Virus record (IMG/VR): IMGVR_UViG_3300001528_000407
Location: 1 to 64,000 of that record
From: a virus
Lineage: Duplodnaviria; Caudoviricetes
Reading direction: 5' to 3' (one strand)
Length of the DNA stretch: 64,000 nt
In this document: in pieces, positions 1 through 64,000 of the stretch
How the letters are laid out: every line of letters starts with the position of its first letter
Position numbering within the stretch: the stretch's first letter is position 1
The notes under the pieces: generated by a model
The model's database searches: none
What the model saw: the letters and a program-made list of their open reading frames with translations, nothing else
Told to the model about the DNA's origin: nothing
Position numbers and translations under genes: made by a program

Positions 1-737
1 ACCTTACGGTAGCGGTTCCGATAGCCGTAGCTGAAATTCAGATACCAGGCGTTGGCGCCCGAATACTCACAACAAGACCAGTAGCTCGCACGCTGCAACA
101 AGTCTGCTGACTGCTTTCCTGCGTCCTTGATGCGTTGTAGTGCCAGATTGATGGTCTCGAAATGCTGATGAATCAGCAAGAGGTCGCCCATGGTAGGCAG
201 CCACCAGCTGTGCTTGCCTATCTGGCAAATCTTACTGCCCTCCGTGCGCTTGGTCATGTAGTTGTAGCAGTAAGCCACGGCATAGGTGGCAGGATCGTCA
301 TCCTTGAAATAACTGCTAGCCATCACACCTGCCGTGCGAGTCTTGCCATCGAAGGTATTCAAATCCCATGTGGTGCCATAACCTATGCTATCATTTGTCT
401 GCTTACTGCCCCAACTCATCGCTGCGCTAGGCTCCGTCAAGGCTATTCCCAGTCTGTAGCCACCAAACTGTATGACGATAGCATCTGCATCTCCAGAGGA
501 TATACCGATACCCGTTGTCTGCCATGCCTCACATCGCATGTATGAGCCAATGTTAGCGTAGTCATCTCCACTCTGCGTTCCCCAACCATCGTTCTGTATC
601 TTACCGATGTATACTCCATCCTGCAAGGGTCGAAGGTCTTGGTTAAGACACTTTATCATGCTAGCCTTGCTAGCGTTCGTGATGGCTTCGGCATTCTGCG
701 CCAGCCAGTCGCTCATCTTTTTTGTCTTTATTGCCAT
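1..737 (-). CDS. C-type-lectin-fold (DUF1566/Mtd-like) receptor-binding protein, probable DGR target; 3' end runs off the window
   Basis: Hand translation from ATG at 737: MAIKTKKMSDWLAQNAEAI...WWLPTMGDLLLI...YWSCCEYSGANAWYLNFSYGYRNRYRK. Open to the window edge. WxLPT and YWSxxE..AW.L.F..G motifs are typical of CLec DGR targets. Absent from the ORF track because there is no stop in the window. Confidence 0.8.
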   Translation of the reverse strand, partial: MAIKTKKMSDWLAQNAEAITNASKASMIKCLNQDLRPLQDGVYIGKIQNDGWGTQSGDDYANIGSYMRCEAWQTTGIGISSGDADAIVIQFGGYRLGIALTEPSAAMSWGSKQTNDSIGYGTTWDLNTFDGKTRTAGVMASSYFKDDDPATYAVAYCYNYMTKRTEGSKICQIGKHSWWLPTMGDLLLIHQHFETINLALQRIKDAGKQSADLLQRASYWSCCEYSGANAWYLNFSYGYRNRYRK

Positions 738-757
738 AATTGTATTGATTTTTAATT

Positions 758-1771
758 CTAACTTATTCTTACTTTAAGGTTACCTTGACTATCATGATAA
801 ATTTGCCCCTGAGAAACATTATTGCTACCCAGTGGAATGCCATTTGCATCAATGATAGTCTTTCCTGTAGATCCGTTGTGTTCTATTTTGAATGTCCCTA
901 ACGCCAAGCTGGCCGTATTGTTCACCCTGTCGCATTCAATACTCATTATGCCACTTTCTATAGATGAGCGTTCTCTACCAGCTCTATAATCATCAACTAT
1001 AAAAATATTTCCGACAGTAATCCTTGCTAGATCTTCTGTAACCCTTCCGCTTACATAGAAGCTGGAGCTGTTATTGTTTTGAATCGTAAATGAAAATGGT
1101 GTATATCTTCCTTTATAGTATCCACTTGTTGTGTAAACCCCAATACCGTCATCTCCGTTATGCAATTTGACTTCTGCTTTGTCTGTAGATAATGATAATA
1201 GTAACGCTTCTCCATCCTTTCCACCGTAAAGCGTAGATGGTGTCGCAACATCGGTATATTCAAAATGATCATTAGCGAGTTTGTAACTAAGATTCCCGTT
1301 TGTGTAGCATAGTAATCCATTTGTCACTAGTAAATCACCCACGTTGCAATTATTAGAGATGTTTACATTCTCAAACGTTCCAGTCTTACAGGTGATTCCA
1401 TCCTTGTCAGCCCTCAGCAATACATTGCCCTTGCCTTCGCCTTGGTCGGTGATGAGGATGTTATCAACTCCGAGGTTCTTGATGTAAGACTTTTCTGCCA
1501 AGAGGAGCTTCGTTGCGACAAAATCGAAATTACTGGCTATTTTCCAGTGTCCATCGGTAGCCGAAGGGGAAGAGGTAGTGTAGGTCGATGTGCACATGTA
1601 CCATTTTCCATCAAAACAAAGAACGTCTATATACGCCTCGCCGTCACCGCCTTGCATATAGGTGAACGAGCCGGATACCGCCGACTCGTGAGGGCGTATC
1701 GTCGCCCCCTTCTCACCTTTCTCGACCACGGGCACGCTGCCAGTGACCGAGGCTAGTTTCTTTTCGCTCAT
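758..1771 (-). CDS. Putative tail fibre / distal tail protein
   Basis: 337 aa beta-rich ORF in the tail gene block; N-terminal VLCFDGKWYMC...W module typical of tail-fibre linkers; the C-terminal part is visibly more AT-rich. Confidence 0.5.
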   Translation of the reverse strand: MSEKKLASVTGSVPVVEKGEKGATIRPHESAVSGSFTYMQGGDGEAYIDVLCFDGKWYMCTSTYTTSSPSATDGHWKIASNFDFVATKLLLAEKSYIKNLGVDNILITDQGEGKGNVLLRADKDGITCKTGTFENVNISNNCNVGDLLVTNGLLCYTNGNLSYKLANDHFEYTDVATPSTLYGGKDGEALLLSLSTDKAEVKLHNGDDGIGVYTTSGYYKGRYTPFSFTIQNNNSSSFYVSGRVTEDLARITVGNIFIVDDYRAGRERSSIESGIMSIECDRVNNTASLALGTFKIEHNGSTGKTIIDANGIPLGSNNVSQGQIYHDSQGNLKVRIS

Positions 1772-1783
1772 AAGCCATCTGTT

Positions 1784-2863
1784 TTAAGTCGTTGTCTGTA
1801 ATACGTAGACCAGCCCATTGTGGTCTGAGATAGTCTTTGCCGGGATGGAGATTTCCGTCTGCTTGGTGAACGAGACGACGGAGTTTCCGGCGTTGTCGTA
1901 CCAATACATATCGAAGGTGATACCTGTCTCTGCCGTCGTGCTGCCACGCTTATAGAGTTTTGGCAGATACACCAGGTTGCCCGTCTCGCTTCTTCTCACA
2001 GTCTCGGCTCTGAGGGTGTACGTTCCGTCGCCGTTTTTCGTGCAGCAGTTGGGCACAAGCAGGTATGGGTCCGACACATCGTTGATGGTCTGCACGTCCA
2101 TGCCATACAGGCTGTTGCCATTATACACCTCCAGCTTTACGAGGGTGGATGAGTTTACATCTGCCTCGTTCACGGCAAACTGCTTGTTCGAACCGTCTTG
2201 CTTGATAGACCATCCACCCTCGCTGTCTGGCAAATACCACTTGTAGGTATAGGCAGCCGATGACACGGAGTCGCCGCTTATAACCATCGCAGCCACCGTA
2301 CACTTTCCGCCCTTTTCCTTGATGGTGAAGAGGTCGGTGCTGCTGGTTGCCACAATGCTCACCTTCTTGGTGTTCTCTGTTCCAATGGCGATCGATGCCA
2401 TGGTCGAAGCCTTCAGATCTACGGATGTATTGTCCACGGAGATGGATGTGATGCACATTACCGGGAACGAGTTGCCAAGGTTCACCCCGATGAGGTTCTT
2501 TACTATCTTCAGGGCAGGGTTGCCGTCACTCGTGGTCTGTACGAAATGTCCGGAAACACCACCGAATTTCGTAGTGGATGCTCCCGATGCATCGAATGAG
2601 AGTTGCGTGGCTCCTACGAACCATTTTGCCGTTGCGCCAGCTAGATTGTAAGATGCACCCGTCCCCTCTTGCGCACTGAATGCCTGAAACACCAGCATGG
2701 GCTTGTAGCTCGTCTGCTCGAAGTTAGGGGTGATGTTCGAAGGACTGTTGTAGTCGCCTTCGTAAGCTTGGTATAGGTCGCCTATCGTACACTGCAACAT
2801 GGTGTGAAAGGTAGTTCCGTCGCTTACGACGGTTACTTGACCTGTTTGTACTGCCTTACTCAT
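1784..2863 (-). CDS. Putative tail/baseplate structural protein (Ig-like beta-rich)
   Basis: 359 aa ORF, S/T/G-rich beta strands, YTYKWY Ig-like motif, tightly packed in the tail block. Confidence 0.5.
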   Translation of the reverse strand: MSKAVQTGQVTVVSDGTTFHTMLQCTIGDLYQAYEGDYNSPSNITPNFEQTSYKPMLVFQAFSAQEGTGASYNLAGATAKWFVGATQLSFDASGASTTKFGGVSGHFVQTTSDGNPALKIVKNLIGVNLGNSFPVMCITSISVDNTSVDLKASTMASIAIGTENTKKVSIVATSSTDLFTIKEKGGKCTVAAMVISGDSVSSAAYTYKWYLPDSEGGWSIKQDGSNKQFAVNEADVNSSTLVKLEVYNGNSLYGMDVQTINDVSDPYLLVPNCCTKNGDGTYTLRAETVRRSETGNLVYLPKLYKRGSTTAETGITFDMYWYDNAGNSVVSFTKQTEISIPAKTISDHNGLVYVLQTTT

Positions 2864-3236
2864 CGCTCACATCCTCCTCTTGTTTAGTCTCTTGCTCCAC
2901 GCTAGGCACTTTCACGTCCTGCGTGTAGTCGAGATTGCGTTCGTTACTCTTGTTTTCTGAAAAGTCCGAGCCTCTCGTGTCGCCCTCGCCACCGTACGCC
3001 ACAGGCGTGTAGCAATAAGCGGGTGAATCGCACCCCTGGATCTCGTCGCTAGCCTGCTGCTCGGTAAGCAGCGCACCGCCAACCGTTTTGCAACGCTCCG
3101 AGAGATTGATACCTTCCACTTCATTCAGCTCAGACTGCCATAAGAGACAGTTGTCGTCTTTCGTCTTTGTAGGCTTTACGCCCGCCGGGAGCAGCTCCGA
3201 AGCCACCTCCTTTGTTACCTTGATATAATATCCCAT
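2856..3236 (-). CDS. Hypothetical phage protein (tail block)
   Basis: 126 aa ORF overlapping the start of the next gene by 8 bp. Confidence 0.55.
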   Translation of the reverse strand: MGYYIKVTKEVASELLPAGVKPTKTKDDNCLLWQSELNEVEGINLSERCKTVGGALLTEQQASDEIQGCDSPAYCYTPVAYGGEGDTRGSDFSENKSNERNLDYTQDVKVPSVEQETKQEEDVSDE

Positions 3237-3245
3237 AACTATTTA

Positions 3246-4475
3246 TTAATTGATTAAAGCGCGTTCTACCAATATATTTCCATCATCGTCTGTCAGATAG
3301 TTGCCGTCGTCATCGACGATGGCGAGATAATTCTCCCTATCGATGAGGGTGAGACGAAGGAACTTGTATTGCTCCACAGGCACCCACATCTTGTTGCCGT
3401 AGCCGATGAGCGTGGCGTTTTCCGTTACCTCGCCCTTGGCATTGATGGTTTTCGTGATAAATTCCCACTTGCATTTGATGATTTCCTTCCATGTGCCCTC
3501 GGGAATAGCTCCCTGGTTGTCGCTCACCATCGCCGAGCACTGTACCTGATACACACCGCTCGCCACTCTCGTCGTAGCCCCCAGATAGCTAGCCGTGAGC
3601 GCAGGGATGAGTCTCGTGATGGTGGTCGTGGCCCTGGCATCCGTATTTTGATAGGATGCGGGGAGCGAGCCTTCTGCCTTGTACACCGCATAAACCTCGT
3701 AAGAGATACTGTCGCCGATGAGGTTCCTGTCGATGGTGATACTGGAGATCTGTCCGTTCTTGCCCTTGGCGATGCTGGTTATCTCGATGCTGCCGTCGGT
3801 ATCGCCGTCGGTAATTGTCTGCTTGCTGCCGTCATCGAGCACACGCACCCACCAAATCTTGCACTTGGCATCATCCGTCACCACCTTCTTTCCGCACACC
3901 ACGGTGGCGGTGATGGTTTGCGCCGCATCCTGTCTCAGTGGGTTCCATGGGCAAGACGTAGGGGAGTCGAGTGCTATCTCTGGTCTTGCCGTGGTGGCAT
4001 CCTCTACGCCAAGCGGTTTCGTATCCTCGAAGCGATACACATAACCGCTCAGAGGGTCTTTCCAGATGCCGATGAATTTCATCGTTCTCCTCGTGCCCAC
4101 CTTGCCGTTGCTCTTGACGTAGAGCATACCCTTGTATATGCCGTCCTTGTCTACGTCGTAGCCGGCGAGTACTCCTCCGTTTAAGTCAACGGGGAAGACC
4201 ACCTTCTCGCCGCTCGATGTCACCTCAAACCATTGAAAAGAATTGAGCCGGGAATTGAAAGTCTCCGTGGCCGTTGGGGTGTCCGGGTCGATGAGGAAAC
4301 ATCTTGGGAACAGCTGGCAAGGTCGAGTTTCGTAGTTTGGCTCAAACTCACCTGTAGCGGCATCGTAAGCTTGCCTGTTGGCGATGTTGCCAAGCACCTC
4401 GATGTTCACGCTCTGCGAATAATTCGTGGCTTGCACCGAGAAATCTTGCGGATTGCTTTTTGCTAGTTCTTTCAT
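3246..4475 (-). CDS. Putative tail structural protein
   Basis: 409 aa ORF, 3 bp from the upstream gene, in the tail block. Confidence 0.55.
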   Translation of the reverse strand: MKELAKSNPQDFSVQATNYSQSVNIEVLGNIANRQAYDAATGEFEPNYETRPCQLFPRCFLIDPDTPTATETFNSRLNSFQWFEVTSSGEKVVFPVDLNGGVLAGYDVDKDGIYKGMLYVKSNGKVGTRRTMKFIGIWKDPLSGYVYRFEDTKPLGVEDATTARPEIALDSPTSCPWNPLRQDAAQTITATVVCGKKVVTDDAKCKIWWVRVLDDGSKQTITDGDTDGSIEITSIAKGKNGQISSITIDRNLIGDSISYEVYAVYKAEGSLPASYQNTDARATTTITRLIPALTASYLGATTRVASGVYQVQCSAMVSDNQGAIPEGTWKEIIKCKWEFITKTINAKGEVTENATLIGYGNKMWVPVEQYKFLRLTLIDRENYLAIVDDDGNYLTDDDGNILVERALIN

Positions 4476-4478
4476 GCT

Positions 4479-6548
4479 TTATATTTTTTTAGAGTCGTTG
4501 TCTGTCAGCAAGGTCTCTCCGTCTCTCATCTCGGCAGATACCTTGAAGGTTACGGTTCCCATCCTGTAGTCTGTGCCTCCGAGGTCTTCGTAGGTCAAGT
4601 CGATGGACGTTCCGGCGTTGGCGTGCGCCATTGCCCACTCATTATCCTTGGCGGCGTTGCCGGTGTCTCGCGTCCAGGTGATGTTGAACATTGAATTTGT
4701 CACATCCTGGTTGTAGAGCCATCCCTTCACATACAGGGTGGTGAACGGAACGAAGTTATTATCGCTGTCTCGTTTCATAATCTGGCTTGCCCTGAAGGTC
4801 CAGTAGTTGCTGGAGAGCATCTCCAGCTGGAAGAACGGATTGCCCTCCACGAAAGCCCATGCAGTGGATGAGTAGGTAGGTGGCTTGGTGGTCTTGTCTT
4901 CCAGGCACTGCCACTTGCAGCCGAGATAATAGACGGTGTCCACGGTGTTGTCGCCGTTGCGGTATGGGCTGTCGCCCTTTGCCACGCCCTCGCTCCAGGC
5001 ACCTCTGTCTCTTGTGGTGATGATGGGGTTGCCCTGGTAGTCTATCGTCTGGAAGGTCTGCGCCATCATCCACTTGGCGTAGAAGGCTCCGTCCCGCTTG
5101 TTGGCGGTAGGAAAATCCTTGAAGACAAACTGGAGGGCATCTGGCAACTTGCCCATGGCGAGCGAATAGTTAGATTTGTCGATGATAGGCTTCGTCACAT
5201 GATCGAGCCATACCAACAGGCCATCGCTCGACGAGATGTACCAGCAGCTCTGCCTGTCCTCGTCTACGGCGTTGCCCCATCTGATGAGTCTTGCGAGCTC
5301 GGTTGGTGGATAGTTCTTGCCCGACGGCACCTCGCTGTCAGGGTAGCATACCACATCGATGGTGTTGGCTACGGTGTTCACCGAAAGCACCCGGAACCAC
5401 ATGTCGTAGTATTCGCCACCGCTCGAAAGCGTGTTGATGGATGCCAGTACCACGTCGTTCTCCTTGAAAGCGGTAAAGTCGTTCTCCCACCGCTTCTGAA
5501 GCTTCAGCTTGTAGGTGGTGTTGCCGTCGTCGCTCGTGGATGCCATCTCCCTCACGGTCTCCACCAGTCCACTCTCGGTGAACACGAAGTTGCTCTCCAT
5601 CGCCGTTTGTCGGTTCGTGATGAGTTCCTTGGCTATGATGGAGCTGCGGGATGTAAGACTCTCCACCTCGGCATTGCCACGCTCATCGATGCGAGCACCG
5701 GAACCAAAAAGCATGCCTTGCACGAAATCACCAAAGGTGGCACCTTTTGTGAGGCTTGCAAGCTCTTTCGATGTTAACCCTTTTAGGAAGGTTATCAATC
5801 CTTGGGCTACATCATCCTTATCTTTTGCCAGGAAATGTTTTACGCCAAACTGACCTAGATATTGAGGCGTGACGATCTTATCAGTACTCGTCTCGATAGT
5901 ATTTTCTTCAGCAATACCATTTAATTCCTTGCCCCCAAGAATAAGCTTGGTGATATTTGCTACTTTTGCAGATAAAGTGTCAAAAGTAGCTTTCAAGATT
6001 GTCTTTAGAAAAGTAATAGAATCGCTAACCGAATTGTACTGCCACCAACTACCTTCTCCTCCGCTCGCCAATGCCTCGTCGGTGGCAAGGGAGCCACAAT
6101 CGAATTTCTGCTTCCAGTCTCGGCTACGATTTCCGCTTTCGTCGGCCTCCACCTCTCCGATGATACCTTGAAGAAAGATATAATAGAAATTCTCATCGCC
6201 TAGCTGCTTCGGGTTATCCTCGATAGTCTTACCATAGATGTCTATTCGCTGACTAGGAAAAGAGATGATGGCTACATCGTTATCCGATGTGCGCTTGCGA
6301 GGGATGGCAGCATAGACGTATTTGGCGTTGTTGTCCGGAAACTCGGAAGGGTAGGCGGCTAACGTCCAACGCTGGTAGTTGTGTCCGGCATCATAGCCCA
6401 AACCCTCTATGCCCTGCATATAACAGAGGATAGAGGCTCCGCTAATCGCACTCGCCTGAATGCGGTTAGGCTCACCGGTTGCGTTGAGCTGAATATAGAG
6501 CGCATTGCTCGCAATCCAATAGTTTGTTGTTTTAGCTTCTGTTGCCAT
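4479..6548 (-). CDS. Putative tail/baseplate protein
   Basis: 689 aa ORF directly downstream of an extended promoter; contains a RDRGAW...VYYLGCKWQCLED repeat-like module seen in tail proteins. Confidence 0.6.
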   Translation of the reverse strand: MATEAKTTNYWIASNALYIQLNATGEPNRIQASAISGASILCYMQGIEGLGYDAGHNYQRWTLAAYPSEFPDNNAKYVYAAIPRKRTSDNDVAIISFPSQRIDIYGKTIEDNPKQLGDENFYYIFLQGIIGEVEADESGNRSRDWKQKFDCGSLATDEALASGGEGSWWQYNSVSDSITFLKTILKATFDTLSAKVANITKLILGGKELNGIAEENTIETSTDKIVTPQYLGQFGVKHFLAKDKDDVAQGLITFLKGLTSKELASLTKGATFGDFVQGMLFGSGARIDERGNAEVESLTSRSSIIAKELITNRQTAMESNFVFTESGLVETVREMASTSDDGNTTYKLKLQKRWENDFTAFKENDVVLASINTLSSGGEYYDMWFRVLSVNTVANTIDVVCYPDSEVPSGKNYPPTELARLIRWGNAVDEDRQSCWYISSSDGLLVWLDHVTKPIIDKSNYSLAMGKLPDALQFVFKDFPTANKRDGAFYAKWMMAQTFQTIDYQGNPIITTRDRGAWSEGVAKGDSPYRNGDNTVDTVYYLGCKWQCLEDKTTKPPTYSSTAWAFVEGNPFFQLEMLSSNYWTFRASQIMKRDSDNNFVPFTTLYVKGWLYNQDVTNSMFNITWTRDTGNAAKDNEWAMAHANAGTSIDLTYEDLGGTDYRMGTVTFKVSAEMRDGETLLTDNDSKKI

Positions 6549-6593
6549 GATCTCTTTCTTCTCCTTGTTTCTTTTCGTTTTTAATTTCTATGA

Positions 6594-6632
6594 TGCAAAG
6601 TTAAGGAAAAAGATTTTTTCGGTTGGGACAAA
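6594..6632 (-). promoter_or_regulatory. Extended promoter TTTGTCCC-N21-TAACTTTGCA (copy 1)
   Basis: Reverse complement reads TTTGTCCC AACCGAAAAAATCTTTTTCCT TAACTTTGCA; contains the Bacteroidetes -7 box TAnnTTTG; about 45 bp upstream of the 6548 start. Confidence 0.75.
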
Positions 6633-6636
6633 CATA

Positions 6637-6678
6637 AAAACGCCCGAACGATTTTTCTCTTAATCGTTCGAACGTTTT
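6637..6678 (-). terminator. Stem-loop, probable terminator of the upstream tail operon
   Basis: AAAACG.CCGAACGATT / AATCGTTCGAACGTTTT inverted repeat followed by a T-run on the minus strand. Confidence 0.55.
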
Positions 6679-6683
6679 TATAG

Positions 6684-6764
6684 AATCGGTTAGCTAATTT
6701 CATCAAATCGGTTAGCCAATTTCATCAAATCGGTTAGCCAATTTTATCTAATCGGCCGACCAAT
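6684..6764. repeat. 22-bp tandem repeat, 3 full copies plus 1 degenerate
   Basis: AATCGGTTAGC(T/C)AATTT(C/T)ATC(A/T) at 6684, 6706 and 6728; degenerate copy at 6750. Confidence 0.9.
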
Positions 6765-6771
6765 ATAAAAA

Positions 6772-7827
6772 TCACAAGATAGGCGAACCATATATATCCA
6801 GCTTCGCACTAAACGATACAGAATACATATTAGTATTGGTTCTATCTCTCATCGTAATTTCTTCTTCTGCCGTGATAGTGCAAGGAATCCAGTTGTCTTT
6901 TACGTCGAGCCACACGTGCTCGCTCATCAAGAACTCATGCAGGTACCAGCGCAACCAATCCTCATCCAGAGGGTCGGTGATGAATTGCCATACCTCACGA
7001 TCATTCTTCTTGCTCACTGCCGAGCGAGAGAAACTATTAAAAGTTTCCAACTTAGTTACTGTATAGTTTTCGCTCTGGATGGAAAGTTTCTCGCTGTAGG
7101 CTCTCGGCACATTGATGCTCTCCAACACACCAAAGGAATTGATGAAACGGAAATTCATGCGGTCGGACGCTTGCGATTGTGGGATGGCATACAATGGCTG
7201 CCCACCGATGGTTTGCAAGCCTTCCTTGGCGATAGTCCCTATCTTTGATGTTGGCGCAACGAGACTGCTGCTTGCCGATAAGGTTTGAGGAGTAGCGTAA
7301 GCAGGGGTATAGGCATACGTATCGCCTATCACAACCACCTGTGGTGAGGATGTAGGCTTACGAGATAAGCTGGTTACGGATTTGGTTACGCCCGATGTCA
7401 TACGCTCTATATCCGAGAATGCACCTACGATACAGCGCAAGTTGGTAGCTCCACCTGTGCTTGCGTCCGGCTTCTGTGGGTAATATTGCTCGCCTACGTT
7501 GGTATGCACCTCGCCATTGCTATCCATGTACTCATCGTATGCCCTTATGAACCATTTCACCATCGGATAGGTTGCCGCATTCGATGTATATTCGTAATCC
7601 TCCAAAGGCACACGCAAAGCAGACGATACGTCCAACTCTACATTGTTGCCCTCCTTGGTGACAGGCACATTGAGCTGGATAGTCTCGTAATTGCCATTGC
7701 TCTCATACGACACCTCTACGATTACACGATGAAAGGATGGGTTATTGTATTGCTCTGGCTGTATAGTGAACGTGATAGGGTTGCCAGCCAAGATAGAACC
7801 CGACGTTAGATTGATTTTCTTTGCCAT
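6772..7827 (-). CDS. Putative minor tail protein
   Basis: 351 aa ORF; C-terminal RFINSFGVLES...WLHEFLMSEHVW resembles siphovirus distal-tail-type proteins; assignment relies on context. Confidence 0.5.
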   Translation of the reverse strand: MAKKINLTSGSILAGNPITFTIQPEQYNNPSFHRVIVEVSYESNGNYETIQLNVPVTKEGNNVELDVSSALRVPLEDYEYTSNAATYPMVKWFIRAYDEYMDSNGEVHTNVGEQYYPQKPDASTGGATNLRCIVGAFSDIERMTSGVTKSVTSLSRKPTSSPQVVVIGDTYAYTPAYATPQTLSASSSLVAPTSKIGTIAKEGLQTIGGQPLYAIPQSQASDRMNFRFINSFGVLESINVPRAYSEKLSIQSENYTVTKLETFNSFSRSAVSKKNDREVWQFITDPLDEDWLRWYLHEFLMSEHVWLDVKDNWIPCTITAEEEITMRDRTNTNMYSVSFSAKLDIYGSPIL

Positions 7828-7905
7828 AGCGATTTTATCAATGTTAAGTGTTAAATGTTAAGTGTTAAGTTTGGTGGTTCCGATAAAAACCTGATAGGGC
7901 GAGTA

Positions 7906-8160
7906 TCAGATTTTATCGGATAGTTTGCTTTCCACCAATTTCTCAAAATCCGATACCAAGACACAAGCCGAAGCCTCTTCGGGCTTAATCTTAATATTAA
8001 ACATCGTTTCCGTCTGAAGTATCATATCCAGGTAGTCGATAGACTCCAGCCCGATGTCCTCTCGTAGGTTAGAGCTATCTTCTATCTCTGTATCGTTGGT
8101 AGGCGATTTCAAACCCTCGATAATAGTATGTAGCCTTGCCTTGATTTCTTCCTTTTCCAT
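7906..8160 (-). CDS. acpP: Acyl carrier protein
   Basis: 84-88 aa acidic helical protein with LREDIGLESIDYLDM...ETMFNIKI, the phosphopantetheine-Ser motif (canonical DLGxDSLD); alternative start at 8172. Confidence 0.85.
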   Translation of the reverse strand: MEKEEIKARLHTIIEGLKSPTNDTEIEDSSNLREDIGLESIDYLDMILQTETMFNIKIKPEEASACVLVSDFEKLVESKLSDKI

Positions 8161-8238
8161 AACTTGTTTCATTGCTTGTTTTGTAACTTATTTCACAACT
8201 CGTTTCATAACTTGATAAGTTCTTGCCTTGATAAGAAT

Positions 8239-9480
8239 TTATTCCGATTCATTATTCTCTACTCTCGAAACGACAAACGATGCGTTCGTACCTCCAAAGC
8301 CAAATGAATTGCAAAGAATATTGTGGGCTGCATATTCTTTGGTTTTCATCACGAGGTTCAGCTTAGGAAAAGCACTCTCTTGTGTACCGACGCAACCAGG
8401 CAAGAATTCATTTCTAAGCATGATAGTAGCTTGCACAGCTTGCGATACGCCTGCCATCCAACACTCGTGTCCGGTCATTCCCTTGGTAGCTACGATATGA
8501 GGGCAAAGAGTGAAAGTATCGCCGATAGCCCTTGCTTCTGCTTCATCGCCAAGGATGGTACCTGTGGCATGGGCAAGCACAACATCTATAAAACCTTCAT
8601 CCAACTCTGCATTGTCGATAGCCTTAATCATAGAGGCGGATTCTTGATAGGCGAAGGGAGTGCTGATACCTTTCGTTCCATTGGAAGAGAAGCCGTAGCC
8701 CGATAATTCTGCCAAAGGCGCATAGTCTTTTTGTTCTTCGGATATTCGCTCACGATAATTAGCTTCTGGCTCCAGGAGGATGCAAGCCGCACCTCCCGAA
8801 GGCGCAAGCCCGCTACGATGCTTGCCAAAAGGCTGCACCTTGTCTTCAGTAAATACACCGAGCGCATCGAAAGACTGCATGGATGCCACACCGCTTTCTT
8901 GTGCGCCCACTACGATAACCATTTCTGTTTGTTGGGTATCGAGAAGCATCTTCGCCAAACCGATGGCATGACCGCCTCCTGCGCAAGCTGCACTCACGGT
9001 AAGCGACAAACCGTGTATGCCAAGAATAGAAGCGAGATTCATACTTACTGTAGAATTGAGTGAACGGAAGACGGCTCCTGCCCCCAAATAACGAGTATCG
9101 TTCTTCTGTTGCATCTTTATGCCCGTTTGCATCACAGCTCCAGCAGTGGAGTCATTGCTAACGATGAGCGATACATGATGATCGTGCAAAAAATCATCTG
9201 TTACTTTCGCTTCGGCGATGGCTTGCTTCACTGTGCTGAGTGCATATTGCCCAGGCTGGGAAATACACTGGCGTTGTGCCCTTGTCAGCTCTTGGATTAC
9301 AGCCATAGATACCATAGGCACATCGCCACATAGGTCAGACTGATAGCCATGCGCCTTTCGTTGGCTATCGTGATGTAAGCCGCACTTGCCATCATGTAAG
9401 GCTTCTGCGAAATCGGGTACGTTGGTGGCAAGGCATGAATGTATGCCCAAGCCAGTAATCAATATTCTATCTTTTTTCAT
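8239..9480 (-). CDS. Beta-ketoacyl-ACP synthase (FabB/FabF-like, KAS I/II family)
   Basis: Start re-assigned to ATG 9480 (MKKDRILITGLG). Catalytic triad intact: SAACAGG (Cys), HATGT (His), KGMTGH (His); C-terminal NSFGFGGTNAS. Confidence 0.92.
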   Translation of the reverse strand: MKKDRILITGLGIHSCLATNVPDFAEALHDGKCGLHHDSQRKAHGYQSDLCGDVPMVSMAVIQELTRAQRQCISQPGQYALSTVKQAIAEAKVTDDFLHDHHVSLIVSNDSTAGAVMQTGIKMQQKNDTRYLGAGAVFRSLNSTVSMNLASILGIHGLSLTVSAACAGGGHAIGLAKMLLDTQQTEMVIVVGAQESGVASMQSFDALGVFTEDKVQPFGKHRSGLAPSGGAACILLEPEANYRERISEEQKDYAPLAELSGYGFSSNGTKGISTPFAYQESASMIKAIDNAELDEGFIDVVLAHATGTILGDEAEARAIGDTFTLCPHIVATKGMTGHECWMAGVSQAVQATIMLRNEFLPGCVGTQESAFPKLNLVMKTKEYAAHNILCNSFGFGGTNASFVVSRVENNESE

Positions 9481-9497
9481 TGTCTCTGATATTTTTT

Positions 9498-12284
9498 CTA
9501 TAATGCGTAAACAGTAAGTTCCACCTCGCCCAAACCAGTCTCTGCACTGATGGTGGTATTCACCTTGTCGATAATGCACTTGATACCTCCGATATTCCAC
9601 CACTCCTTCCAATGGTTAGGAATATCGGCAACCTGCGCTACGGTAGTGGAGCAGCGTATCTTGTATTTCTTTCGATTGAGAAGGAAATAAGCGTATGGCA
9701 AGATGAACGTATCGAATAAGCCACGAGACTTAATCTTGGTAACGACATTTCCCTTATCGTCCACCTCGTCTGGGTCGCAAAGAACCACGTCCTTATATTT
9801 CGGGTCTTTCAGCCAGGATGGTTCCTTGTAGGCTCGTATCTTCAATGAGAATCTTTCGCCATTGCCAAGACCCTCCTGTACACCGTTGTAATCGAAGAGA
9901 TTACCCATCATATCGAGAGAGTCACAGGCAAGGGCGTATTTACCAACAGCCGTGCGCCACTTAGATGTACCAAAACCATCATAGTTGTAGTCGTAACTTT
10001 GTACGGTTGCATCACTACCACCTCCACGCATCATAGCAAGCGCAAAGCCCCAACGAGAATCATCTTGCAAAGGAGAATTACCATCGTCGGTGCCGGATGG
10101 GTCGTAGCTCTCTACTAGTTTTAGAGATTGCTGCATATAGAAATCGCAGAATGCAGTAGAAATCGTTTGATTGATGATTTGCTCGACAAACTCATGCTCC
10201 ATGTCCTCATCTACGTAAGCGCAAAGAATAGGTTGTCCATTCTCGATGGTGACACCATACTTCTTACCCGACGTAGTATCTACTGCCTCATGCGAGCCAT
10301 AGGCAGACTCTATCTCCTTGAAATAATTTACATCATTGAAAGGGACAGGAGTGAAGTCTATACTTATGTCCTGGATAAAGTCTTCATTCTCCTCGCTACA
10401 ATCTCCATATTCCACACCCTTATATTGGCCTACCTCGAAAAGAACAGGTTTTAAGTCGGATGTAGTAGTAGCATCGCCGTTTACCTTGACGCGATAAGCA
10501 TTACCAGTCTTTCGGTCGATATAGCAATGTTTGTCTCCACTACTCAAATTGTGGAAGAAATCAATATAGTCCATGTTATAGACCGTAGAATTATCTCCAC
10601 TATCAGGTTCAGGATAGTCAATATAGTTGTAATCGGTCTCATAATTCATGTTCTTATTCTTGCGACTATCCTTCACGTTTTGCTTCTGGTCCTTAGAGTC
10701 GCTTTCCTCGGAATACCTCATACGAACACCAGTGATCTTTTCGGTCATAGGCACGATAGAATGAATGTTCGCATGAAACGCCCTCGCCTCTTGACCGCTT
10801 TTGCGCAAAACATCACGAACGAGGTAGGCGGTTACTTTCTTCTGCTCGTAGTCGTAAGAAAACTTGATACCAAAAGCACTCTCAAGCGAACTAATCACAG
10901 TACTAACCGTTTCATCTGGAAAGTTGTCACTATTGGCAACCATGTAAAGCACGTTTGCCTGAACAGAAAACTTCTCGATTTGTGCCTCAATGGAAATACC
11001 TGTAACCTTTCCTCCCTCTTCGGTTGTCTCACCCACCTGCACATGCTCCGATGTACCATCTGGTTTCTTTAGGGTCAGTTCCTGGGTATCTTTGTCCTCT
11101 GCTTTTACGATGTTAATCTGACCTCCACAACCACGAGAACTAAGCCAGCCATTAATTTGTGCCTGATTACTGAAATACCCAGTTTTAATTTCTCCAACTT
11201 TCTTTTTTTTGGCGATAACCTCTTCATCAGTCTCTGTATAGTAAGTCCCATGATGAGGATGCTGCATTGTGTCGTAAGCACACACCGTTGTGAAGAAACA
11301 AAGATGTTTAAAATCTTCTATTTCAAGTAAAGCTGATTTATCAAATGACACACCTAAATAATCAAAAAGACAATCAAGAAAATAGAGAACGTAGAAACAG
11401 ATTCCAGACTGCGGCCGATTAGCGTCCAAAACCCAATACGGATAAAGGTCTTCGTTGGTCCAAGTGCAATCTTTTGTCGATATAACATCGCTGGCAGTTT
11501 GCCCATCCTCATCAAGCCCATGATGTTTATAACAAACACGAGCATTACAATAGGCTGCTGCACGTCCTGCCAAATCCGTCTCACCGTAAGATGCAGAAAC
11601 ATTAATATAGTTGCCATTGATAGCTGCTTCTGGAACTGATATTTCGTGATTATTAGGGTATGTTCTTGTCGTTTTGAGCTTTGCAACACCATAAAAGCCA
11701 GGAATCTCCACACAAGTAGCAGGATAGGAAAAACCAAGAGCTTGTGGCTCTAATACCTTGCTTACGCTTACATGTGCCGCTTGTATTTTTCTCGTCTCAT
11801 TCTTATCATGTTTATGTTTACCTCCCTCGATAAAAACATTCACCTTAACAACAGGGTCACTCTCAATATCCACTCTCACGTTTCCTATCTTCTCGCCGAT
11901 GATGATAGTATCTTTCACAGGAATATCACGACAATTCAGCGAACCGATAAGGTCACTGAAACTCTGTGTGCTGGCATCAATATTCATCGAGAGCGAGTTG
12001 GTAATCTCCTCATCATCCTGCATCACCAAGGTGCCGCTACGGAAAGGCAAGCCATCGGCATAAATCTTAGTTGGCTTGTGCTCCAGGTTGACAGCACGGA
12101 TAGACGCACGAGGGTCTTCGATGTTCTTCAGTAGCCATCGGTTGCCATCAAGAGGCAAGGTGAATGGATAGGAAAACATCTCGGTATCATTGAACACAGG
12201 GTTGGAGTCCTCTATGTCGATAGAGAAATCAGAACTCTGTGCAGCAGGCTTATCGTCGATTAATATAGTAAGATGCGATTTCAT
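9498..12284 (-). CDS. Large putative tail protein
   Basis: 928 aa ORF; N-terminal FSIDIEDSNPVFND..FSYPFTLP resembles phage tail hub/baseplate proteins of Bacteroidetes phages. Confidence 0.6.
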   Translation of the reverse strand: MKSHLTILIDDKPAAQSSDFSIDIEDSNPVFNDTEMFSYPFTLPLDGNRWLLKNIEDPRASIRAVNLEHKPTKIYADGLPFRSGTLVMQDDEEITNSLSMNIDASTQSFSDLIGSLNCRDIPVKDTIIIGEKIGNVRVDIESDPVVKVNVFIEGGKHKHDKNETRKIQAAHVSVSKVLEPQALGFSYPATCVEIPGFYGVAKLKTTRTYPNNHEISVPEAAINGNYINVSASYGETDLAGRAAAYCNARVCYKHHGLDEDGQTASDVISTKDCTWTNEDLYPYWVLDANRPQSGICFYVLYFLDCLFDYLGVSFDKSALLEIEDFKHLCFFTTVCAYDTMQHPHHGTYYTETDEEVIAKKKKVGEIKTGYFSNQAQINGWLSSRGCGGQINIVKAEDKDTQELTLKKPDGTSEHVQVGETTEEGGKVTGISIEAQIEKFSVQANVLYMVANSDNFPDETVSTVISSLESAFGIKFSYDYEQKKVTAYLVRDVLRKSGQEARAFHANIHSIVPMTEKITGVRMRYSEESDSKDQKQNVKDSRKNKNMNYETDYNYIDYPEPDSGDNSTVYNMDYIDFFHNLSSGDKHCYIDRKTGNAYRVKVNGDATTTSDLKPVLFEVGQYKGVEYGDCSEENEDFIQDISIDFTPVPFNDVNYFKEIESAYGSHEAVDTTSGKKYGVTIENGQPILCAYVDEDMEHEFVEQIINQTISTAFCDFYMQQSLKLVESYDPSGTDDGNSPLQDDSRWGFALAMMRGGGSDATVQSYDYNYDGFGTSKWRTAVGKYALACDSLDMMGNLFDYNGVQEGLGNGERFSLKIRAYKEPSWLKDPKYKDVVLCDPDEVDDKGNVVTKIKSRGLFDTFILPYAYFLLNRKKYKIRCSTTVAQVADIPNHWKEWWNIGGIKCIIDKVNTTISAETGLGEVELTVYAL

Positions 12285-12305
12285 CTGAATAGTAATTTTT
12301 AGAGA

Positions 12306-12950
12306 TTATCTTTTGATGTTCAATTTTGCTTTATCGTAAAGGGTTATCAAGCGAGAGGTGAAGCTATTGATGGTAGCCTTACCATACGCATAGATGGCAT
12401 TATGCCCTCGGTCTTGCAAGGTACCATCCGTGATGCGCACCGTAGCGTGCTCACCGCATTCTGCATCGCTACCAGTGGTAAGCTGGGAATAACCCTTGGC
12501 GATGGCATAACCCTCCTTGATGGTGGCTCGGCTGTTATCCAATAGCTCTATCTTGCAATCGGGATTCATCGCCAAGGCAGATGCTTGCAGATGCAGCACC
12601 ACATGAGCCTTACCTAAGACGTAAGCAGTACGGGCAAAAGAAAGATGAATAGGCTCGTCGCTATCGCCTACCAGCACATAGCCCGTTCGAGAATCCTCAT
12701 TATAGAATATGCCAGCCGCATTGATTTCCGCCTTGAAGTCGGGATAGAAATCCTTGAAGGCTTGCACTACTTGCAGAGGTACCTCGGTTATCATACCATG
12801 CCAATACTTATGCCAGGCTTCGCACATCTCCTTGATGGTCGATGTCTCGCCAAAGTCATGCTGCGAGGCTTCGCAGTTACCACTCTGGGCAAGAATGCCG
12901 ATGCAGAGCTGCTTAAAGCGAAGAGCCTTTTCTTCTTTCGTTTCGGTCAT
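12306..12950 (-). CDS. Hypothetical phage protein
   Basis: 214 aa ORF; the C-terminal half has short beta-helix-like repeats. Confidence 0.6.
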   Translation of the reverse strand: MTETKEEKALRFKQLCIGILAQSGNCEASQHDFGETSTIKEMCEAWHKYWHGMITEVPLQVVQAFKDFYPDFKAEINAAGIFYNEDSRTGYVLVGDSDEPIHLSFARTAYVLGKAHVVLHLQASALAMNPDCKIELLDNSRATIKEGYAIAKGYSQLTTGSDAECGEHATVRITDGTLQDRGHNAIYAYGKATINSFTSRLITLYDKAKLNIKR

Positions 12951-12984
12951 AGTTTCTTTTAAAATATCCTAAAATATTTGTTAG

Positions 12985-13018
12985 GTTGTTGTTAGGTCGT
13001 TTGGAACCTAACAACAAC
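12985..13018. other. Perfect 13-bp stem-loop in an intergenic gap
   Basis: GTTGTTGTTAGGT-CGTTTGGA-ACCTAACAACAAC; the T-run lies on the + side, so it is not a classical terminator for the - strand operon. Confidence 0.6.
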
Positions 13019-13037
13019 TTTTCGTATCTTTGCAGAT

Positions 13038-14207
13038 TTATTTGCTCTTATTATCTGCTTTCTTGCCCGTCTTATCCTTGGATGCTTCATCGGGCTTAAT
13101 CTCATCGGTGCTGCCCACCTCTTCGATAGCCTTGGTAAGGATAGCTTCATATCCCACCAATTCGTCTTCGCTCACGATGTCGCTGTACTCGTTGCGCAAC
13201 TTGTCGATGCGCTCCTTGATACCCTTCACTCGCTTCTGGGTAGCGGTCTTATCCTTTCGGATGATATACTTGATGAGGGCATCGGCTTCTGCCTTGTGCT
13301 TGGCGGCTGCATCACGCTGTGCCTTCACCTCTGGACGGTCGTTGGCTATCTTTTCGGCAATGGCAGCGGCGAAGCGTGGGTCTCTACCTTGTGCCTTCTC
13401 GAAGAACGGCTTGAACTGGGTGCGAAGCTCCTGTGGGTCGATGGTGAAAGTCTTCTTGACGTAATTGATATATTCAGGGTCGCCAGTCTTCTCGCTCAAT
13501 CGAAGGTAACACTCACCCATCTCTCTATCCACATCGGTGTAGATGGCTGGCAGGATGTCGCTCTCTATCTCGGTGGCACGAGTAGCGAGGGTAGCGATTT
13601 CTTCCTCGGTATAGATGGCACTCTTTTTTTGCGAGATAGCCTTTTCGTTTGCCTCTACCATCGTCTTGGCTTGCTCTGCCTTGCTTGCCATCTCGTTGCG
13701 AAGGTCTCGAACGGTGTTGATGCGCTCCTGTAATGCCTTCGAGAGGAATGGACGGATTTGCATCAAATTAGGCATGGTGGCGGCGATGCTCTCGCCGTTA
13801 GGGTTGGCGACGATACCATTGTAGGTGAGCTGCTGCACGCTGGTGTCTGGCTTCAAGTCTGGAAAGATGGATTGCTTTGCTGCTTCCAGGGCTTTCTGCT
13901 TCTGTTGCTCGGCATAGGCGGCTTGCTCCTGCTTGGTAGGACGGCCAACGTGTCGCTTGTTATTGGATGATGATGCAACCGATGTGGTATCGGCGGTTTG
14001 CAGGTATGTCACCATCTGACGCACTCGGCGATGGAAGTCTCTGAATCGGCGTGCATCCTTTACGAATGATGCAGCCTTGGTAGTATTCTCCAGGAGAGAT
14101 AGACCTTGCTCGAAAGCCTCTCGCTGATCGGTGGTAAGCATTCTCGCACCAATGGCAGGAGCGAGAATCTGCACGATTTGTTCCGTTGATAAAATATTGT
14201 TTGCCAT
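13038..14207 (-). CDS. Hypothetical helical phage protein
   Basis: 389 aa ORF, coiled-coil rich. Confidence 0.65.
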   Translation of the reverse strand: MANNILSTEQIVQILAPAIGARMLTTDQREAFEQGLSLLENTTKAASFVKDARRFRDFHRRVRQMVTYLQTADTTSVASSSNNKRHVGRPTKQEQAAYAEQQKQKALEAAKQSIFPDLKPDTSVQQLTYNGIVANPNGESIAATMPNLMQIRPFLSKALQERINTVRDLRNEMASKAEQAKTMVEANEKAISQKKSAIYTEEEIATLATRATEIESDILPAIYTDVDREMGECYLRLSEKTGDPEYINYVKKTFTIDPQELRTQFKPFFEKAQGRDPRFAAAIAEKIANDRPEVKAQRDAAAKHKAEADALIKYIIRKDKTATQKRVKGIKERIDKLRNEYSDIVSEDELVGYEAILTKAIEEVGSTDEIKPDEASKDKTGKKADNKSK

Positions 14208-14477
14208 AAATCCTTATTTTGTTTATTTGAATTTTAAAGATATTTTTTACCCGTTTTTGGCTTAATATTCGATTAAACGTCATATTAAGCGATTTTGATA
14301 ATGCTTGAAACGACATTAAATACGAAATAAGCCTTTTCAGCTATGCGTATTCATGAAGAATGCAATGCGGACACTTATAGTCAGTCGCTCTTAAGGCGGG
14401 TACCTTACCCCCCCAATTTTGCCACTCCTTGCGGTGGCTAATGGGGTGTACCGATGATGATAAGTTTATCATACACT

Positions 14478-15635
14478 TTAGCACAGGATAGGGGTGACGA
14501 ATATTCGGGAGCCAGCTTGGTTGTTCTGATAACCTTCACTGCTGTTATCCTGGGTATCTTTGGTATCATCCACCTTGCCGGTCGCTTCTTGATCGCTATC
14601 TGCATCAATTTTGGCTTGCGCCTCGGCTGCCTCTTTCTTCAGCAGTCGATGAATGCTCTCCCTTACGGTAATGGCATCGTTATGGGCGGTGGAGCGAGTC
14701 AGCTTGTCGAAGTTGATAACCGATGTACGCTCCTTGAGATAAGCGGCTACGAGTTGGCGAGCCTTTTTGAGCATCTTATCGTCCTCGCTTGCTTGTAACA
14801 GGCGAGGGATGAAGTCTTCACCAAAGGCTTCCTCCAGATATTCGCTCTGAATAAAGCGCATATCGGGGATAAGGCGCACAAACTTATCTCTGTTTCCGTA
14901 GATGTCGAGGTATGGCTGCAAACTCTCGCAGGTAGGGAAGAGCAAGTCTGAATGGTAATAATAGTACGTGCTTTCCTGCCACAGCAAGACTATCTCCCCG
15001 ATGGCTTGCAGCTTCTCTGCCTCGGTTTCATTATCGGAAGAGGAATTATCGCTATCCGATGTATCGGATGAACCTGCGTTATCGGAAGAATCTGTATTAT
15101 CAGATGAACCTGCGTTATTAGAAGAACCTGCCTCGTTCGCTGCACCATCGCCCGATAATTCATCAATCTCCATCGGGGTATTCACTTTCTTAGCCCAGCT
15201 CTCCAGGAGGGAAAGCAGGTTATTGAGCGAGGTCATGGCTGTCTGACGATAGCTTTCCTTACCCTGGCTTATCTGTTTATCGGTTGCCACGGAATAGTCG
15301 TTGCTCGAAGCCACATTGATGCCGGCACCATTAACCGACAAAACTTGCTTCTCAATATTCTTTTCCATCGCATCGTTGGCAATCATGCGTTGGGCGTAAA
15401 GTAAGACCTCATTCCAAGGATTCTTATCGTAATCGCCATTGATAACTGCATCGCAGAAATCGGCAGGGTCTATACCTCGGTAATACTCGCACAGACGATT
15501 ATAGAGAGAATCGCCTAAGCGAGGCTTCAAGAAATCCTTTTCGCTGTTGTCGAGCATACCCTGCAAGTTGGCTACCTCATCCACAGCGTTGCTGGGGAGG
15601 TGAAGCCGAAGTTCTTGATTCGTGAAGAGTATCAT
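14478..15635 (-). CDS. Putative head-tail connector / head completion protein with a low-complexity insert
   Basis: 385 aa ORF immediately downstream of portal; internal NAGSS/DNTDSS repeats. Confidence 0.5.
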   Translation of the reverse strand: MILFTNQELRLHLPSNAVDEVANLQGMLDNSEKDFLKPRLGDSLYNRLCEYYRGIDPADFCDAVINGDYDKNPWNEVLLYAQRMIANDAMEKNIEKQVLSVNGAGINVASSNDYSVATDKQISQGKESYRQTAMTSLNNLLSLLESWAKKVNTPMEIDELSGDGAANEAGSSNNAGSSDNTDSSDNAGSSDTSDSDNSSSDNETEAEKLQAIGEIVLLWQESTYYYYHSDLLFPTCESLQPYLDIYGNRDKFVRLIPDMRFIQSEYLEEAFGEDFIPRLLQASEDDKMLKKARQLVAAYLKERTSVINFDKLTRSTAHNDAITVRESIHRLLKKEAAEAQAKIDADSDQEATGKVDDTKDTQDNSSEGYQNNQAGSRIFVTPILC

Positions 15636-15673
15636 ATTTTTTATCTTTTTCGTTTAACACTATTTTTTTTTAA

Positions 15674-15758
15674 AACAGATATATCTGTTGTAAGCAAGGA
15701 GATATATCTGTTATAAGCAAGGAGATATATCTGTTGTAAGCAAGGAGATATATCTGTT
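15674..15758. repeat. 23-bp tandem repeat with palindromic core
   Basis: AGATATATCTGTT(G/A)TAAGCAAGG at 15677, 15700 and 15723, partial copy at 15746; core AGATATATCT is a palindrome. Confidence 0.92.
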
Positions 15759-15774
15759 TGATAAGAGCATTGCC

Positions 15775-15885
15775 ATACCCTATAGATAGGAACTACTATT
15801 CCTATGATAGAGGAATAGGTATTCCTATCATATAGGAACTACTATTCCTATGGTATAGGAACTACTATTCCTATCTATAGGGTAT
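15775..15885. repeat. 23-bp-period array of palindromic units, enclosed by an outer inverted repeat
   Basis: ATAGGAACTACTATTCCTAT at 15786, 15832 and 15855, variant at 15809; flanks ATACCCTATAGATAGGAA / TTCCTATCTATAGGGTAT. Confidence 0.92.
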
Positions 15886-15895
15886 CGGGGTGCCC

Positions 15896-17710
15896 TTACT
15901 CCTGCCCTTGTTTTGCAACACCTGTTTTTGAGTTATCAAGAGTAGTCAACACCTCCCTGTCTATCTGCCAAACCAGATGCTCATCCCAGTCATTAAATCG
16001 GGAAATAACCTCCAAAGGTCTTAACATCGCCTGCTGCAATGGAGCAAACTGGATTTGCTTCACCAGGAATCGCTCTCTAAGGTCGGTACCACCCGATGAT
16101 GCAGTATCGCCAGGCGTGTTTCCGATGAGCTTGGCATCGAGACCCATGGCAAAGAAAATGATGCTTGAAATCTCTTGCAACTCGGACTTGTCGGCTTTCG
16201 CCTGGTCGTTGGCCTTGCTTTCGATTTCCACGATTTCCCAAGCCTTGTGCTCCTTGCCATCGCTGCCCGTGAATGCGGAAGAGACGAGAGCCTGACCCGC
16301 ATTGTCGGGGTTGGCGAGCCACGTATTAATCGACGTAAAGATTTCGTTCTGAATCTCGCCGATGGTTTTCTTCTTTTCCTGTCCCTGCTGTTGGTAGAGC
16401 TTGTTGATGTAGTCTTGATGGATGTAAATCACTCGCCCGATGATGTTGCTATTGCGCTTTCGGGTAAGGCGATCATCTACGATAGTAAAGGCATACTCAA
16501 AGATGCTGCCCGCAAAGATGGAGTGCCAACTTGCCTCGGCATAGTATGGACCACCGTAATCTCTTGGCGACATGATGAATCGGGTAGGGCGTTTCTTTAC
16601 TGCCACCCGCTTCTGTCTCGCCTCACGTATGTGTCGCTGCAAATCTTTCACTGCCGATGTGTTCTGCAAGAAAGGAATGGCAGATACCTTGCGGTCTTCC
16701 TCTTTCAGCGTGTTGGCAGATTGGGTAGAATCGAGCCACTGGTTAGAGACATACGCATAGTTGATGCGATAATTAGGGTCTTGTCGCTCCAATCGGGTGG
16801 TAAAGATACTGCGGTGCTTCAAGCCAATCACGCTTGGCTTCCAGTTGGCTGTATCTACCGGCTTGCCGTCCTCGCTCATCTGACGTTGGTTCAACTGCAA
16901 TTCGGCAAAGCACTGACTCATCAGAGCCATATCACCAGCCATATTGAGGTAAGTCTGCATCAAGTCGTTTTCTTCGATGAATTGGCGCACCTTCGCATTC
17001 GTGTCCTCCCATTCCGTCAAGGCATCTTTGAGAGATTTCATCTCCTCACTGTCCTCATCTTGTGCAGGATAAGAAAGATTGAGAGAGATAGGCTTTTCTT
17101 CTGAAGTATCATTCTCGGCGGATGCGTTCTGCTGCTGTTGTTGCTCGGCTTGCTGACGCTCTAGGCGAGCTTTCTCTTCCTGGGCTTTCAACTCGGCGAT
17201 TTGACCTCGAAGCAAGACACCTGCCGTCTCGTAAGGGATGTACTTCTCTGTGATGTTGCCACCTACATACTGGGTGTAGTGATACTTAGGCACCGGACCA
17301 CGACCTACCAAGATTTTCTTGATGAAGTCGAATCCAGCCGCTGTGAATGGCGACATTCGAGTAAGCATCCATACGATGTTAGGCTTGCGGTTGCCCAATC
17401 CCCATTCCATGTAACCGAGGTTAGGGGAACCTGCGCCCTTTGGCTTGTTAAAGCTCTCGCCGCCGCTCGAAGCAAAGATGCTCGATACCTGTTGGCGAGC
17501 CGCACTACCTTCACTCGAACCGCTTGCGCTCATACCTGCCTCGCTAAGGAGCATGGAGCGCACATAGTCGTTCCAAGAGAACACCTTATGTCCTCCGTTC
17601 TTGGGCGACACATAGGCATCAGGGCGCACTGCTACATAGCCTGCTTGCTTGAGTTCCTCACTACGCTGTTGGAACTGCTGCAAGTTTGTGACTCTGTTTT
17701 TCTGTCTCAT
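15896..17710 (-). CDS. Portal protein
   Basis: 604 aa; YMEWGLGNRKP near the N-terminus and IIFFAMGLDAKLIGNTPG...SGGTDLRERF near the C-terminus fit Bacteroidetes phage portals; assignment uses motif memory and context. Confidence 0.7.
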   Translation of the reverse strand: MRQKNRVTNLQQFQQRSEELKQAGYVAVRPDAYVSPKNGGHKVFSWNDYVRSMLLSEAGMSASGSSEGSAARQQVSSIFASSGGESFNKPKGAGSPNLGYMEWGLGNRKPNIVWMLTRMSPFTAAGFDFIKKILVGRGPVPKYHYTQYVGGNITEKYIPYETAGVLLRGQIAELKAQEEKARLERQQAEQQQQQNASAENDTSEEKPISLNLSYPAQDEDSEEMKSLKDALTEWEDTNAKVRQFIEENDLMQTYLNMAGDMALMSQCFAELQLNQRQMSEDGKPVDTANWKPSVIGLKHRSIFTTRLERQDPNYRINYAYVSNQWLDSTQSANTLKEEDRKVSAIPFLQNTSAVKDLQRHIREARQKRVAVKKRPTRFIMSPRDYGGPYYAEASWHSIFAGSIFEYAFTIVDDRLTRKRNSNIIGRVIYIHQDYINKLYQQQGQEKKKTIGEIQNEIFTSINTWLANPDNAGQALVSSAFTGSDGKEHKAWEIVEIESKANDQAKADKSELQEISSIIFFAMGLDAKLIGNTPGDTASSGGTDLRERFLVKQIQFAPLQQAMLRPLEVISRFNDWDEHLVWQIDREVLTTLDNSKTGVAKQGQE

Positions 17711-17787
17711 AGTGGTTTAACTTTTTGTTTTTATCCTGAATATGTTTTGTTTTGCCGAACGGTTACAACCTATTCGGCTGAATGATT

Positions 17788-18873
17788 TTACTTTCGTCTC
17801 ATCTTTTCCATCTCCTCATTTTCCTTGGAGAGACGTTCCAGGTGTTCGAGAACCAAGGAGTAGCTTTGGTTGTTCACCTGGTCTTCGGTCAGCCCTGCAT
17901 ACTTCTGCATCGTGGCAGTGGTGGCCGTGTAAATCTCCAAAGGAGTAGATGGCTTCTGCTTCTTTATCGGCTGCACTTTGAATACATGAGGGAATCGCTT
18001 GCTAAGAACGTGCATCGTACCCGTCCACCAAAACAGGATAACCTGCCATTGCGTATCGGGGAAGTCTTGGAAGTAGCAAGCGTTCTTGGTGCATTGGTCC
18101 AACTCGTAGTGATAATCGTACTTCACCATGCCGGTGTTGCTATCCACGAACTGTGTTACGCCGTTAAAGATGATGGCGAGAAACATCGCCTTCGCCTTAT
18201 TCACATTCTGCACCTGCTGCATCATCTGCTCCTCAGAGAAAGTACCTCGCTCCTTCATCTTGATAAGGGAGTTGGAAAGTTGGGTATAAGTACCCATCAT
18301 ATCCGATGCAAAACGATATTGCGCCCAAGAGAAACCATCCAGGTCTTGATGTGGTCCTTGAAAGGTTTTCACCCTACGGTACCATTTGCGCTTTCGCTCG
18401 ATAAAGTCGTAGGGTAGGGTAGTAAGATACATACCGTTCTTATTGTCGAGCCAATCGAGAATACCTGCACCTTGGGCGATATATTCAGCCGAGTTCTTGT
18501 TGTCGGTCTTCGCCTTAGAATCAAGCCAATACTTAATCTGCCAAACATAGAGAGGGAAGAGTCTTTCATCATCCTCCACCTTGACTTTCTTCTTAGGCTT
18601 GTATGGCTTGCCGTCCTTGCTCTGATAACAGAGATAGTATTGTTCGCCGATAGGCATTCGCTTGTCGGGGTAGGCGACGATTTGCAGGTCGGCAAGGGCA
18701 AAGAACATAGCTATCTTGACCGTTTCCATCGAGAAGGGATGGTAACGGTCTTGTCGCTCTATCTGCTCCCTCATCACATCAGCGATAAGTTCCAGTTGCT
18801 TTCGAGAGCAAAGGTTCCAATGCTTCGGGAGAGATAGATTGATGCGCCGCGGTTGGTTATTCGATATGTTCAT
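17788..18873 (-). CDS. Hypothetical virion-associated protein
   Basis: 361 aa ORF between endolysin and portal. Confidence 0.6.
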   Translation of the reverse strand: MNISNNQPRRINLSLPKHWNLCSRKQLELIADVMREQIERQDRYHPFSMETVKIAMFFALADLQIVAYPDKRMPIGEQYYLCYQSKDGKPYKPKKKVKVEDDERLFPLYVWQIKYWLDSKAKTDNKNSAEYIAQGAGILDWLDNKNGMYLTTLPYDFIERKRKWYRRVKTFQGPHQDLDGFSWAQYRFASDMMGTYTQLSNSLIKMKERGTFSEEQMMQQVQNVNKAKAMFLAIIFNGVTQFVDSNTGMVKYDYHYELDQCTKNACYFQDFPDTQWQVILFWWTGTMHVLSKRFPHVFKVQPIKKQKPSTPLEIYTATTATMQKYAGLTEDQVNNQSYSLVLEHLERLSKENEEMEKMRRK

Positions 18874-18924
18874 ACTTTTCTACTTTAGTACTTTTCTACT
18901 TTCGTACACTGATACCTTAGTACC

Positions 18925-19479
18925 TTAAAACTCAATGATAATGCCCTTGTTGGTAGTAAGAGAGCCATACTTGATAGCTTCAAGTCGGCGCAACCAACCA
19001 TTGATATATTTCTTCTGTGAAGGATTATTCCTCACGATACCCTCATAGAATTGCTTGCGGCGAGCCTTTAGGCGATTGAAGAAAGTCTTCGGGTTCTGAC
19101 GGTTGATAGCTGCAATCGTCTGCTTGCCTGGGATGCCATCGGCTTTCAAGCCAAGCATACTTTGAGTGATGGTGATGGAAGGTGTACCGCTGCACCATAT
19201 CCAATCCACAAGAAGGTTAGCAATGCTCTGATCTTTGATTTCATCTGCACGCCATCGTTTCCAATAGCATCGGCGCATAACTTCGGTGGCATCGGCATCC
19301 GTGATGAGTTTGAGATCATCCACGTCGATGTCGCCGTCTCCGTCCTTGTCGTAGCCTTGCATGCGCCAGGTAGCGATGGTTACACCTTTGTTAGTTGCAC
19401 CACCACGGTCTTTGGGGTCATTTACAAAACCTCCCTCAAAGGAGAGAATGAATTTTGCTATAGGGTCTATCTTTGCCAT
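18925..19479 (-). CDS. Endolysin, glycoside hydrolase family 108 with peptidoglycan-binding domain
   Basis: EGGFVNDPKDRGGATNKGVT catalytic motif; C-terminal DGIPGKQT...KYINGWLRR. Confidence 0.9.
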   Translation of the reverse strand: MAKIDPIAKFILSFEGGFVNDPKDRGGATNKGVTIATWRMQGYDKDGDGDIDVDDLKLITDADATEVMRRCYWKRWRADEIKDQSIANLLVDWIWCSGTPSITITQSMLGLKADGIPGKQTIAAINRQNPKTFFNRLKARRKQFYEGIVRNNPSQKKYINGWLRRLEAIKYGSLTTNKGIIIEF

Positions 19480-19503
19480 ATCTTATTTTCTTTTTGTTTA
19501 TGA

Positions 19504-19542
19504 TGCAAAGATATAAAAAGAGATTTTTATGGTAGGGACAAA
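19504..19542 (-). promoter_or_regulatory. Extended promoter TTTGTCCC-N21-TATCTTTGCA (copy 2)
   Basis: Reverse complement TTTGTCCC TACCATAAAAATCTCTTTTTA TATCTTTGCA, 25 bp upstream of the endolysin start. Confidence 0.75.
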
Positions 19543-19543
19543 G

Positions 19544-19590
19544 GAAGCCTCCCCGCGGCTTGGTAAGCGCAAGGAGGCTTCAAAAAAAAC
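19544..19590 (-). terminator. Rho-independent terminator ending the LysR-linked cassette
   Basis: GAAGCCTCC...GGAGGCTTC stem; a T-run of 8 lies on the gene-proximal side in - orientation, so polarity is uncertain. Confidence 0.55.
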
Positions 19591-19643
19591 ATCAACCTTA
19601 AAAGTATTGTTATCCCAATCTTTTTACTTGTATTCGCTTGCAC

Positions 19644-20144
19644 TCACTGCATCGTAGCGTGCAAACTCATATAATCCCAAACCTTGGTGCAATCATCGTC
19701 CGTCTGCCAGTCTGCATCCTGGAAGTAGAAGAGATAGGCAGCTTTGATGATTTCCTCGTCGGCCATATTGCCGCAAAGGTCAGCATACATGGCATTAAAT
19801 GCTACGTACTTATCCCAATCGTTCACCTTATCGTGAAACCGCATACCTTTAGTGGCTTGCACGATTTCGGCTTTCGTCCAATGCGCACCATAGCCCATAG
19901 GCTCCCCATTATCGCCTACCTTGCTATAGATGATCTTTCGCACATCATGGTTGGCAAACTTTTCACTATAATGGCGGTCATAGAGAATGGCGTGCTGGTG
20001 GCGCAATATCCTCCAATACAATTCGGGCTGGGTGTCTTCGATAGCCGATAGGTCGCAAGACATCTGTTCGATAGCTGCCCACATCTTCTTCTCGGAAGCG
20101 ACACCATGCGCTTTCGCCTGGTCTATCAGTTGAATATACTTCAT
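19644..20144 (-). CDS. Conserved-looking hypothetical helical protein (cassette gene 4)
   Basis: Start re-assigned to ATG 20144 (MKYIQLIDQAK); motifs WDKYVAFNAMYAD and FYFQDADW..KVWDY. Confidence 0.7.
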   Translation of the reverse strand: MKYIQLIDQAKAHGVASEKKMWAAIEQMSCDLSAIEDTQPELYWRILRHQHAILYDRHYSEKFANHDVRKIIYSKVGDNGEPMGYGAHWTKAEIVQATKGMRFHDKVNDWDKYVAFNAMYADLCGNMADEEIIKAAYLFYFQDADWQTDDDCTKVWDYMSLHATMQ

Positions 20145-20178
20145 CGTCTCTTCTTTCTTTTCGTAGGTTAGTGGATAG

Positions 20179-20601
20179 TCATGCAATAGTGAGCGTAAGA
20201 GGTGCATCACAAACAAAGGTCTTGCTACATGAGCAACAGCCTTGCTTGACGAGCGTATTCTTCACTGTACCCAAGGAAGGAGTAATGCTGTTGATGGCAG
20301 TGGCACTGAATACAGGAATGGCGAAATCTTGGCTTACTACTTGAGAGCGAATACAACAGGTACCACCGTTGCAAGGCACATAGCTGATAACTCCCTCTAC
20401 GTGCATCGTTACGAGATATTGTGAGGTGCCAACGCTGGCAATGCTCTTTACCGCAAACTGCGGATTAAATACTGGAGTCTCGCCAACACACGATGGAGCG
20501 CAAAGCTGCTGCGTGATGTTGACATCGTAATAAGGGGCAGTGGCGGTTGCGCCCACTGCCAGGGTTGCCGTGATATGGGCAGGAATGGTTCTTTTGTTCA
20601 T
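20179..20601 (-). CDS. Cys-rich beta-sandwich hypothetical protein (cassette gene 3)
   Basis: Start at ATG 20601 (MNKRTIPAH); LCAPSC, PCNGGTCC and GCCSCSK motifs. Confidence 0.7.
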   Translation of the reverse strand: MNKRTIPAHITATLAVGATATAPYYDVNITQQLCAPSCVGETPVFNPQFAVKSIASVGTSQYLVTMHVEGVISYVPCNGGTCCIRSQVVSQDFAIPVFSATAINSITPSLGTVKNTLVKQGCCSCSKTFVCDAPLTLTIA

Positions 20602-20651
20602 AATCTTTTCTGTTTTAATATAGCGACGACTTGGCCGACGCATACTTGATA

Positions 20652-20709
20652 ATTAACGTTTCGCTTAATGATTAACGTTTCACTTGAAGATTAACGTTTC
20701 ACTTGATAG
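20652..20709. repeat. 19-bp tandem triplication that includes the 3' end of the 20691-21113 gene
   Basis: ATTAACGTTTC(G/A)CTT(A/G)A.. three times; the last copy encodes the C-terminal QVKR*. Confidence 0.85.
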
Positions 20710-21113
20710 CCTTGGGCATTCTCCACAGGTAGGTTCTTCTGAAGAAGGTCTGCCAACTCGTCAAGATCCTCTTCATCAAAAGTAATCATACCTTCGAGAA
20801 TAGAAAGCGGTCCATGATACCTCAATTTATCCACCACATCGTGAGCCATCTGCGGAATACTCTCTTCGGGTATGCCGGCAAAGTATTTACTTAGCATCGG
20901 TGTGACGAGCGCATTCACCACAGGCTGAATCATCGGTTCCACATCGGCTTGCAGCGAATAGTTTCCGCTAACGAGACCCATGCCACCGATGGTAGCTTGC
21001 AAGGATTGAAGCACAGGCAGACGCATCAAGTTACTTGCGGCTATCTGAGAAATGGCTGGTCGTGCCCATTCAGACACGACCGCCGCTAAGATTTGTGAGT
21101 TCTTGTAATCCAT
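20691..21113 (-). CDS. Hypothetical protein (cassette gene 2)
   Basis: 140 aa ORF with a good ATG, in the operon. Confidence 0.7.
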   Translation of the reverse strand: MDYKNSQILAAVVSEWARPAISQIAASNLMRLPVLQSLQATIGGMGLVSGNYSLQADVEPMIQPVVNALVTPMLSKYFAGIPEESIPQMAHDVVDKLRYHGPLSILEGMITFDEEDLDELADLLQKNLPVENAQGYQVKR

Positions 21114-21154
21114 ACCGTATTACCTTTTATATATAAACTGCAAAGACTCACTGT

Positions 21155-21667
21155 TTACTGACCGCAAGCGCAACTGCACCCTGTTTGGCATACATTGCCC
21201 GAAGGTATCATCAGTTTGGTTACGCTACTAAGGGCAGCTACTTGCGATTTCAATACGTCGATGTTAGCGTTGGCGGCTGCATTGTATGCCATCTGCTGTG
21301 CGTTCACTGCTTGCTGGGCATCCTTGTTTGCATCCACCTTGTCTTCCAATCGACGCACCTTGCCATCAAGATATTGCGTTACCTCCACCAACTTCTTGTC
21401 GGTATAGTTCTCGCTCTTCTGGATAGCAAGCTCGGTCTTCAAGGTTGAGTTCTCCTGGATAAGGTTGGTTTCGCTCTTGGTTACGAAGCGAGCGTCTGGG
21501 TCGGTAGGGTTGGCAGTCATACCATTGTTACCTCTGCCAAGATTGAAGAGAGATGCACCTCCACCGAGTAAACTGGTAGCCAAGCCTGCGATACCGAGAC
21601 CAAGGGCAGTGTTACCCAATCCCTTGCTGGCAACATCATAGTTGCCATCATTCGTTTTTACTTGCAT
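21155..21667 (-). CDS. Glycine-zipper membrane segment plus coiled-coil protein with Cys-rich tail (cassette gene 1)
   Basis: ASKGLGNTALGLGIAGLATSLLGGG hydrophobic segment, heptad region, C-terminal CQTGCSCACGQ. Confidence 0.75.
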   Translation of the reverse strand: MQVKTNDGNYDVASKGLGNTALGLGIAGLATSLLGGGASLFNLGRGNNGMTANPTDPDARFVTKSETNLIQENSTLKTELAIQKSENYTDKKLVEVTQYLDGKVRRLEDKVDANKDAQQAVNAQQMAYNAAANANIDVLKSQVAALSSVTKLMIPSGNVCQTGCSCACGQ

Positions 21668-21708
21668 AGTGATTAAATGTTTTAGTTTCTTCCAATATCG
21701 GAATCGCT

Positions 21709-21718
21709 TGCAAAGATA
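21709..21718 (-). promoter_or_regulatory. Bacteroidetes -7 promoter box for the cassette (lacks the TTTGTCCC element)
   Basis: Reverse complement TATCTTTGCA, about 40 bp upstream of the 21667 start. Confidence 0.6.
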
Positions 21719-21800
21719 AGGTGAATTAGGTAAACAGAAAAGTGGTTTTCATTAGATGTTGTTGCGACAAAATTATAAAGAAGAAATATTAATCGAAGAA

Positions 21801-21816
21801 TTATCAAATTTGATAA
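21801..21816. promoter_or_regulatory. Perfect 16-bp palindrome, candidate LysR operator
   Basis: TTATCAAATTTGATAA contains T-N11-A and lies about 85 bp upstream of the -7 box. Confidence 0.45.
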
Positions 21817-21838
21817 CTTATAGAACAGAAAACATAAA

Positions 21839-21886
21839 AAAGAAAGAAGAAAGAAAGTTTCATCCATCTTTCTTTCTTCTTTCTTT
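21839..21886 (-). terminator. 19-bp purine/pyrimidine stem-loop downstream of lysR
   Basis: AAAGAAAGAAGAAAGAAAG / CTTTCTTTCTTCTTTCTTT perfect inverted repeat with flanking A/T runs. Confidence 0.7.
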
Positions 21887-21919
21887 TTTACATTTCATTT
21901 TCCCATTTATTCATTTCTA

Positions 21920-22825
21920 TTACATCGTTTCTTCCAATGCTACGATATACGGAATAGACTCTTCCCTGATGATGTCGAGCAAGAGTTGCGCTGAACGTTT
22001 CATCGGCACATCTTGCATATAATGGGCATTGCTCATCATTTCCTGCTCCAGGCTAACGATAGGCTTTGCAACAAGGGTGGGGTGGTTCTTCAGATACAGC
22101 TTCGGGGCGAAGGTTATCCAATGTGTTTCCTCCACGGCAGCAAGTGCCTCGTCGGGGTCGCTGATGATGCACTTGGTGTTGAGTTTCGTAAGGTCTCGCT
22201 GAATATATCGCTGGCAGGTATAAAACTCTCGTTCGCCCACATCGGGCATAATGAGTGGATGTTTCAATAGATCCTCATACGATACTTTATCCTTGTCGGC
22301 CAAAGGATGACTATTGCGCATGATGGCATAAATATGGAAAGGGATGCAAGGCTGTGACTCGATACCTTCATGCTTATAGGCAGTATTCATCGTGAAAGCC
22401 AAGTCGATGTTATGCGCCCGAAGCGAACGATTAAGGATATGCGCCTTGTTGAAATCGGCATTGATACGCACGTTAGGATAACGCTCCATGAAGGTGAGTG
22501 CAGCCATACGGACGTATGGAGCGATAAAGGAACCTACCCCGATACGTAACTCGCCCGTGATGCAGTTGTTGAGGGCGTGAATATGCTCCTTGCAGTCTTC
22601 CGTCTGTTTTAAGATTTCCTTGGCACGAGGCAATAATGCCTCTCCGCTTTCGGTCAGCATGATGTCGTGCGAGGTACGTATCAATAACTTGCAGCCCAGT
22701 TCCTCTTCCAGGGCTTTGATGTGCTGGCTTACCGCCGATTGAGTGACACAACAATAAGAGGCAGCTACACTGAATGAAAGGGTATCTGCTACGCATACAA
22801 ACGAATGTAAATGTCTTAGTTCCAT
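21920..22825 (-). CDS. LysR-family transcriptional regulator (CynR-like)
   Basis: MELRHLHSFVCVADTLSFSVAA..C.VTQSAVSQHIKALEEELG wHTH; GELRIG substrate-binding domain; 301 aa. Confidence 0.95.
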   Translation of the reverse strand: MELRHLHSFVCVADTLSFSVAASYCCVTQSAVSQHIKALEEELGCKLLIRTSHDIMLTESGEALLPRAKEILKQTEDCKEHIHALNNCITGELRIGVGSFIAPYVRMAALTFMERYPNVRINADFNKAHILNRSLRAHNIDLAFTMNTAYKHEGIESQPCIPFHIYAIMRNSHPLADKDKVSYEDLLKHPLIMPDVGEREFYTCQRYIQRDLTKLNTKCIISDPDEALAAVEETHWITFAPKLYLKNHPTLVAKPIVSLEQEMMSNAHYMQDVPMKRSAQLLLDIIREESIPYIVALEETM

Positions 22826-22976
22826 ATTTATTTACTTTTGCAGTTATAATGATAAATTAGAATATTATAGCTGCAAAAGTAAATAAAATATTTTAGATAG
22901 AGATAGGACTTGTATTAAAAATGCTAATACGTGTATTATTTTAGTGGATATATAATACCTAACATAATCTTTTAAT

Positions 22977-23369
22977 TTAGTCTATCTTTATCCCATATCG
23001 CTTATCCATGAGCCTTACAGCCCAATCTGGAAAACCATCAAGCTGGTCTTGGTATATCTCGATTTCTCGGATATACCTTTTCAGTAGCAGGGCAAACTTG
23101 GGGTCGGGCTTCTCGCCACCCAGGATGCGATACTTTTCCTGCGCAAACTGTATTTCTGCCATCAGTTTGTAGCTATGCGTCATTTGCTCGTTGCCTCCTT
23201 GGTCGGCATAGAGGATAGCCATCGCTCTCGCCAGGTCATCCTTCTTTACCATCGGCAGTTCGGCTGCATCCGCCGTGCGAAGGGTGGAGAGATAAAGCTG
23301 ATAATTGAAACCTTGCTTCAAGTCGTGCTGCAACTGAGACGTGTTGATGTTAGATAATATTTCTCCCAT
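22977..23369 (-). CDS. Hypothetical protein
   Basis: 130 aa ORF. Confidence 0.6.
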   Translation of the reverse strand: MGEILSNINTSQLQHDLKQGFNYQLYLSTLRTADAAELPMVKKDDLARAMAILYADQGGNEQMTHSYKLMAEIQFAQEKYRILGGEKPDPKFALLLKRYIREIEIYQDQLDGFPDWAVRLMDKRYGIKID

Positions 23370-23382
23370 GATTCTGCAACCT

Positions 23383-23919
23383 TTAGATGTTTATATTGCC
23401 GCTTCCTGATAGAATACGATATTGTCGAGAAGAGAGGTCGGCGATAACCGTATTATACACCATTAATAAGTAAAGAATATCTTCAGAAAGTGAAAAGATG
23501 AAAACTTGCAACTTTGGGAGCTGGTAGTATCGCCAAGGTTTCTTCGATATATAATTTTCATTCCACCATTTTTTATCATCCTTCTTGACAAAGAAAGGTA
23601 AAACGTTATGATATGGAAGAACCGATTTTGTCAAGACGCAAGCATGATGAACGCCCACCGGTGTATCATCGAATTCTATCGCTGTAGGAAAACTTGCTCT
23701 GAATGGATTCTCTACGGAAGAAGGGGGAACGACTTTGTTGTTATCCTCCTCTGATTTATAAAGTCCACGACTAATAGAAAACCAGGCGTTCTTTTTGCCA
23801 TCGGAAATATCTTTCTTTCGGGCTATGTATATATCGCCAAGTCCTGCAATATCACCTACAAAGTCTTCATACGAATCTAATTGTACTGGCATACTTTTTA
23901 TTTTTGATTTAACAACCAT
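23383..23919 (-). CDS. Hypothetical protein
   Basis: 178 aa ORF, AT-rich codon usage. Confidence 0.5.
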   Translation of the reverse strand: MVVKSKIKSMPVQLDSYEDFVGDIAGLGDIYIARKKDISDGKKNAWFSISRGLYKSEEDNNKVVPPSSVENPFRASFPTAIEFDDTPVGVHHACVLTKSVLPYHNVLPFFVKKDDKKWWNENYISKKPWRYYQLPKLQVFIFSLSEDILYLLMVYNTVIADLSSRQYRILSGSGNINI

Positions 23920-24464
23920 TCATTATAATACATATCACCATTTAAGGGAACGATGCAACTTGCATTCAGCACATTTTGCCAATCACCTTGCACGCTGCTA
24001 GGAAGCACCGTGGGCAGTTGGCTAATTTTGATAAGAGAAAAATTTTCTTGCGAAATGTAAGATACATAATTCACCTTCGGTGTATAATGAGGGTAGAAAC
24101 GGTAAAACGTCGCATTCTCCGTAGTCGCTGTAATAAAGCCTAACACCTTGGGTTGTGCTCGATGGAATTTCCATGCAAAATACGCTGTTGGGTCAACGTA
24201 AGTTTCTAATGTAAAGTGTACACTTACCTCGAATCCCTTACGATACCCCAGTGGTTCCACTAACGGAGAGGTACACCATTCTACCGGTATCTTTTCTATG
24301 CCATAAACTCCCGCCAAAACTTTTCCATATCGGCTATCCCTAAAAAGGTCTTCGATGGTTAATGGTTTTGCAGGAGGTTCCCAAGGCTTCCCATACACGA
24401 GGTAAAAACCCTTGATGTTCTCATCTATCTTACCAGGAATAGTTTTAGTCTCTTGCTCTTTCAT
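23898..24464 (-). CDS. Hypothetical protein
   Basis: 188 aa ORF, AT-rich codon usage. Confidence 0.55.
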   Translation of the reverse strand: MKEQETKTIPGKIDENIKGFYLVYGKPWEPPAKPLTIEDLFRDSRYGKVLAGVYGIEKIPVEWCTSPLVEPLGYRKGFEVSVHFTLETYVDPTAYFAWKFHRAQPKVLGFITATTENATFYRFYPHYTPKVNYVSYISQENFSLIKISQLPTVLPSSVQGDWQNVLNASCIVPLNGDMYYNEWLLNQK

Positions 24465-24536
24465 TGTCTTATTGTTTTCATTAAAACTCTGTAAATCCTT
24501 GTTGTCTATATCAACCTCGCAAAAACGATAATTTCA

Positions 24537-24828
24537 TCAATCAAAACTCTCCACAAGAAAAACATTTTCTTGCCAAGCGTTAATCGTTATCGTAGGACAA
24601 AGGCTTGTCTTTAGAAACAAACCTTTGTTCTGCCCTCTTGGGTATTGGAAGAAGAAATGTCTTTTTATAGTTCCACCAATATCTTTGGCTCTATTCCACC
24701 CCCCCACATGTATGGCAAGCGGGAGCGATGCCTTGGGGACTGAATACCCTGCGGCAAGACTCAAAACGCTTGTCATAGGGAGGGGTGTCTATAGAGCCTA
24801 AGACGATGGTGTGGATATTCTTATTCAT
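24537..24828 (-). CDS. Small gene split at a G7 run; resembles the RVxSPxGIAPT...CGGG.EPKI segments of phage cytosine-MTase-associated ORFs
   Basis: ATG 24828: MNKNIHTIVLGS...GIAPACHTCGG|VE*. One extra G gives GGGIEPKILVEL*; one fewer G fuses to ...YPRGQNKG..CPTITINAWQEN. Confidence 0.5.
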
Positions 24829-25714
24829 CATCGCCATGGTTCTCGTCGGGATTCTCGTCACGGTTCTCTTCCTGTGCTGACTGCTCGTCGTGATTTTCTT
24901 CCTCGTTCCAATCAAGCGTCTTCACCAGGAAGGAGATACCCTTGCCAAACTCTTTTTCCTCGTAACCACGATGCAAGTACCATTTCAAGACCCATTCCTC
25001 TGCCTCTCGGATATTCCACTCCAGGGCTACCGTCTTGCAACCTTGCTCCTTGGCGTTGCGCTCGGCTACTTCCAGTAGTCTTGTGGCGATATGACGGTTG
25101 CGGTAGGCTCCATTCACCCAAAGGGCATAGATGAAGGCATCGCACTTCTGCCAGAAATCATCCTTCTTGCGCTCGTCCTCAGTAGGAATATCAAGATGCA
25201 CATTGCCCACTACCACACCATCGTGGATGGCATTGGCGAGGTATCGGGTGCATTTGAACCATTTCTGAATATTCGTGGTGATACTGAAAGAGAAGGACGT
25301 GATACGTACCTGAATGCCTTCGCCGTGGGTTTCATCGCCTTTATCATCGGCTGGCTTGTTGTCGCCATTACCGTTGCCTTTTTCGTCCTTGCCATTATCA
25401 GGGTTGCCATTGGCTGCTGCATCAGATGCAAGCATATCGTAATCCACACCGAGTTCCTTGGCTCTCATGCGAAGATCCTTTTCCCTTGCCCATCGCATCA
25501 TGCAGGAGAATATCCAGATGGCTACGACAAAACTAACCACCACATGACTCACTGCTTGCTTGCCTACGGTGAAGAAGAGCTGCGATAGCTCATCGGGGTG
25601 GCAGACATCGAACGTCCATTGCAGCAGGGCATTGAACGCTAACATCAGGATGAGGGTTACGAGTATGGGCATCGAATAGATGCCCAATCGCTTCAAAAAT
25701 CTCTTTGCTTTCAT
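24821..25714 (-). CDS. Membrane-anchored GNAT-family acetyltransferase
   Basis: Two N-terminal hydrophobic helices, D/N/G-rich linker, C-terminal LWVNGAYRNRHIATRLLEVAE...GCKTVAL...WYLHRGY (GNAT motifs A/B). Confidence 0.75.
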   Translation of the reverse strand: MKAKRFLKRLGIYSMPILVTLILMLAFNALLQWTFDVCHPDELSQLFFTVGKQAVSHVVVSFVVAIWIFSCMMRWAREKDLRMRAKELGVDYDMLASDAAANGNPDNGKDEKGNGNGDNKPADDKGDETHGEGIQVRITSFSFSITTNIQKWFKCTRYLANAIHDGVVVGNVHLDIPTEDERKKDDFWQKCDAFIYALWVNGAYRNRHIATRLLEVAERNAKEQGCKTVALEWNIREAEEWVLKWYLHRGYEEKEFGKGISFLVKTLDWNEEENHDEQSAQEENRDENPDENHGDDE

Positions 25715-25754
25715 ACTTCTTTTCTTTCTTGTCTTTTATGTTATTTATGCTTCA

Positions 25755-25976
25755 TTATTTTCTCATGATTACCTTGTCGCCTCTCGTTACCCGAAAGATA
25801 AGAGGGGCGAAGATGTAGCGATGGTTGCCACCAGCCTTTCTTGGGCATCCGTCCTTTCGGCATACTTTGCCATAGAATGCCCATTCTCCACAGATATGCT
25901 CCATCCTCTCTACGATGATGCTCTGCTGCTTGGTGGCGACTATATCGCCTATCTGGATATTAGTTACGTCTATCAT
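25755..25976 (-). CDS. Hypothetical protein
   Basis: 73 aa ORF with an ATGA overlap to the next gene. Confidence 0.6.
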   Translation of the reverse strand: MIDVTNIQIGDIVATKQQSIIVERMEHICGEWAFYGKVCRKDGCPRKAGGNHRYIFAPLIFRVTRGDKVIMRK

Positions 25977-26725
25977 TCTATTTTCTTCCCATCCACTGCA
26001 TCATGCACCAGCTTCTCATTATCCAACAAATCCTTTGGCACATTCATTGCATCGAACACACCACATAGGCGAAGGAAATGTTGAAGCTCATGCACGGCGA
26101 TGAATTGTGCCACGGCTGCGGCGTTATAGGTGTTATAGCTACCCCTGCCATCGGTCTGCTTCACAGGCTTCACTATCTGCACGATGATAGCCTTGCACTT
26201 GCTTTCGGTCTTGCTGGCTACCCAACTCAATCCTTCCTCCTGCAACTTATCCTCCAGGTCGTGATCCTGATAAGTCAACTCGAAGCCTACGGCGTAATAG
26301 GTGGCCTGCCATCTTCGAGCCTTAAACTCGTAGGCGAAAGCTACTTTCAAGTCGCTGTCCCTTGGTTTCATCGTCTCGCTATCCGACAACTTGCGGAATA
26401 TCGCCGAGTTCTCGGCGAACCAATCTTCCGAGAAAGGAATGATGGTGAGGTTGCTGATAGGCTGGGTACAGTAATTGGCAATAATCATTTCTTGCGTTAT
26501 AGCCTTGCCCATCCATTTCATCTGACGATAGCGGGCAGTATATATCTCGGCATACTTCTTGGAATATTCCGAGACGATGCAAACCTCACGTTCCTTTGGT
26601 GTGCCGTCCTCTTCCGCCATATTGCCATATACGAAGTCGCCCACCGTCAATTCTCCAAGCTGAAAATCCTCATCCTCATCGTGTCGGATGAATCCTACAT
26701 TATTACTATTGCTCTTCTTTGCCAT
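25973..26725 (-). CDS. Hypothetical protein
   Basis: 250 aa ORF in a packed operon. Confidence 0.65.
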   Translation of the reverse strand: MAKKSNSNNVGFIRHDEDEDFQLGELTVGDFVYGNMAEEDGTPKEREVCIVSEYSKKYAEIYTARYRQMKWMGKAITQEMIIANYCTQPISNLTIIPFSEDWFAENSAIFRKLSDSETMKPRDSDLKVAFAYEFKARRWQATYYAVGFELTYQDHDLEDKLQEEGLSWVASKTESKCKAIIVQIVKPVKQTDGRGSYNTYNAAAVAQFIAVHELQHFLRLCGVFDAMNVPKDLLDNEKLVHDAVDGKKIE

Positions 26726-26942
26726 ATTGCTTACATTTATCTATTATTCTCCTTGCGTTCTTGTCTATTCTCAATGCGTTGCCCTTAGTTACCAACGCTG
26801 CACTCAGCTGCGCGAACAGACCAGCAAGATTGTTGAGGTTCTCCATATCCTTCATATCGAGATACCCTTTGTCTCTTCTTGCCTTCACAGTCACCTGCCC
26901 CGATTCAAAATCACAGGTGATGGAAACAACTACCTTTGCCAT
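26706..26942 (-). CDS. Hypothetical protein
   Basis: 78 aa ORF. Confidence 0.55.
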   Translation of the reverse strand: MAKVVVSITCDFESGQVTVKARRDKGYLDMKDMENLNNLAGLFAQLSAALVTKGNALRIDKNARRIIDKCKQYGKEEQ

Positions 26943-26956
26943 ATCCTTTTTAATAT

Positions 26957-27736
26957 TTATACTTTCTGCGCAATCTTTACGTTTGCGTCCGTATCATCTT
27001 GTAGCGAGAACTTTTCCTTGTCGCCATATTTCTTTTTCAGTCTCTCTAGGCTATTTTTCAAGACAGCCATTACCAAGTCTTCCGACATGTGCCCTGCATC
27101 AAGCTCCTCACCATACACGCAAAATGGGAGAACATCATTAAGATAGAAATCCTTCATATCATCTCTATCCACATTTTCGTATGGCACGAAGTCGATGGAT
27201 TCGATAGATGCTATCACATCGTTATCATCTGACTTGTATCGGGAGATAACGAAACCGCCAGGGAACACCGTCAATACGAACTTTTCGACAAACACCATCT
27301 TGCTTAAAAATGCAGGTATCGCTGCCAACGCTTGCGCCACCTCCTGCTCGGTAGGTTTCTTATATCCCCATATCGACGATACATAAGCACTCACAAAGTT
27401 AGGATGATAACGAGTATTGAAGTTGTAGAATCGCCAACAACCGTTCTTCGTCTTCGTCAGCATATCCGTCTGCACGTCTCTGCCATCGGCATAATGATAA
27501 GCCACCGCATAGATGCAGCCCTCCTCGTTGCGAGTGACAAACTCCACATCGGTCTCGTTCCGTTCCACCTCCCTCGGCTCTGCCATACGCTTGATGGCAT
27601 TGTTGAATTTCAGGTAGGCGGTCGAATCGGTGTATTCATCGCCATAGAAAGTGGGTGCCAAACCGATGAGGTCTTCACTCTGATTATTCTCTTTGATGAG
27701 ACCCAACTTCTTAGGGTCGAGTATTCCAATATCCAT
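26957..27736 (-). CDS. Hypothetical protein
   Basis: 259 aa ORF. Confidence 0.65.
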   Translation of the reverse strand: MDIGILDPKKLGLIKENNQSEDLIGLAPTFYGDEYTDSTAYLKFNNAIKRMAEPREVERNETDVEFVTRNEEGCIYAVAYHYADGRDVQTDMLTKTKNGCWRFYNFNTRYHPNFVSAYVSSIWGYKKPTEQEVAQALAAIPAFLSKMVFVEKFVLTVFPGGFVISRYKSDDNDVIASIESIDFVPYENVDRDDMKDFYLNDVLPFCVYGEELDAGHMSEDLVMAVLKNSLERLKKKYGDKEKFSLQDDTDANVKIAQKV

Positions 27737-27748
27737 ACTTTCGTCTCC

Positions 27749-28933
27749 TTATCTATTAGGATCTACCGTGATGTTGTATTTCGCCAAGACTGGCACAAGT
27801 CCGGTCATTACTCCCCTGCCAAGGAGAGGCACTGAGTCGAGCGCACTGCGAGGTATCACCTTCTTCTTAGGCAACTGCTCTTTGCTGGCTTCCTCATCGA
27901 GAAGCTTCTTGCAAGCTGCCAACTCCTTGTCGGCATCGTCTCGCTCGTCGAGGGCTTTCTTGTATTTGGCATTCAGTTCATCATATTGCTTCTGTGCCTC
28001 CCTCGCCTCGGCTCTCTGCTTGGCGATGAAGTCGGAAGCCTTCTGCGCCGTGGCTTGATAATCCTGTAGCTTCGCACTTAGCTCGTCGATTTGCGTTTGC
28101 AGGTTTGTAACTACCGTTTGGTGATCCGCCTGAGCGTCCGACATCTGTTGCATGTGCAGGATATTGAGGTTCTCGATTTCCTTCTGCTGGTCATTGATTT
28201 TCTTACGCAATACATCGCTGTCCGCCGCTGTGACGATATAATTGCCCAAGCGGTTGATGTTCTGCGAGAGGATGGCAAAGAGACCCTCGGTCTCGCTCTC
28301 CAAGGACAGGGCATCATCGGCGGTGAGGATATAGCTATCATCGTTCCACCAATCGGGGCGAGTGATATTCAGCTTGCCCGATGGCTGCTGTGCAGCTCGG
28401 TTGCTGGCTTGCATATCTGGGGTATTGGCTTGCGTATTGCTACCCGTACTACCTCCATTCGTTTGTACCTCTTGGTTCTTATCCTGGGCATTCTGCTCCT
28501 CGGCGTTATCCATATCCTTCACCACGTCGATAGCGGAAGGCATATCACCCAACTTATCGTAGTAGTTATCCTCACGGGCATCCAGGGCAAGTCTGCCCTC
28601 ATAGACATCCCAAAGGTTGTTGTCGATGAGATAGTAGATAGCCCCAAGCACGATGTGCGCTCCATATTGGTCGATATACTCGTTAATCGGCGCAACCCAT
28701 CGCTTGCGCACCACCATATCCAGCCACTCCTTATATACCTTGCCATTGAGCATGTTTTTATCCTCTTCCTTCTGATAACAGGAGGCGATACGAGGGATAA
28801 CGTAGAGCGGTTCGGTCTTCTGCAAGAAGTTCTCGTAGTTGATGCCGAGAGCCATGCGCACCATGTTGCTCACGTTCTTAAATTGATATTTCTTCAGCAA
28901 GGAGCGAAGAACGTTTTGTTGCTTTGTATTCAT
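27749..28933 (-). CDS. Coiled-coil hypothetical protein
   Basis: 394 aa ORF with a long C-terminal heptad region. Confidence 0.65.
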   Translation of the reverse strand: MNTKQQNVLRSLLKKYQFKNVSNMVRMALGINYENFLQKTEPLYVIPRIASCYQKEEDKNMLNGKVYKEWLDMVVRKRWVAPINEYIDQYGAHIVLGAIYYLIDNNLWDVYEGRLALDAREDNYYDKLGDMPSAIDVVKDMDNAEEQNAQDKNQEVQTNGGSTGSNTQANTPDMQASNRAAQQPSGKLNITRPDWWNDDSYILTADDALSLESETEGLFAILSQNINRLGNYIVTAADSDVLRKKINDQQKEIENLNILHMQQMSDAQADHQTVVTNLQTQIDELSAKLQDYQATAQKASDFIAKQRAEAREAQKQYDELNAKYKKALDERDDADKELAACKKLLDEEASKEQLPKKKVIPRSALDSVPLLGRGVMTGLVPVLAKYNITVDPNR

Positions 28934-28983
28934 AATTAACCTTGTTTTGATTGACTGATTCGATTTCTTCTGATTATCGTAGC

Positions 28984-29964
28984 TTATTTCTTACTACGTT
29001 TTCTCTTGCTTGGTGATGCGGAAGTAACCCGTTCGCCTACGGTGGCATACATACAGTCCACCATGTTTGCTTTCTTCAAGCAGATATAGGTGCCCACGAT
29101 GATGTCACGGAAGGCGCGGCTCATCTTGCAGTTCTGAAACAACACTTTAATGATATTCACCCTGCCCTGCTCGTCTTGCTCGCTATTCAGCACATTGGTG
29201 AGGCAGTGCATCGTCTCACCCTTGGCTGGCTGCTGAGTGTAAGGATTGCCCTCGATATGATAGAGAGCCAGGGTAGTAAGCTGCTGCGGATGGCGAAGCT
29301 GAAACTCATGCACCTTATCCTTGAGGAGCGACATCAACTGCTCGAAGTCTTCATGCAAGTTCTTCAAGCCATCGACGAATGCCAAGAAATCGACTGCGGT
29401 CTGCTTGTCGGACAGAATGGCTTTCAGCTCCTCACGGCTCATCGTAAGGTCTGGCTCCTCTTGCAGGAGCAATTCTATGCGCTGCTCGATAGGGACGGTT
29501 TCATCTTGCAAGGCTTTCTCGAAAGATTGCTTTGCCTCTTCCAGTCGAGCCTCCATTTCTTTGAGCGACATAGAGCCATCGTTGCTTTCCTTGGGGATAG
29601 TGACGGCGGTCTTGCCATCAAACATTTCGTATCTCGCACCCATCAGCCAAGACTGGAGGTTGATGTAATGATCCTTGTCGGCATGGGCGATATTCGCCTC
29701 GGTCCACTCCGAGTATTGTTCGTAGGTCATGTGGTGCATCAGTATCAGCACCATTTCTTCGGGAGTAAGAAAATCCACTCCGTCGAAATCACAGGTGCCA
29801 CCCACCACGCCACCTACCCAGTAAGGGCTGCGGCATCCCTCAAACAGTCGCTCGTTCACCTGCTCGGCGAGGTCGAGACAAGACTGCTGGAAGGCATTGA
29901 TGGCTTCGAGAGCCTTATCCTTTTCGGGAGTCTCCTGCTTATTATCATTCTTATCTTGTGCCAT
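28984..29964 (-). CDS. Hypothetical protein
   Basis: 326 aa ORF. Confidence 0.65.
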   Translation of the reverse strand: MAQDKNDNKQETPEKDKALEAINAFQQSCLDLAEQVNERLFEGCRSPYWVGGVVGGTCDFDGVDFLTPEEMVLILMHHMTYEQYSEWTEANIAHADKDHYINLQSWLMGARYEMFDGKTAVTIPKESNDGSMSLKEMEARLEEAKQSFEKALQDETVPIEQRIELLLQEEPDLTMSREELKAILSDKQTAVDFLAFVDGLKNLHEDFEQLMSLLKDKVHEFQLRHPQQLTTLALYHIEGNPYTQQPAKGETMHCLTNVLNSEQDEQGRVNIIKVLFQNCKMSRAFRDIIVGTYICLKKANMVDCMYATVGERVTSASPSKRKRSKK

Positions 29965-29977
29965 AACTTATCGGATA

Positions 29978-30424
29978 TTATTCATTCTCGGCTTTTTGCG
30001 CCACCTTCGGCGCGCATACGTTACCATGCTCATACACCACAGGAGCCTCGCCTGCCTTGATGCGCTCCTCGTTGTATCGGGCGAAGGCGACACCAATCTT
30101 GTCTTGGAAGGTTTCATTGATGGTACGTCGGTCTTGCTTCACCTGGGCGATGCCTTTCTTGAAGATATTATAGGCATTCGTTTTACGAGTACCCAAGCCA
30201 GCGTTGAATGTGCCAAGGTCGAAAGCCTGTTGCTTCTGGAATGCTTTCAACTCCTCTTTCTGTACCTTCATAAAGGCAATTTTATCTTCGGAGATACTAT
30301 TGTGCTCACGCTGATAATTCGCTTTCAGGCTGTTCTCACGGTCGTAAGTAGCCATCATCTTCTCATCTCGCTCCTTGCGAAGGGGAGCGAGAACGTCTTG
30401 TTGAAATTGTTCTACTGTTCTCAT
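29978..30424 (-). CDS. Hypothetical helical protein
   Basis: 148 aa ORF. Confidence 0.6.
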   Translation of the reverse strand: MRTVEQFQQDVLAPLRKERDEKMMATYDRENSLKANYQREHNSISEDKIAFMKVQKEELKAFQKQQAFDLGTFNAGLGTRKTNAYNIFKKGIAQVKQDRRTINETFQDKIGVAFARYNEERIKAGEAPVVYEHGNVCAPKVAQKAENE

Positions 30425-30605
30425 TGTTACTAAAATCTATAAATCCTTTTTTCTTATTTGTTTATGAATGTTGTTATTTATAGGGCATGGTATGGTTGCG
30501 CCATCGGTCGATAATCTGACGGAAGACCGACAAACTCCCATATCATTTACCTTTTTTAAGTGAAGAGTGAAGTATGAAGAGTGAAGAGTCCTCTCGCATT
30601 CCTTG

Positions 30606-31001
30606 TTACACGAAATCCAATGGTGGGTATCGACGCTGTAACTCTTTCTCTTTCGCCTCTTTCTCGGCTTGTTGCTCTGCCTTGACTTTCTCCGCTTCTT
30701 CCTTGAAGAGCTTCTTTAGGGCATCACGCTCCATCATACTATTCTCTTTGAGAAGAGCGATAAACTTGTCTCTACCCAACTTCTTGTAGTAAGGAATGAA
30801 CTCCTTATCCACCAAGTCAGCCGGCTCACCAACAGGAATGCTGACCTGCGTAAGGTCTCGCCCTTGCTTATCCACGATGAGGAGCATTCGCTTTTTGCCA
30901 CCCTCGCCTTGCACGGTGATACCACCGCTATACTTGGCTACGCTAAAATAGCTGCGAGTCCAAGCCTCCTTGGTGAGCAATATGGATCTAAACTCTGCCA
31001 T
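30606..31001 (-). CDS. Hypothetical protein
   Basis: 131 aa ORF. Confidence 0.65.
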   Translation of the reverse strand: MAEFRSILLTKEAWTRSYFSVAKYSGGITVQGEGGKKRMLLIVDKQGRDLTQVSIPVGEPADLVDKEFIPYYKKLGRDKFIALLKENSMMERDALKKLFKEEAEKVKAEQQAEKEAKEKELQRRYPPLDFV

Positions 31002-31042
31002 AACCTATAATTTATTGTTTGTTATTTATTATCTATTATTCG

Positions 31043-31204
31043 CTATGCGATTTCTTTATCGCCGCAATTCGATATATCTTGATACTGCATATATCGTTTA
31101 TGCTTCATGCAGTATAAGCCTCCGATGCAAATAGCTCCGTGCAGACACACCCAGCAAGGCTTCGCATCGGGCTTCATCGAACAATGTTTTAAATCAACCG
31201 ACAT
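31043..31204 (-). CDS. Small Cys-rich protein (53 aa), not in the ORF track
   Basis: MSVDLKHCSMKPDAKPCWVCLHGAICIGGLYCMKHKRYMQYQDISNCGDKEIA*; first gene after the promoter at about 31235. Confidence 0.6.
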   Translation of the reverse strand: MSVDLKHCSMKPDAKPCWVCLHGAICIGGLYCMKHKRYMQYQDISNCGDKEIA

Positions 31205-31230
31205 CTTTATAACTATATCTCAAATATATT

Positions 31231-31245
31231 TCGGTTGCAAATTTA
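31231..31245 (-). promoter_or_regulatory. Promoter TAAATTTGCAACCGAA driving the 31204-to-22977 operon
   Basis: -7 box TAAATTTG followed by CAACCGAA; the same TTTGCAACCGAA occurs upstream of the primase (about 41632-41647). Confidence 0.6.
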
Positions 31246-31354
31246 GGAATTAAATCTTAAATTTGCAAATAAATTAGGAAATAAATAATATCAGGGGTAT
31301 GATTTTAACGTTAATTTTACATTAAAACATACCTCTGATATATTTCTAAGAATA

Positions 31355-31407
31355 AAAAGCCTCGATACCTTGCCTTGCATTATAGAAGGCTCGATACCGA
31401 GGCTTTT
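31355..31407 (-). terminator. Terminator after the capsid/tail-tube operon
   Basis: AAAAGCCTCG...CGAGGCTTTT inverted repeat with a T-run on the - strand. Confidence 0.7.
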
Positions 31408-31460
31408 CAGAAATATGAGTTTAAATTGCCAATGGAAATCCATTGTAGAGTGGGGAGCGA

Positions 31461-31643
31461 TTATTCATCGTCTTCATCAAGCGAAGAGGTCTCATCGTTA
31501 ACGGATGCCACCTTCTTTGCGCTCGTCTTGCTTGTGCTTGACTTAGAAGACTGCGTGGACGCAGTGTTCTCGGCTGCGCTATCCGAAGACTTTGTAGAGG
31601 CGGAATTAACGTCGCTCTTATCAGTTCCGCCTGTTATTCCCCC
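31461..31643 (-). CDS. -1-frame C-terminal extension of the tail tube protein
   Basis: Open -1 frame after GTG GGG GAA TAA: GITGGTDKSDVNSASTKSS...VASVNDETSSLDEDDE*; no good independent start. Confidence 0.6.
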   Translation of the reverse strand, partial: GGITGGTDKSDVNSASTKSSDSAAENTASTQSSKSSTSKTSAKKVASVNDETSSLDEDDE

Positions 31644-32212
31644 ACGCCGGTACCAGTACCGTTCAAGAGAGAATCCCAACCACCTTCAGGTGTTGCAATC
31701 TCGTAGCGACCATAAGTAGTAGGCTGGAGAGTTCCGGACAATGTAACTGTTCGGTCATCCTCTGGCTTCTTGCCTGTGTCGCCCTTGATGTTACCTGAAT
31801 CGTACTTGAAGTCGTGCTGCTTGTCATACACGATGATAGAGCTTGCACTATCCTCTACGATGTAACCGCACTTCAAGTTGTTGAGACCACGAGCCACGAA
31901 AGCAGTGTCTGCGTTTACGCTCTCAAGAACGTAATCCAAGGTCTGCTTGAAGCCCTTCTGATAACCAAGGTTCTCCCAAGTATGACCCTGGCCACCATCC
32001 TGGCACTCGAACTTATAGAGACCCTTACCCTTCTTGAAAGATGCAGTAGTAAGAGCTGCATACTTGTTAGTTCCCTCTGTTGGCTCCAAAGCCTTCATGA
32101 GGTCGCTCTTCAAGAAAACATATACGTTTACGCCAAGACCACCGAAGTTTTCCAAGCAATCATTCTCGGAAAGCAAGTCTTTGATCTCTGGGCATGTCTT
32201 AGTATCTGCCAT
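31634..32212 (-). CDS. Probable major tail tube protein
   Basis: 192 aa, immediately after the capsid gene; GKGLYKFEC and GDTGKKPEDDRTVTLSG segments resemble tube proteins. Confidence 0.6.
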   Translation of the reverse strand: MADTKTCPEIKDLLSENDCLENFGGLGVNVYVFLKSDLMKALEPTEGTNKYAALTTASFKKGKGLYKFECQDGGQGHTWENLGYQKGFKQTLDYVLESVNADTAFVARGLNNLKCGYIVEDSASSIIVYDKQHDFKYDSGNIKGDTGKKPEDDRTVTLSGTLQPTTYGRYEIATPEGGWDSLLNGTGTGVGE

Positions 32213-32335
32213 AATTGTATCTTTTTTAATGATTAATAGAAAAAAATGGCGGCGGAAGCCATATTCCGTCAGGTCAGGCTTGCTCGCCCGCCGCCAAAGG
32301 ATTTATAGTGTGTTTTAGTAAGCCTAACCGTCAGG

Positions 32336-33625
32336 TTACTCACCGTCAGCTTTGAAGAAAGCGGTATAGCCCATAGCCATGCCAGTGGCGATTACCTGAA
32401 TCTTCTTCTCCTTGCTGCCGTTGCTCCAGTGAGAGAACTTATCGGTAGAACCCTCTACAGCTTCGAGTGTGATAACCTCGTTTGCTGTGGTGTCAACTGG
32501 CTCGGTGTACTTCTTGTCGTTCACCTTTACGCTACCATCAGTAATCTCGGTACCCTTGTCGTGAGCAAGAGTAACAACAAGGTTAGAGCTGGTGTAGTCG
32601 CCAGATACGAGATCTGTGCTCTGAAGGGAACCGTCTGTAACCGCAAGCGCCCAAGCGAATGGATTTTCGACTCCACAGCCTTGAATTGACTGGCACTGGA
32701 ACTGGAGATCACGTGTATCGCTGTCAGAACCGAGACGAACGTCAACGAATGACTGATTGCCCTCAGAATCAACTGCGAATACAAAGTTGCCAGGGACAGT
32801 AAAGATGATGCGGTCGCCAACACCCATACCATCAACAGGAGCGATAGTTACCTTTGGCAACTCGGGAATCTTGTAGTTACCATCAGCCACCACGTCGAGC
32901 TTGTGAGTACCGTATGACTGGAGAGCATACGCATCAGAGATAGCGATGGCAGTCTCAGTAGTCATGTAAGCGAAAATCTGCTGACGGCGAAGACGTGGGT
33001 CCAAAGACATATAAGCCTTGCGGAAAATCTTGTAAGCAGAGCTATCCTTCTCGTTAGCTGGAGCTGTGATAGCCTCGCAGTGAATCAAGTTGTGGTTAGC
33101 CTCGCTGATAAGGCCATCCTCAATGTCGTGATTGATACAAGTAATCCAACCGTCCATCAAGCCCATAGCCTTCTCTTCCTCGGTAGCACCCTCATGGTCG
33201 TTGTCGATGTTACCCCACCAACAGTTGTTGTAGATGTCGTCTGCGTGAGTCTTGATAACAGCTTCTACGGCTACAGTAGAGAGTGGGTAAGCACCCTGTG
33301 CGTCAGTACCGTGAATTGTTTCGCAATAGCGGTCGATGTTATCGCTACCGTGGAACCAGGCGAGTTTAGCTGTAAGAACACGCTCCTTCAAGAAACCGAT
33401 TGGAGAATCCATCTTAGGATTCAAATCCTTGCGGCGAGTGGTGCCACCCTTGCGAAGGAAGATGTTAGTGGTACGCTGGTACTGGATGCCGCTGATTACC
33501 TTGATGCCAAGACGCTGCATCTCCTCCGGAGCTGCATACTGCGGACCCATAACCACGCTTTTGAATACCTGGTTGGCAACCTGCTGAAGAGCCTCGATGC
33601 CAATAAAGTCTTTTGGTGTATTCAT
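32336..33625 (-). CDS. Major capsid protein with a C-terminal appended beta domain
   Basis: 429 aa gene directly downstream of the S49 protease/scaffold; the last ~75 aa contain a FSHWSNG InlB-B-repeat-like signature. Confidence 0.7.
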   Translation of the reverse strand: MNTPKDFIGIEALQQVANQVFKSVVMGPQYAAPEEMQRLGIKVISGIQYQRTTNIFLRKGGTTRRKDLNPKMDSPIGFLKERVLTAKLAWFHGSDNIDRYCETIHGTDAQGAYPLSTVAVEAVIKTHADDIYNNCWWGNIDNDHEGATEEEKAMGLMDGWITCINHDIEDGLISEANHNLIHCEAITAPANEKDSSAYKIFRKAYMSLDPRLRRQQIFAYMTTETAIAISDAYALQSYGTHKLDVVADGNYKIPELPKVTIAPVDGMGVGDRIIFTVPGNFVFAVDSEGNQSFVDVRLGSDSDTRDLQFQCQSIQGCGVENPFAWALAVTDGSLQSTDLVSGDYTSSNLVVTLAHDKGTEITDGSVKVNDKKYTEPVDTTANEVITLEAVEGSTDKFSHWSNGSKEKKIQVIATGMAMGYTAFFKADGE

Positions 33626-33691
33626 AATTAATATAGTTTTAATTGTGGATAAAATGTTTTCTGTTAAATCGAAGTAAGAATAATGATGAGA

Positions 33692-35395
33692 TTAGAGGCC
33701 TGTTGACTTTCTGTAAGCCTCGATAGCCTTCTTTGAGCCGATAGGGTCGGCAGGATCCCAAGTAGGGTAGGCTGTATGAGCCTCTTCTACCTTTGCACCC
33801 TCGCCATTGTTCTCAGGAGCGGCACCAGCCTCTGGTTCGTTACCTGGATCTTCGTTGAGAGCTGCAATCTGTGCATTCTTGTCGGCGATAGTCTGCTCGG
33901 CGGTTGCGAGTGCATCTTTCGCACCCTTCAACTCCTCGTCAGCCTTGGCCTTGTCGGAAGTAAGATTCTTGATTTCCTCGTCCTTCTGGGCGATAGTCTC
34001 ATCTTTCTTGGCGATAGCATCTTCATGCTCTGCCTTGATGTTGGCGATTTCAGTAGCGTGAGCCTCGTTAGCATCGGTAAGAGCCTTCTCTGCGTTAGCC
34101 TTCGCCTCCTGTGCGGAAGCAAGCTGCTCATTGAGGGCATCAAACTTAGCCTGCAAGTCATTCAAGCTCTGTTCTGCCTGGGTAGCCTTCTGCTGTGCAT
34201 CAGCCACCTTTTGCTCGTTAGCTGCAAGAGATGCTTCGAGAGTATCAAGCAGGGGGGCATTCATGAATGCACCTTCCTCCTTAACCTCAATCTCATTCTC
34301 CTTCAAGCCACAAGCCTTGTTGATCTGTGGATAATTTGCCATATTGATTTGAGTTTTAGAATTGTTATCCTGTTTTGATGAAGAAGCCTGCGGGTCTTCC
34401 TTGCTTGGCTCTGGGTCGTTGGATGGCTCATTCTGTGGCTCATCCTCCGGCTCATCGGAAGAAGTCTCTCGCTTGATAGGCTCGGCCGTACCATTATACA
34501 GGTCGAAGCAACGCTGCACGCAAGAGAAGAAATCGCTCTGCTCATCTACCAAGATGCCTTTCACCTTCTCGGCACTGAATACCTTTCCATGCAGGTGTTC
34601 GTCTTTCGCATTAGGGCAAGCGGTTTTCACATCATTGCGGAACTCCACGCCCAACTCTGCAAGCTCGGCTACGAGTGCCTGGGTGTCGCCATCGTTGGCT
34701 ACATCACGAAACTCTCTGTTCTTGTCGAAACTCTCGGGGTCGTAAAGCTCATGGTAAGTCTCATCGGTAAACTGGTTCTTGCTACCATCCGCCTGGGTGT
34801 AGAATGCTGCCATCACACCGATGCAACCGATTTCGTTCTTCGGGTGCATGTAGTAACGCTCATCGCAAAGAGAGGCGAGATACATACCAGCACTGGCACA
34901 CATGCCATCAATAAAGGCAATGACAAACTGACCCTTGGAGTGAGCATAGTCGATGGCTTGCTGATAGTCGTTCTTAGCCCAAGCTGAACCACCAGGAGTG
35001 TTGATGATGAAAATGTGACCTCGGCACAACGGATGGTTAGCTGCACGAATCATCATGTCTCTGTGGTCGATACTGCCATAAGAGCAACCTCCGCCGTTTC
35101 GGGTGATAGGACCATCCACGGTGAGCACGCTCACGAACGGGAAGTTCTGAAGGTCGTCATCTTCGAGCGCCCAGTTACCACGCACCTGCTTGCCATCCTC
35201 GGAAATCTGATATTCCTCTGGGTAGTACACACCACCCATCGCATCGACGGCAGTAACGAAACCGCAAGACTTCTGAGGCTTCTCGAATGCAGCATGGGCA
35301 TTCAAATTTTGCTCCAAAGCCTTTCTCATGCCATGCACGAAGTCAGGGAGAATCATCCACTCCTTCTTAGTTATCAATTCGTATAAACCATTCAT
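33692..35395 (-). CDS. S49 (SppA-like) prohead protease fused to a coiled-coil scaffold
   Basis: IFIINTPGGS, FIDGMCASAGMYLASLCD and EIGCIGV S49 motifs; long acidic coiled-coil C-terminus. Confidence 0.88.
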   Translation of the reverse strand: MNGLYELITKKEWMILPDFVHGMRKALEQNLNAHAAFEKPQKSCGFVTAVDAMGGVYYPEEYQISEDGKQVRGNWALEDDDLQNFPFVSVLTVDGPITRNGGGCSYGSIDHRDMMIRAANHPLCRGHIFIINTPGGSAWAKNDYQQAIDYAHSKGQFVIAFIDGMCASAGMYLASLCDERYYMHPKNEIGCIGVMAAFYTQADGSKNQFTDETYHELYDPESFDKNREFRDVANDGDTQALVAELAELGVEFRNDVKTACPNAKDEHLHGKVFSAEKVKGILVDEQSDFFSCVQRCFDLYNGTAEPIKRETSSDEPEDEPQNEPSNDPEPSKEDPQASSSKQDNNSKTQINMANYPQINKACGLKENEIEVKEEGAFMNAPLLDTLEASLAANEQKVADAQQKATQAEQSLNDLQAKFDALNEQLASAQEAKANAEKALTDANEAHATEIANIKAEHEDAIAKKDETIAQKDEEIKNLTSDKAKADEELKGAKDALATAEQTIADKNAQIAALNEDPGNEPEAGAAPENNGEGAKVEEAHTAYPTWDPADPIGSKKAIEAYRKSTGL

Positions 35396-35532
35396 AGAGG
35401 GTTTGTATTTTTTAAAGGTTATCGTATGTTTTGTTATCCCAAATTGTGTTATCCTAAAACAAATCTTTTTGCCTCGTTTAGAAAACTCTTATCGAAGACA
35501 ATATGAAGAAATGTCTTATAAATCTTTCTGCT

Positions 35533-35571
35533 TGCAAAGGTAGAAAAAGAGGGTAGACGAGAGGGGACAAA
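35533..35571 (-). promoter_or_regulatory. Extended promoter TTTGTCCC-N21-TACCTTTGCA (copy 3)
   Basis: Reverse complement TTTGTCCC CTCTCGTCTACCCTCTTTTTC TACCTTTGCA, upstream of protease/capsid/tube. Confidence 0.75.
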
Positions 35572-35596
35572 AATAATCTAAAACAGGCGAATAAAC

Positions 35597-35628
35597 AAAA
35601 AAGCCGCCATCCTCACGGATAGCGGCTC
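35597..35628 (-). terminator. Rho-independent terminator
   Basis: GAGCCGCTATCC-GTGA-GGATGGCGGCTTTTTT on the - strand. Confidence 0.8.
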
Positions 35629-35771
35629 TCCCAAATAAATACAAAAACATTATCGCTCTAATATTATTTGCACCTAAAAACTTAATAAAAAATGGCACAC
35701 GTCTCAATTACCAAAGACGCGTTAGAAGTACTTATATATTCATTTCAACCTATTCTATCATATTCTTTCCA

Positions 35772-36269
35772 TCAATCCTGCTTGAACGTGATAGGAATCT
35801 TATCATTCATCGCCGTAATGGAGGCGGTGAGCGTATAAGTTTCCGTATTGCTCTGGTTGGTCGATGATGCCAATATTCTGAACGTATTGGACAGCGTATA
35901 TAATAGGTAATAGGTACCATCTTGGTTTTTGAGCACAATATAATGCTCCTGCTGCCCCATTTTAGATACAATTTCGTAGATATTTTCCTTGCCAATGGAA
36001 ATGGTGGCATTTATCTCGAAGGTATAAGGCATACCATTGCCAGCTACAGACGATGTAACTTTCACCGTCATAGCTTCTGCCACAACATAGTTGTTATCAC
36101 CTTCAGTGGTGGCAATATGCAGGTTGGCAGTACCCATCTCGCAATCATTCATCGAGAGGATAGGCTTCACGAAGGATGGGATGGGTAATACCGCACCTTT
36201 GGTTGGATAAAAGTAGGCATCCGTGATGCCATCAAGAAAATATTCTCGGCAATTATCGGGCTTTTTCAT
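35772..36269 (-). CDS. Hypothetical beta-rich protein
   Basis: 165 aa ORF. Confidence 0.6.
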   Translation of the reverse strand: MKKPDNCREYFLDGITDAYFYPTKGAVLPIPSFVKPILSMNDCEMGTANLHIATTEGDNNYVVAEAMTVKVTSSVAGNGMPYTFEINATISIGKENIYEIVSKMGQQEHYIVLKNQDGTYYLLYTLSNTFRILASSTNQSNTETYTLTASITAMNDKIPITFKQD

Positions 36270-36343
36270 ACTGGGTAAAAACTTTTCTTTGTTATTTAAT
36301 ATTTTTTAATTATCACTTTAACAGTTATTAATTAAGTTACGTA

Positions 36344-37075
36344 TCATAGCCAAACAATACCATCCACGCGATGTATGCTCTCCTTAGGGTCTTCGTACTG
36401 CATATCCATGCACGAATAGGAGGTATAGTCCAGGTGGTCGGTCTTCAACCATCTAAGGATGATGCGACGCAGATTGTCTTTCTCTTCCGTGGTTGGCTCT
36501 ATACCATATCTCATAAGGTAACGCTCCAGCATGGCTGTTTGTGCCCTGGCGATAATCCTACCGTTACATACGCAAAAATCGAAGGTAGAGATGGCCCAAT
36601 CTACCAAACTTCGCTTGAAGTCGTTGTTGAGCATCGTTAGCAATCGCCTTACGCCATGAACCTCCAGGGTATAGGTAGGAGTGACAGGGCGAACCATGTC
36701 TATCATTTCCACCTCGCTTGGCAAGTGGATGCAAAGATAGTCTTCCTTGATGCTGCGGTCGTAGTCCAAGATACCATTCAGGTATTGTACCTCTGCAAAG
36801 GTAAGATAATCCGCCGTATTTCTCTTGACAATTACCTTGCCTCCCAATGGGTGTTTACCTTGCATCATGTTGGTCCACTGCCACTGGGAGAAGCAAGCGG
36901 GATTAACCTGCTGCGTACGACTGCTCGCATTGGTGAGCGAGTTCTTCATCACAAAGTATTCCGGCATGTAGGCATTGAATATCAATGGTTCTTCCCAAGC
37001 AAGCACTTGCTTAGGGTCTCGATGCCGAAAATACTGGCAACGACTGGTGGGTAATCGAAGAAAGATGTTTGGCAT
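36344..37075 (-). CDS. Hypothetical protein, possible transcription regulator
   Basis: 243 aa; C-terminal helical LERYLMRYGIE...NLRRIILRW may be HTH-like (weak). Confidence 0.5.
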   Translation of the reverse strand: MPNIFLRLPTSRCQYFRHRDPKQVLAWEEPLIFNAYMPEYFVMKNSLTNASSRTQQVNPACFSQWQWTNMMQGKHPLGGKVIVKRNTADYLTFAEVQYLNGILDYDRSIKEDYLCIHLPSEVEMIDMVRPVTPTYTLEVHGVRRLLTMLNNDFKRSLVDWAISTFDFCVCNGRIIARAQTAMLERYLMRYGIEPTTEEKDNLRRIILRWLKTDHLDYTSYSCMDMQYEDPKESIHRVDGIVWL

Positions 37076-37121
37076 TTATTTATAATTTATGATTTATAAC
37101 TTATCATTTATATATAGTTTA

Positions 37122-38087
37122 TCATTTCTTTTCGTTCATTTGATAATATAGCATGATGGCATCCGTTACCAGGAAGCAATAATTCAGTGGGTCTTTGCTT
37201 GCATCAATCTTTGCCTTGCCTGCTGCCATCAGCTTATCCAGCTTGTCCGTCTGGCTTGGCGAGAGATTATAGGCGAGAGCCACGGCATCAATGTAGGCAC
37301 CGTTATTCTCGGTTCGCTTGATGAAGTTCATACCAAAATGCTTGCCACTCTCGAAGAAGAGGTTGATAGCCTCCATCATCTGCTCGGCTGTATAGGTAGG
37401 GCGGCGAGGATGCAGCTTGCGATATTTCTCACTGTACGTCTTCAGTCGTTTCTCCATATACTCATTGATACTATCCGAATAATCAAAGTACAATTCCTGG
37501 TCTGCCTCGGTCTTCATACCCTTGTCTCGTGAGCACTGGAAGAAGCCTCTCAACTGCTGCATCATCGTAGCCACGCCGTCAAACTGGGTGAACTCGATGG
37601 CGTTGCCGAATACATTCTTCATGTCGGCTTTAATATCAGTCAAGAGACTCTCCAGCATATCAGAGAGGAAAGTAATCTTATCCAGGTTGGCAGACAGTCT
37701 ATCCACCTGCTCGTTCATGCCTTCCTTGGAGTAATCTACATAGTACTTCATCAAGTTGTCGAAGGAGAGGAGGTCGTAGGTGGTATCAGAACGAATGTTC
37801 GACTGCACGATAAGGGCATACATCAGGTCTGCCAACTTGCGGTCTCGCTGCTGGATGCCACGGATAGCAGCTTGTATCTCCGCCGAATTAGGGCGCATAC
37901 GTCCTGCTGCCTTCACCAGGTTGTTGCGCTTATTGACGAGTTCCACAAAGTCAGGATCACCGAAGAGTAATTTCAGTGTCTCGGTGTATTTCTCCATCGG
38001 TGTGTCCTTGAAATTGAACACATAGATGGTAGGCTCCATTTCTATTTTTGCGGCTTTCTTCGCCAAGTCTTTTTTATTCTTTGCCAT
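37122..38087 (-). CDS. Hypothetical helical protein
   Basis: 321 aa ORF. Confidence 0.65.
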   Translation of the reverse strand: MAKNKKDLAKKAAKIEMEPTIYVFNFKDTPMEKYTETLKLLFGDPDFVELVNKRNNLVKAAGRMRPNSAEIQAAIRGIQQRDRKLADLMYALIVQSNIRSDTTYDLLSFDNLMKYYVDYSKEGMNEQVDRLSANLDKITFLSDMLESLLTDIKADMKNVFGNAIEFTQFDGVATMMQQLRGFFQCSRDKGMKTEADQELYFDYSDSINEYMEKRLKTYSEKYRKLHPRRPTYTAEQMMEAINLFFESGKHFGMNFIKRTENNGAYIDAVALAYNLSPSQTDKLDKLMAAGKAKIDASKDPLNYCFLVTDAIMLYYQMNEKK

Positions 38088-38328
38088 ATTGCTTGCTTAC
38101 TTGTAGGGGAGATTTAAGTCTCCCTATTTTTTACACTATAAATCCTCTATTTATCATAACAGCCATTATTTCTTCAAACGGCTATGATGATTTTGATAAC
38201 CTTTCAGCCAGGATACAGGTGCAGGGTTTGCACAGTGAAACGAGCAATTCACGCTATAGAGCATGGCGTGAAAAGCGTCTATTTCCTCGGCTGTGAATGG
38301 GCAATCTTTGTTAATTCGACGTGCCATA

Positions 38329-38784
38329 TTATGATTGCTCCTTATCCGACGATCCGTAGCCGTTGGCACCTCTTGCAGTCTTGCGAAGCTCATCCACCAA
38401 CTCGAAATCCAGTGGCTCTGTGCGCTCCAGGCAAATCTGACAAACCTTGTCGCCCACCTTGTAGCGAGGCAAGGATGGCACTACGTGATAGAACACAGCC
38501 GACAACTCGCCTGTATAAATCTCGTCGATGGTACCTTGCGAATTGGAAAGCACCATGCCGGTCTTATACACCGATGAGCGGGCACGCAGGTTAATACCTC
38601 GGATATGCGCTCCATCACAATCATTGACTGGCTGCAAGGCGAAACCTAAGCCATACTTCCATACACCAGGATGAACCTCTTTTTCGCTCACTGCCACACA
38701 ATCGTAGCAGAAATCTGCCTCATGCCCATCCGCCTTAAAAGGAATCAGAGCTTTATCATCTAATTTCTTGATTAAAAACTTCAT
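38329..38784 (-). CDS. dut: dUTPase (trimeric)
   Basis: Motifs RARSSVYK, SNSQGTIDEIYTGE, GDKVCQ and RGANGYGSS. Confidence 0.92.
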   Translation of the reverse strand: MKFLIKKLDDKALIPFKADGHEADFCYDCVAVSEKEVHPGVWKYGLGFALQPVNDCDGAHIRGINLRARSSVYKTGMVLSNSQGTIDEIYTGELSAVFYHVVPSLPRYKVGDKVCQICLERTEPLDFELVDELRKTARGANGYGSSDKEQS

Positions 38785-38815
38785 TTTATTTGCGCTATTT
38801 TCAATTTATTGTAAT

Positions 38816-39730
38816 TTACTCCAATGTTTCCTTCTGAAACTTGAAGTCTGGAATAAGCTGCTGCATTCTATTCAAGATGGTGTTGTGGATCAAGCAACCT
38901 ATCATCTTGGCGTTCGGGTGAGCCTTGCCGGTACTCTCCAGGAAACGAAGGTTGATGATGTGTTGCCACTCCTTGATGTTGTAGGTATATGCCACCACGG
39001 TATAGGTATCAAGCGGAAGAATGCCTCTTGCATCCTGAGCCTTCAATCCGCTCTTCAGCAATCGTAGGTATATCCAACTACTCACCTTGCAGCCAATAGT
39101 AAAGAGGAATCTTTGCCACCAGGTACCATCGTGCAACCAATGGGGTTTGGCTATCTGCACACCACCTTTCTTCTCCATATTCACGTAGCGAGTACTCTGC
39201 TCGCTGATACAGTTGGGCGATGTGCGGTTCAACTCTCGTGAAGTTGAAATCTGGGTAGTTACCACCATCGTCATGCGAAGGAGATAATAAGCCTCCTGAC
39301 AGTCGTACTTTTGAGCCATCGTAATAAAGTCCTCTTCCTCCACCTCATATCGCTCTACCAGCTTGTAGAGGCTGCCATGCTCGCACATAAACTGGAGGTT
39401 GGTACTGATCCATACCTTTCTATCCTTCACTGCATAGTCGATGTATGGCGATGCACAGAGGAATGCCCAAAGGTCACGAGGCACCTGCCCGCTATTCTTG
39501 ATGAAGAAGTAGAGCGTGCCATGACGATACATCGAGCGATGCCCACTATCCCAAAAGCGGTTGCAAAGTTTGACGGCTTGCTCCTCTCTGAACTTCTCTT
39601 TCTGCTCCTCGGACAAATCCTCGTCAGACTTCTTCGCCTTGCTCTTGTAACAGATTCTGCCCACCTTGGCTATCTGCTGGACGGCGGTCTTCTGCGGCCA
39701 CCACTCCACACCAGGAATTATCATTTTCAT
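38816..39730 (-). CDS. thyX: Flavin-dependent thymidylate synthase
   Basis: GHRSMYRH, SRELNR...SEQSTRY and AQDARGILP...WQHIINLR...AHP motifs. Confidence 0.9.
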   Translation of the reverse strand: MKMIIPGVEWWPQKTAVQQIAKVGRICYKSKAKKSDEDLSEEQKEKFREEQAVKLCNRFWDSGHRSMYRHGTLYFFIKNSGQVPRDLWAFLCASPYIDYAVKDRKVWISTNLQFMCEHGSLYKLVERYEVEEEDFITMAQKYDCQEAYYLLRMTMVVTTQISTSRELNRTSPNCISEQSTRYVNMEKKGGVQIAKPHWLHDGTWWQRFLFTIGCKVSSWIYLRLLKSGLKAQDARGILPLDTYTVVAYTYNIKEWQHIINLRFLESTGKAHPNAKMIGCLIHNTILNRMQQLIPDFKFQKETLE

Positions 39731-39762
39731 TTTTCTTCTCTGTATATTGTTTAATATGTATA

Positions 39763-40269
39763 TTATTCAGTCTCTCTAAGCCTCTTGGCTACCAGCGCAA
39801 CCAACTCACGCAAATCAACCATCGAGGAATTATTGAATATGATATATTCATAATCATTAATATCCAGATGGTAGCGGTCGTGATCACGTGCTTGTCGCTC
39901 CTTGCTGACACCTCTCTTTTCGAGCGTATCGGAATGAGCGGACACATAGATGTTCACAAGTTTAATATCAGGAAATCGCTCACACAGCTTCACCAAACCT
40001 TTCTCGTCTATCACGTAGATGGCGTTATCGGACAGCTGGCCTACCTCCGTCCAATATTCATAACCTCCATATTGTGTGTAAGCCAACATCTGATTTTTAG
40101 CCACCCTGCACTTATCCACGAAGTAATGTTGGATGCCATCCGACTCACCCTTACGAATAGGGCGAGTAGTATAAGAGCATATCATATTATACCCCGTCAT
40201 GGCAGATAGCATCATAGCCACCGTATCTTTGCCAGCCCCACTGGAGCCTGTAATTGTTATCAATCTCAT
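39763..40269 (-). CDS. Guanylate-kinase-like nucleotide kinase
   Basis: P-loop GSSGAGKDT, SYTTRPIRKGE.DG..HYFV and YGGYEYWT motifs. Confidence 0.85.
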   Translation of the reverse strand: MRLITITGSSGAGKDTVAMMLSAMTGYNMICSYTTRPIRKGESDGIQHYFVDKCRVAKNQMLAYTQYGGYEYWTEVGQLSDNAIYVIDEKGLVKLCERFPDIKLVNIYVSAHSDTLEKRGVSKERQARDHDRYHLDINDYEYIIFNNSSMVDLRELVALVAKRLRETE

Positions 40270-40306
40270 ATTTTGTATATATTTTTTATTCAGTGTTTAA
40301 TATAAC

Positions 40307-40385
40307 TAACCGTGAAATAACAGTGAAATAACCGTGAAATATCAGTGAAATATTCATAAGACTTTCGTAAGACTTTCATAAGACT
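40307..40385. repeat. Two adjacent 11-bp tandem arrays
   Basis: TA(A/T)C(C/A)GTGAAA x4 (40307-40350), then TTC(A/G)TAAGACT x3 (40353-40385). Confidence 0.88.
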
Positions 40386-40508
40386 TTTATGTAAAGTCTT
40401 TTTCGCTTATCACGAGTACCTCTTTTCGATTGTCTTTCGTCAAACTTTATGACTTGTCATTTAGAAATTCAAATTCGGGTACTGAGTCAACGACGGATAA
40501 TCGTACTA

Positions 40509-41606
40509 TTAATGCAGCTCCCTCCAAACTTGTTGCTTGATGGAATGATACTCTCCCTCACCGCAATTCTGCTTGAAAGCATGAATGAGGTAGGCATAGG
40601 TTACGGTATTGCTACTACCCAGCTGCCTCCACTTCTGTGAAGTCTGAGCCGAATTATACTTTCGGCTGCAAGCGGAAAGGTCATGGAAGAGACGCTCACC
40701 GTATGGGTGAGCCTTCAATGCCCAACCCGCCTTGGTCCACTCATCATAACTTTCTGCGATATTAATGCCTCTGCCCGCAAGCGTCTTCACTATCAGTTCT
40801 ATCAATCTATCTTGTGTGCGAGGGTCGTTCCAGAAAGATCTGTATGCCTCTTCCGAGTTATAACTGGAGTTGTTACTCATCGCTTGCTGATAACGCTGTC
40901 TCGCTTGTCGCTCGTAGTTGATTCGCGCTTGCGGTACCACCTGCGGCTCATCCATCAACAAGCCCCGATAAGGCTGCACATGATTATTAATGTAGATATG
41001 ATCCTCGTCATCCCAGGATGCAAAGCGCACTCGCCCGATGTTGCCACACTGTTTGTCGAGCACGATGCCAAGAGCCGCATAGTCTCGAAGCAAGGCTTTG
41101 AATTGCGCCTTATGCTTATCGGGATAAGCCAACTTTACCAAGCCGAAATATCCGGTACCCGAGCAACTTCTCATCAACAAACCTATCTCTGGACGAAAAC
41201 GAGCCACCATTTTGATATTCTCGAAGTTGGTAAGCTGCAAATTATCTTGCAGGTCGATGTCGATGGCGAGCCAGCCGGTATGCTGTTTCAGATGGGTCTC
41301 TCTTCGGGAAACCATCACTCGCTGCCCTGGGTGGGTAAGGCTCTCGTCCTCGTAGAGAGAGAAGAGACCGCTCAACGTAGCTCCAGGTAACATCTTCTTG
41401 GTGTCGATGTATTCGGGCATCTTCTTTGCCTTGCTGCCATATTCCTGGCGCATCGCCCTCAACTTCTCAACATACGGCTTCCATCTATCCGTAAGACAGA
41501 ACTCACGGATAGACATCTGCTGAATGCACTCACCCGTCTCTCTATCGACGAACCTTCCGTAGGCATCGGTGGCAGACTCGTATATGGAACAAATTTCTTC
41601 AAACAT
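40509..41606 (-). CDS. BT4734-like (VirE N-terminal) primase-polymerase with PriCT-2 domain
   Basis: KKMLPGATLSG, WLAIDID, RSCSGTGYF and CGNIGRVRFASWD motifs; C-terminal YDEW.KAGWAL...FHDLS..SRKYN. Confidence 0.8.
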   Translation of the reverse strand: MFEEICSIYESATDAYGRFVDRETGECIQQMSIREFCLTDRWKPYVEKLRAMRQEYGSKAKKMPEYIDTKKMLPGATLSGLFSLYEDESLTHPGQRVMVSRRETHLKQHTGWLAIDIDLQDNLQLTNFENIKMVARFRPEIGLLMRSCSGTGYFGLVKLAYPDKHKAQFKALLRDYAALGIVLDKQCGNIGRVRFASWDDEDHIYINNHVQPYRGLLMDEPQVVPQARINYERQARQRYQQAMSNNSSYNSEEAYRSFWNDPRTQDRLIELIVKTLAGRGINIAESYDEWTKAGWALKAHPYGERLFHDLSACSRKYNSAQTSQKWRQLGSSNTVTYAYLIHAFKQNCGEGEYHSIKQQVWRELH

Positions 41607-41649
41607 AACTCGGATATATTTATTTCTCTATTCGGTTGCAAAATTAAAA

Positions 41650-42340
41650 AATAAATTTGAAATATGCAATATTTGGGATATTTATTTTATAGGTAAAACA
41701 AATTTTTAATGCTTTTTATATAGTCATGCACATATCTGGGCTATATTTTCACAACAAAAGTCCAAAAAATAAACTTTTCTTGGTCCAAAAGTCCAAAAAC
41801 GAGACCAAATGTTTAAAAAAACTTTGAGGTATCAAAAAGTTTTCAGACCAAATGTTTAAAAATGTCCTCCATTGTTTATGCTCTGTCCCCCTATTGTCCA
41901 TGAATTGATTATTTCTAATTTTGCTTTTTCTCGCTGAAAATTAGCGGATTATCTATCTATTGTTTAAAAATTTATGTTTTTTCTATAAATAGGAAGTGAT
42001 GCGTGGTAAAAATAAATTTAGAAAGTGTATATGTTTTAGGGAAAATCTAATAAAATCAGCCGTTTTGTTGCTGTTTACCCATATCACTTAAACTACTCAT
42101 TGTCAAATGATTACAACAAAGTTGTATATGCTACCTACTTATAGTTTGAGGTTAGGGGATTTTGAATATAGGGAAAAGAAAAAATGTCGGGAAATTCTAT
42201 AAGGGGTTTGCGAAAAACGCAATATTTTTGGACTTTTGTCCTCAAAATACCCCCAAAAGTCCAAAAATCAACAAGTTACCGTAGTTTGGTAGAAATAGTC
42301 AAAGAAATCGGTTTTTTGACAATCACAGAGAAAAGCCAAC
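41650..42340. other. Long AT-rich non-coding region with iteron-like repeats, candidate replication origin
   Basis: AAAAGTCCAAAAA at 41756, 41787, 42255 and inverted at 42225; AGACCAAATGTTTAAAAA at 41802 and 41845; adjacent to the primase. Confidence 0.55.
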
Positions 42341-42362
42341 AATACGGGGGTTCGGGGTAAAG

Positions 42363-42394
42363 AAAAACCGCCTCGTTATCACAACGAAGCGGTT
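42363..42394 (-). terminator. Terminator after the tape measure gene
   Basis: AACCGCTTCGTT-GTGAT-AACGAGGCGGTTTTT on the - strand. Confidence 0.8.
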
Positions 42395-42498
42395 CAAAAT
42401 AAAAATCAACAAAAATCTAACTAATATATAATAAAGATGAAAACATTAAGTTCATCATAGCCCCGAATATCACCCATATCGGGCGATATTCGAGAGGC

Positions 42499-45400
42499 TT
42501 AACTCTTGCCCTTCATAAATTGATTAGCCTTATTCATGCTATCATAGAGATTGCCACGGCCGTACATATCAATCTTTGCGCTGATAGGCTGCGACAATCG
42601 CTCCAGGAGCGCATTAACCGCTTGCATGAGGGCTGCATTGCTTGCGGTGCTTGCTGCTATCATGTCGCCCGTCGCTGACGCGCCAGGCGAAAGATTACCA
42701 TTGCTTGCTTGCAAGCCTGCTGCAAGGGTATCGGCTACGTTGCCATTGTCAAAAGCCCTTCTTGCTGCGTTTCTCCCTGAATAGTTACTGTCGTAGTTGA
42801 CGAGTGCCTTCAGTAGCTGAGGGTTGTTCATCATCATGGCATGGGTTGTCTCACGACCAATCACGATTTCGGGACCTTTCTCTGCTACGAGGGATGGTTG
42901 CCCATTGATAGTGGTAGCGGTTGGGGTGGATAGCATCTGTACCCCACTCTGCTTAGGCGCATCGTCCTCTTTCGCCCAATACACCTCGCCATTGTCGGCT
43001 ACGAAAGGTTTTAAGTCTTGCACGTTTCCGCTATCGTAGGTCAACATACCTGTCACCAGTTTGGTATTTGTGCTACTCGTAGAAGACTTCTTCTTGCCTC
43101 CACCGAGTGCCGAAGACAGTGCCCACTGCAATAAGCCCATGAGGGTTGACATCACTACTGCGGCTGCAATAGGACCAGCGATAGGACCGAGGAACTCAAA
43201 ACATTTCGCCATGGCACCTGCGATGGAGAATGTTACCTCACCTTGCGTGCGAGCTGCATCAGACTGAAGAGTCTCATCATTGTTCTTCTGTTTAGCTGCA
43301 AGGTTCATCGTTAAAGCCTTGTCGGTAGCTGTGACGATGGCATTCTGAGCAAGCTCGGTACCCCTTGTTTGCTGGGTATTACCCTCGTCGGTAGTCTGAA
43401 CGATGTCCTTCATTCCCTTATCGGTCTCCTTAGAGCGGTCCTTTGCGCCTTTCTTCACTTCCTTGGTAAGTTCCTGCTGGTGCTTCTTCTCCTTTTTGAG
43501 CTGCTTTTTTTGCTCCTTGTCGGTCTTATCGCCACCATTGGTGTTATTACCCGCATTGGTGTTTGCGGTCGCTCCTGCGTCCGAATTTGAGCCATTTCCA
43601 CCAACGGTGAACTCTTGGTTCATCAGGCCACCGATAACGCTGCCACCGATGCCAGCCACAGCATCAGATAATGACAATCCATTACCAGTAGCTGCATCGG
43701 CGATGGCAGAGCCAGCCTCGCTACCCGCACCGGCAAGAGTTTTACCTACATTTCTCGCATTGGAGTTTGCAGGTTGTTTATCGGGTGCACCCTTGCCAGC
43801 AGGAGGTTCGATACCGAAAGCCTCACGGTTATAGTCATCAATAGTACCATCAGGGTTACGCTTCTGCCATGCACGAGGCGGCTCTCCCTGTGAGAGTGGA
43901 GTGCCATTGGCATCTACGTATTCGTTACCTACCAAGCGTACCCACATCGGATTGTCGGCTGTACCCAGGTTACGCCAATCGGCATTGATATAAGTTTCTG
44001 CATTCGCTTTTGCATCTGCACGAGCCGCATCTATATCGGGCTGTGCCTTATTCTTGCCTTGCTTGGCACCTGCATCGTTGATGGCTTTCCACATCTGGGT
44101 ATTGACATCGTTCAATGCCATCTTTCCCCAACTCTCCAACATGGATTTGAGGGCATTCTTGATAGCTTCTTGTGCGCTCGATACATCATTGCGCATTTCA
44201 GCAAACGCTTGACCTACTGCTGCGCCGAAATCCTCAATAGGCTGCACAAGTTCCTTCATCTGCGAAAGGCGAGATTTCATCGCCGTAGCAAGCTGGTTGG
44301 CATAATTCAGTTCTGCCTCCTGGCGAGACTTATCTGCTTCCAATAAGAGCTGTTTGTTACGAGAACTCTTTTCGATGAAGTAATAGTAATCCTCGGCCGC
44401 TTTCAGACGAGCCTTCATCAATTCTACCTCTGGATCAGCAGTCAAGTCGGCAAGACCGAGGTTAGAGAGGAGGTTGGTTCGCTTACCAAAGAGATTGCTT
44501 TCCTGCTGCATCTTGCGAAGTTTCTCTTGGTTGGCAAGATTGCGCTTATTGGTATTCCACATCTGGTCGGCAATCTTTTTTTGTTGGTCGTAGGTCTTCT
44601 TTTGTGCCTCGGTGTATTCGTCGGAGTATTGAAGAAGCTTGTTGTAAAACACTCTCCAATCCTCAGCATTATTACCAAGCACACTCTGAATGCGCGAAGC
44701 CATACCATCGGGATCGTCACCGAAGAGCATCTGCATCAAAAGGCTTCTACCTGCGTTATCGGAAACATCTATCTGATATAACTTATTGATGTCTTGACGT
44801 GCAGTCTCATACATTTTGATAATGTTAGCCTTTCGCTTGTCGAAAGCTGCTTTATCGCTTGCCTCCACCGACGTAGGATTAGCGTAACCCATGGTGTTGA
44901 AATCATCGTACATATTCTGCTGCACGGCACCCATATAGTTGTTTTCCTGAGCAACTTTACGGCGAGCTTCCAGCTGCTGTGCCTCCAACTTGATACGATT
45001 CTGCTCGTTTTGTGTAGCCTTTGCAAATATCTCGGCGGTGATAGAACCCATAGAACGATTCAATCCCTTACCAAGCTGTTCCATCTTTGCACGTAGATCA
45101 TCTACATTGTTGGCAGTGATACCATTCAAGAGATTTTTGGATAGATTAATACCTGTGGCATCGGTTTTCTCCACCAAATCATTATCCATCGTCTTCTTGA
45201 ATTTCTCCCAAGTATTCTTCTGCCCAGCGATGGCAAGACGTACTTGACTAAGTGCCTCCTCCATGCGTTTGCGTACAGGCTCCACAAACAAGTCCTGCTC
45301 AGTCTTATCCATGCCAAGAGAAACGGCATCGGATAGTTTGGCATTAACTTGTCGCTCATAGAAGTTGCGCACATCGTCCATGATGGCCTTTGCTTCGTCT

Positions 45401-47967
45401 TGCTTCTGCTTCAGCTCATCACGCATAGATTTCAGACGCTCACGCTCCTCTTGCTTCTGCGCACGGATGGCATCTTTGTCAGGCGCATCGTTTTCGAGCG
45501 TGCCAGGCTCATCCTCTACCCAAGGAGTGTAGCCATCAAGATTGACTACCTGATTGAAGTAATCATTGATTTCCTTGTCTTTTGCGGTTTCACGCTTTGT
45601 TGCATTCTGGTAGTGAATAAGTGAGGATAACAAACCCTTGTAACCAATAGGGTTCTCCTTTACCAACTTGCCGTTTTTATCAGTATAAGTATAGTTTCCG
45701 GTCTTCATATCAAAACGGAAACTATCTTGCTTTGCGTCTTTATTGTTCGCCTTAATAATCTGTTGCCATATCCAACCTGCGCCAGCACCTCTATTGAACA
45801 TTTCCATAACGTTCTTTTGGGTGAAGCCACCAGCGAATAGACCGAGACCATTAAGTTCTTTCTTAATGCGATTAGCCGCATTCAGACGATCCATCTGGTA
45901 TTGAGGCATCACATTCTGCTTGGCTTCCTCACGAAGACGATAATAGGTGGCACGCTGTATCTCCTGCGCTAACTCGGAATAATGCTTTTTTAAGTCGCTT
46001 ACGTTTTTGATTTCGATGCCAAGCTTGGAGATATATTGACGGAAATCACGATTAAAGCGAGCTATCTGAGTATTACGCTCTGCCTGTGATACATTAAGAG
46101 TTTCGAGTGTTACCTTGTAAGAATGAAGTTTTCTCGTAAGAGTATCTGTTTGTGATTGAGCCTCTTTTAACTTATCTTTCCAAGCATTCGCTTTTTGCCG
46201 CGCCTCTTCCTCTGCTTTTGCGGCTTCTTCTGTTGCTGTTACATAAGACCATATTGCACCAGCGACAGTCAAGGCTATACTTGCAATAGCACCAAAAATA
46301 TTGGCCTTCATTGCAGTATTAAGAGCTGTTTGCGCAGTTACTGCTCCCCAAATGCCCTTTGCTAAACTACCAAAAAAAGTCAACAATGACCAAAGACCAC
46401 GAGATACTGCAAAATTTACGATAGCAGGCAGCATCCCTACAAATATCTTGGCAGATACTATCAGAGTTTGCAATGCAGCATTTAAAGTTCCCTTGAATAA
46501 CGGACTTTGTGTCATCCATGAGGACATTTCATACCAAGCTTCTGCAAGCGATTTTACGTTATTGACTCCCTCTGGATTCACAAATGCCTTCTCCCAAAGG
46601 TTGTTTGCTCTATCCAAGATACCAGCTGCACTCTCCTGCTGCATCTTATACTCATTGGTTACAGCAGATGCCTCCTCGAAAGCCTCCTTAGACTCGTAGA
46701 GGTGGTCTTTCAACACATCTACGTTCTTCGACATCGTAACCATGGCGGTAACGAGTCGCTGACCGTCGGAGCCAAGGTCTTTAAAGATGCTACCCAGGGC
46801 ATTCATGTTACCTTTGTCTCGCATTTTTTCGAGCACAAGCACGATGGCATCCATGGCATTGCCAGCCGCATACATATTCTTGATGGTACCCTGCTGAATG
46901 CCCAAGTCTTTCTCTATCAAGTTGTGATTCTTCTGCAAGGCTACGATAAACTTAGACATAGCGGTAGCACTTACTTCCGGCATCAGAAAAAGAGAGTCGG
47001 ATGCAGAACCAAGGGCGAGCAACTGGTCGGTAGTGATACCTGCGGTACGAGACACACCGGTCAATCGCTTAGCAAACTCTACGATATTACCTGATGTAGC
47101 AGTAGATGTAGAAGACAACTTAAACATGGCTGAACCAGTAGCAAGCATGGCTTTTTCAATACCCATCTTTGGGATAAGTCCCATCGTCTCCACCATCTTA
47201 GATAGTGCAGGTAAAGCTTCTTCTCCCATTTCCTCACCAATAGCAACATTGATTTGGTCTGCGGCTGCTACGAATTGCTTCATACCATCCACGCCATACT
47301 TACCCATACCCAACTTGGCACCTTGATAGGCAAGTTGTGCCAAACCATCTACGGATGTACGAGTATCTATCTTAGCCAACTCGTTAGACAATTTATTCAC
47401 ATCTTGCATTGTAAGACCTGATACCTTACGAATATCAGTCAAAGAAGAAGAATAATCGAAATTTTTCTTGATGGCTGCGGTAACTGTATCTTTTATCTTG
47501 TTGAACACCGAGAATAAACCTACATACGCCGTGAGGTTCTTCATCGCCGTCTGCCATGCACCACCTTGCTTATGCACCGAACCAGTAAGCTTGTCTATCT
47601 GATTCTGTAAGGTCTTGACATCTTGCTGACGCTGTTTCAGTTTCGGGTCATTTTGGAAGGTTTTTCCCAGCTCACTCTTCGCTGCCACCAGCGCACGGCG
47701 CAATTCTTTGAGCGAGGTGTTGGAAAGGTTGTTGATGGCATTCTTTACTCGCTCGCTGTTCTTGATATTCTGCGCCACAGCGGAATTATAAGAAACCAGC
47801 TCTTTCTCCAGCTTCTTAAACTCTTTTTTGCCTTGGTCGGTAGTCACATCAAGAGCTTGCATCTTCTGCTTGATGCCGTCGATGCGCTGCTGAAGCTCAT
47901 CCATCACCTTCTTGGCTACGGCGGCATTGGCAGTGATTACTATCTGCGTTTTCTTTGCTGTTGCCAT
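42499..47967 (-). CDS. Tail tape measure protein
   Basis: 1822 aa helical protein; N-terminal minor-tail signature (LTDIRKVSGLT...LAKIDTRTS...LAYQGAKLG), hydrophobic central segments, and C-terminal LVAEKGPEIVIG. Confidence 0.9.
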   Translation of the reverse strand: MATAKKTQIVITANAAVAKKVMDELQQRIDGIKQKMQALDVTTDQGKKEFKKLEKELVSYNSAVAQNIKNSERVKNAINNLSNTSLKELRRALVAAKSELGKTFQNDPKLKQRQQDVKTLQNQIDKLTGSVHKQGGAWQTAMKNLTAYVGLFSVFNKIKDTVTAAIKKNFDYSSSLTDIRKVSGLTMQDVNKLSNELAKIDTRTSVDGLAQLAYQGAKLGMGKYGVDGMKQFVAAADQINVAIGEEMGEEALPALSKMVETMGLIPKMGIEKAMLATGSAMFKLSSTSTATSGNIVEFAKRLTGVSRTAGITTDQLLALGSASDSLFLMPEVSATAMSKFIVALQKNHNLIEKDLGIQQGTIKNMYAAGNAMDAIVLVLEKMRDKGNMNALGSIFKDLGSDGQRLVTAMVTMSKNVDVLKDHLYESKEAFEEASAVTNEYKMQQESAAGILDRANNLWEKAFVNPEGVNNVKSLAEAWYEMSSWMTQSPLFKGTLNAALQTLIVSAKIFVGMLPAIVNFAVSRGLWSLLTFFGSLAKGIWGAVTAQTALNTAMKANIFGAIASIALTVAGAIWSYVTATEEAAKAEEEARQKANAWKDKLKEAQSQTDTLTRKLHSYKVTLETLNVSQAERNTQIARFNRDFRQYISKLGIEIKNVSDLKKHYSELAQEIQRATYYRLREEAKQNVMPQYQMDRLNAANRIKKELNGLGLFAGGFTQKNVMEMFNRGAGAGWIWQQIIKANNKDAKQDSFRFDMKTGNYTYTDKNGKLVKENPIGYKGLLSSLIHYQNATKRETAKDKEINDYFNQVVNLDGYTPWVEDEPGTLENDAPDKDAIRAQKQEERERLKSMRDELKQKQDEAKAIMDDVRNFYERQVNAKLSDAVSLGMDKTEQDLFVEPVRKRMEEALSQVRLAIAGQKNTWEKFKKTMDNDLVEKTDATGINLSKNLLNGITANNVDDLRAKMEQLGKGLNRSMGSITAEIFAKATQNEQNRIKLEAQQLEARRKVAQENNYMGAVQQNMYDDFNTMGYANPTSVEASDKAAFDKRKANIIKMYETARQDINKLYQIDVSDNAGRSLLMQMLFGDDPDGMASRIQSVLGNNAEDWRVFYNKLLQYSDEYTEAQKKTYDQQKKIADQMWNTNKRNLANQEKLRKMQQESNLFGKRTNLLSNLGLADLTADPEVELMKARLKAAEDYYYFIEKSSRNKQLLLEADKSRQEAELNYANQLATAMKSRLSQMKELVQPIEDFGAAVGQAFAEMRNDVSSAQEAIKNALKSMLESWGKMALNDVNTQMWKAINDAGAKQGKNKAQPDIDAARADAKANAETYINADWRNLGTADNPMWVRLVGNEYVDANGTPLSQGEPPRAWQKRNPDGTIDDYNREAFGIEPPAGKGAPDKQPANSNARNVGKTLAGAGSEAGSAIADAATGNGLSLSDAVAGIGGSVIGGLMNQEFTVGGNGSNSDAGATANTNAGNNTNGGDKTDKEQKKQLKKEKKHQQELTKEVKKGAKDRSKETDKGMKDIVQTTDEGNTQQTRGTELAQNAIVTATDKALTMNLAAKQKNNDETLQSDAARTQGEVTFSIAGAMAKCFEFLGPIAGPIAAAVVMSTLMGLLQWALSSALGGGKKKSSTSSTNTKLVTGMLTYDSGNVQDLKPFVADNGEVYWAKEDDAPKQSGVQMLSTPTATTINGQPSLVAEKGPEIVIGRETTHAMMMNNPQLLKALVNYDSNYSGRNAARRAFDNGNVADTLAAGLQASNGNLSPGASATGDMIAASTASNAALMQAVNALLERLSQPISAKIDMYGRGNLYDSMNKANQFMKGKS

Positions 47968-48012
47968 ATTGCTTTTGATTTTTGTTTTATACGATATAAA
48001 AAGAAAAAGAAA

Positions 48013-48543
48013 TCAGAATAACTTGATAGGGCTTGCATCCTCGAAGGTATTGATAAGTTTTACCTCGCCCTCGTAGCCATAGAAATCTACCAGGTAGTTG
48101 GCTATGCGCTGTTGCAGATGGCGAAGCTCCATCATGATGGCAGGACGTTGCGAGCTACCTCGCTTTCTGTCCCACTTGGAGATATATCGGGTTTGGTATC
48201 GGGCTTTCTTGCCGTTCTGCACATCCTCGTACTTGGTACCCTGGCCTACACCCATATCCACGAAGCGCATATAGTCGTTGAATTGGAAGGCCATCGTTAC
48301 CTTACCATTCTCTCCTACTTCGATTATCTTACCCGCAAAGGATTTTACGCCCTCACCAGTAGAGTACCAAGCGTTACCCATCTCCTTGCGCTTTTGGTTG
48401 ACTACGGCATAGCCTTTATATACCTCCTTCGGGAATATGCACTGCGTCATGGTGTTTACTTCCAACTGATTGATGGTCTGCTGGAAGAAACGTCCTGCCA
48501 CCCTACTGAAAGGAAACATCGGGTTCTTGATAGGTTTGCCCAT
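48013..48543 (-). CDS. Putative tail completion/neck protein
   Basis: 176 aa basic protein with YMRFVDMGVG, upstream of the tape measure gene. Confidence 0.5.
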   Translation of the reverse strand: MGKPIKNPMFPFSRVAGRFFQQTINQLEVNTMTQCIFPKEVYKGYAVVNQKRKEMGNAWYSTGEGVKSFAGKIIEVGENGKVTMAFQFNDYMRFVDMGVGQGTKYEDVQNGKKARYQTRYISKWDRKRGSSQRPAIMMELRHLQQRIANYLVDFYGYEGEVKLINTFEDASPIKLF

Positions 48544-48652
48544 AATGATATTCTTTTTTTAGTTTCTTTATGTGATTTCGTAAGCGAGACTTTTACGCCC
48601 TACCCTTCCATTGATGCAAAGGAAAAGATAGGGCGATTAAGCCAAGATACAA

Positions 48653-49303
48653 TTATTGATTTTCGTTTTCTTTATCTTTGGTGTCGGTAGATGAATTATC
48701 ATCGCCACCATCATCATCGCCATCGTCAGGCTTCGGAAAGTTGTACTTTCCATTCTTGACGCAATCGAACTTATATAGTGGTTGCAGACTCTTCCAATCG
48801 ACCCCTGCCACCAACCATTGTCCGGAATACAACTCGCCTATCAGCCCACAAGAGAAGGATGTAATGTCGATGGATTGTATTTCCGACATGATAACAGGAT
48901 CATCGGCGAACGACCGGTCGGTTATCGGGCATTTGCCTTTGCGCTTCACCTCCACGAACCAAGATACGAGGTCTTTGCAATACTCCATCAGGTCGGTGGC
49001 AACTTGCTCTAATTTATTGCCATCGTATCTGCCAAGTGTCTGCGTGGTGTCCTTTATCTTGGTAAGGAACCAGACCTGGTGAGATACCTCCATCTTGCCA
49101 GCCGATTGAAACTCGCCTGTGCTCAATACGCTGTAGAGCATACACGGCGAATGCACTTGGTTGGCATTGCGCGTAAAGATATTCTCCAAGTCGATGTATC
49201 TTATACGGAAGAAGCTCTTATCTTCCAGTTTCTTGCTCAATGGATCGTGAGAAAGGGGCTTGTAGATTTGCGCCCAATGCTCCAAAACGTCTGATATTGT
49301 CAT
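48653..49303 (-). CDS. Putative tail terminator-like protein
   Basis: 216 aa ORF in the tail operon; assignment from context only. Confidence 0.45.
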   Translation of the reverse strand: MTISDVLEHWAQIYKPLSHDPLSKKLEDKSFFRIRYIDLENIFTRNANQVHSPCMLYSVLSTGEFQSAGKMEVSHQVWFLTKIKDTTQTLGRYDGNKLEQVATDLMEYCKDLVSWFVEVKRKGKCPITDRSFADDPVIMSEIQSIDITSFSCGLIGELYSGQWLVAGVDWKSLQPLYKFDCVKNGKYNFPKPDDGDDDGGDDNSSTDTKDKENENQ

Positions 49304-49334
49304 ATTTATTATCTATTATTTCGTGTTGGTAAAA

Positions 49335-50057
49335 TTAGTTGGTTTTGTCGGGTTCGGGGTCTGCATCACCCTCGAAGTCTTCTGCATCATTGGCTCCGGA
49401 CGCTTTATCTGCATCATCTTCCGATTTATCTGCACCATCATCTGTTTTTTCTGCATCATCTTCACTATTATTTGGTGCAGATTCATCCTCCCTTGGTGTA
49501 GATTCCGCTTTGTCCGATGTAGCCTTGCTATTCGATGATGGCTTGCCATCTCCGTTGATTTCCTCTTCCTCCTTCATCAAGTCTTTCAGCTTGATGTTGA
49601 AATGTCGCTCGGTCTTGTCTGCCACTATCTTTTGCATCACTCTTGCCCAGGCTGCGCCATTACAGGTACTTTCATTCTCCAGTATGCTCACGAATTGTAC
49701 GGCGCAATAGATGGCGGCGAGATAGTTGGCGAGATGGAGCGGGCTTTGGAAGTCGAGGACTACGGTATCTATCATCGTAGCGAGAAAGATAGCGAGGATG
49801 AGCACGGTAAAGTCTTTCACCATCTTTGCCATCTTCTTCGATTTCAGCTTGCCGTCTATCTTGCATCGTGGGTCTCGCTTGATAGCCTCTCGGTAGCGGC
49901 TATAGATGCGACAGTTGCAGCGCCAGGCTGTATAGCAATCGCAAATGAGGGCGAAGAAGCACACGGCGATATAGTTTAAGGATGGCTCAATCGAGCACCA
50001 CACCAAGCCAATGAGTGCAGCGATGATCCTTGTAAGGTTGGGGATAATTGTTTGCAT
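49335..50057 (-). CDS. Holin (phage_holin_4_1-like) with a long acidic tail
   Basis: Three hydrophobic segments, D..T.W...KSKKM and FVSILENES motifs; repetitive D/E/K C-terminus. Confidence 0.8.
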   Translation of the reverse strand: MQTIIPNLTRIIAALIGLVWCSIEPSLNYIAVCFFALICDCYTAWRCNCRIYSRYREAIKRDPRCKIDGKLKSKKMAKMVKDFTVLILAIFLATMIDTVVLDFQSPLHLANYLAAIYCAVQFVSILENESTCNGAAWARVMQKIVADKTERHFNIKLKDLMKEEEEINGDGKPSSNSKATSDKAESTPREDESAPNNSEDDAEKTDDGADKSEDDADKASGANDAEDFEGDADPEPDKTN

Positions 50058-50108
50058 AGTTTCTTTAATGTTTAATTTCGTTGTTACTGTATGTTACCTT
50101 GAATACTT

Positions 50109-50147
50109 TGCAAAGATAGTGATTCTGTTATGAATGGTGGGGACAAA
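50109..50147 (-). promoter_or_regulatory. Extended promoter TTTGTCCC-N21-TATCTTTGCA (copy 4)
   Basis: Reverse complement TTTGTCCC CACCATTCATAACAGAATCAC TATCTTTGCA, upstream of holin/tape measure. Confidence 0.75.
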
Positions 50148-50190
50148 ATGCGGCTCTGCATGAATAGCGGTTCGGGGTTCGGGGTGAAAG

Positions 50191-50229
50191 TTTGTCCCAA
50201 CCGTTTATGGGGAATTTTATAATTTTGCA
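50191..50229 (+). promoter_or_regulatory. Extended promoter TTTGTCCC-N21-TAATTTTGCA (copy 5)
   Basis: TTTGTCCC AACCGTTTATGGGGAATTTTA TAATTTTGCA, upstream of the terminase operon. Confidence 0.75.
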
Positions 50230-50271
50230 GACAGTGAGAATAAACATTGTTGGACAAAATAATATAAATAA

Positions 50272-51125
50272 ATGGTAAGCGAACAATTACAGCGCAAGAT
50301 AGACCGAGCTATTCACCTGCTGCAAAGCGTGGCTAAGGGATATGATGGCGAGATAGAGGTAGCCTATTCGGGTGGCAAGGATAGCGATGTTATCTTGCAG
50401 CTCGCTAAAGAAGCTGATATTCGATATAGGGCTATCTACAAGAATACAACCATCGACCCGCCTGGCACAATAAAACATGTGCAGGATATGGGTGCCGAGA
50501 TATTGCGACCTAAGCAGACGTTCTTTCAGCTTTTGGCGAAGAGAGGCTTTCCCTCCCGATTTAGTCGATTCTGTTGTGCTGAATTGAAAGAATACAAGGT
50601 ATTGGATAAAGCTATTGTTGGTATTCGCCGATGCGAGAGCGATAAGCGAGCCGAACGTTACAAAGAGCCTACTCTTTGCCGATACTACGGTGCCAAGCGA
50701 GAGGAAAATCATGTGGAGCAAATCTTGCCTATCTTGGATTGGAGCGATGATGATGTCTTGCAGTTTATCGAAGACCGTAAGATAACGCTTGCACCGATAT
50801 ACTACAATTCTGGGGGGGGGTAATCGACGTTACTCAACGTTTGGGCTGTATGTGCTGCCCACTTGCCACAGAGCGCAAGCGTATTCTCTACTTCAAGAAA
50901 TATCCCAAGATGGTGAAAGCCTATCTTCGGGCTGGCATGAAATTCAGAGCCTCGCATCCTGATAGTTATTGTGTCGCCCATTACGATGATGTTTACGAAT
51001 GGTTCACCCGTGATGTATTCTACCCAAGAAAGAAAGATTGGGATAGAGTGAGCGGTGGGCTTTTCGAGAAGCCAGACTATAAGGCTTTCTTGGAAAAAGA
51101 ATTTGGCATAGATTTGACGCTATGA
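50272..51125 (+). CDS. PAPS-reductase-family (PP-loop, Fe-S) protein interrupted at a G9 run
   Basis: SGGKDS and RFCCAELKE in the first part; stop right after G9 (50812-50820). One extra G continues VIDVTQRLGCMCCPLA... to 51125. Confidence 0.8.
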
Positions 51126-51176
51126 CGAAACTTAGCATATAACATTTAATACTTAACATTAAACAAAAAAGCAGAA

Positions 51177-52007
51177 ATGAGCCAACTAACGCAGAATACC
51201 CTTGCACGCATCGACAAGTGGTTATCCAATGGGGTGTCGCTGGAAACGATGTTCCCCAAGCTGGAGCAACGCTACAGGATGCAGCTCTGCAAGGAGTTTT
51301 ACACCCGATGGGTGCAAAACAAGGACATAGACCCTCGCACCACTTGCCGCAACATCGCCCGACGTGACTACGAGATGTTCTTGCAACAGGCGGGACAGGG
51401 CAACCAGGAGGCACAGGCGATGGTGATGGCTCTGCACATCGACATCGACGAGCAAGGCGACATCAAGCCTCGCTCCATTACCGAGCTTAACAACGATGTG
51501 GCTGTTTGCAACCACATCATCCGCTTCTTCACTACCGACGAGAGTCCTCGCCACAAGCAGATGTATATCTCTTCGGCTGAATGGCTCATCCGTACCGGCA
51601 AGATGCAGAACAACGACCGCTCTGTCTCAAAGGGTATGGATGCCTTGGCGAATATCTATGGTAACTTCCAGGAGGAGAAGGATGCTACCGAGGAGATGCC
51701 GGATATGAGCCGCATTGCCATTACGCAAGATGTAAGCGTGGTGAAGAGAGACCGCGTGAACTATACCGACGAGTACAAGCGCAAGATGGCTCGCAAGTAT
51801 GGTCTTACGCAAAAGGATATGCAGGAGATTGCCGAGGAAGAACAGCTCAACGCTACCGACCTGGGCAAGGTGCCAGACTATATGGAGTTTATGGAAGAGA
51901 TGATGGAAGGCGATGACGATAAGAAGAAAAAAGAGATGCCGATGCCAGGCGATGCCGATTCTTCGGATAGCGACGATGAGAAGGAGGGAGGTGGCACCGA
52001 TGAATAG
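51177..52007 (+). CDS. Probable terminase small subunit
   Basis: 276 aa helical protein with an acidic tail, in the same operon upstream of TerL; assignment from context. Confidence 0.5.
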   Translation: MSQLTQNTLARIDKWLSNGVSLETMFPKLEQRYRMQLCKEFYTRWVQNKDIDPRTTCRNIARRDYEMFLQQAGQGNQEAQAMVMALHIDIDEQGDIKPRSITELNNDVAVCNHIIRFFTTDESPRHKQMYISSAEWLIRTGKMQNNDRSVSKGMDALANIYGNFQEEKDATEEMPDMSRIAITQDVSVVKRDRVNYTDEYKRKMARKYGLTQKDMQEIAEEEQLNATDLGKVPDYMEFMEEMMEGDDDKKKKEMPMPGDADSSDSDDEKEGGGTDE

Positions 52008-52272
52008 CAAGAAACATTTTGGTGGTGACTTCGACAAGCACGCTCGCCGTCATGCCAACAACCATCATCAGAACAAAATTCCTCCTTTCCGTCCCGATCC
52101 TGAGCATTGGACTCGAAAGGGTCCGCATGGGTGGAAGGCGAAGGTCGCCTACGAGACGGAAGACGATGCCTGTGAGTATCTGAACCAAAGTCCGAAACTC
52201 AAAGCCCTTGGGTATCGGGCATATCAATGCAAGGTTTGCCAGAAATGGCATATCGGGCATTTCGCCGAGTAG
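52000..52272 (+). CDS. Small basic Zn-ribbon-like protein
   Basis: Start at ATG 52000 (MNSKKHF); AYQCKVCQKWHIGH motif. Confidence 0.65.
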   Translation: MNSKKHFGGDFDKHARRHANNHHQNKIPPFRPDPEHWTRKGPHGWKAKVAYETEDDACEYLNQSPKLKALGYRAYQCKVCQKWHIGHFAE

Positions 52273-52343
52273 CGATTTTCCTTGGTACGGATAAAACGGA
52301 TAAAACGGAATTTTATAGAACATACATTAACATTTAAAGACAG

Positions 52344-53114
52344 ATGATAGAACTGAATAAGATATATAATGAGGATTGCTTGGAGGGTATGAAACGCATA
52401 CCCGATGCAAGCGTGGATTGCATTATTTGCGATTTGCCTTACGAGGTACTAAATCGTAGTAACAAGCATGTGCAGTGGGATAAGGTTATTCCGATGCAAC
52501 CGCTCTGGGAGCAATACCTACGTATCGCAAAGCCGAATGCAGCTATCATTCTCTTCGGACAGGGCATGTTTACCGCACAACTCATGATGAGCCAGCCCGA
52601 TATTTGGCGATACAATATCACTTGGGATAAAGACCGAAAGACTGGTTTTCTGAATGCAAAGCAGATGCCTTTGCGACAGACGGAAATCATTTCGGTGTTT
52701 TATCGTGAGCAACCAGTTTATCATCCGCAAATGCGAAAGTGTTCTAAGCATGAGCGCAATCATAGCAGAGGCAGACAGCAGGGAAAACAAACTAATAGAT
52801 GTTACGGTTCCTTCGGCAAAGCTGAAGACTTGATTACTGATGAGAAATATCCATCAGACCTTATCACATTCCAAAGAAACGTACACGATAGTTGGCATCC
52901 TACGCAGAAGCCTCTTGACCTTATCCGCTATCTCGTTCGTACCTACACCGATGTGGGGGGGTGCATTCTTGACAACTGCATGGGCAGCGGCACTACCGCC
53001 ATCGCTTGTATCAAAGAGAAGCGCAACTTTATGGGCTTCGAGTTGAACAAGGAATATTACGACAAGGCTTGTGAGCGCATCAAATTAGAAATGATGCAGC
53101 CCACACTATTCTAA
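52344..53114 (+). CDS. DNA methyltransferase, N6-adenine/N4-cytosine (beta class)
   Basis: DLPY motif IV, HPTQKP, LDNCMGSGTT motif I; contains an in-frame G7 run at 52955-52961. Confidence 0.92.
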   Translation: MIELNKIYNEDCLEGMKRIPDASVDCIICDLPYEVLNRSNKHVQWDKVIPMQPLWEQYLRIAKPNAAIILFGQGMFTAQLMMSQPDIWRYNITWDKDRKTGFLNAKQMPLRQTEIISVFYREQPVYHPQMRKCSKHERNHSRGRQQGKQTNRCYGSFGKAEDLITDEKYPSDLITFQRNVHDSWHPTQKPLDLIRYLVRTYTDVGGCILDNCMGSGTTAIACIKEKRNFMGFELNKEYYDKACERIKLEMMQPTLF

Positions 53115-53136
53115 GATTATAAAAAGTATTAAGATT

Positions 53137-53460
53137 ATGGCAAAGATTATTTATTTCGGGACGAATGGAAGTTCCGGTCATTCTCCTATAGGCATGGATG
53201 AAACGCTAACACCAGAAGAATACTCTATGTGGTGTGAATGTGATAATGATGTTTGGATTGGTAACGTCATGAAAAATCCAGGCCGTCATCTTGTAAAACA
53301 CCATGGAAAGGTTTACACCAACTACGGTGTACCTTTCTCTGTTGACGAAAAACGATGTATGGATCATACCGAATTATTTTGGGAAGGAATACATACAGAG
53401 GAAGAAATCGTTAATCTCATAAAAGGTGATAAATTTTTAAAACGACAATTCAATATGTAA
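53137..53460 (+). CDS. Hypothetical protein
   Basis: 107 aa ORF. Confidence 0.6.
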   Translation: MAKIIYFGTNGSSGHSPIGMDETLTPEEYSMWCECDNDVWIGNVMKNPGRHLVKHHGKVYTNYGVPFSVDEKRCMDHTELFWEGIHTEEEIVNLIKGDKFLKRQFNM

Positions 53461-53521
53461 GAACTGTGATTGTAATTAAGAATAATAAAAACGGAAAAGT
53501 ATTATTATTATTTATAGAAGT

Positions 53522-54067
53522 ATGAAAACAAAAAGTATCATTTTGGCATCAGTACTCGCGATAGCAGTACTTTTTGCAGGTTCAGTAATTGGTTGTTATT
53601 TCCACTATAACAATCAGGAGATTTCCCTTCGTCAGCAATCAGAAGCGCAGCGTGGCAAGATTGAAGGTGTTCACGACAAGATGTGGAAGGTGCTCCAACA
53701 GAAAGCGCAGGTTACTGACGAATACAAGTCCACCTTCGAGAGCATCTATCCTAAGCTCATTGAAGGTAGATATTCGCAAGGCGACGGCTCACTGATGAAG
53801 TGGATAAAGGAGAATAATCCTAACTTTGATGTGTCACTCTATAAGGACTTGATGCAAAGTATAGAGATTCAGCGTTCTGAATTTCAGACTTCACAAGAAA
53901 GAATGCTCGACATCATACGAGAACACGAAACGCTCATCAAGACCTATCCTGCGAAATGGTTTATTACCGATGTACGACCTATAGAGTACAAAGTAATATC
54001 TTCTTCCAAGACTAAGATGATTATGCAACTTGGAGAGGATAACGATATTGACCTTTTCAAAAAATAA
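53522..54067 (+). CDS. Membrane-anchored coiled-coil protein (LemA-like)
   Basis: N-terminal TM helix, then YNNQEISLRQQ...helical bundle ending in YPAKWF. Confidence 0.6.
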   Translation: MKTKSIILASVLAIAVLFAGSVIGCYFHYNNQEISLRQQSEAQRGKIEGVHDKMWKVLQQKAQVTDEYKSTFESIYPKLIEGRYSQGDGSLMKWIKENNPNFDVSLYKDLMQSIEIQRSEFQTSQERMLDIIREHETLIKTYPAKWFITDVRPIEYKVISSSKTKMIMQLGEDNDIDLFKK

Positions 54068-54073
54068 GGATTT

Positions 54074-55258
54074 ATGGAGATTTTCATTTTTCTTATCCCA
54101 TTTGTTGTGGCTGCTTTTTTGTTGATTTTCTTCAGAAAGCAGACCACCTGGTGGGAATATTTCGCGCTAATCATTCCGTCCATACTCGTCGGCATACTAC
54201 TGGAGTTTGTTTTCAAGCAAGTTAATGCTGACGATACAGAATACCTCGGAAGTTATGTCACAAAGGTAAGACATTACGATTCTTGGAACGAATATATCCA
54301 CCGTACATGCACTAAAACAGTAGGGAGCGGCAAGGATGAGCATACCGTTACCTATGATTGTTCTTATGTGGAAAACCATCCAGAGTACTGGACGTATTAT
54401 AACGCAAGAGGCAAGGAAGAATATTTTATGAATAAAGATGAGTTCGATATAGTCCGCAAGAAACTAAAGACTTCACCAGTATTCGTAGATATGAATCGAA
54501 ATTATTACACGAAAGATGGGGATGCCCAAGATTGGTATTGGGATAATTCTATAGAGAATGCCTACACGCTTACATCGGAACACCAATATAAGAATAAGGT
54601 GAAAGCATCGCGATCCATCTTTAAGTTTGAGGATATTAGCAAAGAAGAGGCAAAGAAACTCGGATTGTATGAATATCCCAATGTGATAATGTACGACCAA
54701 CGCCCCATCATGGGATTGAAGTTTCCACAAGAACAGGAGAAAACTATCCGATGGTTAAATGGGTTTTATGGCGAGCAAAAGCAATTCCGTGTTTTTCTTC
54801 TATTCTTCAAGAATAAGCCAGAAGAAATTGTGGAAAAACAACGCTCTTATTGGCAAGGAGGTAATAAAAACGAGCTTGTGGTTTGCATTGGCATTGACTC
54901 TAAATGCAAGGTAAAATGGTGCGAGGCCTTTTCTTGGTGCGATTCACCAGTTGTAGCTGTGAAAAGCAGAGATTGGTTTATAAACCATCCCCTCAACCTA
55001 TGCAAGTTTGCCGAATATATAGAGCCTGTTATTAAAGCCGAATGGCACCGCAAAAGTTTTAGCGATTTCGATTATCTAACGATAGAACTTTCCGACGGGC
55101 AATATTACGCCATCATAGTCTTGTTGTTGATTTTCAATATATTTATGAGTGCATGGATAGTTAATAACGAATACACAAATGATAGCGATGAGAATCAAGA
55201 CGGACAATCTCCAAGAAAAAGAAGAGTAAGTATAGAAATACCACCCGCTTGGAGATAA
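54074..55258 (+). CDS. Integral membrane protein with a large extracytoplasmic domain (TPM-like C-terminal part)
   Basis: Two N-terminal TM helices and one C-terminal TM helix; QRSYWQGGNKNELVVCIG motif. Confidence 0.6.
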   Translation: MEIFIFLIPFVVAAFLLIFFRKQTTWWEYFALIIPSILVGILLEFVFKQVNADDTEYLGSYVTKVRHYDSWNEYIHRTCTKTVGSGKDEHTVTYDCSYVENHPEYWTYYNARGKEEYFMNKDEFDIVRKKLKTSPVFVDMNRNYYTKDGDAQDWYWDNSIENAYTLTSEHQYKNKVKASRSIFKFEDISKEEAKKLGLYEYPNVIMYDQRPIMGLKFPQEQEKTIRWLNGFYGEQKQFRVFLLFFKNKPEEIVEKQRSYWQGGNKNELVVCIGIDSKCKVKWCEAFSWCDSPVVAVKSRDWFINHPLNLCKFAEYIEPVIKAEWHRKSFSDFDYLTIELSDGQYYAIIVLLLIFNIFMSAWIVNNEYTNDSDENQDGQSPRKRRVSIEIPPAWR

Positions 55259-55308
55259 AAAAGGATAACATTCAACACTCAACATTTCCAAAATACTAAA
55301 ACTATACG

Positions 55309-57309
55309 ATGCAGCAACCACACTTAATATATCTCAACAAGTTTCAGCAGCAGTCGCTCTATATGGCTGCCAAGGATGAGCGAGTTATCGCTGCCCGCCG
55401 TCTGGGTAAGACCGACGGCTTGGTGGCTCCCTACGTTTGGATGGCATCAAACTCGATGCCTGGCATGTTGGGAGCCTGGGTAGCGGTGTCTCGCCAACAG
55501 GGTTTCGGCAAGACCATCCCTGGTACCATGTCTGCCATGGAGCGAATGTTTGGTTTCACACAGGGCATTCACTTCGGTTGGGGACGACCGCCGAAGCACG
55601 CCCGTGAAAGTATCTTCAAACCCAAGAGCTACGACAATATCATCTGGTTTGCCAACGGCGCACAATGGGTATTGATTTCGCTCTCGCAGACGGCTTCCGC
55701 CAACTCTTACACCTTCTCGGCGATGGTAGGCGACGAGGCGAGATTCTTCCCTTATAAGAAAGTGACCGATGAGTTGATGCCAGCCCTATCCGGACAGACG
55801 CACCCCTTGGGCAACATCGCCTTCACCGATTACAACCCTTGGTATAAGTCCACCCGATTCCTTAGCGATGCCTCGCTCACCTCGAAGGGCAGTTGGCTGG
55901 AGCGAGAGGAGGAGAAACTTGACCTCGTGATAGAGAACGGTCGATTCAAGGGCAAGACCTACCGATGGGTGCAGGAGCAACTGGAGGAATATGCCAATAA
56001 GGTTATCTTCTATAACGACTTGCTCTATAATGCCAAGAAGACTGGGCACACGCCTCATGTGGTCTATCCAGAGGAGCGACAGGTGTTCCGTGCCGTGGCT
56101 CTGAAGATGATTAAGCATGAGGGACAATTCAAGATTCTGCCCAACCACAGCTCGCAGCTTACGAAGAATATGGTGGATATGGCTGTGAACTATAAGTTGG
56201 TCTCTGCCGAGGATGCCGAACTCATCTACGATTACGAGTATCTGCTTACGCCTGAACAGGATTTCGAGATGCAGATGTTTGATAAGGCAGATAAGTTTCA
56301 GGAGGGATATTTGAGGGAGTTGCGCTGTTCGGCTTTCGTGGTTCGTCGTGCCTCCACGCTCGACAACGTGGATATTCTTGGGGAGGACTATATCCGCACC
56401 ATGAAGCGAGATTTGCCTGCCTATACTTTCATGGTTTCGATACTGAACGTGAAAATCAAGAAGTCGAACGATGGCTTTTATAGCAACTTGGATATAGAAA
56501 ATGTTCATGGGTACATACCCGATTCGGTTGATCCGCTCTCGAATGCCAACTTCCGCACCGTGAAGGCTACGGGTGTTATCGACGGCAAGAAAATCACATC
56601 GGAGAGTTATCAGCCCGATTTGCAGGAGTTGGCAGAGCGGGATGATTGTCGCATGGATGCCGATTGTATCACCGAACTGCCTTTGTACCTGGCTTTCGAT
56701 TATAATGCCAACATCAATACTTTGGTGGTGGGCCAAGTGTATCAGCGTGACGGTGTGGAGGCGGTGAACGTTATCAAGAGCTTCTACGTGAAGAACGAAC
56801 AGATGTTGCGTGACTTGGTAAGCAATTTCTCCCGATATTACGCACCTAAGCGTGCCATCAATCGTGATGTGGTTTACTTCTATGATACCACGGCGAAGCA
56901 GGGTGCCTCGTATGCCTTGACCGATGAGCGTTTCTATATGGTCGTGATTAGGGAGTTGGAGCGCAACGGTTGGAACGTGACGGCGATAGATATGGGTGTG
57001 CCCGAGAAGCATGAGATAAAGCATCGTATCATCAACGATGCCTTGGCTGGGATAGAATATCCTGCCATCCGTATCAATCAGGCGCAAAACCCCGACCTTA
57101 TCATCGCCATGCAGCTTTGTGAGGTGAGTATCGGGTATCAGGGTTTCCGTAAGGATAAATCACAAGAGAAGAAAGCAGAAACGGAGGATAACTTGCCGTT
57201 GCAGCAAAGAACTGACTTCACCGATGCCTTCGATAGCTTGTATCTGGGATGCAAGTTCTGGAGAGGGAATATCGGGTGGTTTGTGCTGCCGGATGGTAGG
57301 AATGTGTAA
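55309..57309 (+). CDS. terL: Terminase large subunit
   Basis: Walker A AARRLGKT, Walker B MVGDEA, RNase-H-like nuclease AFDYN ... TDFTDAFD. Confidence 0.92.
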   Translation: MQQPHLIYLNKFQQQSLYMAAKDERVIAARRLGKTDGLVAPYVWMASNSMPGMLGAWVAVSRQQGFGKTIPGTMSAMERMFGFTQGIHFGWGRPPKHARESIFKPKSYDNIIWFANGAQWVLISLSQTASANSYTFSAMVGDEARFFPYKKVTDELMPALSGQTHPLGNIAFTDYNPWYKSTRFLSDASLTSKGSWLEREEEKLDLVIENGRFKGKTYRWVQEQLEEYANKVIFYNDLLYNAKKTGHTPHVVYPEERQVFRAVALKMIKHEGQFKILPNHSSQLTKNMVDMAVNYKLVSAEDAELIYDYEYLLTPEQDFEMQMFDKADKFQEGYLRELRCSAFVVRRASTLDNVDILGEDYIRTMKRDLPAYTFMVSILNVKIKKSNDGFYSNLDIENVHGYIPDSVDPLSNANFRTVKATGVIDGKKITSESYQPDLQELAERDDCRMDADCITELPLYLAFDYNANINTLVVGQVYQRDGVEAVNVIKSFYVKNEQMLRDLVSNFSRYYAPKRAINRDVVYFYDTTAKQGASYALTDERFYMVVIRELERNGWNVTAIDMGVPEKHEIKHRIINDALAGIEYPAIRINQAQNPDLIIAMQLCEVSIGYQGFRKDKSQEKKAETEDNLPLQQRTDFTDAFDSLYLGCKFWRGNIGWFVLPDGRNV

Positions 57310-57336
57310 CTATTCTTTTTTTAATGTAAACAAAAT

Positions 57337-57935
57337 ATGAGTAAAGATTGGACGGGCGGTAGAGCCGCTGTATTCAAGACGCTTGGAGCGAGCAACCACA
57401 AAAATGGCGAGCGACAGCGTGAGGACTACTATGCCACGGAGCCTGCGGCTACCGAATGGCTATGCAAGATTGAGGATTTCGGGGGGGTAAAATCTTAGAG
57501 CCTTCCTGTGGAGAGGGACATATCAGCAAGGTTCTTTTGAAGCATGGGTATGATGTTACGAGCCGAGACTTGATAGACAGAGGATTTGGCGAGGGCGGTC
57601 AAGATTTCCTTGCCATTGATAACTTGTCATGGCAGGGGCATATCGTCACCAACCCTCCCTACAAGTATGCGCAAGAGTTTGTGGAGAAGGCATTGCAGAT
57701 TATTCCGCCAGGATATAAGGTGGCTATGCTGCTAAAGCTGACGTTTCTTGAAGGAAAGGCTCGTAGGTATTTATTCAATACACAGCCACCTGTTAGGGTA
57801 TGGGTGAGTTCTTCGAGACTGAAATGTGCGATGAATGGTGATTTCGATGCAACCGAGGGTAGCGCACAGGCTTATGCTTGGTTCGTATGGGAGAAAGGAT
57901 ATAAGGGAGACACCATCGTGAAATGGTTCAACTGA
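57337..57935 (+). CDS. DNA adenine methyltransferase interrupted at a G7 run
   Basis: ATG 57337 MSKDWTGG...DYYATEP...EDFGG|VKS*. One extra G continues GKILEPSCGEGHI (motif I)...VTNPPY (motif IV) to 57935. Confidence 0.85.
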
Positions 57936-58161
57936 TATTCTTTCCAATTTGGAATAAACTGGAAAGTATTGAAAAGATTTGAATAATTTGAATAAATGGG
58001 TTGAATTTATTTGAATTTACTTGAATTTACTTGAGTAAGAGAGTTAATCCTTGGAAAATTCTCTGCAAAGAGCCGAGGGCGATAAACACTAAGGTTTCGG
58101 GGTTCGGGGAATTTCCTTTGCAAATAAAAGCAATCATTACCTTTGACGCAAGAAAAAGAGC

Positions 58162-58201
58162 GAAGGGCAGACGTTATCGCAACGGCTGCCCTTCTTAGTT
58201 T
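58162..58201. terminator. Terminator between convergent operons, possibly bidirectional
   Basis: GAAGGGCAG...CTGCCCTTC stem with A-rich left and T-rich right flanks. Confidence 0.7.
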
Positions 58202-58279
58202 TAACCTTATAAACTACTATAGAACTTTTGGAATTTGTTCTGATTATGAATAATGAAAAATAGAATTTTATCTTATCAT

Positions 58280-58606
58280 TTATCTATTGCATCTATAATT
58301 CCACAAACACGCATAGCTGCTGCCCATTGCTCGTAAGGGCATTGGCAAGCCTACCCCCCCGATTGTGCGGCTTCGCCTTATCGCCGAGGTGGGGTAAGCG
58401 AGGTCACACACACCAAGCACAGGGCAATCGGTGTAGCCTTGCTCCGTGGCTTGGCGTATGCGCAAGAAGGTATCGCCCGTCTCTACCTCGTTCACCAACT
58501 GGAGAAAAGGTCGGGAGGTGTCGTATATTCTATATAATGTGCCATCGGGATAGAAGCCATATAGCTTGCCATCCTTCACGATGGTGCCTCGCTTGTAGTG
58601 TGACAT
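58280..58606 (-). CDS. Small protein with a G7 run near its C-terminus; resembles MTase-associated DLAYPTS..RRSR segments
   Basis: Frame 0 ends GGVGLPMPL...CNR*; with one extra G it ends GGGRLANALTSNGQQLCVFVEL*. Confidence 0.6.
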   Translation of the reverse strand: MSHYKRGTIVKDGKLYGFYPDGTLYRIYDTSRPFLQLVNEVETGDTFLRIRQATEQGYTDCPVLGVCDLAYPTSAIRRSRTIGGVGLPMPLRAMGSSYACLWNYRCNR

Positions 58607-58617
58607 ACTGCTTGTGC

Positions 58618-59574
58618 TTAATCTAACGGTTCGCTACATTTCAACTCGTTCACCAACTCCATGTAGTCATCATACAGTTGTGGTGGTATCTGTTTATACA
58701 GTCGCTCATCGAAGAAACTCTTCTTTAGTATTACCTGGGTTTCCGGTGTCGCTCTCGATGCTGCCACTAAGTACTGAAGAAACTCTATCAGCTCATCGGG
58801 CTCATATCTATCCTTCTTGAAAGGCGACCGCAAGCCGAGGCGTATCTCGTCTGCCACACCCATGATGTCCATCAATACATCCTTGGCACGATAGAACTTA
58901 ACGACAGGCTCCATCGAGACAAAAGTTTTATAGCCCAAAGCCTTTACTCGCTCCAGGGCATTGATGCGGTCGTTGGTGGATGGAGCGTTAGGCTCCAGCT
59001 CGTCCATGCCCGTGATGGTGAAGCCGAAGGTGATAAGGTTGCAGCGAAGTCGGAAGCACTGGCTGTAGATTTCACTCTTCTCGTCATCGAGCCAAGCGGT
59101 GTCCTTGGTGAGGACGGTTACGGGGACGTGGTAGTTGGTGACGAGATTCTCGATGCAGTTGATGGTGTAGAATACGGTGTCCTCTGCCATCGGATCACTC
59201 TTGAAGGAGAGGAATATGCCACCGTCCTGGATGATTCGCTCGCTGCCTATCTTTCGCACGTCCTTTTCGATGATTTCGCTCATCGCTAGGAGTGTGGATG
59301 CTGTCTTGATGCTGATGGGGATAAATTGGTACATCGGTATGCCCTCACGCTTCATGTAGGCATTGAGCAACTTGTCTCGCAAGTTGGCGATAGGTGCCGC
59401 CAACTTTGGCTCATCGCCAAAGGCGTGGCTCAACACACCTCGGCGATTATAGCAATAGGTGCATCCGTTGCTGCAACCATTGTATAGATTTATCGCCCAC
59501 TTAGCGTATTCGCCCGCTGGTCCTTGGGGCTGATAGATGAGCTTGCCCTTGATAGGCTTCTTGGTTTCTTCCAT
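58618..59574 (-). CDS. Radical SAM protein (SPL/Rv2578c-like)
   Basis: INLYNGCSNGCTYCY CxxxCxxC motif; FLSFKSDP, VLTK, GFTIT, EPNAPS..RINAL and SMEPV. Confidence 0.85.
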   Translation of the reverse strand: MEETKKPIKGKLIYQPQGPAGEYAKWAINLYNGCSNGCTYCYNRRGVLSHAFGDEPKLAAPIANLRDKLLNAYMKREGIPMYQFIPISIKTASTLLAMSEIIEKDVRKIGSERIIQDGGIFLSFKSDPMAEDTVFYTINCIENLVTNYHVPVTVLTKDTAWLDDEKSEIYSQCFRLRCNLITFGFTITGMDELEPNAPSTNDRINALERVKALGYKTFVSMEPVVKFYRAKDVLMDIMGVADEIRLGLRSPFKKDRYEPDELIEFLQYLVAASRATPETQVILKKSFFDERLYKQIPPQLYDDYMELVNELKCSEPLD

Positions 59575-59611
59575 AATATCTAAATGTTTTTTTGTTGTTA
59601 TTCGATTGCTT

Positions 59612-59836
59612 CTAAACGATTCTCAAACTCGAAAACTCTTCTTTATTGAAAGACCAAGGATTTTCTATCAGCAGGTTCACCAGCATTCCGTCGGTAAGCG
59701 ATACTTTCTTAACCTCAAACTCCTTGTCGGGATATACGGTTTCGATGAGATGTGCCTTATCGGGACATGGCGTGATGTGGTAGGGAATCTTCGAGCCTTT
59801 TAGGGAGACGATATAAATCGTATATTTCTTAATCAT
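59612..59836 (-). CDS. Hypothetical protein
   Basis: 74 aa ORF. Confidence 0.55.
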   Translation of the reverse strand: MIKKYTIYIVSLKGSKIPYHITPCPDKAHLIETVYPDKEFEVKKVSLTDGMLVNLLIENPWSFNKEEFSSLRIV

Positions 59837-59854
59837 TTTCTCTTAGATTTATTC

Positions 59855-60589
59855 CTATTCCATCGGTCTCACATACTTCGCCTTGGCGAAGCGATAAGAG
59901 CGATAGTCGTGAGACACATGGAGAACGTTCTTGTTATCGGTGAACGTCTTGATGCAGCCCTTATCGTCTTCATCGAAACCGAGGATAAGATAATGCCCAT
60001 CCTCGGTATAGCCAGCGAGACTGGCACCGATGTCCTCGCCCTTATACGAGACTCTTTCGTCCCGATGGAGGCGAAATATCTCCTGGTTGGAGTGGAACAG
60101 GCTCAACTCCTCTGCATCGGTGGGCTTGAACTTGATGGTAAAGAAATACTCGCAAAGCCATTCTTCGGGACACATACCTCGTTTCGGCTTGCTCACCACG
60201 ATGTCCTCTATCTCTCGGATAATGACAGGCGCACCGTCTTCCGGATAGCCATTGCGGAAGGCGACGTGGGTGTATGGTACCAACACGTTCTGCCATCTGT
60301 GCTCCTTATGCTCGGCATTGAATTGGTCTGCGCTGCCATCCTCGGCGATGGAACAGCCCATATAGCCAACGAGAAAATACGCTGCATTGATGGTATTGTT
60401 TTTTATCATCGAGAGCACTTCTGCCCGATGAGGAGCTTCGGGCTTGATGAGTCTCGAAGCCCAGTGTATCTTTATCGCCCGATACTCTTCAGTCTTCTCG
60501 CCGAAAAGAATCTTCTCGTACCATTCCTTAGTAAGGGAAAGGTTGAGGATGCGGACGGGATTGCCGTCTTTTGAAAATAAATCTTCCAT
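59855..60589 (-). CDS. ASCH-domain protein fused to a second domain
   Basis: LNLSLTKEWYEKILFGEKTEEYR...HVAFRNGY ASCH signature. Confidence 0.7.
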   Translation of the reverse strand: MEDLFSKDGNPVRILNLSLTKEWYEKILFGEKTEEYRAIKIHWASRLIKPEAPHRAEVLSMIKNNTINAAYFLVGYMGCSIAEDGSADQFNAEHKEHRWQNVLVPYTHVAFRNGYPEDGAPVIIREIEDIVVSKPKRGMCPEEWLCEYFFTIKFKPTDAEELSLFHSNQEIFRLHRDERVSYKGEDIGASLAGYTEDGHYLILGFDEDDKGCIKTFTDNKNVLHVSHDYRSYRFAKAKYVRPME

Positions 60590-60635
60590 TGGTAATGCTA
60601 TAAATTCTAATCACTAAATTCTGATTTCGTCTTAC

Positions 60636-61310
60636 TCATAGCTCATTAAAATCGTTCATAAATGAAGAATGCAATTCTCGCCACGTCTTCTGCATCTTGC
60701 CGTCCTTAAACTCATATCCAAGGCGACGGATGTAACTCTCGGTTGCTTCCACCAAAGCCTTGCTTGGCGTATAGAAAAGATAATCCTCGGCATGATAAAA
60801 TCCCATATTGTAGTTGATGTAGTTACAGCACTTATCGGAAGCGATGCTCTGGTAATTGCGCACATCGGGGTCGGAGATATGCACCTTCGTGCCATTCTGC
60901 TCGATATATATGGCGAAGTGGATTCTTACGATGTCATCTTGCGGATAAACATCTTTGACGCAGATATACCCACGTTTCAGATTTTCGCTCTTATCTTGGC
61001 TCTTGATGAGATATGTCCTGCCCTCTTGCAGGTCGGAAAGATGCAAGGGTTCATCTTCGTTCGTCTCATCGGGATAATCGGCATACTTATCGGGGGTGTC
61101 GGAATCGTCGGCTGTCTTGATGCGATACTCGGTCGCCATGAAATCAATGCCTTCCATTTCCAAGATGTCCCCGGATGGCAGGTCGTGCCAACTGCTATAG
61201 CGGTCGTCGTACAGAAGTTTTCTGTATTGCAGTTGCTTGCCATCGAGCAAGGCTTGCATCACCTGAATGGTGTCTGTAAGTTTCTGCTTAAAATCGTTTG
61301 TTAGTTCCAT
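60636..61310 (-). CDS. Hypothetical protein
   Basis: 224 aa ORF. Confidence 0.6.
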   Translation of the reverse strand: MELTNDFKQKLTDTIQVMQALLDGKQLQYRKLLYDDRYSSWHDLPSGDILEMEGIDFMATEYRIKTADDSDTPDKYADYPDETNEDEPLHLSDLQEGRTYLIKSQDKSENLKRGYICVKDVYPQDDIVRIHFAIYIEQNGTKVHISDPDVRNYQSIASDKCCNYINYNMGFYHAEDYLFYTPSKALVEATESYIRRLGYEFKDGKMQKTWRELHSSFMNDFNEL

Positions 61311-61388
61311 AATTAGCTAAACACTATAAATCCTTTTTTATTATTAGTTCTATTTATTATCTCTTGCGCTTGCCACGCTTATTTCTCT

Positions 61389-61427
61389 AAAAAGGATAGG
61401 GAGCACGCCTCACGGCGAATCCCTATC
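61389..61427 (-). terminator. Terminator after the HU-like gene
   Basis: GATAGGGA.TCGCCGTGAGGCGT..TCCCTATCCTTTTT on the - strand. Confidence 0.75.
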
Positions 61428-61513
61428 AGTGAGAAAATTGATTATTCTGTCTCAATAACCATTTAATTATTTAAATTTTATAAAGCACAGTCTAAACTAC
61501 AAGCGGCTAAGGA

Positions 61514-62020
61514 TTATCCCTCGCCATCATCGCCACTGCTTGATGATGAGCCGCTGCCAGATGATGAGCCGCTGCCCTGCGAAGGCTTGGTGCCAGCGTT
61601 GCCGGAATCATCGGTGGACGGCTCGTCGCCCTCGTTATCCTTGGTCCATGAAGTCTTGGCAGTCTGCACGGCTGCGTGAATCTCCTGGCTTGGATAGAAG
61701 GACACACCAATCTTGTGCTCTACGGAAGTTTGCTCCTCAGCGGTCTCGGTCCATGCACCCGAACAGGTGAAACCGATGTTGCCGATGCCTTTCAACTCCA
61801 CAGTCTTGCCGCTTGCGAGGGCTTCCTTAATAGCGTCGAGGGCTAACTCGAAGCCCATGCGAAGCTCTGCCTTGTGCATGGTGGTGTTCTTACTTGCAGA
61901 CTCTACGATACTGTCCATGTCTGCCTTACCGTTGGACTTGACGGTTGTGCGATAGCCCATCTTCTTGGTAGAAGGATTGATGGCTTTCGACTTAGATAAT
62001 TTCAAAGTGAGTGTACTCAT
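61514..62020 (-). CDS. HU/IHF-like DNA-binding protein (Bacteroidetes type) with a G/S/D tail
   Basis: Start at ATG 62020 (MSTLTLK); IVESASKNTTMHKAEL...LASGKTVELKGIGNI HU fold. Confidence 0.85.
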   Translation of the reverse strand: MSTLTLKLSKSKAINPSTKKMGYRTTVKSNGKADMDSIVESASKNTTMHKAELRMGFELALDAIKEALASGKTVELKGIGNIGFTCSGAWTETAEEQTSVEHKIGVSFYPSQEIHAAVQTAKTSWTKDNEGDEPSTDDSGNAGTKPSQGSGSSSGSGSSSSSGDDGEG

Positions 62021-62065
62021 ATCTTCTGAAATTAAATTATTAATACTGACATATACCCAGTTCGG

Positions 62066-62147
62066 AACTATACCTATCACTTTCGGAAACTATAGGTATT
62101 ACTTTTCAAAACTATAGGTATAGTTTATAAAAGTGATAGATATAGTT
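62066..62147. repeat. 22-bp-period repeats and an inverted repeat in the HU-gene leader
   Basis: AACTATA(CC/GG)TAT at 62066, 62088 and 62110; AACTATACCTATCACTT (62066) pairs with AAGTGATAGATATAGTT (62131). Confidence 0.8.
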
Positions 62148-62190
62148 TGCTTCAAGTAAAAACTATCTTCTTTCCTTTCGTATGCTCATT

Positions 62191-62229
62191 TGCAAAGGTA
62201 CAAAAAGTATTTTTATCGGTGGTGACAAA
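62191..62229 (-). promoter_or_regulatory. Extended promoter TTTGTCAC-N21-TACCTTTGCA (copy 6)
   Basis: Reverse complement TTTGTCAC CACCGATAAAAATACTTTTTG TACCTTTGCA, upstream of the HU-like gene. Confidence 0.7.
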
Positions 62230-62253
62230 CTTTTCTCGGCTGATGGTAGATAA

Positions 62254-62586
62254 CTACCAATGCACGTCCTTCTGATACTCGTCTCGCTCGAAACCTCGCT
62301 CCGGTCCTCGCCACTGGTACCACTGGTAGTCCGTGCGATAATTATAGTCAGTCTTTTTGAGGCAGAACGATGTTATCACGCACAGCTTACCCAGTGCGAT
62401 GTCGGGGTGAGCCTTGGCGAAGGCAAGGGCTTGCGGGATGGCTGTCTTTGCATTGGGGAGGGAAAGGAGCTGCTTCATTCGCACCTTCGGGGAGTGCTTG
62501 AAGTAATCCTTGCCTCCACCTTCCGATGGTACGGTATAGTAGAGGTCGGCACGGTATCGCTTATAATCACTCGGTCTTGCTGCCAT
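62254..62586 (-). CDS. Hypothetical basic protein
   Basis: 110 aa ORF. Confidence 0.6.
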   Translation of the reverse strand: MAARPSDYKRYRADLYYTVPSEGGGKDYFKHSPKVRMKQLLSLPNAKTAIPQALAFAKAHPDIALGKLCVITSFCLKKTDYNYRTDYQWYQWRGPERGFERDEYQKDVHW

Positions 62587-63286
62587 GATTGTCTAGTCTT
62601 TCTTTATTTCCTTGATAATCCAAGCAAAGGATAGTTCCCGATTTCGTTTTACGGCAGATAAAAGCATCACACGACCAACACTCTATAGAATCCGTCCTTA
62701 CAACCTCATCCGTATCTAAATCTTTAATACCAAATGGGCACGGCTGATTTTTAGCAAGTTCTTTTGAATGAGGAGCGATGCCGCGATATGCAGCCATCAA
62801 CTGCCTGTCTATATCTTCGTACGCTCTTCGATATGTCTCTTTTACTCGTTTTTGTTCAGCTAACTCATCTCGGAGACTGTTAATAGTCTTCTCTTGGCAA
62901 TCATATCTCTTCCGGAAAGACTTATTTGTAAAAATACGAAAAGAGTTCTTGATTTTTATCTTGCCTGCAACCTCCTCTACCTCACAATTAGGACGTTGTA
63001 GATTAGACTGGAGAGTATCATGCAATTCAGATAGGTCGCAAACGATATAAGTATCTGCACATTTCTCTGTATCATGCAAACGAATCATCACAAGTCTCCC
63101 ATCAAAATTATATTTCTTCTGTTTAGCCGGCTTCGAATCGTTTTTAGGTGGAGCTGGGGAAACATGCTGAATACCAGAAGAGCGTATATTATTTTTCCAT
63201 TTATCAAGTGTTGTGTAGTGATAAACAAGAACTGCAATCAATGCGACTGCAACAACAACTGTAATAATAATTTTTATTTCACTCAT
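62567..63286 (-). CDS. Membrane-anchored hypothetical protein with a C-terminal Cys cluster
   Basis: N-terminal TM helix, coiled coil, CPFG...CWSCDAFIC...C. Confidence 0.6.
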   Translation of the reverse strand: MSEIKIIITVVVAVALIAVLVYHYTTLDKWKNNIRSSGIQHVSPAPPKNDSKPAKQKKYNFDGRLVMIRLHDTEKCADTYIVCDLSELHDTLQSNLQRPNCEVEEVAGKIKIKNSFRIFTNKSFRKRYDCQEKTINSLRDELAEQKRVKETYRRAYEDIDRQLMAAYRGIAPHSKELAKNQPCPFGIKDLDTDEVVRTDSIECWSCDAFICRKTKSGTILCLDYQGNKERLDNHGSKTE

Positions 63287-63307
63287 AATTCTATATTTTA
63301 TAATTAC

Positions 63308-63913
63308 TCAGCCTTTGTCGCCATAGTTATCTAATTTACTAATTTTAGTCAAGGGTGCATCACATTTTACCCAACCCTCGTGCCATCTACTGCCACAATA
63401 ATGAGAACAATTATAACAAGCAACAGTCCCTATCGTAACCTTTTCTTTCGTCAGACAAAAAGGACAAACGGTACCTCGTCGCATAAATGTTACCATGTTT
63501 ATCGCATCAGATGATTCTATTTCTGAATGCTGTCTCTTTTTTGCGAGAGTATTATAATCATCAACTAAGTCATGGACACGACGCACAAGGCTCTCGTTCT
63601 CCATTCTAAGTTCTGCAACAAGATAACCTAAAGCCATAAGATGCTTATCATCTTTCTTGCCTCCAAGATAATCTAAATAGGTAATCTTACGATACATGAG
63701 CTCACGCTGCCTTTCGGTTGCAGGAACATAGTATCGAGGATCTTTTCTTAAAGCAATCAAAGATGTTACGTCAACTTGCACTGCTTCTAAGCTATCCGCT
63801 GGAGTACAAGCCGAAAAACTTAGCAAATCATCCTCTTTATTTGAAACCTTAACTATTGCACCAGTCTCAGGATTATAGAGAATATCACCAACACTTATAT
63901 CTTTTATATACAT
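63308..63913 (-). CDS. Hypothetical protein with a C-terminal Cys cluster
   Basis: 201 aa; CPFC...CYNCSHYC...C. Confidence 0.6.
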   Translation of the reverse strand: MYIKDISVGDILYNPETGAIVKVSNKEDDLLSFSACTPADSLEAVQVDVTSLIALRKDPRYYVPATERQRELMYRKITYLDYLGGKKDDKHLMALGYLVAELRMENESLVRRVHDLVDDYNTLAKKRQHSEIESSDAINMVTFMRRGTVCPFCLTKEKVTIGTVACYNCSHYCGSRWHEGWVKCDAPLTKISKLDNYGDKG

Positions 63914-64000
63914 AGCTTTTTCAAATTTTTACATTATTATTACCACTAAAACGAGGCATTTCACTCATCATTCTTTGTCTTTTTCCAGATGATAGTAAGA

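Follow-up and report, generated by a model that had tools for sequence, protein, structure and literature searches.

We show that a tailed phage genome carries among its virion genes an optional accessory cassette of the auxiliary metabolic gene type, made up of a ketoacyl synthase (KAS) and an acyl carrier protein (ACP). We propose, with a probability that we put at about 50%, that this is a late-expressed auxiliary lipid cassette which may alter the chemistry of the host envelope lipids. Both genes are located in a bona fide phage genome with phage genes on either side, and the record (87,338 bp in full, of which the window, i.e., the whole stretch of DNA analyzed here, comprises 64,000 nt) also holds a tape measure gene, a terminase, an endolysin, a holin, and a protease. 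The features on which the argument draws are as follows.

4479..6548, minus strand: g689, resembling a fiber or receptor-binding protein, with a C-terminus that is hypervariable (matches PHROGs 26822 and 17422, neither with an assigned function).
6596..6632, minus strand: next copy of the late-type promoter motif, heading the g689 unit (alignment and motif scan).
6645..6670, no strand assigned: palindromic terminator-like hairpin 3' of g351.
6772..7827, minus strand: g351, beta-sandwich virion-type protein with an FN3-like N-terminus, last gene of its unit.
7879..7920, minus strand: stable hairpin across the ACP stop codon (-18.2 kcal/mol, z -5.5).
7906..8172, minus strand: ACP, 88 aa, pI 4.5, with Ser44 in LESID.
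8239..9480, minus strand: KAS, 413 aa, similar to FabB yet assignable to no named family, with its start at the ATG at 9480.
9498..12284, minus strand: g928, probably a protein of tail-tip or baseplate-hub type, encoded immediately upstream of the cassette.
15896..17710, minus strand: g604, probable portal, by position only (in relatives a homologue of the large terminase and then one small gene precede it).
18925..19479, minus strand: endolysin, first gene of the unit that holds the cassette (Pfam GH108 85.1 bits and PG_binding_3 50.7 bits).
19506..19542, minus strand: late-type promoter motif, TTTGTCCCnACC, then 25 nt from TTTG to TAnCTTTG, heading the unit that holds KAS and ACP.

The pair is flanked by a 928-aa gene (g928) and a 351-aa gene (g351), all on the minus strand, with gaps of 17, 66, and 78 nt across g928/KAS/ACP/g351. 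An earlier note on this DNA had described the two genes as co-oriented between these neighbors, with gaps of 17 to 78 nt and no promoter of their own, and as a catalytically intact KAS with a full Cys-His-His triad next to an ACP with its Ser motif; the open reading frames, the measured gaps, a scan for -7 boxes, and the residues aligned to E. coli FabB all bear this description out. A longer KAS frame starting from TTG extends to 9612 and overlaps the end of g928 but is not needed, and the ACP homologues in relatives begin at the equivalent of Met5 of the ACP in the window.

By its matches to Pfam PF00109 and PF02801 (82.6 and 66.4 bits, cut-off 20.8), the KAS is a member of the decarboxylating condensing enzymes of the thiolase fold. 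Its Cys166, His304, Lys333, His338, and Phe395 align with Cys163, His298, Lys328, His333, and Phe392 of FabB, and Phe395 sits in the GFGG gate; the catalytic residues and the gate are kept in all phage homologues (n = 67). The protein is thus predicted from its sequence to be a decarboxylating condensing enzyme with acyl and malonyl thioesters as substrates. The best solved-structure relatives by sequence are the FabB (KAS I) enzymes of E. coli/Vibrio (PDB 4XOX and 1DD8, 158 and 137 bits), which resemble the phage KAS in length, Cys-His-His triad, Lys, GFGG gate, and the NSFGFGGTN motif. In contrast to these similarities, identity to FabB is only about 26 to 30%, the second His is followed by GHECWM instead of GHSLGA, the loop-2 position holds Asn instead of Asp, and the phage KAS has no FabA partner. 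FabB itself belongs, as far as is known, to the FabA/FabB route of Proteobacteria, not of Bacteroidota. The KAS also falls below the NCBIfam cut-offs for the FabB equivalog (NF005935, 189 versus 630 bits) and for FabF (TIGR03150, 165.4 versus 493.75 bits). At the loop-2 gating position (FabF D265), Asn is found in the KAS of the window and throughout its own clade (clade A), and other residues in a sister clade (clade B); the conserved Asp stabilizes the open gate in FabF, where D265N impairs the reaction with longer-chain probes (PMC7138838). From the Asn at this position, the phage KAS would be predicted to prefer short chains.

The ACP is recognized by Pfam PF00550 (22.5 bits, cut-off 20.8) and by PHROG 5934 ('acyl carrier protein'), and Ser44, which opens helix II as the predicted attachment residue, does not vary among 60 homologues, though the protein stays below the NCBIfam models of the housekeeping AcpP type (best 35.8 bits versus a cut-off of 66). 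Both cassette genes are under purifying selection, with a dN/dS of 0.12 for KAS and 0.18 for ACP, comparable to the values of neighboring structural genes (0.06 to 0.12). The earlier note had found no reductase, dehydratase, acyltransferase (AT) domain, or phosphopantetheinyl transferase (PPTase) in the window, and this negative extends to the whole 87,338-bp record, in which there was no Pfam match to PF01648 (PPTase), PF00698 (malonyl transferase), PF00106 (reductase), or PF07977 (dehydratase). A PPTase is likewise absent from five relatives that are 98 to 100% complete.

Six copies of a late-type promoter motif align within the window, and a motif scan places the copies that head the cassette unit and the g689 unit at 19532-19542 and 6622-6632, each with a -7 box. 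No Bacteroidetes-type -7 box (TAnnTTTG) occurs on the minus strand from 14879 to 6636, and the motif scan found none upstream of KAS, ACP, or g351. This layout supports a predicted co-transcription of KAS and ACP with late structural and lysis genes. The hairpin at 7879..7920 lies within the 78-nt ACP-g351 spacer, which contains ACTTAACA repeats, and in 27 of 54 relatives the same spacer is 1-2 nt long, with unrelated palindromic inserts in the remainder; the hairpin is a variable insert and no conserved element. An Rfam search of two clade B loci found nothing. A moron with its own promoter and terminator was considered and rejected, given that no TAnnTTTG box lies upstream, that gaps to g351 are 1-2 nt in many relatives, and that the hairpin is not conserved.

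The earlier note's description of the flanking genes as tail-type is at most moderately supported: g928 has weak tail-tip/hub fold matches, and for g351 only a generic FN3-like sandwich was found. AF2 models g928 with low confidence (pLDDT 58), and VIA-align yields weak matches (Z <=6.8), yet roughly half of the top 50 are phage tail-tip/baseplate-hub proteins and related injection-system parts; Foldseek found no PDB structure at E <=0.001, and the ESM Atlas gave unnamed viral clusters only. Identity of g928 ranges from 38 to 93% across 67 loci. The g351 model (AF2 pLDDT 76.9) has an FN3-like match at Z of about 8, Foldseek against the PDB returned only generic Ig/FN3 sandwiches (TM about 0.2), and the protein resembles many uncharacterized Caudovirales proteins in a family common in Bacteroidota siphophages. 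Neither g928 nor g351 has a Pfam, PHROG, or PDB sequence match, profile searches against PDB sequences not being significant, and no family or PDB sequence match was found for g604, PDB profile search included. Homologues of g689 vary from 657 to 2804 aa around a conserved N-terminus.

Among close relatives the cassette is a fixed feature: the order g604-g385-g389-g214-g928-KAS-ACP-g351-g689 is strict in 55 of 55 loci, KAS is present at all 61 close g928 loci, and more than 60 phage contigs from IMG/VR, 50 to 110 kb long, have the pair at the identical site. In six distant relatives, however, g928 is joined directly to g351, or in one (L214) to a primase-like gene, with no KAS between them, and five of these six cassette-free relatives, searched whole, have no PF00109 match (one is a complete genome of 83.7 kb with terminal repeats). 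The synteny search that the earlier note had named thus has a divided outcome, with the same site in 61/61 close relatives and no cassette in the six distant ones. Position varies as well. In clade B the order is reversed, ACP then KAS rather than KAS-ACP, mostly behind the tape measure gene and about 47 kb from g351; in sister phages the cassette is also found elsewhere, e.g., adjoining replication genes; and an unrelated 160-kb phage carries a KAS-ACP pair between replication/nucleotide-metabolism and packaging genes. No single neighbor of the cassette is kept across clades. In most of the phages examined, the cassette lies in, or ends, a virion-gene unit. A co-occurrence comparison, which contrasted complete genomes of clades A and B with a single complete cassette-free genome and has no statistical power, showed a radical-SAM-like gene, a holin, and small open reading frames tracking with the cassette; the radical-SAM-like gene was rejected as a partner, as it occurs also in a KAS-free fragment. 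Clustering at 90% identity gives at least 120 protein clusters for the phage lineage, on contigs that reach about 139 kb. Close homologues bear the public names of Prevotella and Segatella MAGs, and the host assignment comes from these MAG names only. A nucleotide search of GenBank phages found nothing, and tblastn found only a single 40%-identical fragment from human feces and host-like contaminants.

The nearest cellular relatives of the phage KAS point to a specialized lipid pathway. In a tree with the true FabF of Prevotella and Bacteroides as outgroup (607 and 613 bits, split off with support 100), the KAS of clades A and B group together (SH-aLRT 96), away from host FabF and from E. coli FabB, which falls in a different group. 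The phylogeny against host FabF for which the earlier note had asked therefore gives the phage KAS as one clade, far from host FabF. This phage group has a long stem branch (0.99) and is nested in a group with Bacteroidales chromosomal KAS (support 99), inside which the phage and chromosomal clades form a polytomy. The closest of the latter, at 37-38% identity, are accessory KAS of Bacteroidales chromosomal clusters (the P0272 clade; e.g., Prevotella sp. tc2-28, locus L125), which share with the phage enzyme the GHE[CM]WM and AHATxT motifs and the loop-2 Asn, and which, like the KAS of the window, have an ACP next in order. On tree placement and motifs, we assign the phage KAS to the GHE[CM]WM accessory-KAS branch of Bacteroidales. 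The chromosomal cluster occurs in at least 562 species genomes, and its accessory KAS (P0272) has no relative in IMG/VR. Its further partners are a GNAT-like protein, a FabZ-like dehydratase, an MMPL transporter, an FAD oxidoreductase, FabG, and a LolA-like protein. The phage lacks all of these, and in a tblastn search with all L125 cluster proteins, the KAS alone matched. Because the phage ACP has no detectable specific similarity to the ACP of the chromosomal cluster, joint capture of KAS and ACP is at most a possibility. In its make-up the cluster resembles the aryl-polyene clusters (E. coli ape), with an FAS-like KS, ACP, dehydratase, and reductase together with an RND transporter and a LolA-like carrier, and clusters of the ape type deliver a specialized lipid to the outer membrane (PMC8253772). 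The likeness is drawn from cluster make-up. No PDB entry bearing an ape KS name ranks above FabB for the phage KAS, and neither L125 nor the phage showed a chain-length factor, an acyl-ACP synthetase, a thioesterase, or a second KS.

We propose that the cassette was inserted between two tail-tip genes in this phage clade, an insertion that would give bulk late synthesis from the late promoter at about 19540. Host AcpS would then activate the phage ACP and host FabD would load it with malonate, whereupon the phage KAS would condense acyl and malonyl units on a private ACP pool. Host reductive enzymes, either of the core FAS II or of an accessory lipid cluster that the host may carry, would complete the chain, and the product may feed or alter host envelope lipid during virion assembly and release. 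The tail-gene neighborhood here reflects the timing of expression and is no pointer to the substrate. That no single cassette neighbor is kept speaks against a fixed virion substrate, and because the cassette is optional and at differing sites in relatives, host-lipid editing appears more likely than lipidation of the virion. Late editing of host lipids or envelope had been the second option of the earlier note and is the better reading, given an optional cassette whose neighbors are not kept.

The first option of that note, which took the tail context to imply that a tail-tip or baseplate protein receives acyl chains from the phage ACP to yield a lipid-modified virion, we now consider improbable. 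Its appeal lies in location: the cassette is placed here between a hub-like and a tail-tip protein and in sister phages comes right after the tape measure, in many relatives translation of its ACP is coupled to that of g351, and late co-transcription and the prevalence of virion-gene units around or ahead of the cassette would suit a virion-linked role. Yet the pair is absent from six relatives with the same module and lies elsewhere in sister phages; homologous g928, g351, and g689 in cassette-free relatives mark the tail module as independent of the cassette, no neighbor is conserved across clades, and in clade B g351 is far removed from KAS. No acyltransferase was recognized in the phage, a Cys-His-His KAS forms C-C bonds, and we know of no such enzyme that acylates proteins. 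It is similarly a long shot that the late KAS and its private ACP might build an acyl group either for the virion (a tail-tip protein or a tail-carried lipid) or for the outer membrane of the dying cell, where it would mask the receptor; if true, this would be a lipid-based adsorption or release step in Bacteroidales tailed phages, with no described precedent.

Editing of host envelope lipids must also be weighed against less specific effects on lipid metabolism. A plain booster of bulk fatty-acid synthesis, sustaining membrane lipids as host expression declines, is unlikely but deserves some weight, since condensation is a controlling step of fatty-acid elongation, PHROG 5934 is a phage ACP family, and roseobacter phages or prophages are reported to carry acpP, fabF, and fabG as auxiliary genes (PMC8224337). 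It sits poorly, however, with a KAS that is far from host FabF (by the tree and by 165 versus a cut-off of 494 bits) and in an accessory branch tied to specialized lipid clusters, with a private, divergent ACP suggestive of a separate acyl pool, and with the loop-2 Asn, given the effect of D265N in FabF on longer-chain probes (PMC7138838). We regard it as distinctly unlikely that abundant ACP and KAS sequester AcpS, FabD, or malonyl groups of the host, e.g., through malonyl-ACP decarboxylation, and so shut down or divert host lipid synthesis, or that they make a small beta-keto or polyketide-like molecule. A cassette of two components only, with no reductive enzymes and a predicted strong late promoter, would be consistent with such interference, and Cys-His-His KAS enzymes do have a malonyl decarboxylase side activity; but the acyl-accepting Cys and GFGG gate kept in all homologues exceed the needs of a decoy or decarboxylase, and no tailoring or release enzyme was found. 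Finally, the Prevotella and Segatella MAG names of close homologues might suggest a recent host passenger (fabF/acpP) or a binning or assembly artifact with no phage function. Such an origin has hardly any probability left, as the same site recurs on the more than 60 IMG/VR phage contigs, and recent capture of fabF/acpP, which the earlier note had set against its own reading, is rejected: the phage sequences form a separate, monophyletic clade, the nearest cellular KAS is 38% identical, and dN/dS indicates purifying selection.

In the literature on phage-borne fatty-acid genes, we found no description of this cassette, and the sole related report concerns predicted prophages of roseobacters, whose acpP, fabF, and fabG were interpreted as auxiliary metabolic genes (PMC8224337). 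Those genes and the PHROG 5934 ACPs are alike in being fatty-acid synthesis genes on phage genomes, but the prophage genes keep a host-like order, fabG-acpP-fabF, whereas the phages described here, of about 100 kb, carry a divergent phage-specific KAS and their own ACP, with no fabG, as an optional cassette in late virion-gene units. Surveys have listed fatty-acid genes borne by phages, but these genes have never been given an explanation. In the present case, an entire lineage of abundant gut phages keeps a phage-specific KAS and ACP under purifying selection among its virion and lysis genes, and its relatives lacking the cassette provide a natural control for lipids, virions, and burst. The cassette also points to a large, uncharacterized lipid cluster of Bacteroidales, present in at least 562 species, which is the likely source of the phage KAS and possibly the partner pathway through which it acts.

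On the minus strand of the window, a ketoacyl synthase (KAS) gene and an acyl carrier protein (ACP) gene lie between two longer genes, named here, like other window genes, by protein length in amino acids:

9498-12284, minus strand, g928, directly 5' of KAS
8239-9480, minus strand, KAS, 413 aa, start ATG at 9480
7906-8172, minus strand, ACP, 88 aa
6772-7827, minus strand, g351

The successive gaps are 17, 66, and 78 nt. KAS matches PF00109 (82.6 bits) and PF02801 (66.4 bits) in Pfam, and its nearest solved structures are FabB (Vibrio 4XOX, 158 bits; E. coli, 137 bits), as opposed to only ~93 bits against FabF structures. Alignment to E. coli FabB places the catalytic positions at Cys166, His304, Lys333, His338, and Phe395 (GFGG). 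The acidic ACP (pI 4.5) carries Ser44 within LESID and matches PF00550 (22.5 bits; cut-off 20.8) and PHROG 5934 'acyl carrier protein'. Given these open reading frames, domain matches, and residues, the earlier note was correct in describing a catalytically equipped KAS-ACP pair at this site. Among 67 KAS and 60 ACP sequences from phages, some of them cut off at contig ends, the ACP serine and the His, Lys/His, and GFGG motifs of KAS never vary, and at least 90% of rows have the KAS Cys motif. Pairwise dN/dS in the close clade is 0.12 for KAS and 0.18 for ACP, and 0.06 to 0.12 for adjoining structural genes; both cassette genes are kept by selection, and that the pair is a passenger or artefact is highly improbable.

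A KAS search recovered 55 IMG/VR contigs (50-110 kb, 59-75% identity), all 55 of which keep the order g604-g385-g389-g214-g928-KAS-ACP-g351-g689. Searching with g928 gave 67 loci, with KAS downstream in all 61 close ones and no cassette at the g928 site in six distant relatives (g928 38-49% identical). Five of these six join g928 to g351 across about 10-16 nt, and L214, the remaining one, has a primase-like gene ~1.2 kb downstream of g928. PF00109 had no match in the five cassette-free records searched over their full length, one being a genome of 83,657 bp that is complete and has terminal repeats. In a sister clade (KAS 40-45% identical), ACP precedes and overlaps KAS directly behind the tape measure gene, or the pair adjoins other genes in some members, and an unrelated 160-kb phage (L070:9989-11355) carries overlapping KAS then ACP, of a separate KAS subclade, between nucleotide-metabolism genes (dNMP kinase, exonuclease) and terminase. 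Given this absence in relatives and these changed positions, the pair is a self-contained two-gene cassette with no constant neighbor, gained, moved, or lost in the group. In the sister clade, ~1-1.2 kb without a long open reading frame follows the KAS stop (L063:11245-12450, L061:11236-12297), preceding a 128-130-aa membrane protein and then a primase-like gene; this stretch matched no Rfam family. Separately, a radical-SAM-like open reading frame (window 58618-59574, minus strand; PF04055 23 bits, below cut-off) was found in complete genomes with KAS, from both clades, and not in the one complete genome without KAS; a KAS-free fragment also has it, so any link to the cassette is conjectural.

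The cassette shares a transcription unit that begins with an endolysin (GH108 + PG_binding_3) and continues with g361, g604, g385 (DUF6712), g389, g214, g928, KAS, ACP, and g351. An extended promoter motif, TTTGTCCCnACC followed by 25 nt from TTTG to TAnCTTTG(CA), recurs 5' of structural, lysis, and packaging units and probably marks a phage late regulon:

19506-19542, minus strand, promoter motif copy (motif alignment and scan)
6596-6632, minus strand, promoter motif copy (motif alignment and scan)
35533-35571, 50109-50147, and 62191-62229, minus strand, promoter motif copies (motif alignment)
50191-50229, plus strand, promoter motif copy (motif alignment)
6645-6670, palindromic hairpin ending the unit, after g351
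7879-7920, minus strand, hairpin over the ACP stop (-18.2 kcal/mol, z -5.5)

From the first of these copies to the second, TAnnTTTG boxes occur elsewhere only within coding sequence, at 18549 and 14886, and a minus-strand scan found none upstream of KAS, ACP, or g351, bearing out the earlier claim that the pair lacks its own promoter. Since ACP-g351 spacing is 1-2 nt in 27 of 54 relatives and the remainder carry unrelated palindromic inserts, the ACP-stop hairpin is a variable insert, not a conserved terminator. Inserts in this spacer (window 7828-7905, minus strand; likewise in L002-L056, the close phage loci) differ, span 61-116 nt, and resemble small mobile hairpin elements; short tandem words recur in some of them (in the window ACTTAACA, three to four times).

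No sequence method tried (Pfam, PHROG, PDB-sequence profiles; ESM Atlas for g928) named g928, g351, or g604. AF2 gave a poor model for g928 (pLDDT 58), with no VIA-align match above Z 6.8; of the 50 best of these weak rows, about half are tail-tip/baseplate-hub or related contractile-injection parts: the cyanophage A-1(L) baseplate, T5 tip and Dit, lambda and T1 tips, Mu gp44, 80alpha, diffocin, AFP, and VgrG. The g351 model (pLDDT 76.9) has an FN3-like N-terminal sandwich resembling many uncharacterized Caudovirales proteins, including those of Flavobacterium, Nonlabens, and Polaribacter phages. Homologues of g689 (4479-6548, minus strand), which lies just 3' of the unit, share a conserved N-terminus and vary in length from 657 to 2804 aa, the pattern of fibers and receptor-binding proteins; g689 resembles a host-range determinant whose C-terminal modules are swapped. 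Together, these likenesses make the proposed tail operon plausible, with only moderate support; a probable portal (g604) and the endolysin are also part of the unit. Elsewhere, a primase-like gene (BT4734-like_N + PriCT_2; 40509-41606, minus strand) and thyX (38816-39730, minus strand) lie 3' of the tape measure gene, with ~0.9 kb of small open reading frames only between, so virion and replication modules are interleaved in this phage.

In an exhaustive profile-free search, KAS relatives down to ~45% identity were all phage-type, after which came stand-alone KAS (35-40%) and then, at ~30%, ordinary FabF/FabB-like proteins; all NCBIfam KAS models scored far below cut-off (best, FabB, 189 bits versus 630). 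The clade at 38% identity belongs to Bacteroidales chromosomes (at least 562 species genomes, those of Prevotella, Bacteroides, and Parabacteroides among them), where KAS then ACP stand amid GNAT-like, FabZ-like dehydratase, MMPL transporter, FAD oxidoreductase, FabG, and LolA-like genes:

L125:8847-16998 (Prevotella sp. tc2-28), chromosomal cluster, KAS with GHE[CM]WM; also L114

This make-up generally matches that of aryl-polyene clusters, which are outer-membrane special-lipid clusters (PMC8253772). In a maximum-likelihood tree, both phage clades form one group (SH-aLRT 96) within a group (99) holding the chromosomal clade, and two motifs are shared by phage and chromosomal KAS: AHATxT at the first His and GHE[CM]WM following the second. 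True Prevotella/Bacteroides FabF and E. coli FabB are placed elsewhere; the phage genes thus do not nest with host fabF/acpP. They are universal in the close clade, contrary to the sporadic recent capture that the earlier note had considered, although they are absent from distant relatives. The conserved loop-2 gating Asp is replaced by Asn in the window KAS; as E. coli FabF D265N still reacts with short-chain probes and is impaired with longer ones (PMC7138838), this hints weakly that the window KAS handles its substrates differently.

The whole 87,338-bp IMG/VR record (estimated 88% complete), whose first 64 kb make up the window, has no PPTase, malonyl transferase, short-chain reductase, or FabA/FabZ dehydratase, which extends the earlier note's observation beyond the window; five relatives 98-100% complete likewise have no PPTase. 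We infer that the host would supply ACP activation and every reductive step. A plain fatty-acid booster is possible but unlikely, and interference or small-molecule synthesis is more doubtful. A literature search found no description of this KAS-ACP cassette; the nearest report concerns acpP/fabF/fabG in predicted roseobacter prophages (PMC8224337).

The tail context had suggested virion lipidation, yet distant cassette-free relatives have the same tail module as cassette-bearing phages and the cassette's position changes among phages, which argues against a fixed virion substrate, leaves this reading improbable, and speaks for an auxiliary cassette. We therefore favor an auxiliary cassette that would plug into host lipid metabolism and be expressed from a borrowed late promoter, and we give roughly even odds (about 0.5) that it edits host lipid or envelope on a private ACP pool.

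Follow-up and report, generated by a model that had tools for sequence, protein, structure and literature searches.

Hypermutable poly-G tracts have been described in Campylobacter Fletchervirus phages (Sorensen et al. 2021, Cell Rep 35:109214, as summarized in bioRxiv 10.1101/2025.10.21.683753, PMC12823448). According to that summary, runs of 7 to 11 G lie inside phage genes, changes in their length shift the reading frame and create subpopulations, and the tracts are placed in receptor-binding proteins with the effect of altering host recognition. Contingency loci of T2 and T4, with homopolymer tracts, reversible frameshifts and bet-hedging, are presented in the same preprint (bioRxiv 10.1101/2025.10.21.683753), which also mentions that poly-G tracts had been reported before, without further study, in a methylase gene from a Bordetella phage (given as BBP-1). 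In bacteria, phasevarions involve simple sequence repeats within Type III mod genes and Type I hsdS/hsdM genes (e.g. PMC4209511, PMC6902483).

The phage DNA analyzed here shares the frame-shifting G runs of the Fletchervirus phages, whereas its tracts are found in DNA-modification genes instead of receptor-binding proteins. Compared with the T2 and T4 loci, it carries 13 tracts in 87 kb, which cluster in one functional class and are known from sequence alone. As in phasevarions, a simple repeat within a methyltransferase gene would switch it ON and OFF and alter the methylation pattern of the population. However, phasevarion genes are cellular, often parts of restriction-modification systems, and regulate genes, whereas those of the phage are orphan methylases and separate recognition modules with a presumed role in counter-defence. 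Programmed -1 frameshifting, as in dnaX and the phage tail chaperone G/GT, and productive transcriptional slippage maintain both the site and the phase among homologues. They resemble the present case in having a slippery homopolymer at the junction of two overlapping frames, but the tracts of this phage vary freely in length and phase and many of the homologues are unbroken.

The DNA comes from an uncultivated phage with a genome of about 100 kb and 46% G+C. The data comprise a stretch of 64,000 nt, hereafter the window, and the remaining 23 kb of the 87-kb IMG/VR record IMGVR_UViG_3300001528_000407. A total of 13 G/C runs of at least 7 were found in the 87 kb, six in the window and seven in the other 23 kb. 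Four of them had been pointed out in an earlier note and are present as described, namely C7 at 24699-24705 (G7 on the minus strand, site 1), G9 at 50812-50820 (site 2), G7 at 57481-57487 (site 3) and C7 at 58354-58360 (G7 on the minus strand, site 4). At all four sites a T follows the run on the G strand, the run starts on the first base of a codon in the upstream frame, and the homologous downstream frame is reached by adding one G or removing two. The further proposal of a genome-wide switch repaired by the same +1 G does not hold, since the list of four is incomplete and the rule breaks down outside it. Two more tracts are present in the window, an in-frame G7 at 52955-52961 and an intergenic C7 at 14408-14414. 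Outside the window, at least four of the seven tracts (67889, 66292, 65476 and 65121) require the loss of one G, and some tracts begin off the codon boundary. A T follows the run in 12 of the 13 tracts of this genome and in 126 of 172 tracts in relatives, a strong preference.

All five coding tracts of the window are in predicted genes of DNA-modification type, the role of the PAPS reductase being putative. The PAPS-reductase-family gene (50272..51125, plus strand) is OFF in this record and split at the G9 tract, where its N-terminal part reads YYNSGGG before a stop and its C-terminal part resumes in the -1 frame (VIDVTQRLGCMCCPL...). Tract lengths of G7 or G10 would be in frame. The N-terminal part matches PF01507 with an E-value of 3.4e-13 and 50.4 bits, above the curated cut-off of 22.5, which places it in the family, and the gene matches phrog_424 (E 2e-28). 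The C-terminal part contains the cysteine motif GCMCCP, which is common to intact relatives, and both halves match one frame of the related loci L003 and L004. Among orthologues, the tract needs +1 in L216 and L217 as in the window and -1 in L215; it is in frame in L227, and in L218 it is interrupted and the gene is intact. L215, L217 and L218 are NODE-named assembly contigs, apparently from SPAdes, with coverage of 33-102x.

The DNA methyltransferase at site 3 (57337..57935, plus strand), also OFF, is split at the G7 tract into a 53-aa N-terminal part and a 151-aa C-terminal part in the -1 frame, and it would be in frame with G5 or G8. The -1 frame displays motif I (ILEPSCGEG) and motif IV (TNPPY), and the gene matches the DNA methyltransferase family PHROG 799 (phrog_799, E 4.8e-53); no Pfam match was found for it. 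Its two halves match a single frame in L135 and L142. Thus the methyltransferase and the PAPS reductase, the two genes that the earlier note had identified, are truly split, with halves corresponding to one contiguous frame in intact relatives. In L135, the nearest relative, the tract is G5 and in frame, and within one subclade this spot is G7 in three, G8 in three (in frame) and G9 in three loci; no pair of these subclade loci reaches 98.5% identity over more than 3 kb. In other relatives this tract is missing, and the gene instead possesses a poly-C run at TPPP, which differs from it in position and strand. With C8 the gene is intact (G003 and G007), whereas it is split with C7 (G004) and C9 (G001). 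Scans of IMG/VR with exact-flank patterns and a variable gap for sites 2 and 3 found nothing.

The record is a metagenome-assembled IMG/VR contig, in which each tract length could be a consensus error. The true tracts may then be one G longer and the genes intact, the consensus having under-called G homopolymers; all four listed tracts require +1 G, the direction that an under-call would give, with a chance of about 1 in 8 if the direction were random. We consider this unlikely, as several observations in the same record and in relatives conflict with it. The G7 tract at 52955..52961 (plus strand) is in frame (D-V-G-G-C) in an intact N6_N4 DNA methylase at 52344-53114 (PF01555, E 8.5e-29), which is predicted to be ON; relatives read GAGGGCGAC at this position, without the tract. 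The intergenic G7 at 14408..14414 (minus strand, GGCAAAATTGGGGGGGTAAGGTACCC), flanked by ORFs 14478-15635 and 13960-14316, offers an internal check on run-length calling, since it breaks no gene, has no spanning ORF, and is identical with its flanks in the two relatives G003 and G004. It does not correspond to a known RNA, because neither a tRNA scan nor an Rfam scan of the window produced a match, and its predicted fold is not significant (z -1.2). Another length-calling control, a G7 within the ORF of the core C5-methylase, keeps its length in all of the 19 relatives. The four tracts beyond the window that require -1 G could not be yielded by an under-call, and independent assembly contigs with the coverage given above also contain out-of-frame tracts. 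Furthermore, long ORFs are never broken by A/T runs of at least 7, and the A/T runs of up to 8 within them are all in frame, which agrees with the earlier remark that A/T homopolymers are not frameshifted and speaks against such an error.

The two remaining sites are in mini-genes, which the earlier note had linked to methylases. The link is borne out for site 4 alone, a C5-methylase target-recognition (TRD) homologue by profile; for site 1 it is suggested by resemblance. The stand-alone TRD mini-gene at site 4 (58293..58606, minus strand, low coordinate approximate) is OFF, one G short: with G8 it would finish in RSRTIGGGRLANALTSNGQQLCVFVEL followed by a stop, whereas the 108-aa ORF as listed continues past the tract in the wrong frame. 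In 18 orthologues, an intact ORF of 105-110 aa was found at G8 (nine) and G11 (one), and the eight broken ones have G6 (two), G7 (three) and G9 (three). A profile built from the intact orthologues, A1, matches 287 proteins. Ten longer matches were checked, and all ten carry PF00145, with the match just N-terminal to the motif IX-X part; site 4 is therefore homologous to the variable region between motifs VIII and IX of PF00145. This homology surfaced by exhaustive profile search, whereas a word-indexed protein search of the site 4 ORF against longer proteins gave no match. The mini-gene at site 1 (24665..24837, minus strand), which begins MAMMNKNIHT and reads CHTCGG before its tract, is likewise OFF and one G short. 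With G7 it stops after GGVE, and with G8 it would read on to CGGGGIEPKILVEL and then stop; G003 and G004 have G8 in the orthologous tract. No Pfam match was found for it, and it appears TRD-like judging solely by its resemblance to the other mini-genes.

Beyond the window, further putative TRD mini-genes surround a TRD-less C5-methylase core and are predicted to be OFF in either direction. In the tract family resembling 67889, the predicted ON length was found in none of eight relatives (G6 in six, G8 in two); either the ON assignment for such short ORFs is imperfect or some of the modules are kept OFF. Note that ON lengths were assigned by hand and only where intact orthologues exist. A scripted assignment by ORF length for each tract family performed unreliably when ORFs were about 50 aa long, and its totals were not used. 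Stop-codon reassignment was considered as a source of the many short ORFs and rejected, since the stops of the mini-genes are a mixture of TAA, TAG and TGA and the long ORFs use all three.

Comparison of run length and phase in homologous phages, which the earlier note had suggested, shows that length is polymorphic at orthologous sites and that intact ON orthologues exist. In G003 and G004, whose long aligned blocks are about 99.6% identical, seven of the ten G/C tracts of at least 7 differ in length between the two, compared with two of 14 A/T tracts of at least 7 and none of 44 A/T tracts of 6. A megablast search with 8.7 kb of the window against GenBank phages found no near-identical copy. 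The length differences between orthologous tracts are not multiples of 3, and the in-frame state as well as both out-of-frame states are seen among them. The tracts are situated inside ORFs, which are full-length at in-frame lengths and broken at others, as expected of contingency loci. The G runs are thus probably hypermutable contingency tracts that phase-vary the two enzymes and the two stand-alone C5-methylase TRD mini-genes. Strand slippage during phage DNA replication would gain or lose a G, shift the frame and toggle the gene between full-length (ON) and truncated (OFF) forms. In this record the methyltransferase, the PAPS-reductase-family enzyme and both TRD mini-genes would be OFF by one missing G, and the tract in the second methylase would leave it ON. 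Switching may be frequent and reversible within the population, and its benefit would be a bet-hedging of the DNA modification pattern, in which shielding from host restriction enzymes is balanced against exposure to modification-dependent nucleases.

The earlier note had left the choice between slipped-strand phase variation and a shared programmed slippage signal; the former fits the comparative data, and the latter is not supported. A programmed signal, the common GGG GGG GT, would make the ribosome shift by -1 or RNA polymerase add a G, and a set ratio of products would arise from fixed DNA. The likeness of the four tracts in phase, codon register and following T is what such recoding would lead one to expect. 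However, neither the out-of-frame state nor its direction is conserved, as orthologues are in frame, need +1 or -1, or are without the tract, and many homologues are intact with none or with an interrupted one. The same methylase bears its tract elsewhere and on the opposite strand in relatives, and other tracts of the same genome require the opposite shift. In the zero frame the register is GGG GGG GTA, which is not an X XXY YYZ heptamer. Pseudoknot-free folds of the 80 nt after each of the four tracts (z -1.15, +0.75, -0.13 and -0.48) are no better than those of shuffled sequences, and neither a conserved out-of-frame arrangement nor a downstream structure was thus found. We regard programmed recoding as highly improbable, though transcriptional or P-site slippage on long G tracts could give leaky expression from OFF alleles.

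The tracts could also be neutral mutational hot spots in dispensable accessory genes that are heading for loss, without adaptive switching. The PAPS reductase and the TRD mini-genes are indeed accessory and patchily distributed, about half of the orthologues are OFF, and a non-coding tract at 75393 varies too (G7 vs G8). This account is nevertheless very unlikely in our judgment, since the tracts are retained and have originated independently at different positions of one methylase. The in-frame lengths at site 4 are over-represented, with 10 of 18 compared to one third expected. G runs are enriched about 7-fold on the sense strand although the GGG codon is rare, making up 8.5% of the Gly codons in long ORFs. 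The enrichment is modest in the window alone, with eight GGGGGGG heptamer matches vs 3.06 +/- 1.93 in shuffles, of which 1 in 100 reaches eight. It is strong in 80 related loci of 718 kb, where sense-strand runs of at least seven number 172 for G and 10 for C. The downstream halves remain open and are under purifying selection. As judged from these sequences, the broken genes are not decaying pseudogenes, both halves being open and conserved, with pN of 0.10 and pS of 0.80 for the C-terminal part of the site 3 methylase against L135.

Beyond the phase variation of single genes, we tentatively suggest that the tracts could form a multi-locus epigenetic phasome, in which modification genes would be gated by independent poly-G switches, at least five of them in the window and about 11 in the genome. 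The genes would comprise two orphan methylases, a modification enzyme of PAPS-reductase type and separate recognition modules, which would dock in trans on the TRD-less C5 core. If so, one phage population would contain many combinations of modification patterns, as a hedge against restriction and modification-dependent nucleases. Such a counter-defence strategy has so far been documented mainly for bacterial methylases and phage receptor-binding proteins. When methylase or modification genes in metagenome-assembled phages are found frameshifted, tract-length distributions should be checked before the frames are corrected or the genes set aside as pseudogenes or errors. If switching takes place as proposed, cheap and reversible mutation would allow a large, common group among the uncultivated phages to vary the modification of its own DNA; in IMG/VR, more than 550 contigs matched the methylase query and 245 the C5-methylase core.

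The 87,338-bp record is classed as linear and about 88% complete, the window being its first 64 kb, and the phage is one of a large group with genomes of about 90-110 kb. It is a tailed phage, encoding a holin, a head protease and a protein of 1,822 aa that contains a minor-tail (tape-measure-type) domain. IMG/VR relatives were found as 245 stretches via the C5-cytosine methylase core and as more than 550 via the methylase.

A total of six G/C runs of at least 7 nt were identified in the window. Four of them had been listed in the earlier note and were found exactly there: C7 at 24699-24705 (site 1, G7 on the coding minus strand), G9 at 50812-50820 (site 2), G7 at 57481-57487 (site 3) and C7 at 58354-58360 (site 4, G7 on the minus strand). 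The list was real but selective, and it lacked a fifth coding tract, G7 at 52955-52961, which is read in frame (D-V-G-G-C) within the intact gene of an N6_N4 DNA methylase (PF01555), and an intergenic C7 at 14408-14414. At sites 1-4 the run is followed by T, starts at codon position 1 of the upstream frame, and is bridged by gain of one G or loss of two, with homologous continuation in the -1 frame. Repair by the same +1 G, proposed as a genome-wide rule, is true of these four chosen sites but not of the genome, as other tracts need -1 G; likewise, several other tracts of the genome break the codon-boundary start. A/T homopolymers indeed do not frameshift, no A/T run of at least 7 nt breaking a long ORF. 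The in-frame G7 at 52955-52961 is exclusive to this genome, with GAGGGCGAC in its place in relatives, and may have arisen recently; its present state is ON, i.e., leaving the gene full-length.

The gene at site 3 is one DNA methyltransferase, composed of a 53-aa ORF (57337-57498) and the next 151 codons in the -1 frame (phrog_799, E 4.8e-53), with legible motifs I (ILEPSCGEG) and IV (NPPY). Both halves lie in a single contiguous frame in two related loci, L135 and L142. Compared with L135, the C part is stop-free with pN of 0.10 and pS of 0.80, a substitution pattern indicating that the methylase is not an old pseudogene. L135, the nearest relative (87% identical), has G5 at site 3 and is in frame. 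One subclade displays G7, G8 (in frame) and G9 at the same position, three times each. The tract is missing in most relatives, many of which possess a sense-strand poly-C tract at TPPP in the same gene instead of the N-terminal G tract. This tract is C8 with the gene intact in related genomes G003 (71263-71270) and G007, and C7 or C9 with the gene split in G004 (37340-37346) and G001 (L035, 7031-7039), respectively. The presence of two independent tracts in one methylase, on opposite strands, favours selection on mutability over a recoding signal tied to one site.

At site 2, ORF 50272-50823 encodes the N-terminal part of a protein of the PAPS-reductase family (PF01507, E 3.4e-13; phrog_424), and the frame past the tract encodes the remainder, including the motif RLGCMCCP. 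Related loci L003 and L004 lack the tract and carry both halves of an intact gene in a single contiguous frame. Three loci have a G8 and then C: G001 (L216) and L217 need +1, and L215 needs -1 because of its different upstream phase. L227 has a G8 that is in frame, and in L218 the tract is interrupted (GGGGAGG) and the gene intact. Three of these loci (L215, L217, L218) come from assembly contigs with NODE names, apparently from SPAdes, at 33-102x coverage.

The small ORFs at sites 1 and 4 had been thought to resemble methyltransferase-associated segments. Pfam alone gave no match in either. Among 18 orthologues of site 4, ten are intact (nine G8, one G11), giving ORFs of 105-110 aa ending ...RRSRTVGGGKLVNALTA..VFVEL, and eight are broken (two G6, three G7, three G9); by genome, the tract is G7 in G003 and G9 in G004 and G007. 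A profile of seven intact orthologues, searched against 1.84 billion representative proteins, gave 287 matches, many of them short stand-alone ORFs, some of which match only as far as the tract, as OFF (truncated) alleles would. All ten of the longer matches checked are PF00145 C5-cytosine methylases, with the match directly N-terminal of the motif IX-X part. By this homology, the site-4 ORF is a detached homologue of the target-recognition region (TRD) of C5 methylases. The profile covers site 4, and site 1 resembles this class of mini-genes. The site 1 tract is G8 in G003 and G004 versus G7 in the window, whose sequence read with G8 gives ...CGGGGIEPKILVEL and then a stop. Given the identification at site 4, all five coding tracts of the window lie in DNA-modification-type genes, which combined make up less than 5% of it. 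Each of the two mini-genes is directly 3' of an enzyme gene, namely a GNAT acetyltransferase with a hydrophobic N-terminus (24821-25714, minus strand; PF00583) and a radical-SAM-like protein (58618-59574, minus strand; PF04055, under its cut-off).

The remaining 23 kb of the record hold seven further G/C runs, six of them within a series of mini-ORFs, about 50-65 aa in length, that terminate in ...YE, ...VEL or similar and then a stop. The series flanks a C5-cytosine methylase core (PF00145, E 1.6e-53; L033:900-4300, genome 64.9-68.3 kb, minus strand), which is circularly permuted, motifs IX-X preceding I-VIII, and without a recognisable TRD. About ten TRD-like mini-ORFs flank the core, and three are intact without any tract. 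Read from ATG starts, the tracts at 66053 and 65885 need +1 G, and those at 67889, 66292, 65476 and 65121 need -1 G. The in-frame reading of 65476 and 65885 was confirmed by uninterrupted orthologues in other genomes; the predicted in-frame length of the 67889-type tract was found in none of eight relatives.

On the sense strand of 80 stretches surrounding the C5 core (718 kb in all), 172 runs of at least G7 were found versus only 10 of at least C7; in this genome, only 8.5% of the Gly codons in long ORFs are GGG. When orthologous tracts are grouped by flanking sequence, their lengths range from 6 to 11. Between G003 and G004, about 99.6% identical over long aligned blocks, length differs in 7 of 10 G/C tracts of at least 7 nt, versus 2 of 14 A/T tracts of that size and 0 of 44 A/T tracts of 6. 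Within the core methylase ORF, one G7 tract has this length in 19 of 19 genomes.

The earlier note left open phase variation or recoding through a shared programmed slippage signal. Phase variation of the tract-bearing genes is well supported by comparison of orthologues. Some leaky slippage may occur on G7-G9, but a programmed signal is not supported: neither the out-of-frame arrangement nor its direction is conserved, GGG GGG GTA, as read in the zero frame, does not form a tandem-slippage heptamer, and folds of the 80 nt past each tract are no better than those of shuffled sequence (z from -1.15 to +0.75). Tract lengths of this record are those of the assembly and could be too short by simple under-calling. 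This conflicts with the in-frame G7 at 52955, the G7 at 14408, which is the same in three genomes, and the tracts needing -1 G, all in the same record.

Poly-G tracts in receptor-binding proteins of Campylobacter phages and contingency loci in T-even phages have been published, and phase variation of methylases is well established in bacteria. The preprint bioRxiv 10.1101/2025.10.21.683753 cites an old note on poly-G in a Bordetella phage methylase gene (phage name printed there as BBP-1). Poly-G tracts in phage DNA-modification genes would be a variation on known contingency systems and not a novel kind of system.

In contrast to the coding tracts, the intergenic G7 at 14408-14414 (minus strand) is fixed in length, with the same flanks in two relatives (GGCAAAATTGGGGGGGTAAGGTACCC). 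Its sequence can pair with a CACCCC upstream of it and includes a GGGTA/TACCC hairpin. A G8 at 75393-75400 (L033:11393-11400) lies in a stretch of about 700 nt that is apparently non-coding, with a 1,231-aa replication-type ORF on one side and the neighbouring gene on the other; the orthologous tract has seven G in G003 and eight in G004, and therefore non-coding tracts vary too. In G001 (L036, 27971-27980) an intergenic G10, possibly a promoter or leader tract, precedes the orthologue of window ORF 21920-22825 by about 45 nt; no tract exists at this place in the window. At the extreme contig end of G002, the record of L003 (38391-38422), long G runs look like a poly-G read-tail artefact and not a biological tract.

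T directly follows the run in 12 of 13 tracts of this phage and in 126 of 172 in relatives, 112 of the 172 having TA. The bias among mini-genes partly reflects shared ancestry (GGG GGG GGT Axx). It is also found in unrelated enzyme tracts and non-coding tracts, and Gly codon usage (GGC 40%, GGT 35%) leaves the T bias of non-homologous tracts unaccounted for. The base before the run displays a strong pyrimidine bias, both genome-wide and in related loci L039-L118.
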